Virus record (IMG/VR): IMGVR_UViG_3300045988_169545
Length of the DNA stretch: 42,277 nucleotides
Source: a virus
Strand: one strand, 5' to 3'
A program made the position numbers and the translations under genes. The notes beneath the pieces were generated by a model. The model saw only the letters and a program-made list of their open reading frames with translations. It did no database searches and was not told where the DNA came from. Shown in pieces: positions 1-42,277 of this stretch (positions are counted from its first letter, which is position 1; every line of letters begins with the position of its first letter).

Positions 1-99
1 AAGCATCCATGCAATCGTTGATGACAGGTGTTAGCCGAGAACGTGGGCCACCGGAAAGTCAGCACAACAGAAAAGGGGCCTCCGTATATCTGGGCCGAT
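1..99. repeat. Terminal direct repeat copy 1, 99 bp identical to 42179..42277 and truncated by the window edge. Either circular/terminal redundancy of a phage genome or an att-type flank.
   Basis: Exact 99/99 identity between window start and window end read directly from the sequence. The repeat reaches both window edges, so its true length is unknown. Confidence 0.95.
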
Positions 100-141
100 G
101 TTGGGAGACCCCACCCCGAAACGAGGCGAAAGGATTATACC

Positions 142-390
142 ATGGACGAGGAAAACGAGTACACGCTAACCCGCTACTACACCAGCAGCCCGGACTCCCT
201 TATAGAACGCGTGGCGCCATGCCTTAGGGCTGGCAAGATCGAAGTGGTGCATTACTGCTGCGACCACGTGGCCATAGCGCCTGGCGGAGACGATGACACC
301 ATAAAGGGCATGTCGCGCGTGCTGGCAGAGGTGATAGACGAGCTCTACGAGGCGTCACTAGTGGACTCCATAAGGGCGGCGGCGGAATGA
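142..390 (+). CDS. Hypothetical small protein, 82 aa (MDEENEYTLTRYY...).
   Basis: ATG at 142 preceded by a GAAAGGA Shine-Dalgarno sequence. The ORF is followed by a rho-independent terminator. Confidence 0.45.
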   Translation: MDEENEYTLTRYYTSSPDSLIERVAPCLRAGKIEVVHYCCDHVAIAPGGDDDTIKGMSRVLAEVIDELYEASLVDSIRAAAE

Positions 391-452
391 AACCATCGGT
401 GCATCGTGCTCAGAAGCCAGATTAGCGTCGAAGACCAACACGCGTAGATAAG

Positions 453-477
453 CTCCCGCTTCGGCGGGCTTTTTTTC
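453..477 (+). terminator. Rho-independent terminator (CCCGC-TTCG-GCGGG stem-loop plus T7 run).
   Basis: GC stem 455..468 followed by TTTTTTT at 471..477. Confidence 0.7.
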
Positions 478-480
478 GCC

Positions 481-577
481 CAAATATTTACGTATATTTA
501 TAGTCGATTCTACTTTACGTTTATTTAAACGTATGCTATAATGAATTCATCGAAAGGGACGAGGGAAGGAAAGCAAG
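481..577 (+). promoter_or_regulatory. AT-rich promoter/operator island. It has an extended -10 (TGcTATAAT, 534..542) and a perfect 8-2-8 palindrome TACGTTTA-TT-TAAACGTA (516..533).
   Basis: Local GC is about 25% in a roughly 65% GC genome. A TATAAT hexamer lies about 35 nt upstream of the 578 start, and the palindrome overlaps the -35/-10 spacer. Confidence 0.5.
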
Positions 578-934
578 ATGAAGTACAGCGAGATCGCCAG
601 CTACGCCGGGATCAACGCGGTGGACGCGGGCAAGGTAGCCGATCTTGCCGAGTCGATCAAGGCGAACGGCTGGCAGGGCGCGCCCATCCTCGTGTGCAAC
701 ATGGGCCTCGTGACCGGCTCCCACCGCCTCGCAGCCCTCGCAGAGCTCGATGCCGACCTCGGCTACGACGGCGACGCGCTCGACCAGGACGTGGCCGAGG
801 ACGTGACCGACGAGGTAAACGCCTACTGCGAGCGCGAGGGCATCGGATACGACGAGATCCGGTTCGACCGCCTGCGCGACATTTTCGCCGGCACGTGGGT
901 CGAAGAATACAAAGACCAGATCGTCGAGTGGTAG
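578..934 (+). CDS. ParB/Srx-like nuclease-domain protein, 118 aa.
   Basis: Motif ...SIKANGWQGAPILVCNMGLVTGSHRLAALAEL matches the ParB N-terminal (ParBc) signature (SI..G...PI.V....G.HR..A). A GAAAGGGACGAGGGAAGGAAAG Shine-Dalgarno-like stretch lies upstream. Confidence 0.6.
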   Translation: MKYSEIASYAGINAVDAGKVADLAESIKANGWQGAPILVCNMGLVTGSHRLAALAELDADLGYDGDALDQDVAEDVTDEVNAYCEREGIGYDEIRFDRLRDIFAGTWVEEYKDQIVEW

Positions 935-954
935 CGGAAGGGAGCGTGGTCAGG

Positions 955-1269
955 ATGGGCAAGAGGTACACGGTAGAGGAGTACGGCATCACCCGCAGGG
1001 ACGGCGGAAACTGGGACGACCAGAGCGCGCGCGAAGTCTCGGAGTTCGACACCCTCGAAGAGGCCAGGGCGGCGTTCGAGGCAGTGGACGTCCGAGGCCA
1101 GTGGCTCACCGAAAAGCTCTCGTCGAGCCTACGGCTCATGACGAGCAAGGTCATGGCGGCCGAGCTGTGCGTAAACGAGCTGGACGAGGATGGGGAGATC
1201 GCCGATTCCGAGGTCATCGAATATAAGGAGTTCGGCGCAGAGGACTACGAGAAGGAGGAGGGCCGGTGA
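955..1269 (+). CDS. Hypothetical protein, 104 aa.
   Basis: ATG at 955 with a GGTCAGG Shine-Dalgarno-like sequence. Coding-like composition and tight spacing to the flanking genes. Confidence 0.45.
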   Translation: MGKRYTVEEYGITRRDGGNWDDQSAREVSEFDTLEEARAAFEAVDVRGQWLTEKLSSSLRLMTSKVMAAELCVNELDEDGEIADSEVIEYKEFGAEDYEKEEGR

Positions 1270-1694
1270 ACAAGACCATAAACGGCAAGCGGTACGACAC
1301 GGAGAAGGCGAAGCCGGTCGGCGAGGCGGGAAACGGCCTCTACCCCGGCGACCTCGACTACTACTGTGAGACGCTCTACCTCAAGCGCACGGGCGAGTTC
1401 TTCCTCCACATGGAAGGCGGGCCGCGCAGCGGCTGCGCCAAGGCCGACGGCACCGGATGGGTCGGCGGCGAGGAGCTGCGCCCGGTGTCCTTCGACGGTG
1501 CGCGTGCGTGGGCCGAAAAGAACCTCACGGCGGACGAGTACGCAGAGCTCTTCGGCGAGCCTGACGAGGATGGGACGTCCGTCGTGGCAACGTTCTCCCT
1601 CTCCGCAGCCGCGAAGGCGAAGCTGGAGCGCGAGGCGTCGCGCACGGGCAAGGCGCAATCGGCCATCCTGGAAGAGCTGATAGGGAAGCTGTAG
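1266..1694 (+). CDS. Hypothetical protein with a C-terminal ribbon-helix-helix (CopG/Arc-like) motif, 142 aa.
   Basis: GTG start overlapping the upstream stop (GTGA). The C-terminus ...ATFSLSAAAKAKLEREASRTGKAQSAILEELIGKL fits a beta-strand-helix-helix pattern. Confidence 0.5.
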   Translation: MNKTINGKRYDTEKAKPVGEAGNGLYPGDLDYYCETLYLKRTGEFFLHMEGGPRSGCAKADGTGWVGGEELRPVSFDGARAWAEKNLTADEYAELFGEPDEDGTSVVATFSLSAAAKAKLEREASRTGKAQSAILEELIGKL

Positions 1695-1696
1695 GC

Positions 1697-2950
1697 ATGC
1701 CTCGCGCGAAGGATTTAACAGGCCAGCGGTTCGGAAGGCTCGTGGCGATAGAGCCGACAGCAAAGAGGTATGGCGGCTCCGTCGTTTGGCGCTGTCGGTG
1801 CGATTGCGGCAACGAGCACTTGGTGAGCGCCAGCATACTCAACTCGGGCGCGGTCAGGTCGTGCGGATGCTACAACAAGGAGCGGGTAGCCGAGACGCAC
1901 AGGGTTGATCTGACCGGCCAAAGGTTCGGCAAGCTCGTCGCGGTCGAGCCGACGGACAGGCGCGAGGTCAACAGCATCGTATGGCGCTGCAAATGCGACT
2001 GCGGGAACGAGCACTTCGTGAGCCTGGCGAACCTCAAAAACGGAAGCGTCACGTCCTGCGGATGCCTCCGCAGGCCGAATGTGCAGCCGGGTTCCTCGTT
2101 CGGCGATCTGACCATACTCCGTCAAGTTCACTCGACCGGCACGCGCAGATCCCTTTGGCTGTGCGAGTGCTCGTGCGGAAGGAGGGTCGTGCTGGCTGCC
2201 GGAGAGCTCTTGTCAATGGGGGCAAAGAGCTGCGGAAGGCGTCACGAAAAGCCGATCAACCGGCGTTTCAGTGACCTCGCCGGGCAGCGGTTCGGCTCGC
2301 TGCTCGTCAAGCGCGAGGCCGGAAGATCGAAAGACGGCGGCGTCGTGTGGAGATGCCTCTGCGATTGCGGGAACACCGTCAAGGTGAAAGCAGGCAACCT
2401 CGTCAACGGGCACACGACCTCGTGCGGCTGTAGGAAGGGCAAGCCCGTGGAAGAGGGAGAGCGGTTCGGCTCGCTCGTCGCGGTCGAGCGCGTCGGGACG
2501 AGCGACAAGGGTCAGTCGGTGTGGCGCTGCGAGTGCGACTGCGGAGGGGAGCGCGAGGCGACCGGGGCCGAGCTGCGCTACGGCAACGTCACGTCCTGCG
2601 GATGCGGGGAGACGAAGAGGAGGCGAGCCGCCGAGGCGAGCGGAGTGGTCGATGGAACCCGCCTGTCGAACCTCAACGGCAAGCCGCCGAAGAACAACAC
2701 CAGCGGCGTGCGCGGCGTTTTTCGGAACAAGCGGCGGCAGAAGTGGCAGGCGCAGATAAAGTTCCAGGGGAAGAACCGCTTCCTCGGCTACTTCGACGAC
2801 CTGGCCGACGCGGCCGAGGCGCGCCGGGAGGCGGAGCAGGAGCTGTTCGATCCGGTTCTCGAGGCCCACGGGCGCGCACCTACGTCAGAGGAGGAGTACG
2901 AGGAGGCGCTTAGCAGGGCCGTTGAGGCCGAGCGCGAGAGCGAGAATTAA
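1697..2950 (+). CDS. DNA-binding protein with five tandem roughly 60-aa Cys4 zinc-ribbon repeats and a C-terminal AP2 domain, 417 aa.
   Basis: Five repeats of (L[TA]GQRFG.L....W.C.CDCGN......L..G...SCGC) were read in the translation. The C-terminus ...TSGVRGVFRNKRRQKWQAQIKFQGKNRFLGYFDDLADAAEARREAE is a canonical AP2 (GV+GV...KW.A.I...GK...LG.F....EAA.A) DNA-binding domain. Confidence 0.8.
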   Translation: MPRAKDLTGQRFGRLVAIEPTAKRYGGSVVWRCRCDCGNEHLVSASILNSGAVRSCGCYNKERVAETHRVDLTGQRFGKLVAVEPTDRREVNSIVWRCKCDCGNEHFVSLANLKNGSVTSCGCLRRPNVQPGSSFGDLTILRQVHSTGTRRSLWLCECSCGRRVVLAAGELLSMGAKSCGRRHEKPINRRFSDLAGQRFGSLLVKREAGRSKDGGVVWRCLCDCGNTVKVKAGNLVNGHTTSCGCRKGKPVEEGERFGSLVAVERVGTSDKGQSVWRCECDCGGEREATGAELRYGNVTSCGCGETKRRRAAEASGVVDGTRLSNLNGKPPKNNTSGVRGVFRNKRRQKWQAQIKFQGKNRFLGYFDDLADAAEARREAEQELFDPVLEAHGRAPTSEEEYEEALSRAVEAERESEN

Positions 2951-2986
2951 AAAAGAGGGCCGCCCCGCGAAGGAGCGGCCCTTTTA
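2950..2986. terminator. Bidirectional rho-independent terminator between the convergent 1697..2950 (+) gene and the 3047..4114 (-) endolysin.
   Basis: Stem GGGCCGC (2957..2963) / GCGGCCC (2975..2981), flanked by AAAAA upstream and TTTT downstream. Confidence 0.65.
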
Positions 2987-3046
2987 GTCATGCTGCGCAG
3001 AGCATGAGCTGGAACCGGTCGACGGGCTTCGCGACGCCGCCAGCCG

Positions 3047-4114
3047 TCACGCGGCTGCCAGGTCGGCCCAGAAGGCCGTGATGATGCCGCCGTTGCCGGC
3101 GTAGTCGTCGCCCCACCCGGACGTGTCGGCAAGGTCGCGCATCTTGGCCATGAAGCCCTCGCCCTGGTTGGCCGCCGCGTACTCCACGACTCGCCAGCCT
3201 GTCGAGGCCGGATCGGGCGTGTCGTAGTAGCAGCGTATCGCCGTAATGGGCGAGCCGTCGCCGGCGCAGCCGTACATCAGGTCGCCCGCGTCGTAGCCCG
3301 ACACGGGATCTAGCCAGCCGTTGGCCTGGGTGCGCACCTGGTACCAGCCAGGCATGTCGATGGCGAGCCAGCGCATGGGCTGGCCGTCGCCGGCGTAGGT
3401 GTCGCCGGAGCCGCCCGTGTCGTAGCGGTCTACCATCTCCGGGAGCCAGTAGGCGCCGGAGGGGTCGGAGGAGGAGCGGTAGCGCACCTCCTCGGAGACG
3501 TTGGAGCTGCCGCCCGTGCCCGAGGTTCCGGGGGTCACGACGGAGCCGCTCGCCATATACTCGGCCACGCATCCCTCGAACTGCGCCCACGTGCGCCCGT
3601 AGGCGGCGAAGTAGCCCGTCGGGTCGGTGTGGTCGGTGCCACCCCAGATGCGGCGGCACTCGTCGTGGGACAAGAGCCGGTCTACGCCCCAGCCCCGGCC
3701 CGCCAGGTAGTCGCCGCACCAGCGCACCGCCTCGGCCCACTGCCGGTCGAAATCGACCTGGTTCGTGGAGTGGGCCAGCTCGATGCCCACCGTCTGGTAG
3801 TTGCCGTTGCCGACATGCCAGGCCAGGCGGTCGTCATACATGGTGCGGTACACCGTGCTCCCGTCGAGCTCCATCACGTAGTGGACGGCGTAGTCGGGGT
3901 TGTTGCCCCAGTAGATCACGTGGTTCCACGCGCTCGCGCCGGGGTTGGCCGTCTCGTGGACGACCAGGTACTGGGCGTTGTTGTAGCCGTGGCCCCCGGC
4001 CACGATGTTTTCGCTGCTCTCGTAGGCCATCGCCCGCGCCCCCGGAAGGGCGAGCGAGAGCGCGACGAGGAGCGCGGAGAGCGCCGCGATGGGGCGCCTA
4101 GCCTTCGTCATCAT
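3047..4114 (-). CDS. Endolysin: N-acetylmuramoyl-L-alanine amidase (amidase_2/PGRP fold) with an N-terminal signal peptide, 355 aa.
   Basis: N-terminus MMTKARRPIAALSALLVALSLALPGARA is a signal or signal-arrest-release type leader. YLVVHETANPGAS...GIELAHS... is typical of amidase_2 catalytic domains. It sits in a lysis cassette with a holin. GGGAAGGGGG Shine-Dalgarno sequence. Confidence 0.8.
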   Translation of the reverse strand: MMTKARRPIAALSALLVALSLALPGARAMAYESSENIVAGGHGYNNAQYLVVHETANPGASAWNHVIYWGNNPDYAVHYVMELDGSTVYRTMYDDRLAWHVGNGNYQTVGIELAHSTNQVDFDRQWAEAVRWCGDYLAGRGWGVDRLLSHDECRRIWGGTDHTDPTGYFAAYGRTWAQFEGCVAEYMASGSVVTPGTSGTGGSSNVSEEVRYRSSSDPSGAYWLPEMVDRYDTGGSGDTYAGDGQPMRWLAIDMPGWYQVRTQANGWLDPVSGYDAGDLMYGCAGDGSPITAIRCYYDTPDPASTGWRVVEYAAANQGEGFMAKMRDLADTSGWGDDYAGNGGIITAFWADLAAA

Positions 4115-4349
4115 CCGCGCCCCCCTTCCCCGCCTTGATCTGGCTCGCGCCGATGACCACGCCGACGAACGTCCCGACGGCGTTGATCGTGGTCACGACC
4201 GCCTGGGCCGTCGCCGCGTCCGCGCCCCACGCCCCGGCGCACGTGCCGACGAGCGTGGCGAGCGCGGGTAGTGCGATGAGGCCGGCCCACTTGAGCACGT
4301 CGTAGGCGCGGGACGGGATGAGCCATCCCGCGCCGTCTCTCTCTTCCAT
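4098..4349 (-). CDS. Holin, 83 aa, two transmembrane helices.
   Basis: ATG at 4349 preceded by an AGGAGAGAAT Shine-Dalgarno sequence. Two hydrophobic segments (WAGLIALPALATLVGTCAGAW; AVVTTINAVGTFVGVVIGA) and a charged C-terminus. It overlaps the endolysin start. Confidence 0.7.
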   Translation of the reverse strand: MEERDGAGWLIPSRAYDVLKWAGLIALPALATLVGTCAGAWGADAATAQAVVTTINAVGTFVGVVIGASQIKAGKGGADDDEG

Positions 4350-4366
4350 GATTCTCTCCTTTACAT

Positions 4367-4672
4367 CTAGCCAACTCCGATGCTCGCGAGCGCCCAGCCC
4401 ACGGCGGCCGCCACGAGCGCCCACAGCGCCCTGTCGGCCATGTTCTCCCAGCGCTTCGCGGGCCTCGCCTCCAGGACGGCGAGCCTCTCGTTCATGGCGT
4501 CTATCCGCTGCTGGTTCTGCCGCTCTATCTCCTTGAGGGCGGCGAGCGTCTCGTTGAGCGCGGATAGCTGCTCCTGGTGCTCGTCTATCTTCTTGCTATG
4601 CAAGTCAAGTCGCCTGTCGTGCGCGCCTATGGCGCGAACGTGGGCCGAGTGCTGGGCGCAACTCCCTTCCAT
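4367..4672 (-). CDS. XhlA-like lysis-associated protein (coiled coil plus C-terminal transmembrane helix), 101 aa.
   Basis: Coiled-coil heptads (LSALNETLAALKEIERQNQQRIDAMNERLAVLEA) followed by a C-terminal hydrophobic helix (LWALVAAAVGWALASIGVG). AAGGGAGGTGA Shine-Dalgarno sequence before the ATG at 4672. Confidence 0.55.
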   Translation of the reverse strand: MEGSCAQHSAHVRAIGAHDRRLDLHSKKIDEHQEQLSALNETLAALKEIERQNQQRIDAMNERLAVLEARPAKRWENMADRALWALVAAAVGWALASIGVG

Positions 4673-4757
4673 CGCATCACCTCCCTTCTATGCACAAGTC
4701 AAGTCTGCGTGCGCACCTGGCTATCGGGTAGCGCCCGATCCCGTTGCCTTAGTCGCC

Positions 4758-4811
4758 CAGAATCCCACGCTCGCCTACGCTCGATCTCCCGCGAAAACGC
4801 GTGGGATTCTG
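4758..4811. promoter_or_regulatory. 13-bp perfect inverted repeat (CAGAATCCCACGC ... 28 bp ... GCGTGGGATTCTG) 20 nt upstream of the recombinase start. Each arm carries GCGTGGGATTC, the left-arm motif of the inversion site in the expressed gene.
   Basis: Read directly from the sequence. The 11-mer GCGTGGGATTC is shared with site 6977..6999 (reverse strand). Confidence 0.5.
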
Positions 4812-4831
4812 CGAGAGGAAAGAGGTCAGAA

Positions 4832-5743
4832 ATGAAGCTGGGAACCTACTACGAGGAGACCTACGTGCTGCGCTACCTGTCTCTGTCGCCGACCACGGTG
4901 CAGGGGTACGAGAGCAGCTACCACCTCCACGTCGAGCCGCAGTGGGCCGATTGGGAGATGCACGAAATCAGGGTCAAGCACATCAACACGTGGCTCGCGA
5001 CCGCCTTTATGGACAACCCCGGAGGGGCGGAAAAGGCGTACAAGGTGCTGCGCCAGATACTCCATGCTGCGATGGGCGACGAGGAGTACCCGGACGATGT
5101 TGTAGATCCCACCACCCGCGGCGTCCGCAAGCCCAAGATGCCATGGCACGAGGACGCCCCACGGCTAAGCCCGAAGGAGGTCAAGCAGCTCCTCATCGGC
5201 GTCGTGGGCTGGGAGTACGAGCCCGTGGTGATCTGCGGCGTGTGGCTCGGGCTGCGCCGCAGCGAGGCGTGCGGGCTGCAATGGAGGGATATCGACCTGC
5301 GCACGGGCCTGGTGCGCATCAGGCGCGGCGTGCACTACGTCAAGGGCAAGGTTGTCGTAACCAAGACCAAGACGCACCGCAGCCAGCGCCCGCACATGCT
5401 CCCCAGGACGGCCATAGAGCGCCTGCGCGCGATAAAGCGCGAGCGCAGGGCCAAGCCCACCGACTGGATCATGGGCGACGAGCTGGGCGTTGACGTCCAC
5501 CCAGACCGCTATGCCCGTAGGTTCCGGGCCTTCTGCAATCGCAACGACTTACCCTACGTGGCGCCGAAGTACTTCCGCCACACGTTTCGCAGCAACGCCC
5601 GGAAGGCGGACATACCAGAGCAGGATATCCAGAAGATGCTTGGGCACAGGGAGTTAGAAACATCCTACATCTACATGGAGCTTGATGAGGACGTGCTGCG
5701 CGTAGACCAGCGCGCCCACGAGCGGCTGATCCTGCGTGCGTAG
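4832..5743 (+). CDS. Short tyrosine site-specific recombinase (XerC/Rci-like, 303 aa) with no arm-binding N-domain. Putative DNA invertase for the adjacent cassette array.
   Basis: Catalytic signature residues are present: ...LGLRRSE (Arg), KYFRHTFRS (His-x-x-Arg), LGHRELETSYIYM (His, Tyr nucleophile). A GAGAGGAAAGAGG Shine-Dalgarno sequence precedes the ATG. Its stop TAG (5741..5743) is part of the first conserved recombination site. Confidence 0.9.
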   Translation: MKLGTYYEETYVLRYLSLSPTTVQGYESSYHLHVEPQWADWEMHEIRVKHINTWLATAFMDNPGGAEKAYKVLRQILHAAMGDEEYPDDVVDPTTRGVRKPKMPWHEDAPRLSPKEVKQLLIGVVGWEYEPVVICGVWLGLRRSEACGLQWRDIDLRTGLVRIRRGVHYVKGKVVVTKTKTHRSQRPHMLPRTAIERLRAIKRERRAKPTDWIMGDELGVDVHPDRYARRFRAFCNRNDLPYVAPKYFRHTFRSNARKADIPEQDIQKMLGHRELETSYIYMELDEDVLRVDQRAHERLILRA

Positions 5744-5761
5744 CATTCGGTATCCCCCGTC
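5738..5761 (+). repeat. Putative inversion site 1 (GCGTAGCATTCGGTATCCCCCGTC). The TAG is the recombinase stop codon.
   Basis: One of a family of five related sites. 18/19 identity to the inverted site over ATTCGGTA(T/G)CCCCCGTC. Confidence 0.6.
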
Positions 5762-6046
5762 ATGATCATCGATGACGGCAAAGTCTCGGTGCAGCAGGCG
5801 GGATGTCACATCATAGCTTGTTGCAGGGCTAATGTTGGTGATATCCCTCCATGGGGCACCATACACCTAAAGGATGGACTGCCTAAGCCGGCGAAAGCAG
5901 TTTCAGCAGCGGTGACAGTCCAGGATGCTTCAGCTGTTTGTGCAATTGCCACGATCGGCAGTGACGGAACGCTTCTGCTTGATAATAAATCTAGCGCATC
6001 TGGCGCCGGTTGGGTGTTTTTCGAGATCTCGTATTTCACAACGTAG
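5744..6046 (+). other. Silent alternative C-terminal cassette A (100 codons). It is in frame with its site and is bounded by a TAG stop inside site 2.
   Basis: Open reading frame from the site core to TAG 6044..6046. Same frame (position mod 3 = 2) as the recombinase and cassettes B and C. Confidence 0.55.
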
Positions 6047-6064
6047 CATTCGGTAGCCCACGCA
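6041..6064 (+). repeat. Putative inversion site 2 (ACGTAGCATTCGGTAGCCCACGCA).
   Basis: Identical 17-mer TAGCATTCGGTAGCCCA to site 3. Located exactly at the cassette A/B boundary. Confidence 0.65.
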
Positions 6065-6382
6065 AGTGGGGTGATCACCCCGGTGTTTAACCTCGAGACC
6101 AGCTGGCAACTCACGCGGCGTGCCGGATGGGCGTACCTAGACCTCCGCGCGTACACTCTGCAGTCGGCGTTTGAGACATGGAGCACGCCCATCGCCAGGC
6201 TGCCCGAGGGGTTTCGGCCTGCGAAAAACATACGCTCGATGTGCATGATCGAGGCCCAGTATTGGGAGCAGGTGGCACCGGGATATGTGACCATATTCCC
6301 CAATGGGGATGTGGAGCTAGATTACCGCGTCAACTTCGCGCCGTACACATGCGACGTCTCGGCGGTGTTTCCCCTCGCGTAG
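6047..6382 (+). other. Silent alternative C-terminal cassette B (111 codons).
   Basis: In-frame ORF from site 2 to TAG 6380..6382, with the stop embedded in site 3. Confidence 0.55.
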
Positions 6383-6400
6383 CATTCGGTAGCCCAGGCC
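6377..6400 (+). repeat. Putative inversion site 3 (GCGTAGCATTCGGTAGCCCAGGCC).
   Basis: See site 2. Located at the cassette B/C boundary. Confidence 0.65.
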
Positions 6401-6637
6401 GTCGTGAAGGCCGCGAAGGTCGTGCTTGACAACTTCCGCACGTCCTCGACGGTTGTTGTGACGGTGCCCGTCGCGTGGCCGGTCGACGTCTCGCGCGTGG
6501 TCGCCGTCGTACCGTCGTATGTGTGCCAAGAGTACTCGGACCGCATCGTCGTATCCGACTGGGGTGCCGACGGCGTGGATGTGCGCGCGGGCGTCGACCA
6601 GAACGTCTCCATGACGCTGCATGTCCTCTACGTGTGA
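6383..6637 (+). other. Silent alternative C-terminal cassette C (84 codons).
   Basis: In-frame ORF from site 3 to TGA 6635..6637, with the stop embedded in the degenerate site 4. Confidence 0.5.
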
Positions 6638-6650
6638 TTCGGTAGCGTGG
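6632..6650 (+). repeat. Degenerate site 4 (GTGTGATTCGGTAGCGTGG).
   Basis: Core ATTCGGTAGC is retained, but the left arm has diverged (TGA in place of TAG CAT). Confidence 0.4.
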
Positions 6651-6674
6651 TGGCCGTGTACTAGCCGTAGCCCG

Positions 6675-7103
6675 CTACGACAGCTTGCCAATCCAGACAA
6701 GCTGGTAGTCGAAGTGGAGGCCGATTGATGACTCTGCGTCGGGCCATGCAACGATCTCTACGGAATCGTAGGTTGTCTTGTTGATATAGGCGTCCTTAGC
6801 TGACCAACCTCCCGTGCGCCTGGCAATCCCGGCATAAAGACACGACTCGACCCGTCTCGGCAATTCGATGGTCTTTATATTTTCGCCCGCTTTGAGCAGC
6901 GTAAACGAGTCCCAAAAAGTGAAGATTGCGCAGTTGTCGGGCAGTTGCAGCATGCTCCAGTGGCCCCCTAGATCGACGGGGGCTACCGAATCCCACGCGT
7001 CGTTCGCGGCGGCGATTCCGTCCTCCATATGGTTGAGCCTGTCGGCCGTCAGGGTGGTTCCGCCAGACACCAAGTCACGCCAGATTTGCTTAAGGTAACT
7101 CAT
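6675..7103 (-). CDS. Tail-tip / putative receptor-binding protein (142 aa) with a 37-aa constant N-terminus and an invertible variable C-terminal cassette (currently cassette D).
   Basis: Last gene of the tail-fibre module, with its ATG overlapping the upstream stop (ATGA). It contains inverted site 5 at the junction between the N-terminal part and the remaining 105 aa. Confidence 0.65.
   Translation of the reverse strand: MSYLKQIWRDLVSGGTTLTADRLNHMEDGIAAANDAWDSVAPVDLGGHWSMLQLPDNCAIFTFWDSFTLLKAGENIKTIELPRRVESCLYAGIARRTGGWSAKDAYINKTTYDSVEIVAWPDAESSIGLHFDYQLVWIGKLS
6977..6999 (-). repeat. Inversion site 5 inside the expressed tail gene, in inverted orientation to sites 1-4 (reverse strand reads GCGTGGGATTCGGTAGCCCCCGT).
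   Basis: The reverse complement of 6977..6999 shares the 12-bp core ATTCGGTAGCCC with sites 2 and 3 and 18/19 bp with site 1. It lies at codons ...A-W-D-S-V-A-P-V..., 37 codons into the gene. Confidence 0.65.
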
Positions 7104-7240
7104 GCTATCTCCTCCTTGATCGCCGCGCGCTCCTCGTCGGTGAGCTTGGTGTAGGACGCCAGCACGGCGTCCACCTCCTCGCCCCTCGCGACCCGGATGG
7201 CCGCGGCCTTAGCGATGATGGTCAGCTGGATCTTCGTCAT
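7100..7240 (-). CDS. Small XkdX-like tail-fibre-associated protein, 46 aa (MTKIQLTIIAKAAAIRVARGEEVDAVLASYTKLTDEERAAIKEEIA).
   Basis: ATG at 7240 and stop overlapping the downstream ATG (ATGA). Its size, position next to the fibre genes and the ...LT.EE...I.. pattern resemble XkdX-family proteins. Confidence 0.4.
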   Translation of the reverse strand: MTKIQLTIIAKAAAIRVARGEEVDAVLASYTKLTDEERAAIKEEIA

Positions 7241-7244
7241 TGCC

Positions 7245-7706
7245 TCACGCCCCAATCACGTCGGCGAGCACGAGCACGATCTCGCTGGTGGTCTCCTCGA
7301 CCGAGCCGAGCCGCGCGGGCGCGCCCGCCATGAACTCCTCGCGCTCGGCTGCCTTGCGCGCCTCCTCGGCCGCACGCTCCTCGGCCTCCTTGCGCGCCTG
7401 CTCCTGTGCGAGCCTCTCGGCCTCCATGGCGGCCAGCTCGTCGGAGGTGTAGGGCGTGTAGACCATGCAGTCCTCGTACTCGTCCCATGCGGGGACGGGA
7501 GGGCTGTACTCCTGCACCACGACCGTTTGCAGGTCCTTGCCCCCGTTGGGGTAGACCTTGATCGGGTTGTCGTAGTCGATCTCCTCGATGCGCTCCCTCT
7601 CCGGCACCGCGTCGTGGTGTGCGACGAGCCTTTTCGCCGGCTCCAAGCGGCCGAGCGCCGGATCGGGGTTGTCGACCTCGTTCCATTCGGCATCGTACGT
7701 TCTCAT
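7245..7706 (-). CDS. Hypothetical tail-module protein, 153 aa, with an Ala/Glu/Arg-rich coiled-coil segment.
   Basis: ATG at 7706 with a GGAGAGGG Shine-Dalgarno sequence. The first 230 aa of the computed 383-aa ORF are Arg/Gly-rich alternate-frame noise. Confidence 0.5.
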   Translation of the reverse strand: MRTYDAEWNEVDNPDPALGRLEPAKRLVAHHDAVPERERIEEIDYDNPIKVYPNGGKDLQTVVVQEYSPPVPAWDEYEDCMVYTPYTSDELAAMEAERLAQEQARKEAEERAAEEARKAAEREEFMAGAPARLGSVEETTSEIVLVLADVIGA

Positions 7707-8431
7707 CAGCTCACCCTCTCCCATATCTTGTAGCCCATGAACAAATACGTGTCCGTCCGCTTCGTCCAGCTCCCGCCGAACTTCTCCGCGGGGGACTCGC
7801 CGCCCTTCGTGATGTAGATGCTGTCCTTCGGCCGGTAGTCGGTGGCGGCGCCCGTCGGGGGCACCTGCCACGCCCCGTCGCTTCTCAAGTAGCGGTTGGC
7901 CGTTCCCGCGGCAGGGGCCGGCACCAGCCCGGCCTTGCCGGCGGCCGACGCGGTGGCCCCAGTCATGGCCGAGTAGGTGGTGTTCTTGTCCGTTTCCCAT
8001 GCTCCCCACGCCGTCGCCGACGTCCCGACGCGCCAGTAGACCTTGCCGGCGACGAGGCCGATCTGCTTCGGGTAGCCCCCGGAAGAGTCCGTCCAGGGAA
8101 CCACCGTGGTGACGGCCGCATACGTCTCGCCCGAGAGCCCGACCACGCTCGCCTGCTTGAACTCGATGACGGAGCGTTTCGGATGGTTCTTCATATACCA
8201 CTCGGGCGTGTTGTTCGCGCTTCGGGTGTCGGGCACCGAGACGGCGTTGGCGAGCGTCGCCGCACCGCCCGCGCTGGCAGACCCGGCGTAGCTGTGGGTG
8301 TGGGACGAAGGCGCGAAGGTCGACGGCTTGCCCGTCACCTCGCCCCATGCGTGGGCGTGGGACTTCGCCGCGAACACGTCCTTGCACCTCGCCCACAGCC
8401 TCGCGACGCCGGAGTTGTCCAGGAACCCCAT
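7706..8431 (-). CDS. Tail fibre protein paralog 1, 241 aa.
   Basis: HxH/SHTHS-type tail-fibre repeat motifs. The N-terminus MGFLDNSGVARLWARCKD and the C-terminus ...SPAEKFGGSWTKRTDTYLFMGYKIWERVS are shared with the gene at 9418..10059. Confidence 0.75.
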   Translation of the reverse strand: MGFLDNSGVARLWARCKDVFAAKSHAHAWGEVTGKPSTFAPSSHTHSYAGSASAGGAATLANAVSVPDTRSANNTPEWYMKNHPKRSVIEFKQASVVGLSGETYAAVTTVVPWTDSSGGYPKQIGLVAGKVYWRVGTSATAWGAWETDKNTTYSAMTGATASAAGKAGLVPAPAAGTANRYLRSDGAWQVPPTGAATDYRPKDSIYITKGGESPAEKFGGSWTKRTDTYLFMGYKIWERVS

Positions 8432-8435
8432 TGCC

Positions 8436-9416
8436 CTACACCAGGATCGCGTCGAGCTCGGCGGCGGTCATGGCCTGGATGTTGTTCTGCACGACCGAGA
8501 AGTGCGAGGCCGCGTAAGCGCTGCCCTTGTCGGTGTTCGCGAACACCATGTCGCCCGGCTCGCACGGCTGCCCGACGTAGGTTCCCGCAGCGCCGACAAC
8601 CCAGTACCAGCCCTTCTTGTAGGCGGAATCGCTTATCGCGGCGTTCGACGACACGGTCCCCTGGAAGATGGCGTGGCCGACGGCGGAGGCCGTCACCGCC
8701 GATTGGACGAAGGCGGTAGTCGCGATCTGGGTCGTGCTCGTACCGGCCGCGGCGGTCGGCGCCTTGGGCGTGCCGGTCAGCGTGGGGGATGCCGCGGGAG
8801 CCTTCGCGTTCCACGCGGCCTTCTCCGTGTCGGTGGCGAACCGGTGCGTGGCGTCCTGGGTTATCATCGTCGCCGCATGCGAAGATGGGTGCGTGTAGTT
8901 GTTGGCGCCTGACGCCACCCCATCGAGCTTCTTCTTGTCTGCGGCCGCCATAAGGCCGGCCGCAGACTGGGTGGCCGAGGAATAGGTGGTGTCCTTCGCC
9001 GCAACCGTCAGCTTGTCGTTCGCGGCGTCGGCGGTGATCGTCACGTTGGTCCCCGCGACGATCGTCAGCGTGTCGGTGGCGGAGTCGGCCGCGACGTCCA
9101 CCGAGCCGACCGCCACGTGGGAAAAAGCGTTCTGGTTGGCGTAGGTGGGATGCGAATGCGAGGAGGCCGCCTTGCCGTCGAGGGCCGCCTTCACCACCTT
9201 GTTCTGCACCGGGTTCTCGCTCGTTGCCGACAGGGCAGAGTCGACGTCCACCTTCGCCGCCTCCGGGTCTATCCCGTCGAGCTTGGCCTTGTCCTCGGCG
9301 CTCATGTAGCCCGGAGCGCTCGCGGACGCCGACGAGTGCGTGTGGCCTCGCGGCGAGAAGAACTCCTCGATACGGCTCCACAGCTTCGAGAGCGCGTCAT
9401 TGTTTACAGCTGGCAT
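8436..9416 (-). CDS. Tail fibre protein paralog 2, 326 aa.
   Basis: N-terminus MPAVNNDALSKLWSRIEEFF. SHSH and HPSSH motifs. It shares the block SATSENPVQNKVVKAALDGK with paralog 3. Confidence 0.75.
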   Translation of the reverse strand: MPAVNNDALSKLWSRIEEFFSPRGHTHSSASASAPGYMSAEDKAKLDGIDPEAAKVDVDSALSATSENPVQNKVVKAALDGKAASSHSHPTYANQNAFSHVAVGSVDVAADSATDTLTIVAGTNVTITADAANDKLTVAAKDTTYSSATQSAAGLMAAADKKKLDGVASGANNYTHPSSHAATMITQDATHRFATDTEKAAWNAKAPAASPTLTGTPKAPTAAAGTSTTQIATTAFVQSAVTASAVGHAIFQGTVSSNAAISDSAYKKGWYWVVGAAGTYVGQPCEPGDMVFANTDKGSAYAASHFSVVQNNIQAMTAAELDAILV

Positions 9417-9417
9417 G

Positions 9418-10059
9418 CTACCCCACCCTCTTCCAAATGCAACAGCCCATGAACAAATACGTGTCCGTCCGCTTCGTCCAGCTCCCGCCGAACTTCTCCG
9501 CGGGGGACACCCCCGGGTCCATGAGCGCCCACTTCCCCACCGGCTCGCCCTCGTAGGCGGCCTCCTCGGAGCCGGACGGCGCGGGGCAGGCCGCCTCTAT
9601 CTCCGCATCCGTCATCCCCTTTACCGCAGCCGTGATAGACGCGTTGGCCGAGCCGTCGAAGGTCGCCGAGCCCGTGACGTCGCCGGAGAGCGACAGCGTG
9701 CGCGCGGTCGCGAGCTTCGAGGCGGCCGCCGCGGTGCCTCCCGTGGCCAGCTTGCCGTCGAGGGCGGCCTTCACGGCCTTGTTCTGCACGGGGTTGGCAG
9801 ACGTTGCCGACAGGGAGGCGTCCACCGTGGTCTTGTTCGCGCCATCGGCGATGCCCTGCAGCTTGGCCTTGTCGGCAGCGCTCATCGCGCCGGGCGAGCT
9901 CGTGGTCGCATCCGGTATGGTGACCTGCGAGAGGATGACCGGGGTGTCGGCCTTGTTCTCAAGCGTGATGGTCGTTCCGCTCACCTTGAGGCGCGCCCCG
10001 AACGTCGCCTTGGCCTTGGCCCAGAGAGCCGCAACGCCTATCTGGTCGAGAAAACTCAT
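9418..10059 (-). CDS. Tail fibre protein paralog 3, 213 aa.
   Basis: N-terminus MSFLDQIGVAALWAKAKA. Its C-terminal 22 aa are near-identical to paralog 1 (the 64-bp DNA repeat 9444..9507 = 7733..7796). Confidence 0.75.
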   Translation of the reverse strand: MSFLDQIGVAALWAKAKATFGARLKVSGTTITLENKADTPVILSQVTIPDATTSSPGAMSAADKAKLQGIADGANKTTVDASLSATSANPVQNKAVKAALDGKLATGGTAAAASKLATARTLSLSGDVTGSATFDGSANASITAAVKGMTDAEIEAACPAPSGSEEAAYEGEPVGKWALMDPGVSPAEKFGGSWTKRTDTYLFMGCCIWKRVG

Positions 10060-10068
10060 AGCACCTCC

Positions 10069-10455
10069 TTAGAGCGCTTCGATAAAGGCGAGCGGTATGG
10101 TGTCGGCCCGCACGCCGTCTATCGTCTGCATGGTCACGTCCGCGCTTATCACGCGGTCCTCGATGGTTATGCCCTCGCCCGCCTCGTAGGAGACGCCGGC
10201 CTGCGACAGCTCGTGCTCGAGGCGCGCCGCGTCCTTGGCGGCGAAGGCTACGCAGTTCGCGCCGTCGGCCACGTAGCACACCGTGTCGCCGACCTCGCAG
10301 TAGACGTAGGTCGAGGCGTATACGGTGCCTCCCGCCTTGGCGGCGATGACGAGGGTCGAGCCCTCGATCCCCACCACCTCGCCGAACCGCAGGCGGAAGG
10401 ACGATCCCTCTTCCTTGCCCACCAACGGCAGTATGTCATCGAGCATCAGCTTCAC
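10069..10455 (-). CDS. Hypothetical tail/baseplate-associated protein, 128 aa.
   Basis: Sits between the distal tail proteins and the fibres. ATGA overlap with the upstream gene. Confidence 0.5.
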   Translation of the reverse strand: MKLMLDDILPLVGKEEGSSFRLRFGEVVGIEGSTLVIAAKAGGTVYASTYVYCEVGDTVCYVADGANCVAFAAKDAARLEHELSQAGVSYEAGEGITIEDRVISADVTMQTIDGVRADTIPLAFIEAL

Positions 10456-11483
10456 AAATACCTCCTCGCCCTCACGTCCATGGCCAGGGTTCTAAGGTCG
10501 ATCTCCATCGACTGCACCGTGTACACCCCGTCGGCAGAGCCCTTGCGCACGGCCACCGGGCCGAACAGGCGAAGCGGGGCGAAGGCGCAGCGCACCCTCA
10601 CCGCCTCCAGGCGCGAGCGCTCCTCGGAGAGCAGGGCCGCGACCTTGGCTTGCAGCACGTCCTGCGACTCGATGTCGTTCAACCGCTCGACGCGGCACAC
10701 CTCGCCCCGCGCCACGGTGGACGTGGGGTCGGCCGGGCTGTCGTTGACGGCGACCGCGCGCATCACCGTCTCGTCCGGGCCGTCCACCACGCCTATGACC
10801 ACGTTGCAGATGCCGGCCCAGTCGCGCTCCACCGCGCTCTCGTCCTCGATGGTCGAGCGAGGCCCCGGTGCGAGCTCGACGGGCGCCCAGGAGGGCGTAG
10901 GGGCGGAGCGGCGCAGCACCACGCGCCCCAGCTCGTCGGTGTCCGCCGAGAGGTACCCCGCCCCGCTCAAAAGGTCGTTCGCGATATCGAGCTTCGAGAA
11001 GTCCTCGGGAAAGTACGTCTTGCTCGTCCGCACGGGGTGGGACTCGTCGGGCCGATAGGCAAGGGTGAGCCCGACGCTTCCCAGCACGTCGGCCACGGCG
11101 TCCAGCGCGTCGGTGCCGGCCCTCACGGAGTAGGGCTGCCAGTACCGCGCGTCGGCGGCGATCTTGGCAAGGCCGTAGGCCTCGACGTCGCAGCTCGACA
11201 GGCCGCCCCGCTCGCCCGTCTCGCCGTAGTAGCACTTGAGGGTCGCAAGCGGCACCTCCTCGCGCTCCCGCCCGTCATCGAACTCGCACGACAGGCGCAC
11301 CACGTCGCCCGATGAGATGCCGCCCCCCTTATGCGTCCAGCTTGCCTGCGCCTTGACGGAGGCCGAGGCGGAGAGCGACAGCGTGCCGCCATCCGCCGTC
11401 CAGGGGATGTCGGCGACCGGGAAGAGGCCCGGGAACGACAGCCTGCGCAGCACGACGCGCTTTCGCGCCGATGCGTAGTCCAT
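10452..11483 (-). CDS. Phage tail protein (baseplate / tail-associated), 343 aa.
   Basis: Second gene after the tape measure. The alternate-frame ORFs across this region are Arg-rich noise. Confidence 0.55.
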   Translation of the reverse strand: MDYASARKRVVLRRLSFPGLFPVADIPWTADGGTLSLSASASVKAQASWTHKGGGISSGDVVRLSCEFDDGREREEVPLATLKCYYGETGERGGLSSCDVEAYGLAKIAADARYWQPYSVRAGTDALDAVADVLGSVGLTLAYRPDESHPVRTSKTYFPEDFSKLDIANDLLSGAGYLSADTDELGRVVLRRSAPTPSWAPVELAPGPRSTIEDESAVERDWAGICNVVIGVVDGPDETVMRAVAVNDSPADPTSTVARGEVCRVERLNDIESQDVLQAKVAALLSEERSRLEAVRVRCAFAPLRLFGPVAVRKGSADGVYTVQSMEIDLRTLAMDVRARRYL

Positions 11484-11487
11484 CCGA

Positions 11488-12810
11488 TCACCCCCTCTGC
11501 ACGCCTGGGTACAGGTTCGGTCCGGGGTAGACGTCCGGGCCGGGGTAGAGCATCCGATCCACGTACACCGGCGAGTCGTAGAGCAGCCCGTAGGGGCTGC
11601 CGTCCACCACCGTCATGGAAAGCTCGACCTCTCCGGCGAGCGCTTTGCCCCTCGCCCTCGCCCACCTGACGGAGTCCACGACCACCCGCCATATGCCGCC
11701 CTTGCCCGAGCGGTAGACAGCCTCAATCCCGCGCAGCTCGTCCTGCAGCTCGCCGAGGTCCAAGGGCTCCATGGCGACGGCCGAGGCCGATATCGCCACG
11801 TCCATCGCGACGAAGGCCCGCACGGGGTTCGCCCGCCCGGCGTAGCGCACCATCTCCGAGTCGCCGGCCATGGAGGCCGACTCCTCCGGGTTGTAGCGCA
11901 GCTCCAGGCGCTTGCGCTCCCCTCCCGCTATGTAGTCGAGGTAGGAGCAGGGGAAGCGGCCTATCTGCACCGGCACCTCGTCCGCCCTGCCGACGCGCCC
12001 GCTCCCGAGCGTCACGGCGCAGTAGCGCGACGCGGCGTCGGGCAGGTCGAACATGAGCGAGCCCGTCTTGGTCCAGGCCGCCCTCTCGCCTCCGCCCTTG
12101 CCGATGGCGAACAGCTCGAACGGTGCGCTCGACTCGACCAGCAGGCGCCCGTCGTCCACCGAGGCGGACACTTCCGGCGCCTCCACCGACCCGTCGATTG
12201 CCACGTCGAACGCAAGCTCCGCGGAAGCCCCGGAGGTGGACTCGACGCGCAGGGTGCAGGACAGCGCGTCCAGCGTCCCGCCGAAGTCGGCACCGAAGCC
12301 GACCTTCTCGCCCGTCAGCTCGATCATCGGCTCGGAGGAGTACCCTGCTACGGAAACCTCGCCCATCAGCCGCGAGCCCCTGATCGCAAGCTCGTAGCGG
12401 CATTGCCACCAGCCGGGGAAGTCCCCGTAGTCCCAGGCGATGATGTGCGGGAAGCCGGTTATGATCCCCGACCCCTCGACAAGCGACACCTCGGGAGGCC
12501 CGCAGGTGGCCGCGTCGTAGCGCGTCTCCGACCACTCCCCGGCCTCGCGCGTGGACGCGACGACGGTCAGCCTGTCGCCGACCTCCCAGCCCGGATCGAG
12601 CTGCTGGATGTCGGCGAGGCGGACGGTGCCGGAGAACCCCTCCCCGTCAACCTCGGCCGAGGCGGCGGCGCACGATGCGGATGCCGTGCGCACGCCCACC
12701 GTGCATGCCTCCATGGGGGCGCCGGTGCCCGAGTTGTACCGGGCCTTGATCTCCAGCGCCCCGCCGCGGAACACCGCCACGGGCACGGGCGCCAGGAGCG
12801 TAGGCTGCAC
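11488..12810 (-). CDS. Distal tail protein-like, 440 aa.
   Basis: Immediately downstream of the tape measure with a 1-nt overlap. Coding-like amino-acid usage. Confidence 0.55.
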   Translation of the reverse strand: MQPTLLAPVPVAVFRGGALEIKARYNSGTGAPMEACTVGVRTASASCAAASAEVDGEGFSGTVRLADIQQLDPGWEVGDRLTVVASTREAGEWSETRYDAATCGPPEVSLVEGSGIITGFPHIIAWDYGDFPGWWQCRYELAIRGSRLMGEVSVAGYSSEPMIELTGEKVGFGADFGGTLDALSCTLRVESTSGASAELAFDVAIDGSVEAPEVSASVDDGRLLVESSAPFELFAIGKGGGERAAWTKTGSLMFDLPDAASRYCAVTLGSGRVGRADEVPVQIGRFPCSYLDYIAGGERKRLELRYNPEESASMAGDSEMVRYAGRANPVRAFVAMDVAISASAVAMEPLDLGELQDELRGIEAVYRSGKGGIWRVVVDSVRWARARGKALAGEVELSMTVVDGSPYGLLYDSPVYVDRMLYPGPDVYPGPNLYPGVQRG

Positions 12811-15800
12811 TATGCCACCCCCTTCGCTCGCTTGAAGTACCTGAACACTGTCTCCATCGCGCGCTCAACCTCCGGCTCACCCGTCACGTTGACGCCATCG
12901 ATGGTGTAGTAGTTATTGACAGCGCGGTCACCGATCCCCGCCATCTGCTCGGCGAGGGTCTTTGCGAACGGGAGCGAGTAGCGCTTGTTGGTGAGCGGCA
13001 CGATGGCCTCGGCGCCGTCCTCGCCCACGATGTCGAGGGGCACGGCGCGCGTTGCGATGGCGCCCGCCCCGTGGAAGCGGTAGCCTCCCTGGGCGTTCAG
13101 GCGGATGCCGCCGGCGGCGTTCCGGGAGCCACCCGTGAAGAACTCGGTGATCGTCTTGGTTATGTTGATGACGCCCTCCCCGACCCAGCTTGCAAGGCCG
13201 TTGCGGTTCCACTCCGCCTTCTGGCCGTTGGCGTAGGCCATGTTCCCGTTGACCGTACCGCTCCCGGTCTGGTCCTCAAGGTCGGAGTAGTTCCATCTGT
13301 CGAGGTGCTGCTGCGCAGCCGGTACCCCGTCCTTGACGAACGCGTTGCCGTACTGGTCTACGAGGCTCGAACCGTTCCACAGGTAAAGGTTGCCCTGCGC
13401 ATCCACAAGGCTCGTGCCGTCGATGGCGGCGGTTCCGTCCTTGTCGACCAGCTCGGAGCCGTTCCATGTGTACAGCTTGCCCTGCGCATCCACCAGGCTC
13501 GCGTGCTCGACGTCGACGTTGCCTTCCTTGTCGACCACCGGCGTGCTGTTGTAGAGGCGCACCATGCCTATGAGGGCGTTGATGTCCCCGCCGCAGCTCT
13601 CCGCCATGGCAGCGAAGTCCTCGCTGCTGATGCGCGCGAGGTCATCTGCCGTGACGCCCGCGTCGGAGAGGTCGGACGAGAGCGTGCGCAAATCAGACCC
13701 CATGCCCTCGACGGCGGCCCTCGCGCCGTCGCCCATGTCATCGAGCGCCGACTTCACGGCGTCGGCCGCAGCTGCGGTGGCCGCCGCGTTCTCGTCCATA
13801 CCCACGCCGATCTCCTTGAGCGCCGACACGACGGACGACCTCGTCCCATCGTACGAGTCGGCGATGCGCAGCAGGTCGGCCTCCGATTTGTTGCCAAGAT
13901 CATCGGTGCTCGCACCGAGATCCCGCAGGTCGTCCTTCAGCTCCGCCAAGGACGTGCCGCTCTCCTTAAGCGCCGACTGGAAGAGCGATGACGTGCTGTT
14001 CCCCCACTGGTCGAGGGCATCGGCCGCCTCGGACGTCGCCTTGGAGAGGTCGCCCATCTCGCTCTCGATCTCCTTAAGGCCGGCCTTCGCCTCGTCGTAC
14101 ATCCCCTGGGAGCTGACCATGTCCTTGTACGACTCCCACGTCCTCGAGTTGTCGTCGAGCCATGCCCTCGCGTCGGATTCGGACGTCCCGTGGTACTCCA
14201 TCTCGTCTTTGAGCGCCTGGTCGTACTCGCTCTTGAATTTCTTCCGGGCTGCGGCGTACGTGTCGGCGGCGTCCTGGTAACCCGCCGACAGGGCGTCATA
14301 GCTTGAGGAGAGCTGGTTCATCTTGATTTCGTTCTTCTTCGCCTCGACAAGGTCGTTGATGGAGTCCTTGAGGTTCATGGTGGCGCCGTTGGCGTCCTCG
14401 TACGCACCTCGCGCAGCATCGGCTGCCGTGAGCGTGAGGCCGAACTGGTCGTTGACGAGCTTCAGCGCCCATTCCAGGCGCCCTTGAGCGTCAGCTGACA
14501 GGTCGGTCTTGCCCGTGTAGGAGTCGATGATGCCCTGCGCGGTGTTCAGCTGGGCGATCTGCGCCTCCGCCTGCTCGTTCTCCTCGTTGATCCTGTCGAC
14601 GTTCTTGGCCATCGACTCGGCCAGCTCGTCGACGCTCATCGCGGTCGATCCCGCCTTCTCGCCGACGTTGGAAAGCCTCCCCGCGTAGTCGTCGAGCGAC
14701 GTCGCCCTCGACACGGCGTCCGAGAGACCCGTCGTCGCCTTCGTCAGGTTGTCGCTCTTCCTCTTGGCGTCGAGGTAGGCCGACACGGCGACGCCCAGCA
14801 CGGCGGACACGGCGGTCACGCCGAGCGACACCGGCGAAAACGACGTGCCCAGCAGCCTGTTCGCCCCATCGAGGAGCGACGACGCCTTGCGGGCCTCCTT
14901 CGCCTTCGACGCGAAGCCCGCGAGGCCGGTACCGGCGACCTTGAAGGCCGCGAACGACGCGGCCGCCGTCAGGACCTGCGGGGCTATGCCCTTGACGGAC
15001 CCGTAGAACGACTCCACCGCGGGCATTGCCTTCGACACCCCGCTGTTCACCGCGCCGAAGAACTCGTTTATCCCGCCCTTGGCATCGTCGAACGCGCCCG
15101 ATATGTTCTCGCGCCCTATTGCCTCGAGCGTGCCGGCGAGGCCCTTCGTGACGGCGTTGCCCATGTTCGCGGCCGCCGTCTGCACGCCCCCTGCGGCGGT
15201 CTCCGCCTGCTCGCGGAAGCTCGCGAAGCCCTCGCCGCCTTGCGTGTCGAGGCGGATGATGGCGTCGAGCAGGTCGTCCATGGAGATAGTCGGATCGTTG
15301 CCCTTGCCGCCGCCGAGCGCAGCATAGAGGTCGTTCGCGCTCGCGGTGGGGCCGAGCATGCTCTTCGCGAGCTGGTCCATCTGCCCCGGCGCCGCCGTCA
15401 CGAGGCTGCGCCAGTCCTGCATCTCGGGCTTGCCCTTGGAGAGGATCTGACGGAACTGCTCCATGGCGGCGTTGACGAGCTGCTGGCTCGACCCGGACGC
15501 GATGAGCATGTCGTTGAGCGCGAGGCCCGCGTCGGTCGCCCTCGGCAGGTCGCGCGTGATGGCCACGAGGCCGGAGACCGTCCCCGTCATCGTGTCGAGC
15601 GTGGTTGGGAGGTTCTGCAGCCGGTCGCTCATCTTGGCGATCGACGCCTCGGAGTCCTTCGCGCTGTACCCGAGCGACTGCATCACCTTGGGGTAGTTGT
15701 TGAGCGTGTCGAAGCGGCTGACCGCCGCGCCGACATGGCTCGCGATGGCGTCCATGGCCTTGGCCGTGACGGCCGAGAAGGCGCCTATGACGGCGCCTGA

Positions 15801-15956
15801 CTTCGCGAGCCCGCCACCCATGGCGCTCCCGTACTCGCTGCCGGCCTTCGCGCCGGGCGTCTTGGCGTCAACCTTGGAAAGCTCGCTTCTCACCGCGGCG
15901 GACAGCCCCGGGAACTTCGGCACGACGTTGAGCGTCGCGGTTCCTACGACGGCCAA
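12810..15956 (-). CDS. Tail tape measure protein, 1048 aa.
   Basis: Long Ala/Gly/Ser/Asp-rich, predominantly helical protein following the G/GT chaperone pair. Typical tape-measure composition and position. Confidence 0.85.
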   Translation of the reverse strand: MAVVGTATLNVVPKFPGLSAAVRSELSKVDAKTPGAKAGSEYGSAMGGGLAKSGAVIGAFSAVTAKAMDAIASHVGAAVSRFDTLNNYPKVMQSLGYSAKDSEASIAKMSDRLQNLPTTLDTMTGTVSGLVAITRDLPRATDAGLALNDMLIASGSSQQLVNAAMEQFRQILSKGKPEMQDWRSLVTAAPGQMDQLAKSMLGPTASANDLYAALGGGKGNDPTISMDDLLDAIIRLDTQGGEGFASFREQAETAAGGVQTAAANMGNAVTKGLAGTLEAIGRENISGAFDDAKGGINEFFGAVNSGVSKAMPAVESFYGSVKGIAPQVLTAAASFAAFKVAGTGLAGFASKAKEARKASSLLDGANRLLGTSFSPVSLGVTAVSAVLGVAVSAYLDAKRKSDNLTKATTGLSDAVSRATSLDDYAGRLSNVGEKAGSTAMSVDELAESMAKNVDRINEENEQAEAQIAQLNTAQGIIDSYTGKTDLSADAQGRLEWALKLVNDQFGLTLTAADAARGAYEDANGATMNLKDSINDLVEAKKNEIKMNQLSSSYDALSAGYQDAADTYAAARKKFKSEYDQALKDEMEYHGTSESDARAWLDDNSRTWESYKDMVSSQGMYDEAKAGLKEIESEMGDLSKATSEAADALDQWGNSTSSLFQSALKESGTSLAELKDDLRDLGASTDDLGNKSEADLLRIADSYDGTRSSVVSALKEIGVGMDENAAATAAAADAVKSALDDMGDGARAAVEGMGSDLRTLSSDLSDAGVTADDLARISSEDFAAMAESCGGDINALIGMVRLYNSTPVVDKEGNVDVEHASLVDAQGKLYTWNGSELVDKDGTAAIDGTSLVDAQGNLYLWNGSSLVDQYGNAFVKDGVPAAQQHLDRWNYSDLEDQTGSGTVNGNMAYANGQKAEWNRNGLASWVGEGVINITKTITEFFTGGSRNAAGGIRLNAQGGYRFHGAGAIATRAVPLDIVGEDGAEAIVPLTNKRYSLPFAKTLAEQMAGIGDRAVNNYYTIDGVNVTGEPEVERAMETVFRYFKRAKGVA

Positions 15957-15960
15957 GGGA

Positions 15961-16721
15961 TCATCCTCCTTTCTGCTCTACCGGCTCCCATTCGGTCGCC
16001 GCGATGGCCTCTTTGGCCGACCGCGCCCGCTCCGCAGCCCGCCTGCGCTCCGCGGCATCCGCTGGGCGCGGTGTGCGCGGGGACTCGGATTGCACGCCAG
16101 CCTGCGCGAAGGCTATGGCCCATAGGTCGTCCTGCAGGTCGGCCACGGCGTGCCTCCATTCGGGCCACGCGTGCTCCGGGTGCCTCGAGCGCACGTAGAG
16201 CGAGCCCGGCGGCAGGGTGAGCACGAGGTCGAGCGCCTCGTCTGCAGGCACCTCGTCGTAGGCGCAGCCGTACACGCGCCTGAAGTCGTGGCGTAGCTCG
16301 CGCAGCCGGCCATCCTCGAGCCGTGCGAGCCTTAGAAGTTTTTTAGTTCTTGCGAGGTGATGATCTTCGCGACGGCAAGCGCCATCGCGTCGATGTCGAC
16401 CGTGCCGTCCTCGTCGGTGCACGCGCGCTCAAGCTCGGTCATCTGCTCGTCGCCGAGCATCAGGCGCATGGCCTCCTCGGTCTCCGCGTCGGTTCGGTTC
16501 GGCTTGGCCAGAAGGTCGCACACCCGCTTGTCGCGCGCCCTCTTCACAGGCACCTCGACGTCGAGGCCGAGCACGCGGATGCTCGCCGCGCGCTCGCGCC
16601 GGCTGCCGATGAGCCTCGCCTTCTCCTCGGCCGACTTGGCAGGGGATGTAGCTATGCCCGCGACCTCGCCGTACTCGTCGAGCTCTGCGGCGCTCATGCG
16701 CGCCATGAAGTCCTTGTTCAC
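15961..16721 (-). CDS. Tail assembly chaperone G-T fusion (about 253 aa) made by a programmed -1 ribosomal frameshift at 16338..16346.
   Basis: The minus strand reads CTA AAA AAC. Slipping -1 at A_AAA_AAC continues as KKLLRLARLEDG..., which is exactly the N-terminus of the overlapping ORF at 15961..16422. Confidence 0.6.
16332..16721 (-). CDS. Tail assembly chaperone (gpG-like), 129 aa.
   Basis: Between the major tail protein and the tape measure. It ends ...ELKNF* with the slippery heptamer A_AAA_AAC in the zero frame. Confidence 0.7.
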   Translation of the reverse strand: MNKDFMARMSAAELDEYGEVAGIATSPAKSAEEKARLIGSRRERAASIRVLGLDVEVPVKRARDKRVCDLLAKPNRTDAETEEAMRLMLGDEQMTELERACTDEDGTVDIDAMALAVAKIITSQELKNF

Positions 16722-16731
16722 CGGCTCCCCC

Positions 16732-17334
16732 TTACTTTCCCGAGCTTGCGGGGGCGGGGGACGCCGGCTTGGCGCGGTAGATGTCGAACATGCCGCCGTC
16801 CACCTCGATTGCCGTGAACGTCATGCCGTAGACCATAAGGGCGCCCCTGTTGTGCGGAACGTCGTCGAAGCTGCTGATGGACGCCTTGCGCACGACGGTG
16901 CGGCGCAGGTAGCCGTTGGACTCCAACTCGTCGAACACGAGCGGCACCTGGTCGCCCGCCCCAACCTTGCCAGCGACATGGGACACGGAACCGTCGGCGG
17001 CCGTCTCCACGTTCTTCGATCCGTAGCGCAGCTTAGCTGCGGACGGACGGTTCACCTCAATAAACTCGGCCTTGTACGTGTTCTCCTCGTCGGTCACCGC
17101 GGCGAGCACGATCGATCCGTGCCATCCCTTGTGCTTGCCCTCGGTGACCGTCTTACCCTCGGTGAAGCCGTTCTCGGACAGCTCGCCGAGCGACTCCCAG
17201 CCCGTGAGGGTGCTCATCTTCGTGGCGGCATCGGTCGGGAGCGTCGGATTCTCGGCGAAGCACGTCCAGCAGCAGCCGCCCTCGGAGGGCTGTCCAACGG
17301 TGATGAGCGTGGTATCGATGTCCTTGTTTGCCAT
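16732..17334 (-). CDS. Major tail protein, 200 aa.
   Basis: Position immediately upstream of the G/GT chaperone. Size and composition are consistent with siphovirus major tail proteins. Confidence 0.7.
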   Translation of the reverse strand: MANKDIDTTLITVGQPSEGGCCWTCFAENPTLPTDAATKMSTLTGWESLGELSENGFTEGKTVTEGKHKGWHGSIVLAAVTDEENTYKAEFIEVNRPSAAKLRYGSKNVETAADGSVSHVAGKVGAGDQVPLVFDELESNGYLRRTVVRKASISSFDDVPHNRGALMVYGMTFTAIEVDGGMFDIYRAKPASPAPASSGK

Positions 17335-17348
17335 AATTATTCTCCTTG

Positions 17349-17711
17349 TTAGCTCGGTTTGAAAGTCGTGACCGTGTAGCTTAAGTACCAGCGCGGCGAG
17401 CGTGTGTCGGGGTCGGGGTCGCTGTACATGGCCTCCTGCTGGGCGTCTGCATATCCCGCCGAAAACGGCAGGGCCGCCATCTCGTCAGCCACGGCGTCGG
17501 CGAGCTCCCACGCCTCCTGCTCGGTCGGAGCCCAGCAGTAGATCCCGATGCCGGGGCCGTCCAAGAGCGCGTTTCTGCGCGAGCCGCCCTCGCGCGTCAC
17601 CGTGACGAGCCTCTCCGGCCGCGAATCAGGCACCCTGACGCGCACCTCGGTCGGGGCGAGCGCCTCCGACAGGCGCCGTCGGAGGTCGCCCTGGACGTTG
17701 AGCGTCGGCAT
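17349..17711 (-). CDS. Tail completion / tail terminator-like protein, 120 aa.
   Basis: Position in the head-tail joining block. Confidence 0.45.
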   Translation of the reverse strand: MPTLNVQGDLRRRLSEALAPTEVRVRVPDSRPERLVTVTREGGSRRNALLDGPGIGIYCWAPTEQEAWELADAVADEMAALPFSAGYADAQQEAMYSDPDPDTRSPRWYLSYTVTTFKPS

Positions 17712-17727
17712 GGCCGCCTCCTTGCGA

Positions 17728-18015
17728 TCAGTGGTTCTGCCTCGAAAGGCTCTTGAACTTCGCCTCGTCGAGGCGGCCCATCTCGGTGTTGGAATGGGCG
17801 GCTCCTACCGCGGTGCGGTCGAGGACGTCCACGTGGGCCGCATACGGCGGCTTCTTGTACCCGGTGATGTGCAGGGCCTTCTCGTGGCCTCGTGCGCCGG
17901 CGTTGGCGGCACCGGCGATCTTCGACGCCTCGGACAACAAGGCAGCCTGCATATCCGGCGATTTCGCGATCTCCACGATGCCTGCATTGTTCAGCTCGAA
18001 CTCGACGTCAGCCAT
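17728..18015 (-). CDS. Head-tail joining protein (HK97 gp10-like), 95 aa.
   Basis: Position and size. Confidence 0.45.
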   Translation of the reverse strand: MADVEFELNNAGIVEIAKSPDMQAALLSEASKIAGAANAGARGHEKALHITGYKKPPYAAHVDVLDRTAVGAAHSNTEMGRLDEAKFKSLSRQNH

Positions 18016-18364
18016 CTACCCTCCCGGCCTCGAAAACGATATCCCATCTTGTAGGGCAGGGAACCGTCCTGTCGGGCGCGCCGGAGACCCGGAGCGCCCC
18101 GGCCGCATCGCCGGCCTCCATGCCCCTGTCGACGAGGGCGATGCGGGCTCCGGCAAGCGGCGGGCCGTCGTAGGACTTCGGGAGCGCGATGCTGTAAAGC
18201 ACCCGCACGCCGTCGGGGCGCAGGGCGCCCGCGACCTCCTCGCCGAACAGCGGCCGCACGAGCGCCCCGCCGACGAGGGTCTGGGACCATTCCCACACGG
18301 GCTCGCCCATGACATCCTCGCCCGCCATCGCGCGGTGAAGCACCGCCACGGCCTCGCCGATCAT
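18008..18364 (-). CDS. Head closure / head-tail adaptor protein, 118 aa.
   Basis: Position and size. Overlaps the flanking genes. Confidence 0.45.
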   Translation of the reverse strand: MIGEAVAVLHRAMAGEDVMGEPVWEWSQTLVGGALVRPLFGEEVAGALRPDGVRVLYSIALPKSYDGPPLAGARIALVDRGMEAGDAAGALRVSGAPDRTVPCPTRWDIVFEAGRVDG

Positions 18365-18768
18365 CGGAGGCCGCCGTAGGACGGCATGACCGAGCCGACG
18401 CGCTGCGACCGGCCGAGAGAGCGCAGGAAGGCCTTGAGCGTGTCGCGGTCGAAGTAGGCCGTGCCCGACGGGTTGGCGAGCGTGTAGCTGCCCTGGAACC
18501 CGTTTGCGGAGAAGCTCGCCTGCTTGGCGCCGGCAACGTCGCCCAGCCCGTCGAGGACGGCAGGCTTGAGGGCCTTCCCCACCGCGTCGGTCACGAGCAT
18601 CCGCGCAAGCTGGAGCTGGTCTTCGGTGAGGGATCGGCTGCGCGGTATGCCCGCGCGAGACCGCAGCTTCGCTGACTGCTGGGACAGGGCGGACGCGACC
18701 CTATCGTCGGGGCTCGTCGCGTCGCCGGTGTCCAGTCGGTACTCCTCGACAGTCGCGTACGCTTCCAT
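18361..18768 (-). CDS. Head-tail connector (gp6-like), 135 aa.
   Basis: N-terminus MEAYATVEEYRLDTGDA... is typical of gp6-like connector proteins. Confidence 0.5.
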   Translation of the reverse strand: MEAYATVEEYRLDTGDATSPDDRVASALSQQSAKLRSRAGIPRSRSLTEDQLQLARMLVTDAVGKALKPAVLDGLGDVAGAKQASFSANGFQGSYTLANPSGTAYFDRDTLKAFLRSLGRSQRVGSVMPSYGGLR

Positions 18769-18771
18769 GGG

Positions 18772-19026
18772 CTAGCCCTTCTTCGCCGGCGCTCTGCGCC
18801 CGCGCGGCTTCGACTTGTCCGCCTCCGGTTCCGGCTCCGCCTCGGGCTCGGGTTCGGTCTCCGGTTCCGGCTTCTGCCCCGTCTCGGGCTCGGGTTCGAT
18901 GACGGACACGAAACCTCGCACCGACAGCTCCTTTGCGCGCCCCTCGTCGAGCTCCACGACCTCGCCGGCGAGATGCGCCGTCATGTCGATCTTGTCGGTG
19001 TATGCCATGATGACGATCGCTTCCAC
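18772..19026 (-). CDS. Small head-associated protein with an acidic (EP)n low-complexity tail, 84 aa.
   Basis: Directly downstream of the capsid gene. Encoded by a GC-rich simple-sequence repeat (18815..18900). Confidence 0.45.
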   Translation of the reverse strand: MEAIVIMAYTDKIDMTAHLAGEVVELDEGRAKELSVRGFVSVIEPEPETGQKPEPETEPEPEAEPEPEADKSKPRGRRAPAKKG

Positions 19027-19036
19027 GGGACCCTCC

Positions 19037-19936
19037 TTACGCGACGGGGGCGATGGTGCCCTTGACGATGTAGTCGGCGTTCTCCGGGAACAGGTACGTT
19101 CCGCACAGCACGTTCGTCTCGGTGGACACGCGGTCGTACGCGGGCTTGTGCGCCACGCCGATGAGGCCGCTCGAGTCCTGCGCGTAGGAGAGCCCGCCGG
19201 ACGCGAGCGCGCCGAAGTCGACGCCGAAGATGTGGATGTTCTCCACGGGCGTGGCCCAGATCGTCCCCTTGGCTACCTTGTTGGTCATGAACACGTTCGT
19301 GAAGCCCAGGAACTGCTCCAGATACGTCAGGCCGAAAGCGGTCTGCGTGGTGATCGCCGCGTTGCCCAGGTAGTCGGCCGCGTCCTGGCGGCTGACGAAG
19401 TGGATGATGCGGTCGGTGGAGTCGTCGTTGCTCTCCAGCGTGTCGCCCAGCTCCGCGTCGACGTTCGCGGCGGCCGCCTGGAGCGTCTTGCCCGTGGCCT
19501 CGCCGGTGCCGTTGGCGAGGAACGAGAAGAACTTCGCGACGATGGCGTTGCGGATCTGGGAGAGCATCTTGCGGTCGGTCTTGAGGACGGCCGTCTCGTA
19601 GCCCGATTTGAGGATGGCCTGGGCCGTGGTCATCTTGCGGTAGGGCTGCACCTTCACGGTGTCGATGGCCGTCTTCTCCGTCTTGTACTTCGAGAGCGCC
19701 ACCAGGTCGCCCTCGACGTAGGCGGTGCCGGAGGACGAGTCTGCGGCCTTGGCGTCGTTCAGCTCTCCGGTGATCTTGGTCTGGTTGAGCACCACCCCTG
19801 CGCTCATCGTCTCGGGCGAGAAGATGCCGAGGATGTCGGCCAGTCGGTCGTAGTCCTGGCGGAAGTTCGCGATGAACTCCTGGTCGAGCGCCACGTTCAT
19901 CTCGGCGGTGGTGATCATGCTGTTAAGTGCGGGCAT
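19037..19936 (-). CDS. Major capsid protein (HK97-fold family), 299 aa.
   Basis: Position after the scaffold gene. Size and composition typical of a major capsid protein. Confidence 0.8.
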   Translation of the reverse strand: MPALNSMITTAEMNVALDQEFIANFRQDYDRLADILGIFSPETMSAGVVLNQTKITGELNDAKAADSSSGTAYVEGDLVALSKYKTEKTAIDTVKVQPYRKMTTAQAILKSGYETAVLKTDRKMLSQIRNAIVAKFFSFLANGTGEATGKTLQAAAANVDAELGDTLESNDDSTDRIIHFVSRQDAADYLGNAAITTQTAFGLTYLEQFLGFTNVFMTNKVAKGTIWATPVENIHIFGVDFGALASGGLSYAQDSSGLIGVAHKPAYDRVSTETNVLCGTYLFPENADYIVKGTIAPVA

Positions 19937-19948
19937 GTTGCCTCCTTG

Positions 19949-20437
19949 CTATCGGTATAGGTCTGCGTTCTCCGCCCGGGCGCGGATCCTCGCAATCGGG
20001 TCTTTGATTCCTTCGATGGACTCGCGGGTGACCGTCGGCGCGGTGGCGCTCCCACCTTTGTCGGAAGGGTAGGCGGGCGCGAGGGACGCCGCCCATTCGG
20101 CTGCGGCCTTCGCGGATGCCTCGAGCTCCTCCGCGCTTTCACCGTGGATGAGGCCTGCTGGAACGCCGGTCTCCTGGGCGATGCGCGTCACGAGCCTCGC
20201 CTTCTCAAGCTCGGCCTCCGTCTTGATGGCGCGCTCCTCGGCCTCGTCAGCCTTTGCCTTGTTGTCCTTGGCGCGGGCCTCCCACTTGCGAGCCTCGGCC
20301 TTCCAGTCGACGGCCGGCGCGCCCTGCGGCTCCTCCTGCCCAGTCTCGGACGCCTCCGGCTCGGCTTCGCCCTGCGGCTTCGCCTGGGCCTCCGGCTCCT
20401 GGTTCTCGACCTGCTCGTCGATGGTCGTCTCGCTCAT
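19949..20437 (-). CDS. Scaffolding protein, 162 aa.
   Basis: Acidic, Glu/Ala-rich, coiled-coil protein immediately upstream of the capsid gene. Confidence 0.65.
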   Translation of the reverse strand: MSETTIDEQVENQEPEAQAKPQGEAEPEASETGQEEPQGAPAVDWKAEARKWEARAKDNKAKADEAEERAIKTEAELEKARLVTRIAQETGVPAGLIHGESAEELEASAKAAAEWAASLAPAYPSDKGGSATAPTVTRESIEGIKDPIARIRARAENADLYR

Positions 20438-20493
20438 TCCTTGCTCCCTTCATGCCCGTGCGGGCCTCTCGCCCCACCGTGCGGCGGGTTCCG

Positions 20494-20518
20494 AAATAAA
20501 AACGCCCCGTGCGGGGCG
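20494..20518 (-). terminator. Rho-independent terminator (CGCCCC-GCAC-GGGGCG plus T-run, read on the minus strand) between the minor head protein and scaffold genes.
   Basis: Minus strand reads CGCCCCGCACGGGGCGTTTTTATTT. Confidence 0.5.
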
Positions 20519-20525
20519 CTGGTGC

Positions 20526-21290
20526 CTAGCTTCTGCTCATCTCTGCGACGATCCTGTTTCTCAAGTACACGTCGTAGGCGCTTCTTCCCGGGCGCTTGTA
20601 GGAATCCCTCTCCTGCTGCCCCATCGCGCCCCATTCGCTCCGCACGCTGCCCAGGACGGTTTTCCGGGCGGCGCTGAATTCGTCATTGAGGGCGTCCGCA
20701 TCGTATCCTTCGAGCGCCGGATCGGGGTCGAAGTCGACCACCGGCGTGCAGGAGCAGTGGGGGTGGCGCGCCCTGTCGACCTTCGCCTTCCCCGCGTACA
20801 TGAAACCGTTCGCGCCGATCATCCTGCACCAGCCGCATGCGCCGATGTGCGGGACGAGCGCCCAACGGGGCTTCGCCGGATCCTCCCTGGCGTTTCCGAG
20901 GAGCGTCTCGTCGGCCCGCTCCATGACGCGCTGCCGAGAGGTGCCGCGAAGCGAGTTCGCGAGGGCGTCAGGTCCGCCAGTGGATGACAGCGCGCTCCTC
21001 ACGTCGTAGCGGCACAGCCTCTCGTCATCCGGAGCGTACGGCACGGCCTCGTAGCTTCCGGCCACGCCGGAAGCGGCCCGCCGCGAACGGTAGAACTCCA
21101 CCGCCGCCTGCGCCGCGAACGACCCGTAGGCCACGACGAGCGAGCGGTAGCCCTCCGACAAAGCCGTTTCGAAGGCCCTGCCCGAAAGCTCCGCGCAGCG
21201 CCGCACGAGCTCGTCCACGGCACGCTCCACCAGGGCCGCGTTCGTCGTCAAGGCGCGGTCGTAGGCATCGAAGGCGTCCCTGTCGATCAT
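20526..21290 (-). CDS. Minor head protein (SPP1 gp7 / Mu F-like head morphogenesis), 254 aa.
   Basis: Follows the portal with an ATGA overlap. Conserved Cys/His cluster ...HIGACGWCRMIGANGF...HPHCSCTP. The computed ORF's first 71 aa are alternate-frame noise, and the real ATG is at 21290. Confidence 0.65.
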   Translation of the reverse strand: MIDRDAFDAYDRALTTNAALVERAVDELVRRCAELSGRAFETALSEGYRSLVVAYGSFAAQAAVEFYRSRRAASGVAGSYEAVPYAPDDERLCRYDVRSALSSTGGPDALANSLRGTSRQRVMERADETLLGNAREDPAKPRWALVPHIGACGWCRMIGANGFMYAGKAKVDRARHPHCSCTPVVDFDPDPALEGYDADALNDEFSAARKTVLGSVRSEWGAMGQQERDSYKRPGRSAYDVYLRNRIVAEMSRS

Positions 21291-22777
21291 CGCGCCGCCC
21301 CCAGAGTGTCGGCTATGCGGTTGAGCGCGGACAGGGCGCCCGCCTCCTCCTTCTCCTTGAGCAGGCGGTCGATGGTCGCCTGGGAGAGCCCGATGCCCTC
21401 GTAGTAGACGCGCGTGCCAACGATGGAGGGGTCGGACGCCCCGAGCTTCGTCCACGCGTCGGCACGGGCCGCGATGGTGGGCATCGACGGATCCTTCCAG
21501 CATGCCTGCACGGCGCGCTGGCTATCGTCGAGCTTATTGATCGAGGTGCCGTTCGCCACCGCCATCATCATGCGCGCGACCTCCTCCATCGCCTCGCCGT
21601 TCTGGCGGTTCATCGACTCGACCGCGAGGATGAGCGGGTCGTTCGCGGCGCCGAGCGCGTCCGACGACGTGTAGGTGTTCGACATCACGCCGAGCTGCGC
21701 GAGCGGGACGTTCGTCGCACCGCTGAACCGCTGCGCGTCGTTCTCGAACACGCGCGTGAAGTTGTCGGCGGTCGAGGGCGCGAACTGGCCCACTTGGGGG
21801 ATGTCGCCGTTCTCGTCGCGTGAAATCGCGAGGAGCGCTCCCATATAGGCTTTGAACTTCGCATGCTCGTCGGGGACGGGCGGTACGGGGTTGCCGTTCT
21901 CGTCAACCACGTTGCCGTCCTCGTCGACCGCCTGCCCCTCCTCCGGCGGGACGCTGAACAGGTCTTCGGCCACGCCGAGCGCGTAGCGCTGCGGGAACGT
22001 GAAGAACTCGGCGCCTACCTCCATGCGCAGCACGTCGCGCATGGCCTTATCCACGATCCCGAGGAGCTCGGGCGTGAGGAGCGAGTGCCCGAGCGGGCGG
22101 TCGATGTCGGGGTCGTGCACGAGAACCTCCATGAGAGGGCGGCCCATGGGGTTGGCCTCCGCGTCGCACGTCCACTCCTCCCGCTGGCCTTGGCGCCGCG
22201 TGAGCGTCAGCACCGCGTCGGGGAAGTGCGCGACGTAGCGGGACGCGCGGCCCATCCGGTCGACGCCCGAGAGCACGACGCCGCAGCCTATGCGCCCCTC
22301 GTCCTTGTCCCAGAGCGCGGCGAACTGGTTGGCGGAATGGACACGCACCTTCGCCGCCGGCTGCCCCTTTCGCCCCCGCATGACCGAGATGGCGGCAGGC
22401 CCGTGTATCAGGGAAGCCTTGCACGCCTGCATGTAGAGCGAGCGCATGCGGTTGCGGCGCACGAGGTCGCTTAGCTGCGCGTCCTCCTTGCCCTGGAACA
22501 CGTAGCCGTCGAACACCGAGCGCACGGCGCGGGCGTCCACGGCCTTCGCGCACCACCCCACGACGCAGTTCACGCTGATGAGGTTCTCCGGTATCGATAT
22601 GCCGAGGTCCTTGAGCGCGTTCTTCATGTTGTAGTAGCTCGACAGGAGCGCGTTTCGGGAGCGCACGGCATGCCAGGTGTCGAACAGGTCGCCGAGGCAC
22701 TCGCGGTGCTCTTCCGGAACCCCCTCCATCGAGGGGCGGGGCAACGAGGTGTCGCCGTAGGTTTGATCCTGGATCAC
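21287..22777 (-). CDS. Portal protein, 496 aa.
   Basis: GTG start at 22777 overlapping the terminase stop (GTGA), with a GAGGAGAAAGCAGAGG Shine-Dalgarno-like stretch. Position between the large terminase and the minor head protein. The 5' 1.4 kb of the computed 962-aa ORF is out-of-frame noise over the terminase gene. Confidence 0.75.
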   Translation of the reverse strand: MIQDQTYGDTSLPRPSMEGVPEEHRECLGDLFDTWHAVRSRNALLSSYYNMKNALKDLGISIPENLISVNCVVGWCAKAVDARAVRSVFDGYVFQGKEDAQLSDLVRRNRMRSLYMQACKASLIHGPAAISVMRGRKGQPAAKVRVHSANQFAALWDKDEGRIGCGVVLSGVDRMGRASRYVAHFPDAVLTLTRRQGQREEWTCDAEANPMGRPLMEVLVHDPDIDRPLGHSLLTPELLGIVDKAMRDVLRMEVGAEFFTFPQRYALGVAEDLFSVPPEEGQAVDEDGNVVDENGNPVPPVPDEHAKFKAYMGALLAISRDENGDIPQVGQFAPSTADNFTRVFENDAQRFSGATNVPLAQLGVMSNTYTSSDALGAANDPLILAVESMNRQNGEAMEEVARMMMAVANGTSINKLDDSQRAVQACWKDPSMPTIAARADAWTKLGASDPSIVGTRVYYEGIGLSQATIDRLLKEKEEAGALSALNRIADTLGAAR

Positions 22778-24198
22778 AGAAGCCTCTGCTTTCTCCTCGG
22801 GTTGCGCTTGGTCGTCCTCGCGCCCCACAGCGCGAGGGCGCAGGCCTCGACCGCGGTGGAATCGTGCCCGCCCGACGAGCCGAAGCCCCATCCGCCCCTC
22901 TTCCCTATCTGGCGCTTCGAGGCGTGCTTCGCCGAATCGTCCAAGGCTTGCTGGGCGGTGTGGAACAGGGAGCCGTCGGCGAGCGAGTCGACGAACCCCG
23001 TGGCGGCGGCGATCACGTCCTGCGCCGTCGGCTTCGACGCGTAGCCGCGGGGGGCCTGCAGCTCGGCGAGGTTCTCGCAAAGCGCGTCGGCCCCGCTCAT
23101 CCCGTCGATGACGACCACCGCGACCTTCGATCGCCGCTCGTGGAGCGCCGATGCGAGCGCCTTCGTCCCGCCGGCCGTGCTGCCCAGCTCGACGAGCTCG
23201 ACAGCCGCCCGCCCCTTGCCGTCGAGCTTGCAGCCGGCGAGGGCGTACGAGGAGCCGTCGGGGCTGAACTTGACGGCCAGCGCGGTCTTTGCCCGGAACC
23301 TGTCGCCGATCCCGTCGATGGACGATGCGTCCCACGCCCTGTCCGGGATGGCCTTCTCGGCGCGTGCGACGGGGCTCCACCACCCCAGCCGCTCCCTGGC
23401 GAACGTGTCGGCGAGCGTGCCCAGCTCGCCCTCGATGGCGGTCTCGTCTATGAGGATGCCTTGCGATGGGTTGACCCGCCGCCAGCGCACCCGGTCGGTC
23501 ACGTCGCCTATCTCGGTGACGGCCCACTCCATCCAGGGGATGGCCTGCGGCGCCTGCGCGTGGGCGTCGTCGTGCAGGCGGCGGAACACCTCGCCTGGGC
23601 AGCTCGGCTCCGGCGGCGTGCCGATGTAGATCGTCTGCGTGTTGTGCTTGCGCGACGCAGATATCGCGAACAGGGATGCCGCCTGCTGCTCGTCGGTCAG
23701 CTCCTGCGCCTCGTCGTAGATGATCACGTCGTAGCTGCGGCCTCGGGCGAGCGAGTTCGTTCGCGTGGTGAAGCGGATGTATCCGCCGTTCTTCAGGTAG
23801 ATGGCCTGCTGCCCGTTGGTCTTTCTGACGGTCAGCAGGAGCTCGTGGAGCTCCTCGTTGTCCTCGTTTTCGAACGGCTCGCAGAGTCGGCGGAACATCT
23901 CGTCGGAGGTGTCCCCGTGCTGGCACGTGTACAGGATGCGCTCGCCGTCGGCCACGATGCCGTAGAAGCACCTGGCGAGCACGTCCCACGACTTCCCGTT
24001 CTGCCGGGGCACGGACAGCCCGAACGAGTGGTGGAGGTACTTGTCCTCGAGGTTTCGAGCGACCATGGCGTCGAGCACGAAACGCTGCCATTCGAGAGGA
24101 TCGCCGAAGTAGAGGGCCGCAAGCTTCGCCGCCATCGGGCCGTCGGTCCTGTCGATCTCGCCGACGTTCGTCCACGTCGGCCGTTGGTTCGACGGCAT
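22774..24198 (-). CDS. Terminase large subunit, 474 aa.
   Basis: Walker A ...VPRQNGKS and Walker B ...YDVIIYDEAQE are present. Position upstream of the portal. Confidence 0.85.
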   Translation of the reverse strand: MPSNQRPTWTNVGEIDRTDGPMAAKLAALYFGDPLEWQRFVLDAMVARNLEDKYLHHSFGLSVPRQNGKSWDVLARCFYGIVADGERILYTCQHGDTSDEMFRRLCEPFENEDNEELHELLLTVRKTNGQQAIYLKNGGYIRFTTRTNSLARGRSYDVIIYDEAQELTDEQQAASLFAISASRKHNTQTIYIGTPPEPSCPGEVFRRLHDDAHAQAPQAIPWMEWAVTEIGDVTDRVRWRRVNPSQGILIDETAIEGELGTLADTFARERLGWWSPVARAEKAIPDRAWDASSIDGIGDRFRAKTALAVKFSPDGSSYALAGCKLDGKGRAAVELVELGSTAGGTKALASALHERRSKVAVVVIDGMSGADALCENLAELQAPRGYASKPTAQDVIAAATGFVDSLADGSLFHTAQQALDDSAKHASKRQIGKRGGWGFGSSGGHDSTAVEACALALWGARTTKRNPRRKQRLL

Positions 24199-24208
24199 AA
24201 CGCCTCCC

Positions 24209-24586
24209 TCACGTCCCGGACGCCTTCCTCGCGCGATCGTTCACGACCATGGTCAGGATCGTCGCCTTCTTCGATTTCTCCTCTTTGCCCGACTTCGACT
24301 CGTCGCCGATCCCGAGCATCTTGTTGAGTGCGCGGATCTCCGCGCTCGCCTTCTGCATCGTCGACAGCTGCGGCAGGGCCTTCAAATCGCCGTGATCGTT
24401 CTGGTAGGCGACCATGCCGCCCGCCTCGTCCATGTCGTCGATGCAGCGCTGCACAACCGCGTGCCACTGGCATAGGAGCTCGAGTGCCGGCACGTCGTAT
24501 TCGGAGTACGACCGCCCGGCCGTGAGCTCGTCCCACTTCGCGGACTTGTACCCGTCGCGCTCGATGGAGGCGGGTTTCCCGACCAT
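24209..24586 (-). CDS. Terminase small subunit (P27-family-like), 125 aa.
   Basis: Immediately upstream of the large terminase. Pattern ...LELLCQWHAVVQRCIDDMDEAGGMVAYQNDHGDLKALPQLSTMQKASAEIRALNKMLGIG resembles P27-family small terminase subunits. Confidence 0.65.
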   Translation of the reverse strand: MVGKPASIERDGYKSAKWDELTAGRSYSEYDVPALELLCQWHAVVQRCIDDMDEAGGMVAYQNDHGDLKALPQLSTMQKASAEIRALNKMLGIGDESKSGKEEKSKKATILTMVVNDRARKASGT

Positions 24587-24606
24587 TCCGGCAACCTCCC
24601 TTCAAG

Positions 24607-24632
24607 GCACGAAAAAAGCGCCCGAAGGCGCT
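24607..24632 (-). terminator. Rho-independent terminator (AGCGCC-TTCG-GGCGCT plus TTTTTT on the minus strand).
   Basis: Forward strand shows AAAAAAGCGCCCGAAGGCGCT. Confidence 0.55.
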
Positions 24633-24640
24633 CTCCATGA

Positions 24641-24856
24641 TCACCAGCCGCGCTTCGCGGCGTCGTCCCCTATGTCGACTTCGCAGGCGATCCAAGCATG
24701 GCGCGGGGAACCGGGCCGACCGAACGTGCAGCCGTCGTCATCGTCTACCGTGCCGCTGCGCTCGGTACAGTGAAGCTCGCTTTGGCCTTGCGCGAAGCCG
24801 AACGACGGCTTCCTCGCCGCATTTGCGCACTCGGCGCATCTGATGAATCGCTTCAT
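24641..24856 (-). CDS. Small Cys-rich protein, 71 aa (MKRFIRCAECANAARK...).
   Basis: ATG at 24856 with a TAAGGAT Shine-Dalgarno sequence. The computed ORF begins at an upstream TTG. Confidence 0.45.
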   Translation of the reverse strand: MKRFIRCAECANAARKPSFGFAQGQSELHCTERSGTVDDDDGCTFGRPGSPRHAWIACEVDIGDDAAKRGW

Positions 24857-24865
24857 ATCCTTACC

Positions 24866-24892
24866 CAAAAAGAAAACCGCCCCGAAGGGCGG
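24866..24892 (-). terminator. Rho-independent terminator (CCGCCC-TTCG-GGGCGG plus T-rich run on the minus strand).
   Basis: Forward strand shows AAAAAGAAAACCGCCCCGAAGGGCGG. Confidence 0.55.
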
Positions 24893-24912
24893 TCAACGCG
24901 AGTCTTTGCTGC

Positions 24913-25134
24913 CTATTCATTGCAATCGTCCAAGCTGACGGTTTCAGGATGCCTCCCGAATCCATATGATTCGAATATGCCTTCGTACATTATGACCTCG
25001 TCGCCGTTTCTATACAGGCCGTCGGCGAGCAGCCTCCCATCAGGCAGGTGCCACAGCTCGTTCTCGTCGGTGTAGCAGCCATCGGGCAGCGTCGGCACCT
25101 GGCTTCCCAATTCTTTTCCGTTCTTCTTCGCCAT
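24913..25134 (-). CDS. Hypothetical protein, 73 aa.
   Basis: ORF followed by a terminator. Acidic, coding-like sequence. Confidence 0.45.
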   Translation of the reverse strand: MAKKNGKELGSQVPTLPDGCYTDENELWHLPDGRLLADGLYRNGDEVIMYEGIFESYGFGRHPETVSLDDCNE

Positions 25135-25142
25135 TCTTTCAC

Positions 25143-25697
25143 CTATCTTTCAAGCGTGAATTTGAGACCGTATAGCGGAGCGTTCTTCTTAAGCCAGTCC
25201 TGCGCCTGGGAGACGGTTTTTCCGCTCCCGAGGTGCTTGCTGTACGCTGACGCCATTTTACCCCATTGAGGATTGTTCGACGCCTTCGCGAGGACAGCAG
25301 TGCCGTTCCCTTTCGTAGTCGCCCTGATTCCTACGCCTCCGAGGTTTCCCGTCGACTTAATGTCTGCGACGGAGAAAGCTGCCGCCCCACTCGGATGGTT
25401 GTGCGTGACTATGTTGCCTTTGACCTTTCCGGAATCGGATCCGAAGTTCACGCTGTTTTTTCCACCCTTGTAAGCTGCCAACACGAATCCCTGGCTGTCC
25501 ACGATGATGCCGGTCTCGTACGTATGCTGTGCGATCAGCTTCTCGACATTCGAGAATGTCGCTCTTTTTGAAACGCGGTTCCCGTCTATCGTTTGAAACT
25601 GCGATGCCGGCAATTTCTCGGAAGGGGCTCCACCGCGTCCGCCCTTGCCGATGCGCTCGCCCTTCGCCGTCGCCGACCACGACCCCCTACCGCCCAC
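25143..25697 (-). CDS. RadC-like JAB/MPN metalloprotease-domain protein, about 184 aa.
   Basis: JAMM motif HxHx7Sx2D (..NIVTHNHPSGAAAFSVADIKST..) with an upstream Glu (TYETGIIVD). Proposed GTG start at 25697, overlapping the ParB-DUF4417 gene end. The start is uncertain. Confidence 0.6.
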   Translation of the reverse strand: MGGRGSWSATAKGERIGKGGRGGAPSEKLPASQFQTIDGNRVSKRATFSNVEKLIAQHTYETGIIVDSQGFVLAAYKGGKNSVNFGSDSGKVKGNIVTHNHPSGAAAFSVADIKSTGNLGGVGIRATTKGNGTAVLAKASNNPQWGKMASAYSKHLGSGKTVSQAQDWLKKNAPLYGLKFTLER

Positions 25698-26715
25698 GGT
25701 TCGCCATCCTCTCCGTAACGCTGTTCTTGTATCGCACGGTCTCGCAGGATCCGAAGTCGAACCCGACGTCTCCACCGTAGAGCAGCACGCGTTTTGGCCG
25801 GAGCCGAGCCACGGCCTCGTTCATGCCCGCCTGCCAAACGGCAAGAGCCGTCTCGTCGCCCTTGACGCCGACCGTGGACACCGCTACGGTGGAGCGCTTG
25901 GGAACGCCCTCGAAGCAGAACCCGTAGCTGTCAGGCCCCGCCCATGAGAGCGTCGGCACAACCTTGAGGCCGGCGCGCTGCCATATGAGGCCCACGGCCT
26001 GGCTGCGGTAGCGGTTCCATGCCTGCATGGGGGAGGGCATATCCATGTACAGCGAGAAGTCCGGCGTGAGGACGCAGTCGAATCCGCGCAGCACGTCGAC
26101 GTAGCGCTCCGGGTTCGCCCACACGCGCTCGAACTGGTAGTCGTCGACGAAGAAGTGGCACGCCTGCCCGCGCTTCCCCTCCTCCTTCATGCTCTTTGCG
26201 TAGTTGAAACCGACCATGCCAGCCGGCTTGGCCATGCGGCCCTTCAGCGCGGGGAACCCGCGCTTATTGCAACTCGAACGCGACACCTTGTCTAGGTTGT
26301 AAGCATGATCGGTCTTGAGCCGCTCGGCGCCGTACGGAAGCTCCTTGCCCTTGAAGTCGAACTTGAAGCGGCTCATGTCGAGCTTGCCGCCCAACGACGC
26401 CACCTCGCTCTTGAGCAGCGCCTTGTTCCATGTAGCGACCTCGCCCGTCCTGTTGTCGGCGAGCCGGAAGGCCTTGATCTGGTCCTCGGTGAGGTCGTAG
26501 CAGAACTCGATCTTGCCGTCAGGTATCTCCGTCCACCCGAGCGACCTGCAGGCCTCAACGCGGGTGTGCCCGAACACGATAACGGGGTTGTCCGGGGACT
26601 CCAGGCCGATGGTCCCGCGCAGCCCGAACTCCTTGATGGACTCGGCCACGACGGGCACGGCCTTCTCGTTGCGCCTCGCGTTCCTCTCGTACGGGATTAT
26701 GTCCGATATGAGCAC
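25687..26715 (-). CDS. ParB-like nuclease domain fused to DUF4417, 342 aa.
   Basis: N-terminus MLISDIIPYERNARRNE... and GTIGLESPDNPVIVFGHTRVEA are ParBc signature-like. GTG start with a GAGGAGG Shine-Dalgarno sequence. This fusion is characteristically found next to phage terminase genes. Confidence 0.7.
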   Translation of the reverse strand: MLISDIIPYERNARRNEKAVPVVAESIKEFGLRGTIGLESPDNPVIVFGHTRVEACRSLGWTEIPDGKIEFCYDLTEDQIKAFRLADNRTGEVATWNKALLKSEVASLGGKLDMSRFKFDFKGKELPYGAERLKTDHAYNLDKVSRSSCNKRGFPALKGRMAKPAGMVGFNYAKSMKEEGKRGQACHFFVDDYQFERVWANPERYVDVLRGFDCVLTPDFSLYMDMPSPMQAWNRYRSQAVGLIWQRAGLKVVPTLSWAGPDSYGFCFEGVPKRSTVAVSTVGVKGDETALAVWQAGMNEAVARLRPKRVLLYGGDVGFDFGSCETVRYKNSVTERMANRGR

Positions 26716-26842
26716 TTCAGCAGCCTCCTCACGGGTCGATCACGGCCTCGTTGAGAAAAAATTCATCGCGGGGGGAAATCGGCCCTGGTGCGTCAGGGGG
26801 GCCTCCACCACCCCCTGAAAAGACCCCCCTGGACCGTCTGCA

Positions 26843-27280
26843 TCACCACTCCGTGGTCGTCAGCGGCGGGGTCTTGCCGGTTCCGGCATCCGGGCAGCGC
26901 TCGACCGCTTTCGCCTTCGCCACGAAGTCGACCGGCGACGTCGATCCTCCGAAAGAGGAAGTAACGATCGCCTGAATATCGCGCACCCGCCCCACGGGCT
27001 TAGCGCGACGCCAGTTGTTGCAGCAACGGTGCGCCCGCGCGACATTTGAACGGTCGAGGGGCGAGCCGCCGAGCGACACCGGAACGAGCTCGTCGCACTC
27101 AAGCGACATCGGGTCGCCCGATGGCAAGCCCGTGTCTATGGGGTGGCCGCATATCCAGCAAGGCGTCCCCAGCTCACGCAACCATGCGAGGAGTTGCGTA
27201 CGCCTATGTCCGTTTGATCTGCGGGCGTTCTGCTTGCTCACGCGCGCCCGTCCATCGGCGATCCGTGGTTCGCGAAGCAT
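26843..27280 (-). CDS. HNH endonuclease, 145 aa.
   Basis: CWICGHPID...LECDELVPVSLGG...NVARAHRCCNNWR (Cys/His HNH motif). Typical packaging-associated HNH. Confidence 0.75.
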   Translation of the reverse strand: MLREPRIADGRARVSKQNARRSNGHRRTQLLAWLRELGTPCWICGHPIDTGLPSGDPMSLECDELVPVSLGGSPLDRSNVARAHRCCNNWRRAKPVGRVRDIQAIVTSSFGGSTSPVDFVAKAKAVERCPDAGTGKTPPLTTTEW

Positions 27281-27432
27281 TCCGCCAGACCTACGTATGC
27301 GCCTACCTCCACTATGGAACCGAGGCGAGGGAACGCGCGCGGCACGGGCACGCCGCAGGCCCGCAGCATGGCACGGCTCATGACGGTGTCGCGGCGCAGG
27401 GCCGCACGGACCATGTACTCGACGGTGACCAT
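27238..27432 (-). CDS. Hypothetical small protein, 64 aa.
   Basis: ATG at 27432 with a GGAAGGGGG Shine-Dalgarno sequence. The upstream part of the computed ORF is noise. Confidence 0.35.
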   Translation of the reverse strand: MVTVEYMVRAALRRDTVMSRAMLRACGVPVPRAFPRLGSIVEVGAYVGLAECFANHGSPMDGRA

Positions 27433-27536
27433 GGCCGCCCCCTTCCGGGCATAGAGAAAGCCGCCCTCGCGGACGGCTCTCGCTGATAACTGCTGATTAC
27501 ACGATAACAGGATCCGGGGTGCCTTTGTGTGCCCGA

Positions 27537-28013
27537 TTACAGGGCCGGGTGCCTCGGATACCTCCACTCGGTCGGCATCACGTCGTAGAACTCCGTCACC
27601 GCACGGCGCCGCAACTTCATCATGCCGTCCCACGTGTACCCCATGTCTACGCACACGCGCTCCCACGAGCGCCCGAGCAGGTAGCGGCCCGTGATCGCCT
27701 GCACGTGCTCGGGCCGCTCCATGAGGCGCACGCAGGCATGCGCGCGATCCTGCTCCGCGACGTAGCCAGCGAGCTCCGAGCAGTAGCCCTCGACGAGCTC
27801 CTGCAACCTCGCCACGGTGTCGGCCATCCGGTCTGCCCCCGCGCAGTCTCCGCCGCCCTCACCGTAGCGCATGGCCCGCACGCCGTCGGCGAGCTCGCGC
27901 TGCGCCTCGACCTCGGCGCGAAGGGCCTGCGCCCTGCACGACAGGGCGCGCACGTGCTCCAGGTAAGCGCGCGCCTGGTCGTATTTGTACCGTTCGAATT
28001 CCGTTTCAGCCAA
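27537..28013 (-). CDS. Putative late-gene transcriptional activator (ArpU / sigma-70 region-4-like), 158 aa.
   Basis: The C-terminal segment ...RYLLGRSWERVCVDMGYTWDGMMKLRRRAVTEF resembles a sigma region-4 helix-turn-helix. Position just upstream of the packaging genes. GGAGGAGG Shine-Dalgarno sequence and a TAGATAAT -10-like box upstream. Confidence 0.5.
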   Translation of the reverse strand: MAETEFERYKYDQARAYLEHVRALSCRAQALRAEVEAQRELADGVRAMRYGEGGGDCAGADRMADTVARLQELVEGYCSELAGYVAEQDRAHACVRLMERPEHVQAITGRYLLGRSWERVCVDMGYTWDGMMKLRRRAVTEFYDVMPTEWRYPRHPAL

Positions 28014-28097
28014 GCTGCCTCCTCCGCCGTGGTATTATCTAGCTTAGGTGATGGGCCGGGGCAGCAGCTTCGGCCTTTTCTATTCGCGTCGTGCAAG

Positions 28098-28439
28098 TCA
28101 AAGCTCCACCCCTAGCACATGCAGGCGTTCGGCCAAGAGGCGAAGTTCTCCGGAGAGCATAAGGTGCGAGCCCGTTTCGATTGAGCGTCGTGCACTGTCA
28201 TACAACTCGATCGTAACATTCTCTATGTCATGCATTCTGGCCAGCTCCTCCTCCAACCGCACGATCTCCGCCTCCCTCTCGCACTTGAGCCGCAACAGCG
28301 CGTCCCGCTCCGCCTCTGCCCTGCGCAGCATGTCGCAGCTGCACCAGCGGGCCGGCCTGCGGTATGCGCAGGCGCTCATGTCGGCATGCCCGCACGCCTC
28401 CTCGCAGGCGCAGCCCTCGCATACGCTCGCCATCGTCAA
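28098..28439 (-). CDS. Hypothetical Cys-rich N-terminus plus coiled-coil protein, 113 aa.
   Basis: ORF with N-terminus MTMASVCEGCACEEACGH... Confidence 0.45.
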   Translation of the reverse strand: MTMASVCEGCACEEACGHADMSACAYRRPARWCSCDMLRRAEAERDALLRLKCEREAEIVRLEEELARMHDIENVTIELYDSARRSIETGSHLMLSGELRLLAERLHVLGVEL

Positions 28440-28655
28440 TCACCGTCCCCCCACGCGCGGGTGCTGCATGATGGCGAACTCGCCGCACCACCCGTCGCAA
28501 TCTGTCGTAGGAAATATGCCCGCCTCATCGTCGAGAACAGTCGGTGGGTAGCGGTGGCACGCCCCGTCCTCGCTGTACGAATCGCCGTCACTGCACGCCG
28601 GAACCCACCACTTGCAATTCGCGCAGACGCGCGGGTAATCGCTGGCCCTCATCAT
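28440..28655 (-). CDS. Small Cys-rich protein, about 71 aa.
   Basis: CANCKWWVPACSDG...CDGWCGE Cys clusters. The start is uncertain. Confidence 0.4.
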   Translation of the reverse strand: MMRASDYPRVCANCKWWVPACSDGDSYSEDGACHRYPPTVLDDEAGIFPTTDCDGWCGEFAIMQHPRVGGR

Positions 28656-29218
28656 CGTCCGACCTCCTTTGGCTCTATCCAATCTACCTCTGGCTTGCCG
28701 GCGTAGCCTCTCTCCCAAACGAACCAGGCGAAGCAGGCGAGCGCAGAGCCGATGCTGGAGAAGTCGCCGTTCTTCGCCGTCCTGGCGCGCTTGCTGAACA
28801 CATAGATGCGTGCCGGCGGGTACTTGGCGAAGAGCTCACGGCGCTTGGCGCTCTCGAGAAACTGAATCTTGAGGAACAGGGCTAGCTTACCGCCAGGCCG
28901 CAGCACCTCCATGGCGTGCTCGACGAACTCTGACTGGAGCTTGTAAGGAGGGTTCGTGATGATGTCGTAGGGCGTGTGCCGAAGGACGAAGAAGTCGCTG
29001 ACTTCACCGAACCCGCGATCCGCAATGTCTGACGAGACCACCTCGTAGCCGCACTCTGATATCGCTCTCGCCATATGGCCCTCGCCGCACGCAGGCTCTA
29101 GCACGGTGGGCGTGAATTTCTCAACGTCGAACAGCGGGTAAACCGCGCTCGGGTGCGTGGCGTAGTAGTCGTTATGCTCGCGCTCGGCGGTCGAGTAGTT
29201 GCCGAACGCGTTAATCAC
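28652..29218 (-). CDS. N6-adenine DNA methyltransferase (orphan), about 188 aa.
   Basis: Catalytic DIITNPPYK (NPPY) motif and an SAM-binding-like LEPACGEG motif. GTG start overlapping the upstream stop (GTGATTAA), with a GGAAGGGGG Shine-Dalgarno sequence. Confidence 0.8.
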   Translation of the reverse strand: MINAFGNYSTAEREHNDYYATHPSAVYPLFDVEKFTPTVLEPACGEGHMARAISECGYEVVSSDIADRGFGEVSDFFVLRHTPYDIITNPPYKLQSEFVEHAMEVLRPGGKLALFLKIQFLESAKRRELFAKYPPARIYVFSKRARTAKNGDFSSIGSALACFAWFVWERGYAGKPEVDWIEPKEVGR

Positions 29219-29474
29219 GGTCGACCCCCTTCCGCTGCGCTTCCGAGCAGAACCCATCTGGGCTCGTCCGCCAGAGCGTGCGCTTGCACCACGGTTCGCC
29301 GTCTGCGTTGTCCTCCGGCTCGCCGAACATGGCGCAGTCACGGCAGCGCGTCAGCTCGATGTTGGGTACTATCACCATCTCAACGCCGAATTTAACCAGG
29401 TGGGCGTTGATGGCAGATACGTCGTCCTTGCTTACGATGCACTCCATGGTCGCTCCTCTCCTGTTATCGTCCAT
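29211..29474 (-). CDS. Small Cys-rich protein, 87 aa.
   Basis: CRDCAMFGE...WCKRTLW...GFC. Confidence 0.45.
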   Translation of the reverse strand: MDDNRRGATMECIVSKDDVSAINAHLVKFGVEMVIVPNIELTRCRDCAMFGEPEDNADGEPWCKRTLWRTSPDGFCSEAQRKGVDRD

Positions 29475-29922
29475 CGAGCGTCATCCCCAATGCCTCCAAC
29501 CGGTCAGCAAATGCCTGGTAGCACGGAGTGAGACCGGCGTTGTACTCACGGGCGGCAAGGCCCTCGTCCATCACTTCGCCGCACTCGCCCCGCTCGGACA
29601 GTCGGACGATGCAGTAGATCATTTCGTTTATAACCTGCTCCACGCTTTCGGTGCGCTCCTCGTAGTACAGGCCGGCGCAGTTCGGGCGGTCGGGATCGAT
29701 TATCAGCGTCCCCATGTCCATGCACACGTGGCTCGCCATCGGCTGCTTGGGGCCGTGCCTGTCCGCGCAATGGGCGCACGTCCCGCATGTTCTCGGCATC
29801 CACGAATCCCCGCCGAACTCCGGCGGAACGCTGCACTCGTCGCCATCCTCCACCGCCCATGTGGTCACGTCGCAGTAGTAGCTGACCTTGCAGGCGCACG
29901 TACCGCATGTCTTTCCCTCCAT
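29464..29922 (-). CDS. Cys-rich protein, 152 aa.
   Basis: Multiple CxxC pairs (CGTCAC, CGTCAHC, and others). Confidence 0.45.
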   Translation of the reverse strand: MEGKTCGTCACKVSYYCDVTTWAVEDGDECSVPPEFGGDSWMPRTCGTCAHCADRHGPKQPMASHVCMDMGTLIIDPDRPNCAGLYYEERTESVEQVINEMIYCIVRLSERGECGEVMDEGLAAREYNAGLTPCYQAFADRLEALGMTLDGR

Positions 29923-31110
29923 CTATGCGACCCCCTTCATCGATTCCTCAACGGCCTCGATCCTCTCGCCTATCCACTGCATAACCGGCACAGCCATGCT
30001 GTTGCCGAGCGCCTTGTAGCGCGGAGCGTCCGGGCACTCGTCGGCAGGTTTGCCGCGATAAGGGATCGCCGTCCATCCATCCGGGAAGCCTTGGAGCCGT
30101 TCGCATTCGACGGGCATTAGGCGGCGAACGGAAAGACCCTTAGTTACGGAGGGCGGCATCCCGCCGCATTTGAGGGTTCCAGAAAGCTCTACGTCGCACG
30201 CGGCATTCGCCGTATCGTCTGCCAGGCATATCGCCGGTTCATTACCTTCGATCAAAACGGCTCCGCCGTCATGGCCCCCGGTGGAGTTCGTGTAAAGGGT
30301 TTGATATGCCCCTTCGCAGTGGAACACGCGCGTCGATTGCGCATCCCATTTGTTCAGGCAGCTGTCGTATGCGACGGCGGGAACGTCAATCGTGTTCAGC
30401 GTGTAGCTCACGCCGTCCTCGGTGTATCCTGATCCGTTCTGCCCGAAGTGCGCGCCGCGCGCTATATTTCCTTGGATGCAGAAGGGCTCCTCGTTGCATT
30501 CGCGAGCGCCGCGTAGAGCTGCGGCGGCAAGCTCCTTCCTTTTCTCCTTGCTCGATCCATGATCCCAGCGCAGGTCTTCACCTTCAAAGAGTACTTCGGC
30601 GGCACGTTCCCCGTCACCAAGACAGCCGACAAGGAACACACGCTCGCGTCTTTGGGCCAGGCCGAAAAACTGCGCATCGAGTACTCTCCACGCCACACCG
30701 TACCCGCACGCATCCATTTCGGATAGGAGCTGTCCGAAAGCCGCCCCGCCTTCGCTCGACAACGCTCCCGGGACGTTCTCCCACACAAACCATCGTGGAC
30801 GGATTGCACGAACCGCTCGTATGTACTCGAACATGAGGCCGGACTCTCCGGCAAGCCCCTCGCGGTTTCCCGCGACGCTGAACGACTGGCACGGGCTACC
30901 GCCGGCCACAAGGTCAATTGATCCAGCTCGATCACTCCAATCAATGCGCGTTATGTCGCCGAGGTTCGGCACGGACGGGAACCTCTCGTTAAGCACGGCG
31001 CACGCGAACGGCTCTATCTCGCTGAACGCCACAGGCTCCCAGCCGAGCGGCCCCCACGCCACGCTCGCCGCCTCGATGCCGCTAAAAAGGCTTACGTACC
31101 TCATAAACAT
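29923..31110 (-). CDS. DNA cytosine-5 methyltransferase (orphan), 395 aa.
   Basis: Motif I (LFSGIEA), motif IV (GGSPCQSFSVAG) and motif VI (ENVPG). Confidence 0.9.
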   Translation of the reverse strand: MFMRYVSLFSGIEAASVAWGPLGWEPVAFSEIEPFACAVLNERFPSVPNLGDITRIDWSDRAGSIDLVAGGSPCQSFSVAGNREGLAGESGLMFEYIRAVRAIRPRWFVWENVPGALSSEGGAAFGQLLSEMDACGYGVAWRVLDAQFFGLAQRRERVFLVGCLGDGERAAEVLFEGEDLRWDHGSSKEKRKELAAAALRGARECNEEPFCIQGNIARGAHFGQNGSGYTEDGVSYTLNTIDVPAVAYDSCLNKWDAQSTRVFHCEGAYQTLYTNSTGGHDGGAVLIEGNEPAICLADDTANAACDVELSGTLKCGGMPPSVTKGLSVRRLMPVECERLQGFPDGWTAIPYRGKPADECPDAPRYKALGNSMAVPVMQWIGERIEAVEESMKGVA

Positions 31111-31267
31111 CCCACCCGCTCCATCACTTTTCGCTCGGCATCCCTGCGCCGAGCCGCTATTACCTTGCGGTAGTACTCGCGATGGTACGCGTTATTGGCG
31201 TCGCGGCACCTCCGGCAGCGGCATCCCGCGCTGTAGCTTGCATACGTCCCGCATGTCTTATCAGTCA
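31101..31267 (-). CDS. Small zinc-ribbon protein, 55 aa (MTDKTCGTYASYSAGCRCRRCRDANNAYHREYYRK...).
   Basis: Not in the supplied ORF track because it is under 60 aa. ATG at 31267, and its stop overlaps the methyltransferase start (ATGTTTATGA). Confidence 0.4.
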
Positions 31268-31458
31268 TACTCGACCTCCTCTAACATCACGTCCTTGTCA
31301 CACTTGGGACAGCGCGTCATGCAATATCCGCTCCATATATCGGAGCAGAAGCTGTCGAACGGCTCGCTGACCTCCTCGTCGCAGTAAGGACATGTGTAAT
31401 CAACCGACACGGGCTTGCTCGCAATGGTGACATCGGTACCGCGCGTACAATCACGCAT
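31261..31458 (-). CDS. Small zinc-ribbon protein, about 65 aa (CPYCDEE...CPKCDKD).
   Basis: ATG at 31458 with an AAGGAGG Shine-Dalgarno sequence. Confidence 0.45.
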   Translation of the reverse strand: MRDCTRGTDVTIASKPVSVDYTCPYCDEEVSEPFDSFCSDIWSGYCMTRCPKCDKDVMLEEVEYD

Positions 31459-31624
31459 AGCCATCCTCCTTAGACTCGTAGTCATCGCACAGCCTCTCCG
31501 GCTGCTCCGTGCCGTCGTATACAGCGATCTTCTGCACCTCACCTTTGGCGGAGCATTCGCAGATAGTCGCCGTCCATTCGGCTACTTCGTTCTCACACGT
31601 GTCGCACAGGTGGTAGATGCTCAT
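31451..31624 (-). CDS. Small Cys-rich protein, 57 aa (MSIYHLCDTCENE...).
   Basis: ATG 4 nt after the upstream stop (translational coupling). Confidence 0.4.
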   Translation of the reverse strand: MSIYHLCDTCENEVAEWTATICECSAKGEVQKIAVYDGTEQPERLCDDYESKEDGYA

Positions 31625-31626
31625 GA

Positions 31627-32007
31627 TCAGATCACCGCATGCGTGTCGAGCCACTCATCGAACCCGCCGCATCCGTCGTCGTGGCAGCCGAACGACTCTC
31701 CCCAGCCCTCGAACACGCACGTTGAGCAGGGTATCCATGTGTCATGGACACACACATCGCTCGCCTCGATCACTTCCTCGCGCGTCCCGATATCGGCGAA
31801 GTAACGCACGTAGTTGGTGCGAGGTGGAGAGGATGCGAGATCGACGGTAACCGATCTGGAAGCAACCGGAAGATGGCCGAGAAAGGCCTTGAAAAACAGG
31901 AAGCCGCCATCATCTGTTTCATCGACCACGCCCAATCCTTCCACAGTGTCACCGACGTACACCATGCGCCCCAGGCTGTCGCGGGGCATCATCCCTTTAT
32001 CACTCAT
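31627..32007 (-). CDS. Hypothetical protein, 126 aa.
   Basis: ATG at 32007 overlapping the upstream stop (ATGAGTGA). Confidence 0.45.
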   Translation of the reverse strand: MSDKGMMPRDSLGRMVYVGDTVEGLGVVDETDDGGFLFFKAFLGHLPVASRSVTVDLASSPPRTNYVRYFADIGTREEVIEASDVCVHDTWIPCSTCVFEGWGESFGCHDDGCGGFDEWLDTHAVI

Positions 32008-32176
32008 CGTCATCCCCCAGCCCACCGCCGTATGGACACGGATCTAGTTCGCAATAGGCGCACGGTTCGCACTCCGCGCAAGGCAAGCAGTCGCCGCAGC
32101 GCACCAGCTCCTTGTCGTAGTGGCAGTAGATCATCAGCTCGCCGTTCTCGCACTGCGATTTCTTACGCTTTCCCAT
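32000..32176 (-). CDS. Small Cys-rich protein, 58 aa (MGKRKKSQCENGELMIYCHYDKELVRCGDCLPCAECEPCAYCELDPCPYGG...).
   Basis: Not in the supplied ORF track. ATG at 32176. 12 Cys in 58 aa. Confidence 0.4.
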   Translation of the reverse strand: MGKRKKSQCENGELMIYCHYDKELVRCGDCLPCAECEPCAYCELDPCPYGGGLGDDDE

Positions 32177-32360
32177 CGTCTGCCTCGCTTTCCAGCCACT
32201 CGATCTGCTTCTTGTCGCATTCTTCGACCGGTGCGTTAATCAACGCGCAGTCGCAGCACGTCGGGTAGCCCATCTCTTGCCGGTACAGACACGCGCCCAA
32301 ATCGTTGAGCGTCTGGTTCGCGCGCTCCGGCGTTCCTAAGTACTTCTCCCAGTTGGTCAT
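32163..32360 (-). CDS. Small protein of the MTNWEKY(L/F)GTPERA...EWLESE family, paralog 1, 65 aa.
   Basis: ATG at 32360 with a GAGGAGG Shine-Dalgarno sequence. Paralogous to the C-terminal part of the next gene. Shared 17-nt block TTCTCCCAGTTGGTCAT. Confidence 0.5.
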   Translation of the reverse strand: MTNWEKYLGTPERANQTLNDLGACLYRQEMGYPTCCDCALINAPVEECDKKQIEWLESEADDGKA

Positions 32361-32713
32361 GACTCCTCCTCGCTTTCCAGCCATTCGAGGTAATCGGCTT
32401 GCCTCTCGAATTCGAACACCCGTTTTCCTCCGAACAGCACCTCGACCCTGCCTGTGTACCCGTCGTAGGGGTCGAATAGATGGTTCGTGTCCACCATCGC
32501 GGCCCTCTCCGGCGTGCCGAAGTATTTCTCCCAGTTGGTCATCGCCTCACCCCCGCCCAGCTCGCGCAGCACGTCCTCGGCGAGGAAGTACGTGCTGTCG
32601 TACCCCTCCGTATCGTCCATCGCGGTTCTGCACAGCGCCTCCACGCCCTCGATGCGCTCGCGGACGCAGTTGATCAGCGCCGCCGTCTCCCATCCGTCCA
32701 GAGGTTGGCTCAT
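32357..32713 (-). CDS. Hypothetical protein, 118 aa. Its C-terminal 61 aa form paralog 2 of the MTNWEKY family, with an internal in-frame ATG at 32542 preceded by GGGGGTGAGG.
   Basis: ATG at 32713 (GGAGG Shine-Dalgarno sequence, ATGA overlap with the upstream stop). Confidence 0.45.
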   Translation of the reverse strand: MSQPLDGWETAALINCVRERIEGVEALCRTAMDDTEGYDSTYFLAEDVLRELGGGEAMTNWEKYFGTPERAAMVDTNHLFDPYDGYTGRVEVLFGGKRVFEFERQADYLEWLESEEES

Positions 32714-33357
32714 GATGCATCGCCTCCCATCGTCATGCATTCGCACGCGAAGGCTTCGCCGTGTTCGCCCTCCACGATCCAGATATCGCCCTCTCCCTCG
32801 ATGCCCTGGTGGCGAAATGCCGTGATCACATCGTCCCACTCGTGGTCACCGTCGTATTCCGTGCGAAGGAAGTGGGCTTTATCGCCGATATGCAGGTCTT
32901 CGCCATCGCCATCTTTCGGAGGCCAATTCATCCCATTCGGCATCAGGCGCTTGTCCAGCTCCTCGCTGATCGCCAATCGAAGATCGTCGCCGCAACCTAT
33001 GTCATCGCTCACGCCGAGGTCGTTAGCGAGGCTCGCCACGAACTCGTCCATCTTCGGGTAGTCGCGCACCACGTCGAGGCCGCCTTGCTGCTCAACCCAG
33101 TCGGCTGCTGCATCGCGCTTCGCTCGGCACGGTTTACAGAGCGCAACGATATTTTCGCGCTTCGCCTCCGCAAGGTCGGCGCGCAGCTGGTCTATCTCGC
33201 GGTTCAGCTCGCATATGGTCTCTATTCTCTCGTTCAGCGCGTCTTGGTGCTCGCGCTCGATCTGGTATGCGATGCCGCGGCACCAATCGACGAGCGACCC
33301 GGTGTGCCAGTGCTCCATCACGTTGCGCAGCTTCTCGATCCCATTTGTCTTGGCCAT
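32710..33357 (-). CDS. Hypothetical coiled-coil protein, 215 aa.
   Basis: Open reading frame with coding-like composition. Confidence 0.5.
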   Translation of the reverse strand: MAKTNGIEKLRNVMEHWHTGSLVDWCRGIAYQIEREHQDALNERIETICELNREIDQLRADLAEAKRENIVALCKPCRAKRDAAADWVEQQGGLDVVRDYPKMDEFVASLANDLGVSDDIGCGDDLRLAISEELDKRLMPNGMNWPPKDGDGEDLHIGDKAHFLRTEYDGDHEWDDVITAFRHQGIEGEGDIWIVEGEHGEAFACECMTMGGDAS

Positions 33358-33490
33358 GAGGCCCGTCCTTTCGTTTCGATTCTCTTCGCGCGGACCCCGC
33401 CGTCCGCGTTGCGCATGCGTCCATGCTCCCGAGAGACGGCGCGCCGTACGCCTTCCGCCCCTCCCCGCGTTTGCGCGCTTCCCTCCGGCG

Positions 33491-33718
33491 CTACCTCGCC
33501 AGCCACTCGTCGCACTCGTTGGGCTCGTGCGGGTAGCGCTCGACGAACCGGTGCACGTAGCACACCGACGCGTCGCGGCCCGCGTCCGCCACGCGCTCGC
33601 CGTTGGCGCACGTCCAGCACGTCTGGTAGTCGGCGCCCTCGGTCGGCGGGTAGAGGATGGGGTTGCGCGCCCGCGGCGCTGTAACGGCTTCTAAGACCCC
33701 TTTTTCGCCTCCGTGCAT
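33491..33718 (-). CDS. Small Cys-rich protein, about 75 aa (..QTCWTCANGE...CYVH...ECDEW).
   Basis: The in-frame C-terminal part of a long Arg-rich spurious ORF. Weak Shine-Dalgarno sequence. Confidence 0.3.
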   Translation of the reverse strand: MHGGEKGVLEAVTAPRARNPILYPPTEGADYQTCWTCANGERVADAGRDASVCYVHRFVERYPHEPNECDEWLAR

Positions 33719-33768
33719 GTCTTGTCCGCCAAAGGCTATATCGGGCGCGACGAAGGCATTACAGACGC

Positions 33769-34401
33769 TCACAGCCGCCTCCATCCGCCCATCGCGAGGG
33801 CCGCCTGGTACTTCGTCGGCTCGTCGGTGAGCAGGTACTCCCAGTGCCCGCCCATGAGCACGTTGCCGGTGAGCCTGTCCGTATGCTCGGCGGCCGCCCA
33901 GCGGAAGTGGAGCATGCCGGCATGGGCCAGTCCGTGGCATCCGCTCGCGTTTCCGCTCCCGCAGAGGCGCACCGTCGGTTTCGCCACCTCCCGTCCGTCC
34001 CGCACCAGCTTCCCGGCGCCGCGGCGCACGATGTGGTGCCTGTCCGTCGCCGGTTTTCCGCAGACGCAGCAGACGCGCGCCTCGTTGTCGATCGACGGCT
34101 TGCCCATCATCGGGAGCATGAGGGCATCGACCGTGCAGACGTCCTTCGACGGCTTGCGGGGCCTTGGGGCCGCCGGCCTGCGCTTCGCGGCCCGCTCGGC
34201 GCGCCTGGCCCGATCCCTCTCGCGGCGCTCGGCGTTGATCTCGGCGCGCTTCTCGGAGCATCGGGGGCAGGGGCACATCAGCTCGGCCCCCCTGCGCATC
34301 CCGTGGCGCCAGTCGAGGGGGTTGGCCATGAGGTCGGCCCGGTGCTCGGCGTTGGTCTTCACGGCCACACCACCGCCCCGGCCTCGAAGGAGTCGAGGCA
34401 T
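33769..34401 (-). CDS. HNH-like zinc-binding nuclease-family protein, 210 aa.
   Basis: CPCPRC...VCCVCGKPATDRHHIVRRG...LCGSGNASGCH. Start is uncertain (34401 or 34329). Confidence 0.4.
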   Translation of the reverse strand: MPRLLRGRGGGVAVKTNAEHRADLMANPLDWRHGMRRGAELMCPCPRCSEKRAEINAERRERDRARRAERAAKRRPAAPRPRKPSKDVCTVDALMLPMMGKPSIDNEARVCCVCGKPATDRHHIVRRGAGKLVRDGREVAKPTVRLCGSGNASGCHGLAHAGMLHFRWAAAEHTDRLTGNVLMGGHWEYLLTDEPTKYQAALAMGGWRRL

Positions 34402-35018
34402 ACCGGGCAGTCGTACTTCCCGGTCTGGGAGTTCCGGAACAGCGGCGCCTTGCAGAGCGGACAGCGGGGCTTGCCGTGGGCCTTGGCGGCGGGGGGCGCG
34501 GCACCCGCCGCCGCCGCGCCGACCGACGCGTAGGTATTTGGATACCCTTTATGGGTATCCAATAACTTTTCCTTTTCCTTAGTTTCGGGTCGGGCAGGGC
34601 CTCGGCTGGCTTGCGGTTTGCCTTTGGTATCCGGATTGGTTTTCCTTCGGTTCGCCTTCGGTTTGCGCCCTCCCTTTTTCCCGTTCTCACGTGCGGTTTC
34701 CTGACGCTTGTGGTACGTCTCTATGTTGGCCTTCGCGCGCTCACTGAACACCGCGTTTCCGTCGTCAGATGCTTCCAGCAGCCCAACATCGACCATCGCC
34801 GAAACGAATGTGGATAACTCTTCTACGTCGATGCACAACCGATGTGAAAGCGATAGGAAACCGGCTTGGTTCTTTTCGGTTTTGAACTCGGTTTCGCATC
34901 GGTACAATTCTTCAAGGATGCACCAGTAGGCATCGACGGCGGCGCCTCCGTGCATGAGGCGCAAAGAGACGATCTTGTCGTCGTTCCCTGCCGTCGAATC
35001 GTGGTCGAAGTACTTCAT
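34359..35018 (-). CDS. Phage replication protein with a Lin1244/DUF4373-like N-terminal domain and a C-terminal zinc finger, 219 aa.
   Basis: MKYFDHDSTAGNDDKIVSLRLMHGGAAVDAYWCILEELY matches the YFsHDsnA..D.KI..L....G..GYG.YW.i.E.L signature of Lin1244-family replisome organisers. GAGGGGG Shine-Dalgarno sequence. CPLCKAPL...CPVC at the C-terminus. Confidence 0.65.
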   Translation of the reverse strand: MKYFDHDSTAGNDDKIVSLRLMHGGAAVDAYWCILEELYRCETEFKTEKNQAGFLSLSHRLCIDVEELSTFVSAMVDVGLLEASDDGNAVFSERAKANIETYHKRQETARENGKKGGRKPKANRRKTNPDTKGKPQASRGPARPETKEKEKLLDTHKGYPNTYASVGAAAAGAAPPAAKAHGKPRCPLCKAPLFRNSQTGKYDCPVCLDSFEAGAVVWP

Positions 35019-35029
35019 CGCAGCCCCCT

Positions 35030-35437
35030 CTAGAACGGGATATCCTCGTCGTAGACGGCCTGCGAGGCCTCTGCGACGGCGGGCGACGGCGGGCACGAGG
35101 GGGAGCCGCCGCGTCCGGACATGAACTCGAGCTCGTCGACGATCACCTCGATCTTGCTGCGCTTCTGGCCGTCGCGCTCCCACTGGCTCCAGCGGAGCTT
35201 GCCCTCGATGGACACCTTCGCGCCCTTGTCGAGGTAGCGCGAGAGGCTCTCGGCACGGGCGCCGAACATGGTGCAGTCGATGAAGTTGGGATAGTCCTCC
35301 CACTCGCCCGTCTGCTGGTTCTTGCGGCGGTCGTTCACGGCAACGCCGAAGCCGAGTACCGGCAAACCGCTCGCCGTGGAGCGCAGCTCGGGATCGCGCG
35401 TCAGGTTTCCGCTGATAATTACTCTGTTGATGCTCAT
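35030..35437 (-). CDS. ssb: Single-stranded DNA-binding protein, 135 aa.
   Basis: OB-fold N-terminus MSINRVIISGNLTRDPELR and an acidic C-terminal tail ...DEDIPF (canonical SSB tip). Confidence 0.85.
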   Translation of the reverse strand: MSINRVIISGNLTRDPELRSTASGLPVLGFGVAVNDRRKNQQTGEWEDYPNFIDCTMFGARAESLSRYLDKGAKVSIEGKLRWSQWERDGQKRSKIEVIVDELEFMSGRGGSPSCPPSPAVAEASQAVYDEDIPF

Positions 35438-35439
35438 AG

Positions 35440-35766
35440 CTAGCCTCTGTACTCTCTGTCGATCTGCGCCTCCAGCAGGCGCGCGTCGAGCTTGTATACA
35501 TTGAGCGCCTCGCGGGCGCTGTCGTATTCGACCTGCGCGCAGTCGCGCGCGAACATGGGGACAGATACGCGCTCGTCGCCTTTGAGGATCATTGCTATCA
35601 TGGTCGCGCTGTAGCCGTCTGCCTTGAGGGACAGCGCCGCGGCGGCCTTGGCCGTCTGGTACTCGGCCTCGGCCTTGGCAAGCGCAACTCCGCGGCGTTT
35701 CAGCTCCTCGGATGCCCTCTTCATCAGGTCGCGGTCGCGCACGAGGTCTGCTATCAGGTCGCTCAT
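35440..35766 (-). CDS. Hypothetical protein, 108 aa.
   Basis: ATGA overlap with the Rad52-like gene. Coding-like helical sequence. Confidence 0.5.
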   Translation of the reverse strand: MSDLIADLVRDRDLMKRASEELKRRGVALAKAEAEYQTAKAAAALSLKADGYSATMIAMILKGDERVSVPMFARDCAQVEYDSAREALNVYKLDARLLEAQIDREYRG

Positions 35767-36473
35767 AGCTCGGCCTCAAATTCCTCGGCGACGAGGTTGA
35801 AGAACTCGGCGGTCTCCTCGTAGTCGGAGCGCATCTTCACCCCGTCGGAAATCTTCTCCGGCGTAGACCCGTGCTTCTCTGCGTATGCCCTGCATGCCGC
35901 CCACAGGCGCGCCTTGGCGTCCCTCACGGGGTCTTTCCTCGGCTGGTCGGGCTTCTTCGCGCCGATACGCCTCTGCATGTCGTAGGCGGCCTTCCCGTTG
36001 CACGAGACGGCGAGATCGGTTATCTTCCCGTCCTCGACCTTGATGCGCGTGACGGCGAACCTGTCGTAGCAGACGGGGTTGCCGTTGCGCCCCTTCTTGA
36101 TCTCGCAGATGCCCGTGGGCACCCATATGTCCGGGGCCGTGTACAGCTCGCGACCGACGCCCCAGCAGAAGCAGGCCCTCTTGAAGCTGTCCGACGACTC
36201 CCCCTTCTCCGACTCGGTGTTGGACTCAACCCCGCAGTCGGACTTCCACACCCACTCCCCGTCGATCGATATGCCGACGCGGCAGAACATGCGGCCCTTG
36301 ACCTCGTAGTGCTCGCGCTGCCAGTTCTCCGGCCCCACAACCTCGTCGAGGATGCGCATGTCGCATCGGGCGTCTTTGTAGAGCAGCAGCCACACGCCCT
36401 TGTCCTCCACGATGCGCGACACGCGCACGTCGATCTCATCGGCCTCGAGCGCGCGGAAGTTGAGCGACGTCAT
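35763..36473 (-). CDS. Rad52/Sak-family single-strand annealing protein, 236 aa.
   Basis: ...ILDEVVGPENWQREHYEV...SDSFKRACFCWGVGRELY matches the Rad52/22 family core (G..nWq.ey.....SDA.KRA...fGiGr.LY). Confidence 0.75.
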   Translation of the reverse strand: MTSLNFRALEADEIDVRVSRIVEDKGVWLLLYKDARCDMRILDEVVGPENWQREHYEVKGRMFCRVGISIDGEWVWKSDCGVESNTESEKGESSDSFKRACFCWGVGRELYTAPDIWVPTGICEIKKGRNGNPVCYDRFAVTRIKVEDGKITDLAVSCNGKAAYDMQRRIGAKKPDQPRKDPVRDAKARLWAACRAYAEKHGSTPEKISDGVKMRSDYEETAEFFNLVAEEFEAEL

Positions 36474-36694
36474 GCCGCATCACCGCCTATCCTCGCCAGG
36501 TACCCATCGATTGCGCCCTCGACGAGCGATCCGAAAAGCTCCGGCTTATTGCACGAGGCCAGGAGGTCGATGCCTGCCGCCGCGCCCATGAGGAACACGG
36601 CCGCCTCCCTGCTTCCCGCGTTCTTCGCCTGGGACTCGCACGACCCCGCCGACTGCTCCATCTCGTCTACCGTAGCGTTGAAGTTGATTCTCAT
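36470..36694 (-). CDS. Hypothetical protein, 74 aa.
   Basis: ORF in the operon. Confidence 0.4.
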   Translation of the reverse strand: MRINFNATVDEMEQSAGSCESQAKNAGSREAAVFLMGAAAGIDLLASCNKPELFGSLVEGAIDGYLARIGGDAA

Positions 36695-36743
36695 GCTTCC
36701 TCCAGCTCGAATTTTCTGTAGGTGCCATACGGATTCCTGTTTT

Positions 36744-37058
36744 TCAAGAGCGTACGATTCTGATAGGCTCCAGCTTCTTCACGCGCTCTATGAACACCCG
36801 GTCGCGCCGCCTGAACGCCTTCGCGTCATCGCGCCTGCCGAAGTGGTACAGCTCCGTGCGCAGCGCGTTCACGGCCTTGTCGGCGATCCGCAGCGCGTCC
36901 GCACCATCGACCTCCGGAATTCCGTCCACCTCGTACACGTCGCCAACCTCGGCGCTCTCGAAGAACTCGGTGAGCGTGGCCCTGGCGAACACTCGAAGCG
37001 GGCTCTTGGCCTCCGTGCGGGAATCGGGTACGTCCTCTCTCGCGATCTGCTTCAACAT
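36744..37058 (-). CDS. Hypothetical early protein, 104 aa.
   Basis: First leftward gene after the divergent AT-rich region 37059..37165. Confidence 0.45.
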   Translation of the reverse strand: MLKQIAREDVPDSRTEAKSPLRVFARATLTEFFESAEVGDVYEVDGIPEVDGADALRIADKAVNALRTELYHFGRRDDAKAFRRRDRVFIERVKKLEPIRIVRS

Positions 37059-37165
37059 TTCTTCCTCCTTACGAACAAATGTTTACGCGTTATCAACGCG
37101 TATTAATGTCGCAGACTTTACGATACATTAACGCGTAAGTCAACGGCTTTCGCAAAGGAGTTCCG
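37059..37165. promoter_or_regulatory. Divergent promoter/operator region with the palindrome TACGCGTT-ATC-AACGCGTA (37082..37100) and a related half-site copy TTAACGCGTAA (37127..37137).
   Basis: AT-rich island between the divergently transcribed 36744..37058 (-) and 37166..37441 (+) genes. Perfect 8-3-8 inverted repeat. Confidence 0.5.
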
Positions 37166-37441
37166 ATGTTCAAGGACAGGCTTCGCTCGGCAAGGATGCA
37201 TCGGCAGATCACCCAGCAAAGAATGGCCGATGCTGTTGGAATCGCCCTTCGGTCGTACCAACAGTATGAGCAGGGGAAAAGCGAGCCTCCGCTTAGCGCG
37301 CTGGCAATCCTGTCCGACACGCTCAACGTTCCTTCCGATTGGCTTCTATGCCGGGACGATTACCTGGAATCTCTCGGAGTGTCCGTTGATGTACCCCGAA
37401 CAAATCCTCCAAGGCGTCCCAGACCCAAATGCTCCCGGTAG
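37166..37441 (+). CDS. XRE-family helix-turn-helix transcriptional regulator, 91 aa.
   Basis: ...LRSARMHRQITQQRMADAVGIALRSYQQYEQGKSEPPLSALAILSDTLNVPSDWLL is a classic XRE/Cro-CI helix-turn-helix. AAAGGAG Shine-Dalgarno sequence. Confidence 0.7.
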   Translation: MFKDRLRSARMHRQITQQRMADAVGIALRSYQQYEQGKSEPPLSALAILSDTLNVPSDWLLCRDDYLESLGVSVDVPRTNPPRRPRPKCSR

Positions 37442-37556
37442 CTTCCCCATCTTCGATTTCTTGGTAGTACCGCAAGCTGATCCCCAGCTTGTCGGCGACC
37501 TGCTGCTGGGTCATTCCCTCGGCCTTACGGGCCACTTTAAGCGTCTCCCTGCTCAT
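37323..37556 (-). CDS. XRE-family helix-turn-helix regulator, 77 aa, convergent with the previous gene and overlapping its 3' end.
   Basis: ...ARKAEGMTQQQVADKLGISLRYYQEIEDGE is an XRE helix-turn-helix. The two coding tails overlap by about 118 nt. Confidence 0.6.
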   Translation of the reverse strand: MSRETLKVARKAEGMTQQQVADKLGISLRYYQEIEDGEATGSIWVWDALEDLFGVHQRTLREIPGNRPGIEANRKER

Positions 37557-37933
37557 GCTTCCTCCAACTCAACCACGACACGGGCATCGCCCGATGCGCG
37601 GTAGCATTTATGGTTCACGTCGCCCACCTCGTCGAAGCCGTCATCGGGTATGACTCGCATCTCCACGAGGGCGTCCAAGATGAACTTGACCGCGAACTGG
37701 ATGTTGTCGCGGTCGCGCATCCTCGCGCCCTTGCGCTTCGGCTTCTCGTACCAAGCGATACGGACGTTCACGGGCGTCCTCATGGGCTTTAGGTGCGCCT
37801 CCTTGATGGCCCGCAGGACCGCGTCCTGGTTCTCCCGCTTCATCTTCGCGCCAAGCTGGCGGTTCGCCCGGCACGCCCTCGTGTACTCGTTCAGGCCCGC
37901 CAGCCTGCCGGGGATCTCGAAGGCCTGCCTCAT
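37553..37933 (-). CDS. rusA: RusA-family Holliday-junction resolvase, 126 aa.
   Basis: RDRDNIQFAVKFILDALVEMRVIPDDGFDEV fits the RusA catalytic motif (D.DN..K...DAL.....DD). Confidence 0.65.
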   Translation of the reverse strand: MRQAFEIPGRLAGLNEYTRACRANRQLGAKMKRENQDAVLRAIKEAHLKPMRTPVNVRIAWYEKPKRKGARMRDRDNIQFAVKFILDALVEMRVIPDDGFDEVGDVNHKCYRASGDARVVVELEEA

Positions 37934-38274
37934 ATCTCCACCTCCGTGAAGGCGTCAACCTTCGAGCGGCCCATGGCGATGCGCGGGCGGTAGTGTGCGC
38001 GCTCCGCGGGCTTCATCTGCTCGAGCCATATGCGCGCGAAGGCGGGCGTGTAGGCGTTGGGCACCTGCACGCGAAACCTGCGCCTCATGGCGTGCGTCAC
38101 GGCGTCGGAGCTGGCGCGGCCCGCGTCGGCGTCCGCCCGCATCTCCCGGCAGTAGAACTGCCACTCGTCGTAGTGGGTCGCGGCCCAGCGCCGAGCCTCC
38201 TGCATAAGCTCCTCGCCCTCGCCCCCGAGGCCGGGGAGGGCCGTCTGGTTCGACGGCGGGTCGAGGCGCCTCAT
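37930..38274 (-). CDS. Hypothetical protein, about 114 aa.
   Basis: ATG at 38274 with a GGAGG Shine-Dalgarno sequence. The upstream part of the computed ORF is noise. Confidence 0.45.
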   Translation of the reverse strand: MRRLDPPSNQTALPGLGGEGEELMQEARRWAATHYDEWQFYCREMRADADAGRASSDAVTHAMRRRFRVQVPNAYTPAFARIWLEQMKPAERAHYRPRIAMGRSKVDAFTEVEI

Positions 38275-38453
38275 GCGACCGCCTCCCATATCAGCCACAG
38301 AGACCCGGCAAGGACGAACAGCCACGGCAGGCCCCGGCACATGCGCTCCCAGTCGGTATGTGGTATACTCCCACCGTCTTCACAGACGGATGCGCGCTGA
38401 CTTTCCACGGTGGGCGCGCTTTCCTTTTTACGCGGCATCTTCTGCCTCCTCAT
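38271..38453 (-). CDS. Small membrane-anchored protein, 60 aa.
   Basis: C-terminal hydrophobic helix LPWLFVLAGSLWLIW. Confidence 0.4.
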   Translation of the reverse strand: MRRQKMPRKKESAPTVESQRASVCEDGGSIPHTDWERMCRGLPWLFVLAGSLWLIWEAVA

Positions 38454-38646
38454 CTTTCCCGCTCCACGCTTCGCGCACGAAGTTAGTCAGCGCTGGCTCG
38501 ATATCGCCCAGCGTCACGTCGCGCGGCACGTGGATGGTGGCTGACCCGTATGCGCCCTCGTAGTGGTGCTCGCCAGCCGGGAACGCCACGGCGCTCATGT
38601 CGCTCATGTCCTCTCCTCTCGTAGGTTGGTAGTTGTTGGCACGCAA
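38428..38646 (-). CDS. Hypothetical acidic protein, 72 aa.
   Basis: ORF only. Confidence 0.35.
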   Translation of the reverse strand: MRANNYQPTRGEDMSDMSAVAFPAGEHHYEGAYGSATIHVPRDVTLGDIEPALTNFVREAWSGKDEEAEDAA

Positions 38647-38843
38647 GAGCGCGACTTAGCCTTGCTTTCGAGCGTGCTGCTAGGTTGTCAAGGTGCTCTC
38701 CCGATAGGCACGGGAGCGGCAGCACGTTCCGTGCGCAGAGGAGGGGATCGCTCGGCGGGCGCTTAGCCCTGTGCTGCCAGTTTCGTACCTATCCGGTAGT
38801 GGAGGCCGATGCGCTATCCGTTGCGCTAGGCGGCCGTGCTTCC

Positions 38844-39071
38844 CTAACTCGCCTTACGCTCGTTACGCTCCCAGAAATCGTCTGTGCTGCATTCGAGCGC
38901 ATCCGCAAGATCGCAGATCGTCTCGAAGCTCGGCTTGGTCGCGCACATCTCGTAGCGCGCGACGGTGCCAAGCGACACGCCCGACGCCTCCGCGAGCTCG
39001 TTCTGGTTCCAGCCCATCTCCGCGCGCTTCACCTTGAGCTGGCGCGCGAAAAAATCAGCGTTGAACGGCAT
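38844..39071 (-). CDS. Cro-like XRE-family helix-turn-helix regulator, 75 aa.
   Basis: ...MGWNQNELAEASGVSLGTVARYE... helix-turn-helix. Second leftward gene from the switch region, divergent from the CI-like repressor. Confidence 0.7.
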   Translation of the reverse strand: MPFNADFFARQLKVKRAEMGWNQNELAEASGVSLGTVARYEMCATKPSFETICDLADALECSTDDFWERNERKAS

Positions 39072-39260
39072 TCACTCACCCCCTTTCTGACCTAGGCCAC
39101 GCACGACCAAGTGCCATGCGACGGAGAAGCCACCAAGTAAGGCCGCCGCGAACGCGTCGAAGGCAAACCCCCATGAGAAGCCGCCGACCGCGTACCAGTA
39201 GGCGGCCGCGATAACGAACCCAATGGATAGCCCAGCAGAGATCGGCGCGACGCTCTTCAC
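39072..39260 (-). CDS. Small two-transmembrane-helix membrane protein, 62 aa.
   Basis: Two hydrophobic helices. First leftward gene from the switch. Confidence 0.45.
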   Translation of the reverse strand: MKSVAPISAGLSIGFVIAAAYWYAVGGFSWGFAFDAFAAALLGGFSVAWHLVVRGLGQKGGE

Positions 39261-39401
39261 GATTCCTCCTTCCGAAGTTACACAATATGAGTAACTTTGC
39301 CCATTATTACCTCATTATGCGTAACTGTCAACCAAGAATTACACATTTTGTTGAACTGATTACACTTTCCGTGTATCATGCGCGATAAGAAGGAGGCTGC
39401 C
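39261..39401. promoter_or_regulatory. Lysis/lysogeny switch region: AT-rich, with the palindrome AGTTAC-N9-GTAACT (39268..39288) and repeated (A/G)ATTACAC half-sites (39330..39339, 39355..39364), plus divergent promoters.
   Basis: Located between the divergent Cro-like/membrane genes (-) and the CI-like repressor (+). TATCAT -10-like box at 39375 and AAGGAGG at 39390. Confidence 0.6.
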
Positions 39402-39770
39402 GTGAAACTTCAGATGAAGCGAATTCGAGAATCGAAGGGGTTCAGCCAGCAATATGTAGCTGATCAGATTTGCGTTCCCGTGCGAAGGTATGGAAGCTGG
39501 GAACGGGAAGAGCGCAAAATCAACTTCGAGGATGCGATTCGTGTTGCCGAAGTCCTCGGCTGCACCACCGACGAGCTTGCCGGCCGGAAGCCCATCCGTT
39601 CCTTCGCCGACCCCCAGCAGGCGGCTCTCAACGGATACTACGAGTCCATGAACGAGCGCGGGCGCGCTACCTTGGTGGAGAGCGCGAGGCTCATGAGCGA
39701 CGGCGATTCCGTCAGAATCGAAAAAGACGGGGCCGAACATTCTGGAATACAGACCGCGATGGGAGCGTAG
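39402..39770 (+). CDS. CI-like repressor (N-terminal XRE helix-turn-helix), about 122 aa.
   Basis: Helix-turn-helix ...RIRESKGFSQQYVADQICVPVRRYGSWEREERKINFEDAIRVAEVLGCTTDELAG. GTG at 39402 sits 5 nt after AAGGAGG, and an alternative upstream ATG is at 39378. Confidence 0.7.
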   Translation: MKLQMKRIRESKGFSQQYVADQICVPVRRYGSWEREERKINFEDAIRVAEVLGCTTDELAGRKPIRSFADPQQAALNGYYESMNERGRATLVESARLMSDGDSVRIEKDGAEHSGIQTAMGA

Positions 39771-40535
39771 ATGAATAAGGACAACACTAACGCTCTCCTC
39801 GACAAGGTGGAGAACACCGCCCGCCGCATTGCGTTGGCTCTAGGCGGTATGTTTATTGCGTCGATCGCCTCGGCGATATTGGTTAACGAATGGATCATCG
39901 AGCAGTGGAGGACCAGCACGATGTCTTTCATCGGCGGAATGCTTGCAGCGGCGCTTTTAGGCGCCTGCATGGCATGCTGTGCCCTCACTCCCGTTTTGAG
40001 GTCGAAGATAAACAGGCTCTCCCACGAGCTTGAAAAGCGCCCGACACAGGAACATCTCAACGAAGCTCTCGCCGAAAAAGACTCCCGAATGGAAGCTGCT
40101 CTCGCCGAAAAAGATGCGCGTATCGCAGAGCTTGAGACTAACGAGGACCTCGACGCATCGATGCGCGAGTACCTGTCCATGGGATGGCTCGCCCAAGTTT
40201 CCTGCTTCAACGCCCACAGCACCGGTGGATTCGTGGTGTCTGGCGACGAGATCGAAGGTTTCGGCAAAGACGAGATATCGAACATGCCGCGTGCGGAGGC
40301 GCGAGACGCCGGGTTCCTGAACATCGAAGAGTGCGGTATCGACAGGATGCGAGCGGAGCCGACCAGGAAGCTCGAGGAGCTGTACGCGGGAAGGCCGGAG
40401 ATTCTCAAGAAGATGTACGAATCAGCTCTTCACGAGGCCACGAAAGAAGCCGCAAATACACCAGACATTGATTGGCGCGATGTTGAGCTGATCGAGAACG
40501 GCGCGATGATTATTCCGAAAGACGCACCAAAATAG
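39771..40535 (+). CDS. Membrane protein with two transmembrane helices and a long cytoplasmic coiled coil, 254 aa. Candidate superinfection-exclusion or lysogenic-conversion function.
   Basis: Transmembrane helices IALALGGMFIASIASAILV and FIGGMLAAALLGACMACCAL. Heptad-rich EKDSRMEAALAEKDARIAELE. Position between the repressor and the integrase. Confidence 0.55.
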   Translation: MNKDNTNALLDKVENTARRIALALGGMFIASIASAILVNEWIIEQWRTSTMSFIGGMLAAALLGACMACCALTPVLRSKINRLSHELEKRPTQEHLNEALAEKDSRMEAALAEKDARIAELETNEDLDASMREYLSMGWLAQVSCFNAHSTGGFVVSGDEIEGFGKDEISNMPRAEARDAGFLNIEECGIDRMRAEPTRKLEELYAGRPEILKKMYESALHEATKEAANTPDIDWRDVELIENGAMIIPKDAPK

Positions 40536-40617
40536 CAATTAAGCCCCGCGCATCACAGGGTTGCCGCCCTAGCGCGAGGCTCGAGAGAATTAACCGATCC
40601 ATGGAAGGAGCGGTCGC

Positions 40618-42162
40618 ATGTATGATAGCATGCCCGCCGAGTGGTTGTGTTGCGCCTACTTGCGAAAATCACGCGAGGACGAGGAGCGTGAGAAGCAGGG
40701 TAGGTACAAGACGCTCGAACGTCATAAGGCTATCCTTGAAAGCCTATCGTCTGACAACGGCCATAAGATCGCGCAATGGTATCCCGAGATCGTAAGCGGT
40801 GAGACCATCGAGGGCCGCCCCGAAGTAAAGAAGCTGCTCGCTGACCTTGCGTCTGGAAAATGGGATGCCGTGTACGTGGTGGAGGCATCACGCCTTGGAC
40901 GTGGAGGCGGAAGCGATCAAGAGAAGATCGTGAACGCTTTTCGGTACACGAACACATGGCTCGTGACCGAGGAGAAGGTTTACGACCCGTCATCCAAAGC
41001 CGATATGCGCCAGCTCAAAAACGACCTGCGCAGCTCGGAAGACGAATTGGACAGCATAACCACCCGCCTCACCCGCGGCAAGTATCGCTCGGCACAGGAA
41101 GGCAGATGGCAGGCCACCGGGCGCACGCCTTACGGGTGGCGCGCCGTGCGCATCGCGGGCCTCTGGCAGCTAAGGCCCGACGAGAACCACTGTCACATGC
41201 TGCGCATATACGACCTCTTGGAGAGCGGTCTTACCCCATGGGACGTGGCGAACATCTACAACGCAGAAGGCATCCCGACGCCAAGAGGAGGCGATCACTG
41301 GACCGCGGCCATCGTGCGAGCCATCGCGCTCAACCCCGCCAACTGCGGGTACGTTGTGTTCGGCAAACACAAGACCATGCGCATTTTTGACCCGGTGACT
41401 TTCGAGGCGAAGAAGGTACGTGTAAAGAACGACAAACCAGTCATGGTGAAGGGCTTGCACTACGGCACGGGAGGCATCAGCGAGGAGCGCTTCGAGCGCA
41501 TCACCGGGCACCTTGTCGGTTCAGCCCACCTGCGCAAGGGCTTGGAACTCAAAAACCCCCTGGCCCGTCTGCTGAAATGCGGCAAGTGCGGCTATGCGAT
41601 GAACCACCACCGCATGAGCTCGGGCAAAAGCTACGGGTACTTTTACCAACACCCGGCAAAAAGGAACATGACGCGCGCGTGCGACGGATGCCGCGGTGCG
41701 AGGGATGACCTGGTTATGGACACGTTGGTGGCATCCCTCCGCAGCCTGTGCAACGACATAGAGCTGCGCATCAAGGCCGACAATAGGGCGAGCGAGCACG
41801 AGGCCCATATCGAGGCCCTGCGAAAGGAGCTGGAGAAGGTGCGCGCCGCCAGAAGCCGCGCCATGGAAGCCTACGAGGCAGGCGCCTACACCATCGCCGA
41901 GCTCAAGGCCCGTAAAGACGAGGCGGAGAAGCGCATGGAGAGTATCGAGCGTGCGATCAAGGACGCCAAACCGCCGAAGTACACGCCGGAGCTGGTGGTG
42001 TCGATAAACAAGTGCATCGACATGTTGCTTGACGATACCGTATCCGTGCAGGTCAAGAACGATTTCCTGAAGTCGGTCATAGGGAGGATCGATTATTACA
42101 ACGATACTCCCCCGTTCGTGCACGACAACAAGGTACACCTAGAGATTTTTCTTCGCCAATAA
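40618..42162 (+). CDS. Large serine recombinase (phage integrase), 514 aa.
   Basis: N-terminal resolvase catalytic domain with the nucleophile in AYLRKSRED. Recombinase domain. Zinc ribbon CGKCGYAMNHH...CDGC. C-terminal coiled coil. Adjacent to the terminal repeat and putative attP. Confidence 0.9.
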   Translation: MYDSMPAEWLCCAYLRKSREDEEREKQGRYKTLERHKAILESLSSDNGHKIAQWYPEIVSGETIEGRPEVKKLLADLASGKWDAVYVVEASRLGRGGGSDQEKIVNAFRYTNTWLVTEEKVYDPSSKADMRQLKNDLRSSEDELDSITTRLTRGKYRSAQEGRWQATGRTPYGWRAVRIAGLWQLRPDENHCHMLRIYDLLESGLTPWDVANIYNAEGIPTPRGGDHWTAAIVRAIALNPANCGYVVFGKHKTMRIFDPVTFEAKKVRVKNDKPVMVKGLHYGTGGISEERFERITGHLVGSAHLRKGLELKNPLARLLKCGKCGYAMNHHRMSSGKSYGYFYQHPAKRNMTRACDGCRGARDDLVMDTLVASLRSLCNDIELRIKADNRASEHEAHIEALRKELEKVRAARSRAMEAYEAGAYTIAELKARKDEAEKRMESIERAIKDAKPPKYTPELVVSINKCIDMLLDDTVSVQVKNDFLKSVIGRIDYYNDTPPFVHDNKVHLEIFLRQ

Positions 42163-42178
42163 CACCTATGAGAAGGGT

Positions 42179-42277
42179 AAGCATCCATGCAATCGTTGAT
42201 GACAGGTGTTAGCCGAGAACGTGGGCCACCGGAAAGTCAGCACAACAGAAAAGGGGCCTCCGTATATCTGGGCCGAT
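42179..42277. repeat. Terminal direct repeat copy 2, identical to 1..99.
   Basis: Exact match. It begins 16 bp after the serine integrase stop codon (42160..42162). Confidence 0.95.

Follow-up and report, generated by a model that had tools for sequence, protein, structure and literature searches.

Probable excised genome of a temperate Gordonibacter phage, opened in assembly at the core of a serine-integrase attachment site

SPbeta of Bacillus subtilis is inserted in the host protein-coding gene spsM and restores that gene upon excision. Mycobacteriophage Bxb1 uses an 8-bp common core with a central non-palindromic dinucleotide, and its attB lies inside groEL1. The 42,277-bp stretch of DNA analyzed here (referred to as the window) encodes an integrase whose best solved relative is SPbeta SprA (YokA). 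The two proteins have the same resolvase, recombinase and zinc-ribbon/coiled-coil layout, but they are distant in sequence, the host here is a gut actinobacterium, and the target is vsr rather than spsM. With Bxb1 the Gordonibacter phage has in common an actinobacterial host, a large serine integrase, an 8-bp core, an attP of ~50 bp with imperfect inverted repeats, and an attB in a host gene that is broken by lysogeny, whereas the target gene and core sequence are unrelated and the dinucleotide proposed here is CC. Like the circular/DTR-class contigs of metagenome catalogues, the window combines an exact overlap of k-typical length with a single junction copy elsewhere and a full phage gene set between the copies, but, unlike them, it opens precisely where the att core begins and so retains a trace of the integrated form. 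The phage and its serine-integrase att pair are new, and ordinary in kind.

The terminal repeat and the integrated copies

The original prediction described an exact 99-bp repeat at both ends, and a prefix-suffix comparison agrees at 99 of 99 positions: bases 1..99 equal 42179..42277 with 0 mismatches, 99 nt is the longest such match, and each copy (both read on the plus strand) abuts a window edge. Chance recurrence of an exact 99-mer within 42 kb is effectively impossible. The unique sequence comes to 42,178 bp, with a GC content of 64.3%. The left copy comprises an 8-bp att core (1..8) and, after it, the 91 nt that open the P' arm. The right copy has its native surroundings, with the P arm before it, such that attP lies complete at the right end of the window. 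On the circle, 157 bp separate the integrase from the first gene after attP (142..390, plus strand, 82 aa, no family match), close to the ~160-bp non-coding stretch from 42163 to 141 that had been proposed; the next gene of related contigs also starts at window position 142, and in lysogens it adjoins attL. Integrase, junction and 82-aa gene are contiguous in ten other, independent contigs (L006-L009, L017-L020 and L062, with L013 duplicating the record L008), each with one copy of the 99-mer, and their sequences match the circularised window completely or almost completely. This arrangement bears out the preferred reading of the original prediction, in which the window is a circular contig of a phage whose ends overlap through assembly.

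Integrated copies of the phage in Gordonibacter genomes define the boundaries of the attachment site to the base. In the six contigs that carry attR (L001-L005 and L010), the match to the window ends exactly after window base 8, and in the three that carry attL (L015, L016 and L063) it begins exactly at window base 1. A single prophage of ~41.7 kb, contained in one NCBI contig, accounts for both L005 and L015, which represent its opposite ends. These boundaries bear directly on the alternative that the window is itself an integrated prophage, with its 99-bp copies representing long attL/attR repeats from a target duplication, a reading that draws on nothing beyond the terminal direct repeat. 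In genuine integrated copies, attL and attR have no more than the 8-bp core AAGCATCC in common, as expected from the original remark that serine integrases normally leave a short core, and the empty attB of Gordonibacter pamelaeae holds only these 8 bp. Moreover, bases 42187..42277 are the phage P' arm and not the host B' arm, and the two repeat copies are not bordered by host sequence, as the right copy follows the P arm and runs into that P' arm. The prophage reading is thereby refuted. A scan found no tRNA or tmRNA in the whole window; the att site is therefore not of the tRNA type, in keeping with the earlier observation that the repeat does not resemble a tRNA 3' end. Scanning metagenomes with the core plus P' arm yielded only two further contigs, one with attP and one with attL in a Collinsella-like vsr, and a search for the exact 99-mer and the integrase among IMG/VR viral contigs gave no match.

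The integrase and its attachment sites

The large serine recombinase (514 aa) is encoded on the plus strand at 40618..42162, with its stop codon at the position originally given. Its resolvase catalytic domain spans residues 13-164 (PF00239, 7e-15) and contains the motif YLRKSRED, which aligns with GYLRRSRQD of SprA and places Ser18 at the serine position. The recombinase (PF07508, 3.9e-11) and zinc beta-ribbon (PF13408, 8.7e-07) domains are also present, with a helical insert indicated by a weak match at residues 391-451, and the protein matches phrog_95 (6.7e-77). Residues 13-488 align with SPbeta SprA/YokA (9dxh) with an E value of 2.7e-35. In the public collection, 202 blocks list a protein of exactly this sequence.

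An attP had been predicted in the short non-coding stretch that follows the integrase, together with a search for inverted repeats around a central dinucleotide. The search located a proposed attP of 52 bp at 42160..42211 (plus strand), which makes that prediction exact and reads TAACACCTATGAGAAGGGTAAGCAT-CC-ATGCAATCGTTGATGACAGGTGTTA. It overlaps the integrase stop codon, is bounded by perfect 8-bp terminal inverted repeats (42160-42167 and 42204-42211), and is centred on a non-palindromic CC that corresponds to window positions 7-8. Around this centre the dyad has 16 matches out of 25, a score equalled or bettered at only 0.033% of phage positions. The common core AAGCATCC (42179..42186, and again at window 1..8, plus strand) is present in attP, attB, attL and attR. 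The central dinucleotide (42185..42186, also window 7..8, plus strand) is the probable point of crossover, as suggested by the symmetry centre of attP and by a host-side polymorphism in L016, a contig from a second Gordonibacter species. Specifically, the attL core of L016 reads AAGCACCC, which, on the evidence of this single contig, would place the exchange to the right of core position 6. No dyad symmetry was found in attB around the CC (3 of 20 matches); attB symmetry is often weak among large serine integrases, and its absence lowers confidence in the exact centre but not in the membership of the enzyme in the serine-integrase family.

The host is Gordonibacter (Eggerthellaceae, human gut). 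The attB that the original prediction proposed to look for in bacterial genomes was located as an empty site in G. pamelaeae CCUG 55131, within the vsr gene at its GCFWH motif. When the B arm, core and B' arm are rejoined, all 1,408 of 1,408 bp are identical to the uninterrupted locus in this genome (L031), a conservative exchange that restores attB, and translation of the rejoined sequence yields an intact Vsr (match to 1cw0, the E. coli Vsr, with E 5.9e-21).

The cut point in the assembly graph

To relate the repeat to the att core, we constructed a toy de Bruijn graph of the circle plus the lysogen, using 99-mer nodes (k=99). The only in-branch node of this graph is window 1..99, and the only out-branch node ends at 42186; printing the cycle from the in-branch node, and repeating that node, reproduces the window across all 42,277 bases. 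A final assembler k of 99 is usual (or 99 represents k-1 for k=100), and we infer that 99-mer nodes lie behind the overlap. Contig ends in other assemblies of this phage also fall at graph branch points, namely at a 65-bp exact repeat (7732-7796) and at the shufflon described below. Base 1 of the window is also the first base of the core; the cut point is therefore informative rather than arbitrary and suggests that the sample held both integrated and excised forms. This suggestion is deduced from the cut point, and the window is the only contig seen to start on the core. Assemblers open isolated cycles at arbitrary nodes, and the contig could instead have been cut at random, in a sample that lacked the integrated form. 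However, a random cut would hit either the in-branch start or the out-branch end with a probability of only ~2 in 42,178, which makes a chance coincidence with the core very improbable.

The same observations bear on whether the virion DNA is linear with fixed ends, as in T7 or T5, and carries the 99 bp as a genuine direct terminal repeat. A genome of this type would likewise show exact terminal repeats on a phage-sized contig, and terminase sequence searches do not distinguish cos, pac and DTR packaging; against solved structures, the large terminase subunit gave one marginal match only, to an unrelated protein (7on6, E 0.0019). Yet a graph branch would put the start of the repeat on the first att-core base, whereas a packaging end would have no cause to fall there. 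In addition, the terminase genes, at 22.7-24.6 kb, are ~18 kb distant, 99 is a common assembler k, and the junction in other assemblies has one copy of the 99-mer. We therefore consider fixed terminal repeats highly unlikely. Somewhat less improbable, though still unlikely, is an assembly overlap in which a tandem double lysogen or replicative concatemers, rather than a free excised circle, supplied the P-P' junction. A tandem prophage (B-P'...P-P'...P-B') would give the same graph as circle plus lysogen, and concatemers carry the P-P' junction too. The partner of attP in recombination by serine integrases is attB rather than attL or attR, and tandem lysogens would therefore require homologous recombination, while the occurrence of host-free attP-type contigs in many samples is better explained by routine excision or induction.

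The assembly overlap of a single circular genome remains the preferred reading, and the window could have arisen as follows. The integrase would recombine the 52-bp attP, at its CC centre, with the attB inside vsr at the 8-bp core, and the excised or replicating form of the phage, with its ends joined at attP, would be what was assembled. As attL (B-core-P') and attP (P-core-P') are identical from the first core base rightwards, the 99-mer starting there would be the only node with two predecessors. This closing node of the circular path would then be printed at the start and again at the end, generating the 99-bp repeat. The repeat is thus very probably a k-mer-sized overlap that is absent as a duplicate from the DNA molecule, a routine assembly artefact that should not be taken as biology. 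With similarly high confidence, the window holds the entire 42,178-bp genome of a temperate Gordonibacter siphovirus, captured in the excised (attP) state. For genome scans, the cut point of a 'circular' contig that opens exactly at an att core would itself be evidence that the sample contained the lysogen alongside the excised phage.

Gene content, the tail-fibre shufflon and the interrupted vsr gene

A full phage gene set is present, comprising small and large terminase subunits, portal, protease, major head, major tail, tape measure, tail fibre, holin/endolysin, Erf, SSB, methyltransferases, CI/Cro and integrase. On the minus strand are the P27/Terminase_4-type small terminase subunit (24209..24586; PF05119 3.4e-09, phrog_83), the large terminase subunit (22774..24198; phrog_9 2.7e-36), an SPP1 Gp6-like portal protein (21287..22828; phrog_104 1.7e-97), the major head protein (19037..19936; phrog_544 9.4e-38), the tape measure protein of a siphovirus tail (12810..15956; phrog_1686 1.6e-60), and an amidase endolysin (3047..4114; PF01510). 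The lysogeny module upstream of the integrase contains a CI-type HTH repressor of 130 aa (39378..39770, plus strand; phrog_8, phrog_3, PF01381). A divergent Cro-type HTH gene of 75 aa (38844..39071, minus strand) is assigned by PF13560/PF01381 on the identical gene of related contigs. An HNH protein at 1697..2950 was considered as the packaging HNH partner of the P27-type small terminase and rejected, as it has an AP2-type domain, is encoded at a distance from the terminase, and in relatives is either missing or truncated; it looks like a homing endonuclease. When both halves of the window were compared by megablast with 50,697 deposited phage records, only a 69-75-nt methyltransferase motif in Burkholderia phages was found, and as far as nucleotide comparison goes the phage is without a close relative in that set. 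Literature searches on Gordonibacter prophages and on prophage integration in vsr turned up neither the phage nor the site.

The phage also carries a Rin-like tail-fibre shufflon. A small tyrosine recombinase (4832..5743; phrog_1, 2.4e-38) adjoins the tail-fibre genes, and sites of ~18 nt in both orientations (5739, 6042 and 6378 on the plus strand, 6980 on the minus strand) flank cassettes of ~300 bp. The segments are inverted or permuted in L006-L009, L015-L017 and L020 at ~96-100% identity (most at least 98.8%). The Rin shufflon is known from Bifidobacterium and Eggerthella lenta prophages, and only tyrosine integrases have been reported for the E. lenta prophage clades (PMC8778435). The resemblance extends to the recombinase beside the tail fibres, the direct and inverted sites, and the rearrangement of cassettes between otherwise identical contigs; the difference is that here the system occurs in a Gordonibacter phage with a serine-recombinase integrase.

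Because the phage interrupts host vsr, its C5 cytosine DNA methyltransferase (29923..31110, minus strand; phrog_116 1.2e-96, PF00145) is of relevance to the consequences of lysogeny. Integration splits vsr at GCFWH, and Vsr activity is presumably lost in lysogens. A speculative reading, which we consider doubtful, is that the prophage acts as a reversible switch on vsr: lysogens carrying the phage methyltransferase would have more 5-methylcytosine and no very-short-patch repair of the T:G mismatches that arise from it, and exact restoration of the gene by excision would make this a reversible, site-specific mutator state. The logic would be comparable to that of SpyCIM1 in mutL or SPbeta in spsM. 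Two Gordonibacter species and the Collinsella-like vsr have nearly identical attB half-sites, and such a module may therefore work across families of the Coriobacteriia. If true, this would constitute a phage-imposed mutator state in a common human gut bacterium.

The window thus provides the genome, in all likelihood complete, of a new phage that is very common across human guts and to which a host and a state can be assigned. Its attP/attB pair is defined to the base and its target is conserved in the Coriobacteriia, a group with few genetic tools, for which the pair could become an integrating vector.

Origin of the 99-bp terminal repeat

As originally predicted, bases 1..99 of the window are identical to bases 42179..42277; this is the longest prefix equal to a suffix, the unique sequence amounts to 42,178 bp (64.3% GC), and an identity of this length cannot be due to chance. 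To learn what the repeat represents, contigs bearing the identical 514-aa integrase, which occurs in 202 blocks of a public assembly collection, were compared with the window. These contigs fall into two classes, having either a circular-type junction or a phage-host boundary. In the first class (L006-L009, L017-L020 and L062; L013 and L008 are one record) a 157-bp spacer and an 82-aa gene come after the integrase, as in the circularised window, and the 99-mer is present once at the junction, which bears out the originally preferred reading of a circular phage contig with assembly overlap. In the second class (L001-L005 and L010) the match to the window continues for only 24 nt past the integrase (42163..42178 plus window 1..8), beyond which lie a minus-strand vsr fragment and then bacterial ABC-transporter genes. 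The opposite prophage end was found via the 118-aa protein encoded at 578..934: in L015 and L016, a pyruvate:ferredoxin oxidoreductase gene is followed by the 3' part of vsr and then by the phage, with window identity starting precisely at window base 1. L005 and L015 belong to one NCBI contig, in which they flank a prophage of ~41.7 kb. Since the boundaries fall at window bases 8 and 1, the direct repeat of the integrated element is the 8-bp core AAGCATCC and nothing longer. The alternative offered originally, an integrated prophage whose 99-bp copies are long att repeats (direct repeats of at least 99 bp), is excluded, as attL (host arm B, core, phage arm P') and attR (phage arm P, core, host arm B') of integrated copies have only these 8 bp in common.

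To account for the length of the repeat, a directed de Bruijn graph was built from the phage circle and the lysogen (B arm, phage, core and B' arm). With 99-mers as nodes, window 1..99 is the sole node that two others lead into, and the sole node that leads on to two others ends at 42186. When the cycle is written out from the in-branch node and closed with a second copy of that node, the result is the window itself across all 42,277 bases, an outcome that a randomly opened circle would give with a probability of ~2/42,178. The repeat thus makes best sense as the node at which a cycle closes, in a graph that contained the lysogen's attL branch as well; the 99-bp repeat itself is an artefact, and 99 is a usual final k of assemblers (or k-1 for k=100). 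A physical terminal repeat of the phage DNA is very unlikely, as the boundary falls on the att core and far from the terminase genes. The P-P' junction could have been supplied by a tandem double lysogen or by concatemers and not by a free circle, sources that are indistinguishable in a de Bruijn graph. Branch points of this kind are also break sites in other assemblies of the phage, at the tail-fibre shufflon and at a 65-bp exact repeat. The latter (7732-7796 and 9444-9508) lies within a 90-nt direct repeat (7712..7801 and 9424..9513, 90% identical) at the ends of two adjacent tail genes, where several ~40-41 kb scaffolds of the phage terminate.

An attB site in the vsr gene of Gordonibacter pamelaeae

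The attB site was rebuilt from the B arm of L015 and the B' arm of L005, with the core between them. The rebuilt site gives a minus-strand open reading frame with an alignment to E. coli Vsr (1cw0, E 5.9e-21); integration splits this frame between ...FVNG-C and FWHRCPHC. Among 41 Coriobacteriia loci picked up by a pattern scan that covered one genome per species, one, in Gordonibacter pamelaeae CCUG 55131, matches the rebuilt site at 100% (1,408/1,408 bp). This locus is the empty attB; it names the host and supplies the site that the original prediction proposed to look for. The 5' portion of vsr in lysogens terminates at ...FVNGCLPFS-stop within the phage arm and is devoid of the FWH motif and the entire C-terminal half, from which we infer that Vsr activity is lost. 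At attL in L015 and L016 (9165..9488, minus strand; the host B arm together with window 1..65), a called 107-aa open reading frame, probably incidental, starts in the phage P' arm and reads through in the same frame to take in the C-terminal 85 residues of Vsr. The host gene at attB (vsr; L031, L005 and L015), which integration truncates, encodes the very-short-patch repair endonuclease, an enzyme that repairs 5-methylcytosine after deamination. Genes for a C5 cytosine methyltransferase (29923..31110) and for a second, methyltransferase-like protein (28652..29218), both on the minus strand, are present in the phage, and the two features may be functionally linked. Literature searches found no paper on a prophage in vsr.

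The attP site and the point of strand exchange

The proposed 52-bp attP (42160..42211) is bounded by a perfect 8-bp inverted repeat, formed by TAACACCT (42160-42167), which takes in the integrase stop codon, and AGGTGTTA (42204-42211), and its centre lies between core positions 7 and 8. Around CC as the central dinucleotide, the dyad matches at 16/25 half-site positions, a score reached by only 0.033% of phage positions, and other centres in or adjoining the core score at most 11. The attB site has no dyad symmetry around CC. Evidence on the crossover comes from L016, in which the attL core (9424..9431) reads AAGCACCC, while 11/11 attP copies read AAGCATCC. L016 has a host arm with ~95% identity to G. 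pamelaeae, indicating a second Gordonibacter species as its host, and a 100% identical phage arm. Because the host arm is divergent and the phage arm identical, the C in AAGCACCC most simply comes from the host, and the strands would then be exchanged rightwards of core position 6, in agreement with the CC centre.

The integrase fits the large serine recombinase domain definition, and its nearest solved relative is SPbeta SprA. Bxb1 att sites share a core of 8 bp, their centre is non-palindromic and attB is intragenic; the layout of the sites described here is Bxb1-like in each of these respects. In the sole study of Eggerthellaceae prophages found in literature searches, only tyrosine integrases were reported (PMC8778435).

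Genome content, variable modules and host range

The gene map was derived from codon-position GC and a codon-usage model, and products were assigned by family scans. Plus-strand genes at 142..2950 precede a long minus-strand block (3047 to ~39071) and a plus-strand lysogeny block (39378..42162). The products comprise an endolysin and a Dp1-type holin; tail-fibre, tail, tape-measure and major tail proteins; a major head protein, head protease and SPP1-type portal; the large and a P27-type small terminase; a ParB-nuclease, two DNA methyltransferases, Erf, SSB and a replication-initiation protein; and Cro- and CI-type regulators alongside the 514-aa serine recombinase. A tRNA scan detected no tRNAs in the window, which is a complete temperate siphovirus genome. 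The HNH endonuclease at 1697..2950 (plus strand), which has an AP2-type DNA-binding domain, varies in length among relatives (417 aa here and in L006, 375 in L012/L015, 237 in L008 and 44 in L011), and behaves in the manner of a homing endonuclease that is undergoing gain or erosion.

Adjoining the tail-fibre genes is a Rin-like shufflon (4832..7103) that matches the Rin system of Bifidobacterium and E. lenta prophages (PMC8778435). It contains a 303-aa tyrosine recombinase (4832..5743, plus strand), 3' of which cassettes of ~300 bp are bounded by 18-nt sites: CGTAGCATTCGGTAGCCC at 5739-5756, 6042-6059 and 6378-6395 on the plus strand, an inverted copy at 6980-6997 and a weaker copy at 6630-6646. 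The cassettes are inverted or reordered in L006-L009, L015-L017 and L020 (~96-100% identity, most at least 98.8%), and the C-terminus of the expressed 142-aa protein (6675..7103, minus strand) varies with their arrangement. Many short contigs terminate in the shufflon, which suggests that mixed arrangements coexist within samples.

Larger modules also differ. L002, L004, L005, L007 and L010 have identical integrase and immunity genes and an early region wholly different from window ~30000..38300, encoding an IstB-like ATPase, an 834-aa N6/N4 methyltransferase, a DNA polymerase III beta clamp, a DUF3310 protein, a 395-aa tyrosine recombinase and a PAPS reductase; modules have been exchanged inside one phage lineage. 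The close relatives L011, L014 (7835..9361) and L012 have structural and lysis genes in common with the window phage; their serine recombinase is a different one, of 508 aa, a HicAB toxin-antitoxin pair and an S24 peptidase repressor are present, and the 82-aa gene is missing. The L012 prophage lies at another chromosomal site, adjoining a peptidase S58 gene, which shows that the integrase/att module has been swapped.

No deposited phage has DNA-level similarity to the window, and literature searches found no paper on any Gordonibacter phage. As a temperate siphovirus that has a serine integrase, the phage is a new but ordinary representative of known kinds; its host is now assigned and its att sites are known to the base. 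In the low-coverage contig L063 (1758 nt), the same core and a P' arm 94% identical to the window adjoin a vsr gene for which Collinsella MAGs are the closest matches, the B arm being 85% identical to them. The 24-nt B half-site is almost identical across the three hosts (G. pamelaeae, the second Gordonibacter and the Collinsella-like host), and the integration module may therefore work across families of Coriobacteriia.

Follow-up and report, generated by a model that had tools for sequence, protein, structure and literature searches.

A conserved pair of putative Rin half-sites upstream of the invertase gene of a probable phage shufflon may act as an operator

What function could be served by an inverted repeat that lies directly before a phage recombinase gene and shares its arms with the sites at which a nearby tail gene is rearranged? 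The repeat in question occurs in a stretch of viral DNA of 42,277 nucleotides, referred to here as the window, next to a locus that resembles a Rin shufflon. Rin shufflons let temperate phages of major Actinobacteria of the human gut (Bifidobacterium, Eggerthella, Gordonibacter) change the receptor-binding tip of the tail, and they have been described in the Bifidobacterium prophage Bb423phi1 and its relatives (Mavrich et al. 2018, PMC6109161) and in clade 1 prophages of Eggerthella lenta (PMC8778435). The repeat could be a site through which the recombinase controls its own gene, an additional site of recombination, an accessory element of the inversion reaction, a nucleic-acid hairpin or a product of chance.

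The repeat is composed of a left arm, CAGAATCCCACGC (4758-4770), a spacer of 28 nt, tcgccTACGCTcgatctcccgcgaaaac (4771-4798, + strand), and a right arm, GCGTGGGATTCTG (4799-4811), the arms being given without a strand. A first-pass annotation of this DNA had described a perfect inverted repeat of 13 nt with a 28-nt spacer, and both its coordinates and its sequences proved exact when positions 4500-5100 were read again. The distance of 20 nt that it gave between the end of the repeat and the ATG of the recombinase gene rin (at 4832) is equally correct, and the repeat therefore spans roughly -74 to -21 relative to this start codon. The ribosome-binding region of rin, GAGAGGAAAGAGG (4813-4825, + strand), falls within the 20-nt gap (4812-4831).

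The same annotation had reported that both arms share an 11-mer with inversion site 5 (S5). In the window this 11-mer, GCGTGGGATTC, is found without mismatch at exactly three places, 4760-4770 (- strand), 4799-4809 (+ strand) and 6988-6998 (- strand), the third of which lies inside the master inversion site within the expressed tail gene. It had been described as a conserved left arm, and here the identity holds while its extent is refined: the 8-nt arm GCGTGGGA is followed by TTC, with which a 7-bp spacer begins. The right arm of the repeat accordingly reads GCGTGGGA plus TTC in the orientation of a left crossover arm and is identical to the master site S5 over 11 of 11 nt (left arm and start of spacer). 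In the left arm of the repeat the conserved core is the half-site AATCCCACGC (4761-4770), in the orientation of a right arm (TCCCACGC). Each arm of the repeat equals one consensus arm plus 3 nt of spacer.

The gene that follows, rin (4832-5743, + strand), encodes a tyrosine recombinase of 303 aa, a putative invertase, which matches PF00589 (E=1.1e-17) and a PHROG integrase family. The PF00589 domain occupies residues 140-285 of 303 and a weak match to a SAM-like N-terminal domain was found besides, giving a protein with core-binding and catalytic domains that lacks an arm-binding N-terminal domain of the lambda-Int kind. The candidate integrase of the prophage is a separate large serine recombinase (40618-42162), which is encoded further along the window, as are tape-measure and terminase genes. 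Divergent from rin, an XhlA-like gene (‘hemolysin’, PHROG 937; 4367-4672, - strand) forms the first gene of a lysis cassette that also contains a holin (4098-4424) and an amidase (3047-4114).

On the other side of rin lies an array of cassettes, flanked by the recombinase gene at one end and by the constant 5' part of a target gene at the other. The expressed target gene (6675-7103, - strand) encodes 142 aa, of which about 35 constant N-terminal residues precede S5 and a variable C-terminus follows. A match to PHROG 2012 ‘minor tail protein’ (E=8.9e-9) covers only the constant residues 1-41, the variable parts matching nothing in Pfam or PHROG, and the gene stands between tail-fibre-like genes on one side and the lysis cassette on the other. 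On the + strand, 5761-6637 contains three silent alternative C-terminal cassettes (about 5761-6046, 6064-6382 and 6400-6637). Their open reading frames (5762..6046, 6071..6382 and 6404..6637) start after one site and end with a TAG or TGA stop codon inside the left arm of the next.

Five sites of 23 bp punctuate this array, S1-S4 in direct orientation and S5 inverted. All have the spacer TTCGGTA. On the + strand S1 (5738-5760) has the left arm GCGTAGCA and the right arm TCCCCCGT, S2 (6041-6063) has ACGTAGCA and GCCCACGC, S3 (6377-6399) has GCGTAGCA and GCCCAGGC, and S4 (6630-6652) has ACGTGTGA and GCGTGGTG, the last being a deviant right arm. S5 (6976-6998, - strand), with the arms GCGTGGGA and GCCCCCGT, is the master site, placed in the constant 5' part of the expressed gene. 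It alone among the five has the consensus left arm, and the third copy of the 11-mer lies in it. The window pattern can be written as GCGTGGGA-TTCGGTA-GCCCxxxx for the master site and xxxxxxxx-TTCGGTA-GCCCxxxx for the sites in general, whose left arms differ between the cassette sites and the master site. The left arms of the cassette sites (GCGTAGCA or CTAGCC-like) contain the stop codon with which the cassette before them ends; in the left arm of S1 this is the TAG of rin (5741-5743).

To define the anatomy of the site we aligned the sites of the window with those of ten further lineages, and found a common plan in which a left and a right arm, each of 8 nt, enclose a spacer of 7 bp. The master site reads ccGGGA-TTACAAG-TCCCAGA in the L083 group, ctGGGA-ATCCCTA-TCACAGA in L085 and ccGGGA-TTCCGTA-TCCCAGA in the E. 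lenta type. Spacer and right arm are conserved within a lineage, and only in the master site does the left arm repeat the right arm in inverted form. The Rin crossover site is thereby defined as 8-nt arms around a 7-bp spacer, with a consensus left arm in the master site alone.

Rearrangement at these sites can be seen between assemblies. The segment 6377-6998 of the window is inverted in L003, a metagenome contig whose Rin is 100% identical, and in Gordonibacter pamelaeae L001, and the end-points of inversion lie at S1, S3 and S5 in a comparison of assemblies rather than of reads: S3 is an inversion end-point and S1 a rearrangement junction relative to L003 and L001. The shufflon therefore appears to be active in nature. 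Rin would invert the DNA between S5, in the putative tail-protein gene, and one of S1-S4, so that one C-terminus is exchanged for another.

The locus shares with the described Rin shufflons a tyrosine invertase without an arm-type domain, which adjoins an array of short alternative C-terminal cassettes for a putative tail or receptor-binding protein, as well as short asymmetric repeats (rix) before each cassette at which inversion takes place. Over nearly the full length its Rin has 33-36% identity with the recombinases encoded where the rix is of the E. lenta type, ttccgtat (L089, L093, L091 and others). With the ‘integrase’ of Bifidobacterium phage PMBT6, which adjoins rix-like repeats of TTTCCGTA followed by ACCC, the identity is 35%. 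The window differs from the described systems in its rix (TTCGGTA followed by GCCC), in its constant N-terminus of about 35 aa, in its target of 142 aa and in its host, which is probably Gordonibacter or another member of the Eggerthellaceae. Among phage records it has few relatives: a blastn search with 4300-7300 against 50,697 records gave no match, and tblastn gave only three (two records of Bifidobacterium phage PMBT6 and one uncultured siphovirus). With the homology of Rin gauged through the E. lenta-type loci and PMBT6, the locus is best regarded as a Rin-type phage shufflon in a prophage, and as a probable new member of that family.

A comparison can also be made with the shufflon of R64 and other IncI plasmids, where Rci acts on sfx sites in which a 7-bp spacer separates a variable left arm from a conserved right arm (PMC11852207). 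Both are multiple-inversion systems run by a tyrosine recombinase, and the window sites share the layout of a 7-bp spacer with a conserved right arm. The target in R64 is the PilV pilus adhesin of a conjugative plasmid, whereas in the window it is a phage tail gene in a prophage. Rci also has an extra C-terminal domain (PMC11852207), for which the 303-aa Rin has no room, judging by the end of PF00589 at residue 285 rather than by alignment. Because the target differs and there is no space for this domain, the locus is not an R64-type shufflon. We know of no half-site pair upstream of rci.

How unusual is the repeat? No other perfect inverted repeat in the window reaches 13 nt when spacers of 3-60 nt are considered. 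The number expected from first-order Markov simulation is 0.11 per window, about 7% of the simulated windows having one, and roughly 7-10% of windows of comparable size and composition should contain one such perfect repeat of 13 nt. By itself, then, the repeat is only marginally unusual and is weak evidence of function, which leaves room for the view that both the palindrome and its match to S5 arose by chance. The decisive support comes from the comparative data, to which the link to the inversion sites adds. Against chance, within the window, stand the three exact copies of the 11-mer, together with five matches when up to one mismatch is allowed, where 1.27 are expected and five were reached in 0 of 100 shuffles. 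Other copies of the 8-mer arm in the window (at 8355, 17506 and 23330) are at chance level, as are the one-mismatch 11-mers at 14170 and 17241.

To look for the element in other genomes we used the recombinase and not the motif as the probe, and fetched 94 loci from genomes, viral contigs and metagenomes in addition to Bifidobacterium phage PMBT6. Wherever the Rin homologue was 31-100% identical and the locus extended far enough upstream, the element was present, except in L029, L056 and L037. In L037 the start codon could not be placed, and L029, with a Rin homologue of 51% identity, is without these arms. The first-pass annotation had named absence of the motif from homologues that keep the cassette sites as grounds for abandoning its proposal; the motif is present in them. 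The element occurs in 33 representative sequences, PMBT6 included, that range from 100% down to 33% in Rin identity, and it is absent upstream of more distant, ordinary integrases (identity of 28% or less).

The form of the element is as constant as its occurrence. It follows the pattern rAAA-[core]-N36/37-[core']-TTTy, with a core-to-core distance of 36-37 nt in 31 of the 33 representatives and of 35 and 38 nt in the remaining two, and the right core usually lies about 23-26 nt before the start codon (27-35 nt in four). The 10-nt cores do not differ between the window and its close relatives, while the outer arm bases vary (L004, for example, has CAAAATCCC...), as does the spacer, at many positions. 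The 28-nt spacer retains its length and orientation in 13 of 13 assemblies with the arm type of the window, which between them have four distinct spacer sequences. In an alignment of the arms from 23 distinct lineages 91% of cells are complementary, and 10 of the 13 positions have changed on both sides; the covariation score was reached by 0 of 500 shuffles and slid registers did not come close to it either. An isolated pair of half-sites at a fixed position before rin is thus found in essentially the whole family. Retention at the same place in 33 representatives, with arms that vary together, effectively refutes an origin by chance, to which we attach almost no weight. It is very probable that the repeat is a conserved functional element tied to the specificity of Rin.

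The tie to specificity comes from a comparison of repeat arms with crossover arms across lineages. In L085 the repeat core has TCAC and the right arm of the crossover sites TCAC; in PMBT6 both have ACCC; in L020 and L086 the repeat core has GACC and the crossover right arms are a mixture of GCCC, GACC and GGCC; and in the other lineages a repeat core with TCCC accompanies a crossover right arm with TCCC or GCCC. When the similarity of repeat arms to the crossover arms of their own lineage was compared with that to other lineages, a permutation test gave p=0.0005 when the best arm was taken and p=0.012 when the consensus was. The signal of this co-variation is modest because most lineages share TCCCAGA. 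Disagreements between the two arms of a repeat, chiefly at the fifth arm base, fall at positions that are also variable among the crossover arms. In L016 a blind search for families of 9-mers grouped the repeat arms with the rix sites, with AAGTCCCAG in common, which repeats the original observation independently in a different sequence.

One way to account for the shared arms is that the repeat is an additional crossover site, as the first-pass annotation had considered: Rin would invert the 28-nt spacer, or recombine the arms with S1-S5, and place the rin promoter under inversion control. The 11-nt identity to the master site extends into the first 3 nt of the spacer, and the arms are inverted relative to each other, both of which would suit such a site. 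A full crossover site would however need a partner arm 7 bp beyond each arm. At the right arm this place is taken by the ribosome-binding site, AGAGGAAA, which matches at 0 of 8 positions, and at the left arm CTTAGTCG matches at 1 of 8. Over 23 lineages the partner positions match at a mean of 1.6 of 8 and a maximum of 3 of 8, as against 6 of 8 for the left arms of the window cassettes, read from the arm sequences.

The arrangement of the arms is also unsuitable, as TCCCACGC and GCGTGGGA face outward on either side of the 28 nt and so share no crossover spacer. None of the 13 assemblies with this arm type has the 28 nt reversed, and the asymmetric flanks are retained in 33 of 33 representatives, while the real shufflon is, by contrast, arranged differently in the window and in L003 and L001, whose recombinases are identical or closely related. 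Junctions between a repeat arm and a cassette occur in none of the assembled loci from which the upstream region of rin was recovered. With no partner arms, outward-facing arms and a spacer that is never inverted, the proposal of an additional recombination site finds no support, and we consider it highly improbable. Because the partner arms are absent, the arms are better described as two isolated, outward-facing half-sites of the Rin type, which would be putative targets of Rin.

We prefer to read the repeat as an operator of Rin that brackets the rin promoter and permits autorepression, and would put the probability of this reading at roughly 60%. An autoregulatory site was the other suggestion of the first-pass annotation, and what now speaks for it is the conservation of the element down to 33% identity, the fixed spacing, the nearly fixed distance to the start codon and the change of its arms along with the crossover arms. 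The rest of the proposal, namely that Rin binds the arms, where the promoter is situated and that regulation is negative, we infer. As Rin accumulates, a monomer would occupy each arm, and the two might touch each other. RNA polymerase would then be excluded from the rin promoter, or blocked there or in the early transcribed region. The resulting negative feedback would hold the invertase at a low level and so keep the rate of switching low and stable.

The geometry of the element is compatible with this. Monomers bound to the arms would sit over the -35 region and over the start or early transcribed region, a classical arrangement for repression, and the half-site cores are 36 nt apart, or about four helical turns from centre to centre. 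At a separation of 41 bp the two monomers are too far from each other for the dimer that usually forms across a crossover spacer, which makes cooperative binding speculative. Negative feedback on the level of the invertase is a directly testable model and, if true, would offer a handle for tuning or locking the host range of a phage as well as a compact, self-limiting invertase module for synthetic biology.

Where might the promoter lie? The start codons of rin and its upstream neighbour are 159 nt apart in the window and about 116-132 nt apart in most low-GC relatives, genomes with few spurious open reading frames. With a divergent neighbouring gene, only the 159-nt intergenic region is left for the rin promoter. 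The window is homologous to L001 and L002 from 4752/4753 onwards, and no relationship is left upstream of this boundary, which precedes the left arm by 5-6 nt. Any cis signals for rin expression that these loci share must therefore lie within the repeat. No promoter of the sigma-70-type consensus was found in 4300-5000. TACGCT (4776-4781) is a candidate -10 element of the actinobacterial type TANNNT; it recurs in the window group, L085, L091 and L049 at differing offsets, and many lineages are without any TANNNT. The spacer is fixed in length, free in sequence and without added pairing, which suits the geometry of a protein and a promoter better than that of a hairpin.

The possibility of a hairpin nevertheless deserves attention. 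On this explanation the repeat would act as nucleic acid rather than as a protein site, in the 5' untranslated region of rin or in an antisense late transcript, where it might be a stabiliser, a translational occluder, an attenuator, or a bidirectional terminator or insulator between rin and the lysis genes. The stem-loop is predicted at -29 kcal/mol (z -1.85) for the + strand and at -34 kcal/mol (z -2.66) for the - strand. Compensatory changes preserve the complementarity of the arms, and dyad symmetry is expected of an RNA or DNA hairpin just as it is of an operator. In low-GC relatives (AAAAAAGACCAGAC...GTCTGGTCTTTTTT) the arms are flanked by runs of A and T that give them the look of a terminator, in L007 and L033 the palindrome is extended to 22 nt and covers the complement of the ribosome-binding site, and in a few lineages (L085, L083, L019 and PMBT6) the spacer contributes pairing.

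A hairpin would have no reason, however, to copy an arm recognised by the recombinase or to track its lineage-specific changes. Its loop would be 24-31 nt in nearly all representatives, and a conserved core-to-core length with free sequence is atypical for terminators. In most lineages extra pairing within the spacer is not beyond chance (mean z -0.47, p=0.058, over 25 lineages; z=0.06 in the window), and mismatches between the arms include A.C, C.C and A.G on either strand, with no bias towards wobble pairs. An intrinsic terminator would have a GC-rich stem, a loop of only 3-8 nt and a U-run; a scan for such terminators on both strands of 4300-5000 gave no match, the loop being 28 nt and the tail TTCTGCG, and a search of 4500-5000 against Rfam 15 gave none at E<=1. 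The short divergent intergenic region suggests a promoter within the spacer, and in that case transcripts of rin would not include the left arm. We find a hairpin unlikely and keep it as a minority rival to the operator because of the A and T runs of the low-GC relatives and the palindromes of L007 and L033.

A further explanation accepts that Rin binds the half-sites but gives them an architectural role. Rin bound there would join the synaptic complex with S1-S5 and control the choice of partner or the outcome of the reaction, that is inversion rather than deletion, as DR1 and DR2 do in the irs of Tn4430, and gene regulation would not be the main role. Half-sites of the Rin type without catalytic partners are what such a role would call for, and in every case the element lies in cis, separated from S1 by the length of the rin gene. 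How direct rix sites escape deletion of the DNA between them is a question that the literature on Rin explicitly leaves unanswered (PMC6109161), and the irs of Tn4430 and Tn5401 is an example of tyrosine recombinases that make use of additional copies of the motif they bind (PMC7157771).

The known accessory motifs, though, abut the core site, whereas 927 bp separate the repeat from S1 and about 2.2 kb separate it from the master site, the distances to the other sites being variable. Its tightly conserved position relative to the ribosome-binding site and start codon of rin points instead to gene expression. The asymmetry of the sites, with a consensus left arm in the master site only, already offers an explanation for inversion without deletion like that proposed for R64, where the asymmetry of sfx is thought to restrict the reaction to inversion (PMC11852207). 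An accessory role is unlikely. The same caution applies to a combined form, in which the half-site pair would be a conserved control module that senses free Rin and also joins synapsis through two monomers in cis by S1. Were this improbable form true, it would enforce inversion over deletion, set the frequency of host-range switching and answer the question of directionality left open for Rin (PMC6109161).

If the repeat is an operator, as we favour, it has parallels in other recombinase systems. In Tn3 and gamma-delta the binding sites of the resolvase overlap its own promoter or promoters at res, which results in negative feedback (PMC7157771). More generally, at res of Tn3, upstream of tnpR, and at irs of Tn5401, upstream of tnpI, the promoters lie within the region bound by the recombinase and are modulated by it (PMC7157771), and the upstream region of rin likewise carries copies of a recombinase recognition motif directly before the gene. 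The resolvases differ in being serine recombinases whose regulatory sites are the recombination site itself and whose reaction resolves transposon cointegrates. The half-site pair would therefore work like the autoregulatory sites of the Tn3 family but is built differently, the regulation being predicted.

The irs of TnpI in Tn5401 and Tn4430 is probably the closest functional analogue for autoregulation through a recombinase's own motifs, as there too a tyrosine recombinase gene is directly preceded by several copies of the motif. The likeness is one of layout rather than of compared sequence. In these transposons DR1 and DR2 abut the crossover core IR1-IR2 and form part of the resolution site, whereas the half-sites of the window are detached from every crossover site, and the reaction is resolution (deletion) rather than inversion. 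Since self-regulation of a recombinase through its own motif is known from the Tn3-family transposons, the advance here would be a new regulatory feature of a known system.

The serine invertases behind the tail-fibre switches of coliphages depend on Fis and an enhancer. These enzymes (Gin of Mu, Cin of P1 and Min of p15B) swap the C-termini of tail fibres and so change the host range (PMC6109161), but they belong to a different enzyme family with a different mechanism and are unrelated to the repeat studied here. In the literature on autoregulation of invertases and on shufflons of gut phages we found nothing equivalent to the half-site pair, and term searches of the two descriptions of Rin shufflons (PMC6109161, PMC8778435) found no mention of one upstream of rin. 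The loci with the E. lenta-type rix, and PMBT6, also carry the upstream inverted repeat.

When the five crossover sites of the window are compared, the left arm matches the right arm well in inverted orientation (xxGGGA) only at the master site (6976-6998), which lies in the constant part of the expressed tail gene, while every cassette site, that is S1 (5738-5760), S2 (6041-6063), S3 (6377-6399) and S4 (6630-6652), carries a weaker left arm (GTAGCA/CTAGCC). The same pattern of a strong master site and weak cassette sites is seen in eleven related loci retrieved with the recombinase as probe (L002, L008, L009, L083, L027, L085, L089, L093, L091, L049 and L054). If two weak sites cannot synapse, this asymmetry alone would limit the shufflon to inversions between the master site and a cassette site and so prevent deletions. 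How deletions are avoided has been left open in the literature on Rin.

The left arms also contain stop codons. The stop codon of the invertase gene rin (5741-5743) and that of each silent cassette (6044-6046, 6380-6382 and 6635-6637) fall within the left arm of the crossover site that follows, in arms of the form GCG-TAG-CA or ACG-TG-TGA, so that one short sequence serves as both recombination arm and translation terminator. S4 is further set apart by its right arm, GCGTGGTG, which is not of the GCCC type and, from its sequence, looks like a direct rather than an inverted copy of the arm. This deviant arm is unchanged in L001 (Gordonibacter pamelaeae), L002 and the metagenome contig L003, which excludes a sequencing error.

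Upstream of rin, similarity between the window and both L001 and L002 begins at 4752/4753, 5-6 nt ahead of the left arm of the inverted repeat (4758-4811) that we read as a putative Rin operator, and the DNA before this point is unrelated. Prophages thus exchange a rin-shufflon module whose left boundary is marked by the inverted repeat. In the L001 rin the initial ~60 nt, the stretch that was read, are identical to the window, yet over its full length the protein is only 77% identical, and judged by sequence this gene is a mosaic relative to that of the window.

In two relatives with Rin identity of about 76-79%, L007 (397-418/447-468) and L033, the inverted repeat is longer and makes up a perfect palindrome of 22 nt, TTCCTCTCGCAGAATCCCACGC / GCGTGGGATTCTGCGAGAGGAA, with a left half that is therefore complementary to the ribosome-binding site of rin. 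A degraded version of this palindrome is kept in the window, with 18-nt arms that match at 89%. The half-site pair is absent from the 3880-4000 region of L029, a low-GC contig with crossover sites of the form TTCTGTA|GACC whose Rin homologue is 51% identical; L029 is one of the few loci with a full-length homologue that lack the pair, and L056 likewise shows none. At a similar position L029 has an AT-rich repeat, ACTTATA-N30-TATAAGT, that may be an operator replacement.

The only tyrosine recombinase found in the window is Rin (4832-5743). The integrase candidate of the prophage is a 514-aa large serine recombinase (40618-42162) with Resolvase, Recombinase and zinc-ribbon domains, so the tyrosine recombinase is not the integrase.

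Two further repeats were found in the window. The first, TATGCA(C)AAGTCAAGTC...GTGCGC, is a direct repeat with an imperfect match between its copies, one within the 5′ part of an XhlA-like gene (about 4596-4627) and the other in the upstream untranslated region of that gene, between the gene and the inverted repeat (about 4688-4717); it may be the site of a second regulator or a duplication scar. A 90-nt direct repeat, 90% identical between its copies (7712-7801 and 9424-9513), is located at the 3′ ends of two tail-fibre-like ORFs on the minus strand, ending at 7706 and 9418, and so corresponds to a conserved C-terminal segment common to the two fibre proteins.

Follow-up and report, generated by a model that had tools for sequence, protein, structure and literature searches.

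The DNA analyzed here, hereafter the window, is a stretch of 42,277 nucleotides from a virus (IMG/VR record IMGVR_UViG_3300045988_169545). A gene for a 303-aa tyrosine recombinase, rin, is followed in it by three short open reading frames (ORFs) on the plus strand and then by a minus-strand gene for a 142-aa protein, upstream of which lie three tail fiber genes of the same late operon (Table 1). The three plus-strand ORFs share a single frame, and each ends at a stop codon embedded in the next of a series of short related sites (rix); the coordinates and the TAG, TAG, and TGA stops that had been described for these cassettes in a previous sequence-only reading were confirmed, as was the position of the recombinase stop codon inside the first site.

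TABLE 1 Features of the recombinase-cassette locus and associated genes in the window
Feature	Position	Strand	Description
Inverted repeat upstream of rin	4753-4816	+	GAATCCCACGC (4760-4770), 28 nt, GCGTGGGATTC (4799-4809)
rin	4832-5743	+	303-aa tyrosine recombinase; ATG at 4832; TAG stop at 5741-5743, inside rix-1
rix-1 (S1)	5738-5761	+	GCGTAGCATTCGGTATCCCCCGTC; silent; GCGTAGC-A-TTCGGTA-T-CCCCCGTC; crossover heptamer 5746-5752
Rv-A	5744-6046	+	Silent cassette; fused product Rc-A, 137 aa; stop TAG inside next site
rix-2 (S2)	6041-6064	+	ACGTAGCATTCGGTAGCCCACGCA; silent; heptamer 6049-6055
Rv-B	6047-6382	+	Silent cassette; fused product Rc-B, 148 aa; stop TAG inside next site
rix-3 (S3)	6377-6400	+	GCGTAGCATTCGGTAGCCCAGGCC; silent; heptamer 6385-6391
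Rv-C	6383-6637	+	Silent cassette; fused product Rc-C, 121 aa; stop TGA inside next site (S4)
S4	6630-6650	+	ACGTGTGATTCGGTAGCGTGG; degenerate, ACGTGTGA-TTCGGTA-GCGTGG; fixed junction of convergent C/D pair
Rv-D	6675-6992	-	Expressed cassette; residues 38-142 of the 142-aa protein
S5	6975-6998	-	Expression-site rix; reverse complement GCGTGGGATTCGGTAGCCCCCGTC; GCGTGGG-A-TTCGGTA-G-CCCCCGTC; heptamer 6984-6990
Rc	6993-7103	-	Constant 37-codon N terminus MSYLKQIWRDLVSGGTTLTADRLNHMEDGIAAANDAW; proposed anchor and helical neck
Tail fiber genes	7706-8431, 8436-9416, 9418-10059	-	Three genes, same late operon; PHROG tail fiber matches
Large serine recombinase	40618-42162	+	514 aa, probable phage integrase; Pfam Resolvase, Recombinase, and Zn_ribbon_recom

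The five sites noted earlier were all recovered, placed and phased as described. Between 5738 and 6998 there are four active sites, with the consensus CGT[A/G]G[C/G][A/C]-TTCGGTA-[G/T]CCC, plus a single degenerate relic. When at most one mismatch was allowed, the core ATTCGGTAGCC had six matches in the 42-kb window against 0.53 expected, a number reached by 0 of 100 shuffles; five of the six fall inside 5745-6991, and the remaining one, at 15990, looks like a chance match. Core position 9 is T instead of G in S1. S5 covers codons 36 to 43 of the minus-strand gene (6675-7103) and encodes A36-W37-D38-S39-V40-A41, with W37-D38-S39-V40 read from TGG GAT TCG GTA.

Two points of the sequence-only reading had to be revised. 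S4, which had been counted among the sites, is judged to be a relic and not an active site, never observed recombining, because both its flanks are identical in every locus that has it. Besides, S1 and S5 had been thought to have exchanged recently, given their identity over CCCCCGTC. This identity does not indicate recent exchange: Pro-Val is the start of cassette A as well as of cassette D, and the G or T at the variable position always travels with the cassette.

We confirmed that the in-frame fusions predicted between Rc and the silent cassettes exist elsewhere as real ORFs. Fused in silico, Rc-A, Rc-B, and Rc-C of the window matched the database proteins P0011, P0018, and P0024 at 135/137, 146/148, and 117/121 positions, respectively. 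Indeed, cassette A is expressed in two of the related loci described below (L003 and L007), cassette B in one (L287), and cassette C in five (L001, L004, L008, L009, and L012), and both orientations of cassette B occur. The C terminus past the DSVAPV junction does vary: in 20 homologues of the 142-aa protein, residues 1 to 40 were nearly invariant and were followed by about 13 unrelated tails. The cassettes of the window are mutually dissimilar (14 to 18% identity). Rc matches the N termini of PHROG 2012 minor tail proteins and of mycobacteriophage minor tail proteins, and a helix at residues 20 to 40 was predicted in both models. A structural comparison of the cassettes with receptor-binding folds, proposed earlier, bore out the expectation for cassette A, whose model has the TP901-1-like fold of lactococcal receptor-binding protein (RBP) heads; that of cassette D resembled pyocin fiber and lectin domains instead. 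Judging from the predicted folds and the gene position, the 142-aa protein is probably a receptor-binding protein.

We compared the window with 21 related loci, 19 of which share its backbone, with flanks 99 to 100% identical where measured. These 19 loci carry the same cassettes (98 to 100% identical) in differing orders and orientations, and every breakpoint among the loci coincides with a site. In L001 to L010, for instance, the flanks are 99 to 100% identical to those of the window (right flanks 97 to 98% in L002, L004, and L009) and the cassettes 99 to 100% identical, yet the arrays are arranged differently: A>B>C>D< in the window, B>E>F>D>C< in L001, E>D>C<G< in L002, B>HI>A< in L003, HI>B<A< in L007, and D>C<B<G<E< in L010. 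The arrays D>C< (L009) and C>D< (L291) represent the two states of a minimal switch. The sites follow the orientation rule "+...+ -...-" in all 22 sequences. These rearrangements were all deduced from assemblies of different samples or isolates, and a metagenome scan for two states within one sample gave no informative case. The comparison supports the earlier proposal of a multicassette inversion switch for the C terminus of the last small tail protein.

The left arms of the sites stay put across the related loci, TAG at silent and TGG at expressed positions, in agreement with the arm rule of the sequence-only reading. The left arm CGTGGGA of the expressed rix was seen with seven different cassettes and is preceded by CGACG (AGAAG in L011). 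Altogether, the 22 sequences hold 78 rix sites, in which 9 left flanks and 11 right flanks are combined into 37 junction types. Because the base 3' of TTCGGTA tracks the cassette in all 78 sites and the base 5' of it tracks the left flank with two exceptions, crossover is confined to these 7 bp. The base before TTCGGTA was A in 13 cases and C in 4 at the rin or F end, and C in 3 cases and A in 1 at the J end. A 7-bp interval is also the length expected for a tyrosine recombinase.

The number of cassettes on near-identical backbones ranges from 2 to at least 7, and their junctions at rix are precise. Therefore, deletion, acquisition, or homologous exchange also shapes the locus, and several steps are required to account for some of the differences between loci.

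The recombinase consists of two Xer-like domains without an arm-binding domain (Pfam PF00589, 1.1e-17; a weak SAM-like N-terminal domain; PHROG integrase, 2.4e-38). When it is aligned with the structures of XerA and XerD, its R, HxxR, H, and Y motifs coincide with theirs, and its matches to NCBIfam Xer-type models were all far under the curated cutoffs. Over its full length of about 303 aa, Rin shared 34.0 to 37.6% identity (E values down to 1e-49) with recombinases in 44 IMG/VR loci, which are contigs carrying the published motif TGGGATTCCCTAACCC and are distinct from the named prophages discussed below; its identity to the recombinases of PMBT6-like loci with TTCCGTAACC is likewise 34 to 38%. 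An identical 303-aa protein was found on 111 contigs, and the assembly collection indexes it in 239 blocks. The gene always lies between the lysis genes and the tail-tip gene, alongside cassette arrays. This adjacency and the conserved synteny point to Rin as the probable catalyst of inversion. The division of labor suggested earlier, with the serine recombinase as the likely integrase, is consistent with the phage integrase domain architecture of the latter.

Three other explanations were considered. General homologous recombination or gene conversion between coinfecting phages at the short junctions could have produced the mosaics, with no dedicated inversion and with the recombinase otherwise employed. 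The variable cassette content of near-identical backbones (2 to at least 7) would fit such exchange, and the long identical Rin and Rc flanks could allow whole arrays to be swapped. However, the sequence shared at the junctions amounts to only about 17 to 24 bp, exchange falls inside one invariant 7-bp block in 78 of 78 sites, and the orientation rule of pure inversion holds in 22 of 22 sequences; the synteny of recombinase, array, and Rc and the TGG/TAG site design are, moreover, kept down to 34% recombinase identity. We consider this explanation very unlikely. Assembly artifacts at short repeats might be suspected from several contigs that end 7 to 18 nt from a site (L288, L293, and L294) and from L006, in which one site shows an N together with a duplication of 132 bp. 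Repeats of about 17 to 24 bp nevertheless would seem too short for standard short-read assemblers to collapse, and many independent assemblies, including two genome assemblies from NCBI whose contigs measure 163 and 168 kb, are self-consistent and all obey the inversion rule. Fused ORFs also recur across many samples (P0018 represents 96 member sequences). Orientation differences of purely artifactual origin are extremely improbable.

It might also be argued that the 303-aa protein is the phage integrase or an Xer-like dimer resolution enzyme and that the small plus-strand ORFs are independently expressed accessory genes. Databases do name the protein "integrase," and ORF finders place internal cassette starts at 5762, 6071, and 6404. 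Against this, the large serine recombinase encoded at the genome end has the complete architecture of an integrase, the 303-aa enzyme has no arm-binding domain and keeps its place next to the arrays between lysis and tail-tip genes, the cassettes are bounded by the sites and in phase with them, and other genomes have cassettes fused in frame to Rc. This possibility is thus highly improbable. In our view, the locus is very probably a phage shufflon of the Rin type, carried by a siphovirus or prophage of Gordonibacter.

The sequence-only reading had described the locus as the logic of Gin/Cin switching combined with the architecture of Rci. Novelty of this combination was rejected, since the type is already published as the Rin shufflon, from the dnaJ2-integrated prophages Bb423phi1, Bl157phi1, and Bl30698phi1 of Bifidobacterium breve and B. 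longum (Mavrich et al. 2018, PMC6109161) and from Eggerthella lenta clade 1 prophages (PMC8778435). The features of that type are found here: a recombinase of the tyrosine family that has core-binding and catalytic domains but no others, adjoining the cassette array; an Rc with one rix facing start-less Rv cassettes, with a rix ahead of each; inversions that distinguish relatives and break at rix; and Rv products similar to receptor-binding heads, of TP901-1 type in the original description. As in the window, the Bifidobacterium shufflon has an armless tyrosine recombinase beside tandem promoterless Rv cassettes opposite Rc, with short asymmetric rix sites before the cassettes and one inside the gene, and cassette identities are comparably low (6 to 30% in Bifidobacterium; PMC6109161). 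The rix of the window (TTCGGTAGCCC) agrees with the published Bifidobacterium site (TTCCCTAACCC) at 8 of 11 positions, in the same TGG-GAT-TC reading frame, and with the PMBT6-type site (TTCCGTAACCC) at 9 of 11. Furthermore, loci with the Bifidobacterium rix TTCCCTAACC or the PMBT6-like TTCCGTAACC have left arms TGG-GAT-TC at expressed and TAG-NN-TTC at silent sites, as in the window.

There are also clear differences. The constant part has 37 residues in the window, whereas it has 168 in Bifidobacterium (PMC6109161), and two positions of the crossover heptamer differ. Save for the WDSV junction, the window Rc is unrelated in sequence to that of Bifidobacterium phage PMBT6, the sole one compared. 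The head of cassette D is pyocin fiber- or lectin-like instead of TP901-1-like, a large serine recombinase takes the place of a tyrosine integrase as the probable integration enzyme, and the host is Gordonibacter (Coriobacteriia) instead of Bifidobacterium. Gordonibacter and Eggerthella belong to the same family, Eggerthellaceae. The Eggerthella lenta shufflon is described with the same order of rin, small Rv genes, and Rc as in the window, but with a much larger Rc gene and in prophages with a tyrosine integrase at tRNA-Leu (PMC8778435). Its 8-bp repeat, ttccgtat, is one base off TTCGGTAT of rix-1.

In the R64 (IncI1) shufflon, the tyrosine recombinase Rci acts on sfx sites, and multiple inversions exchange the C termini of pilV; these sites are asymmetric, crossover takes place in a 7-bp region, and Rci has its own C-terminal domain. 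The R64 target is a conjugative pilus tip, and assignment to that type was rejected, as the target in the window belongs to a tail/lysis module and encodes a phage tail protein. The resemblance to Mu Gin, P1 Cin, e14 Pin, and p15B Min, in which inversion likewise swaps a tail fiber C terminus and so alters host range, is functional only. These enzymes are serine invertases that depend on a Fis-bound enhancer. Their crossover spans 2 bp, in contrast to 7 bp here, and their site structure is different. Min is also multicassette (PMC6109161). The enzyme adjoining the array is a tyrosine recombinase, the sole serine recombinase of the window (514 aa) lies about 34 kb away, and a Pfam domain search found no small serine invertase next to the locus, so this type was rejected as well. 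Site-specific inversion by tyrosine recombinases between one expression site and several silent start-less cassettes is also known from vsa/HvsR of Mycoplasma pulmonis, type I restriction-modification hsdS shufflons, and Tsr of Bacteroides fragilis. Those systems act on cellular surface or restriction specificity genes at unrelated sites, whereas a virion protein is affected here. Tsr15 is cited in PMC6109161.

Each arm of the inverted repeat upstream of rin is identical to the Rc-side half of the expressed rix. The arms are kept in L011 and L012, where the spacer diverges, and analogous inverted repeats precede rin homologues in all 26 distinct leaders examined. In every rin gene examined, an inverted pair of Rc-type rix half-sites lies 10 to 27 nt ahead of the ATG; in Bifidobacterium-type loci, the arms read AA(A/T)CCCACACG...CGTGTGGG(A/T)TT. 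Sequence as well as pairing is conserved down to 34% recombinase identity. The pair could be a Rin operator, with autorepression setting the switching rate. Alternatively, it could be an accessory site that helps the armless recombinase to favor inversion over deletion, a question raised in 2018 (PMC6109161).

We propose the following model. The last tail operon gene would encode a receptor-binding protein of 121 to 152 residues, whose first 37 codons (Rc, the anchor and helical neck) stay constant and whose beta-sandwich head (Rv) is exchangeable. Promoterless, start-less head cassettes lie between Rc and the divergently placed rin; each starts at a rix and receives its stop from the left arm of the next. 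Cassettes C and D are the exception and have stops of their own where they meet in the fixed C/D junction. Strand exchange by Rin dimers, bound to the imperfectly palindromic arms (CGTGGG/CCCACG-like), would take place inside the 7-bp overlap TTCGGTA and would involve the one rix linked to Rc and any silent rix of opposite orientation. The intervening DNA would be inverted, joining Rc in frame to a new head through the site-encoded W37-D38-S39-V40 and storing the previous head behind TAG. Because the left arms stay in place, the expressed site always reads TGG-GAT and silent sites TAG-C-A/C. Repeated inversions would permute the array while preserving the "+...+ -...-" pattern and one convergent junction, here C/D. 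Each progeny phage would carry a single head, drawn from four in this genome and from about 16 or more across the population. A head swap presumably changes the cell wall glycan or receptor recognized; we infer that switching proceeds within a lineage at a useful rate and alters host range.

Possibly new for this shufflon type are the extreme shortness of the constant region, the mapping of crossover to 7 bp, the gain and loss of cassettes at sites, and the upstream half-site pair. In a limited literature search, we found no mention of the upstream inverted repeat or of cassette turnover at rix in published descriptions of Rin shufflons. The turnover suggests that, beyond inversion, rix sites may also serve site-specific loss and perhaps capture of cassettes in an integron-like manner. 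That both hold jointly, with the unpublished upstream pair as a Rin operator or accessory site and with rix-mediated cassette loss or capture, is a tentative and rather doubtful proposition.

These findings extend the tyrosine recombinase Rin tail-tip shufflon to a common human gut Gordonibacter phage. They draw on an unusually clean natural population (19 same-backbone loci, 37 junction types, and about 16 or more heads), from which crossover interval, site design, and topological rule can be read. Host range prediction, virome assembly, and strain tracking for phages of Actinobacteria must accommodate such loci, because contigs often stop beside these sites. For the engineering of receptor-binding proteins, the 37-residue anchor and its plug-in heads provide a compact natural scaffold, and the conserved half-site pair ahead of rin offers a testable lead on the regulation of armless invertases.

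We confirmed in the sequence the region layout that the sequence-only reading had described, with respect to sites, reading frames, and stop codons. The three + strand cassettes (A, B, and C) share a single frame, and their stops (TAG, TAG, and TGA) fall within the following site. S5 provides TGG GAT TCG GTA, which encodes W37-D38-S39-V40 of the 142-aa tail protein, at the end of its constant N-terminus (Rc) and the start of the expressed head cassette D. The 11-mer core, with at most one mismatch, occurred six times in the window versus 0.53 expected, with five of the six copies at the shufflon locus, and none of 100 shuffled windows contained six copies. Besides, a repeat finder recovered the direct site family and the inverted pairs S1/S5, S2/S5, S3/S5, and S4/S5. 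The proposed recent exchange between S1 and S5 had to be rejected, since the common CCCCCGTC is the Pro-Val start of both cassettes A and D. S4 keeps the TTCGGTA heptamer with different arms and always lies at the fixed convergent C/D junction, at the end of cassette C. Its flanks were identical in every locus having it, which rules it out as an active site, and it is probably left over from a former tandem arrangement.

Features of the inversion locus and the recombinase genes in the window
Feature	Coordinates	Strand	Description
S1	5738-5761	+	GCGTAGCATTCGGTATCCCCCGTC; contains the TAG stop of the recombinase gene
S2	6041-6064	+	ACGTAGCATTCGGTAGCCCACGCA
S3	6377-6400	+	GCGTAGCATTCGGTAGCCCAGGCC
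S4	6630-6650	+	ACGTGTGATTCGGTAGCGTGG; degenerate
S5	6975-6998	-	Reverse complement GCGTGGGATTCGGTAGCCCCCGTC; inside the 142-aa gene
Recombinase ORF (rin)	4832-5743	+	303 aa
142-aa gene	6675-7103	-	S5 at codons 36-43
Half-site arms	4760-4770 and 4799-4809		Upstream of rin
Large serine recombinase	40618-42162		514 aa; Resolvase, Recombinase, and Zn ribbon

Relatives were obtained most efficiently by exact look-up of the recombinase, which yielded ten loci (L001 to L010) and was a far richer source than recombinase peptide patterns, which gave one relative per collection (L011 in IMG/VR and L012 in Gordonibacter pamelaeae). The identical recombinase sequence was present in 111 contigs, and the best match among species-representative genomes was G. 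pamelaeae CCUG 55131 (L012), with 77% identity. A blastn search of window positions 4500-10100 against annotated phages returned only short fiber-gene fragments and no close relative. The 15-mer TGGGATTCGGTAGCC had 32 matches in IMG/VR, where the only recognized relative was L044, on the same contig as L011; the remaining matches are presumed to be mostly chance. A metagenome scan with the expressed-site 18-mer gave 69 matches, about 11 of them true relatives, with zero informative same-sample state pairs.

The flanks of L001 to L010 were 99-100% identical to those of the window, except for the right flanks of L002, L004, and L009 (97-98%). We cut the loci at the sites and compared the resulting segments, and found that the cassettes were 99-100% identical among loci and differed in order and orientation, thereby recording past inversions at the sites. 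Further loci retrieved via Rc fusions extended the series: B occupies the expression site in L287, L289 has the arrangement of the window, and L291 (C>D<) and L009 (D>C<) are mirror states. The site orientation was "+...+ -...-" in all 22 sequences, a pattern that inversions between sites of opposite orientation cannot break, however many of them occur. The fixed convergent junction was C/D or H/I in every case, and inversion at cassette starts is unable to split these pairs.

Cassette arrangements, left to right from rin (rin>) to Rc (<Rc)
Locus	Arrangement
Window	A>B>C>D<
L001	B>E>F>D>C<
L002	E>D>C<G<
L003	B>HI>A<
L004	B>D>C<
L005	B>D>C<E<G<
L006	C>D<B<J<
L007	HI>B<A<
L008	E>D>C<
L009	D>C<
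L010	D>C<B<G<E<
L011 (82% recombinase)	G>B>C>D<F<J<E<

Indeed, the fusions predicted from the window have near-identical natural counterparts: in silico Rc-A, Rc-B, and Rc-C (137, 148, and 121 aa) matched the database proteins P0011, P0018, and P0024 at 135/137, 146/148, and 117/121 residues, respectively. In an alignment of 21 sequences, 20 of them with the N-terminus, residues 1 to 40 were nearly invariant and were followed by about 13 unrelated C-termini. Relatives thus keep the sites and vary beyond the DSV junction, and the switch mechanism of the sequence-only reading is essentially correct and strongly supported by this comparison of loci.

The recombined sites also allowed the crossover to be mapped. 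Among 78 recombination (rix) sites, nine left flanks and 11 right flanks were joined in 37 combinations. On the 3' side of TTCGGTA, the adjoining base (T in cassettes A, H, and I, otherwise G) tracked the cassette in 78 of 78 sites. On the 5' side, the adjoining base (A or C) tracked the left flank in seven of nine flank classes and never the cassette; the two exceptional classes were the end at rin or F (13 A, 4 C) and the end at J (3 C, 1 A). At the Rc site the 5' base is always A, so that Asp38 is preserved. This linkage of the flanking bases confines strand exchange to the invariant heptamer TTCGGTA; 7 bp is a typical overlap length of tyrosine recombinases. The arms are dyad symmetric, with CGT[A/G]G[C/G] on the left and [G/T]CCC followed by variable bases on the right, and the Rc arm joined to the cassette B site reads GCGTGGG-A-TTCGGTA-G-CCCACGC. 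The left arm is weakened in silent sites because the TAG lies in it.

Near-identical backbones (measured flanks 98-100% identical) carried from two to at least seven cassettes with precise rix junctions, in a comparison including L001, L004, L008, L009, L290, and window positions 5738-6998. The series from L001 (B>E>F>D>C<) through L004 (B>D>C<) to L009 (D>C<) is explicable by deletions between direct sites. These differences in cassette number suggest that site-specific loss accompanies inversion, and cassettes are perhaps also captured or gained at rix. In L006 (GCA_025542255.1), a 132-bp duplication and an N coincide precisely with a rix (positions 6140-6300), the metagenome contigs L288, L293, and L294 end 7-18 nt from rix, and most contigs with the Rc-D gene are smaller than 5 kb. 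Assemblies are prone to end beside rix, and mixed populations may be the cause.

The four heads of the window have only 14-18% pairwise identity. AlphaFold2 models of Rc-D (pLDDT 83) and Rc-A (pLDDT 81.5) place a helix at residues 20-40 before a confident eight-strand beta-sandwich, and in both models the switch point is the boundary between helix and head. As modeled, the folds resemble those of receptor-binding proteins, and this single shufflon holds heads of at least two fold classes. Neither Rc nor any cassette had a match in Pfam or NCBIfam. The constant 40 residues match N-terminal sequences of minor tail proteins, both those in PHROG 2012 and those of mycobacteriophages, and may form a docking peptide plus a trimerizing neck, with a size comparable to that of BppL of TP901-1 (163 aa). 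With respect to base composition, cassettes A (5756-6040, 52.3% G+C) and D (6675-6980, 54.6%) are well under the window value of 64.3%, and cassette C has 65.0%, which hints that the stored heads differ in origin.

The window is a siphovirus-type genome or prophage. The minus strand encodes a terminase, a 1048-aa tape-measure protein, and tail and fiber proteins, followed by the 142-aa protein; beyond this gene are the shufflon and the recombinase gene on the + strand and then holin and amidase genes on the minus strand. The large serine recombinase is the probable phage integrase, a candidate for this role separate from the tyrosine recombinase. Elsewhere in the window, a 417-aa ORF (1697-2950, +) contains five repeats of a Cys-rich module (LTGQRFG.LV..EPT....VWRC.CDCGNE......L..G...SCGC) and an AP2-like C-terminus. 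Among backbones otherwise about 99-100% identical, the product of the gene in this place is 237, 375, 394, or 417 aa long, and the repeat number therefore seems to be variable. Two of the upstream fiber proteins, of 241 and 213 aa (7706-8431 and 9418-10059, both minus strand), have a near-identical peptide, SPAEKFGGSWTKRTDTYLFMG, at the C-terminus, which continues as YKIWERVS in one protein and as CCIWKRVG in the second; this peptide may be a module common to both.

The domain search assigned to the 303-aa protein a catalytic domain of the Phage_integrase family (1.1e-17) and, weakly, a SAM-like domain for core binding, and found no arm-binding domain. Its nearest solved structures are XerA, an XerC-like protein, and XerD, with which the Arg, His-x-x-Arg, His, and Tyr motifs align; the catalytic tyrosine is the first Y in SYIYME, close to the C-terminus. 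The NCBIfam Xer models matched far below their curated cut-offs, and it is therefore not a bona fide Xer protein. The closest annotated phage recombinases, with 35-36% identity, are "integrases" of Bifidobacterium phage PMBT6 and Siphoviridae sp. ctl617. In both cases the gene is flanked by lysis genes and by a tail gene in convergent orientation, and small ORFs lie in the interval. Their silent sites are TAGC[T/A]TTCCGTAACCC, and the expressed site is TGGGATTCCGTAACCC. The PMBT6 locus is annotated as "integrase" plus hypothetical proteins, and we found no paper describing its shufflon in the literature searched. The PMBT6 Rc-Rv protein, which joins the constant region to a variable head (L013, 6064-6858), has a second WDSV (SWDSVQCE, about residues 198-202) downstream of the rix-encoded LWDSVT.

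In Bifidobacterium prophages, the Rin shufflon consists of the tyrosine invertase gene rin, a constant Rc, a variable Rv, and the 11-bp rix TTCCCTAACCC, and its inversions were seen between prophages and in sequencing reads (PMC6109161). An analogous locus has been described in Eggerthella lenta clade 1 prophages, with H-type lectin cassettes and ttccgtat as its repeat (PMC8778435). We searched IMG/VR for TGGGATTCCGTAACCC and for TGGGATTCCCTAACCC, which is the published rix joined to the predicted expressed left arm, and each gave at least 120 loci. Among the matches listed, adjacent copies mostly had TAG two bases before TTCC, and the neighboring recombinases had 33-38% identity to that of the window over the full length (E down to 1e-49). 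The crossover heptamers are TTCGGTA in the window, TTCCGTA in the PMBT6 and E. lenta types, and TTCCCTA in the Bb423phi1 type, and in all of these types the site dictates the junction peptide W-D-S-(V/L). The locus is thereby established as a member of the Rin family in enzyme, site, architecture, and behavior. A viral contig of 39% G+C in 1.4 kb (L367, IMGVR_UViG_3300045988_107970) has Rin-type sites of identical design, silent TGAATAGCA-TTCCGTA-TCCC and expressed GTTGTGGGA-TTCCGTA-TCCCC; given its low G+C content, the system may reach beyond phages of high-G+C Actinobacteria.

Just upstream of the rin start (window 4753-4816) we identified an inverted pair of Rc-type rix half-sites, GAATCCCACGC-N28-GCGTGGGATTC. 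The arms are conserved in L011 and L012, where the spacer has diverged, and the pair is also present in L013, L014, and each of the 26 distinct IMG/VR rin leaders examined. The best inverted repeat of every one of these leaders was AA(A/T)CCCACACG...CGTGTGGG(A/T)TT, its arms 16-31 nt apart and its end 10-27 nt before the ATG. As a crossover partner the pair is ruled out, since its would-be overlap is TTCTGCG versus TTCGGTA. The repeat may serve Rin as an operator or an accessory site, or alternatively it may be an RNA hairpin, into which it is able to fold (z = -2.5). Against the hairpin as the likelier reading, the sequence of the arms, identical to the rix half-site, is itself conserved across distant lineages, among recombinases only 34-38% identical. 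This conservation suggests that the recombinase may bind there.

Thus, the locus belongs to the Rin-type phage shufflons and does not represent a new class. It differs from Bb423phi1 in its constant part (37 residues versus 168) and from PMBT6 in its Rc, which is unrelated beyond the WDSV junction; unlike the published Rin examples, it has a large serine recombinase as the probable integrase and TTCGGTA as a new heptamer variant. The stop/Trp-codon arm design, the 7-bp crossover map, and the orientation invariant are absent from PMC6109161, in which a term search covering stop codons, palindromes, operators, and half-sites gave nothing relevant, and none of the literature found with the term "Rin shufflon" describes a Gordonibacter phage. 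Rin is probably the catalyst of inversion, and switching may be ongoing at a useful rate. The Rc-Rv protein is presumably the receptor-binding protein, and switching would alter host range. Useful and testable additions from this locus are its natural isomer series, the mapped crossover, and the conserved pair of half-sites that precedes rin.
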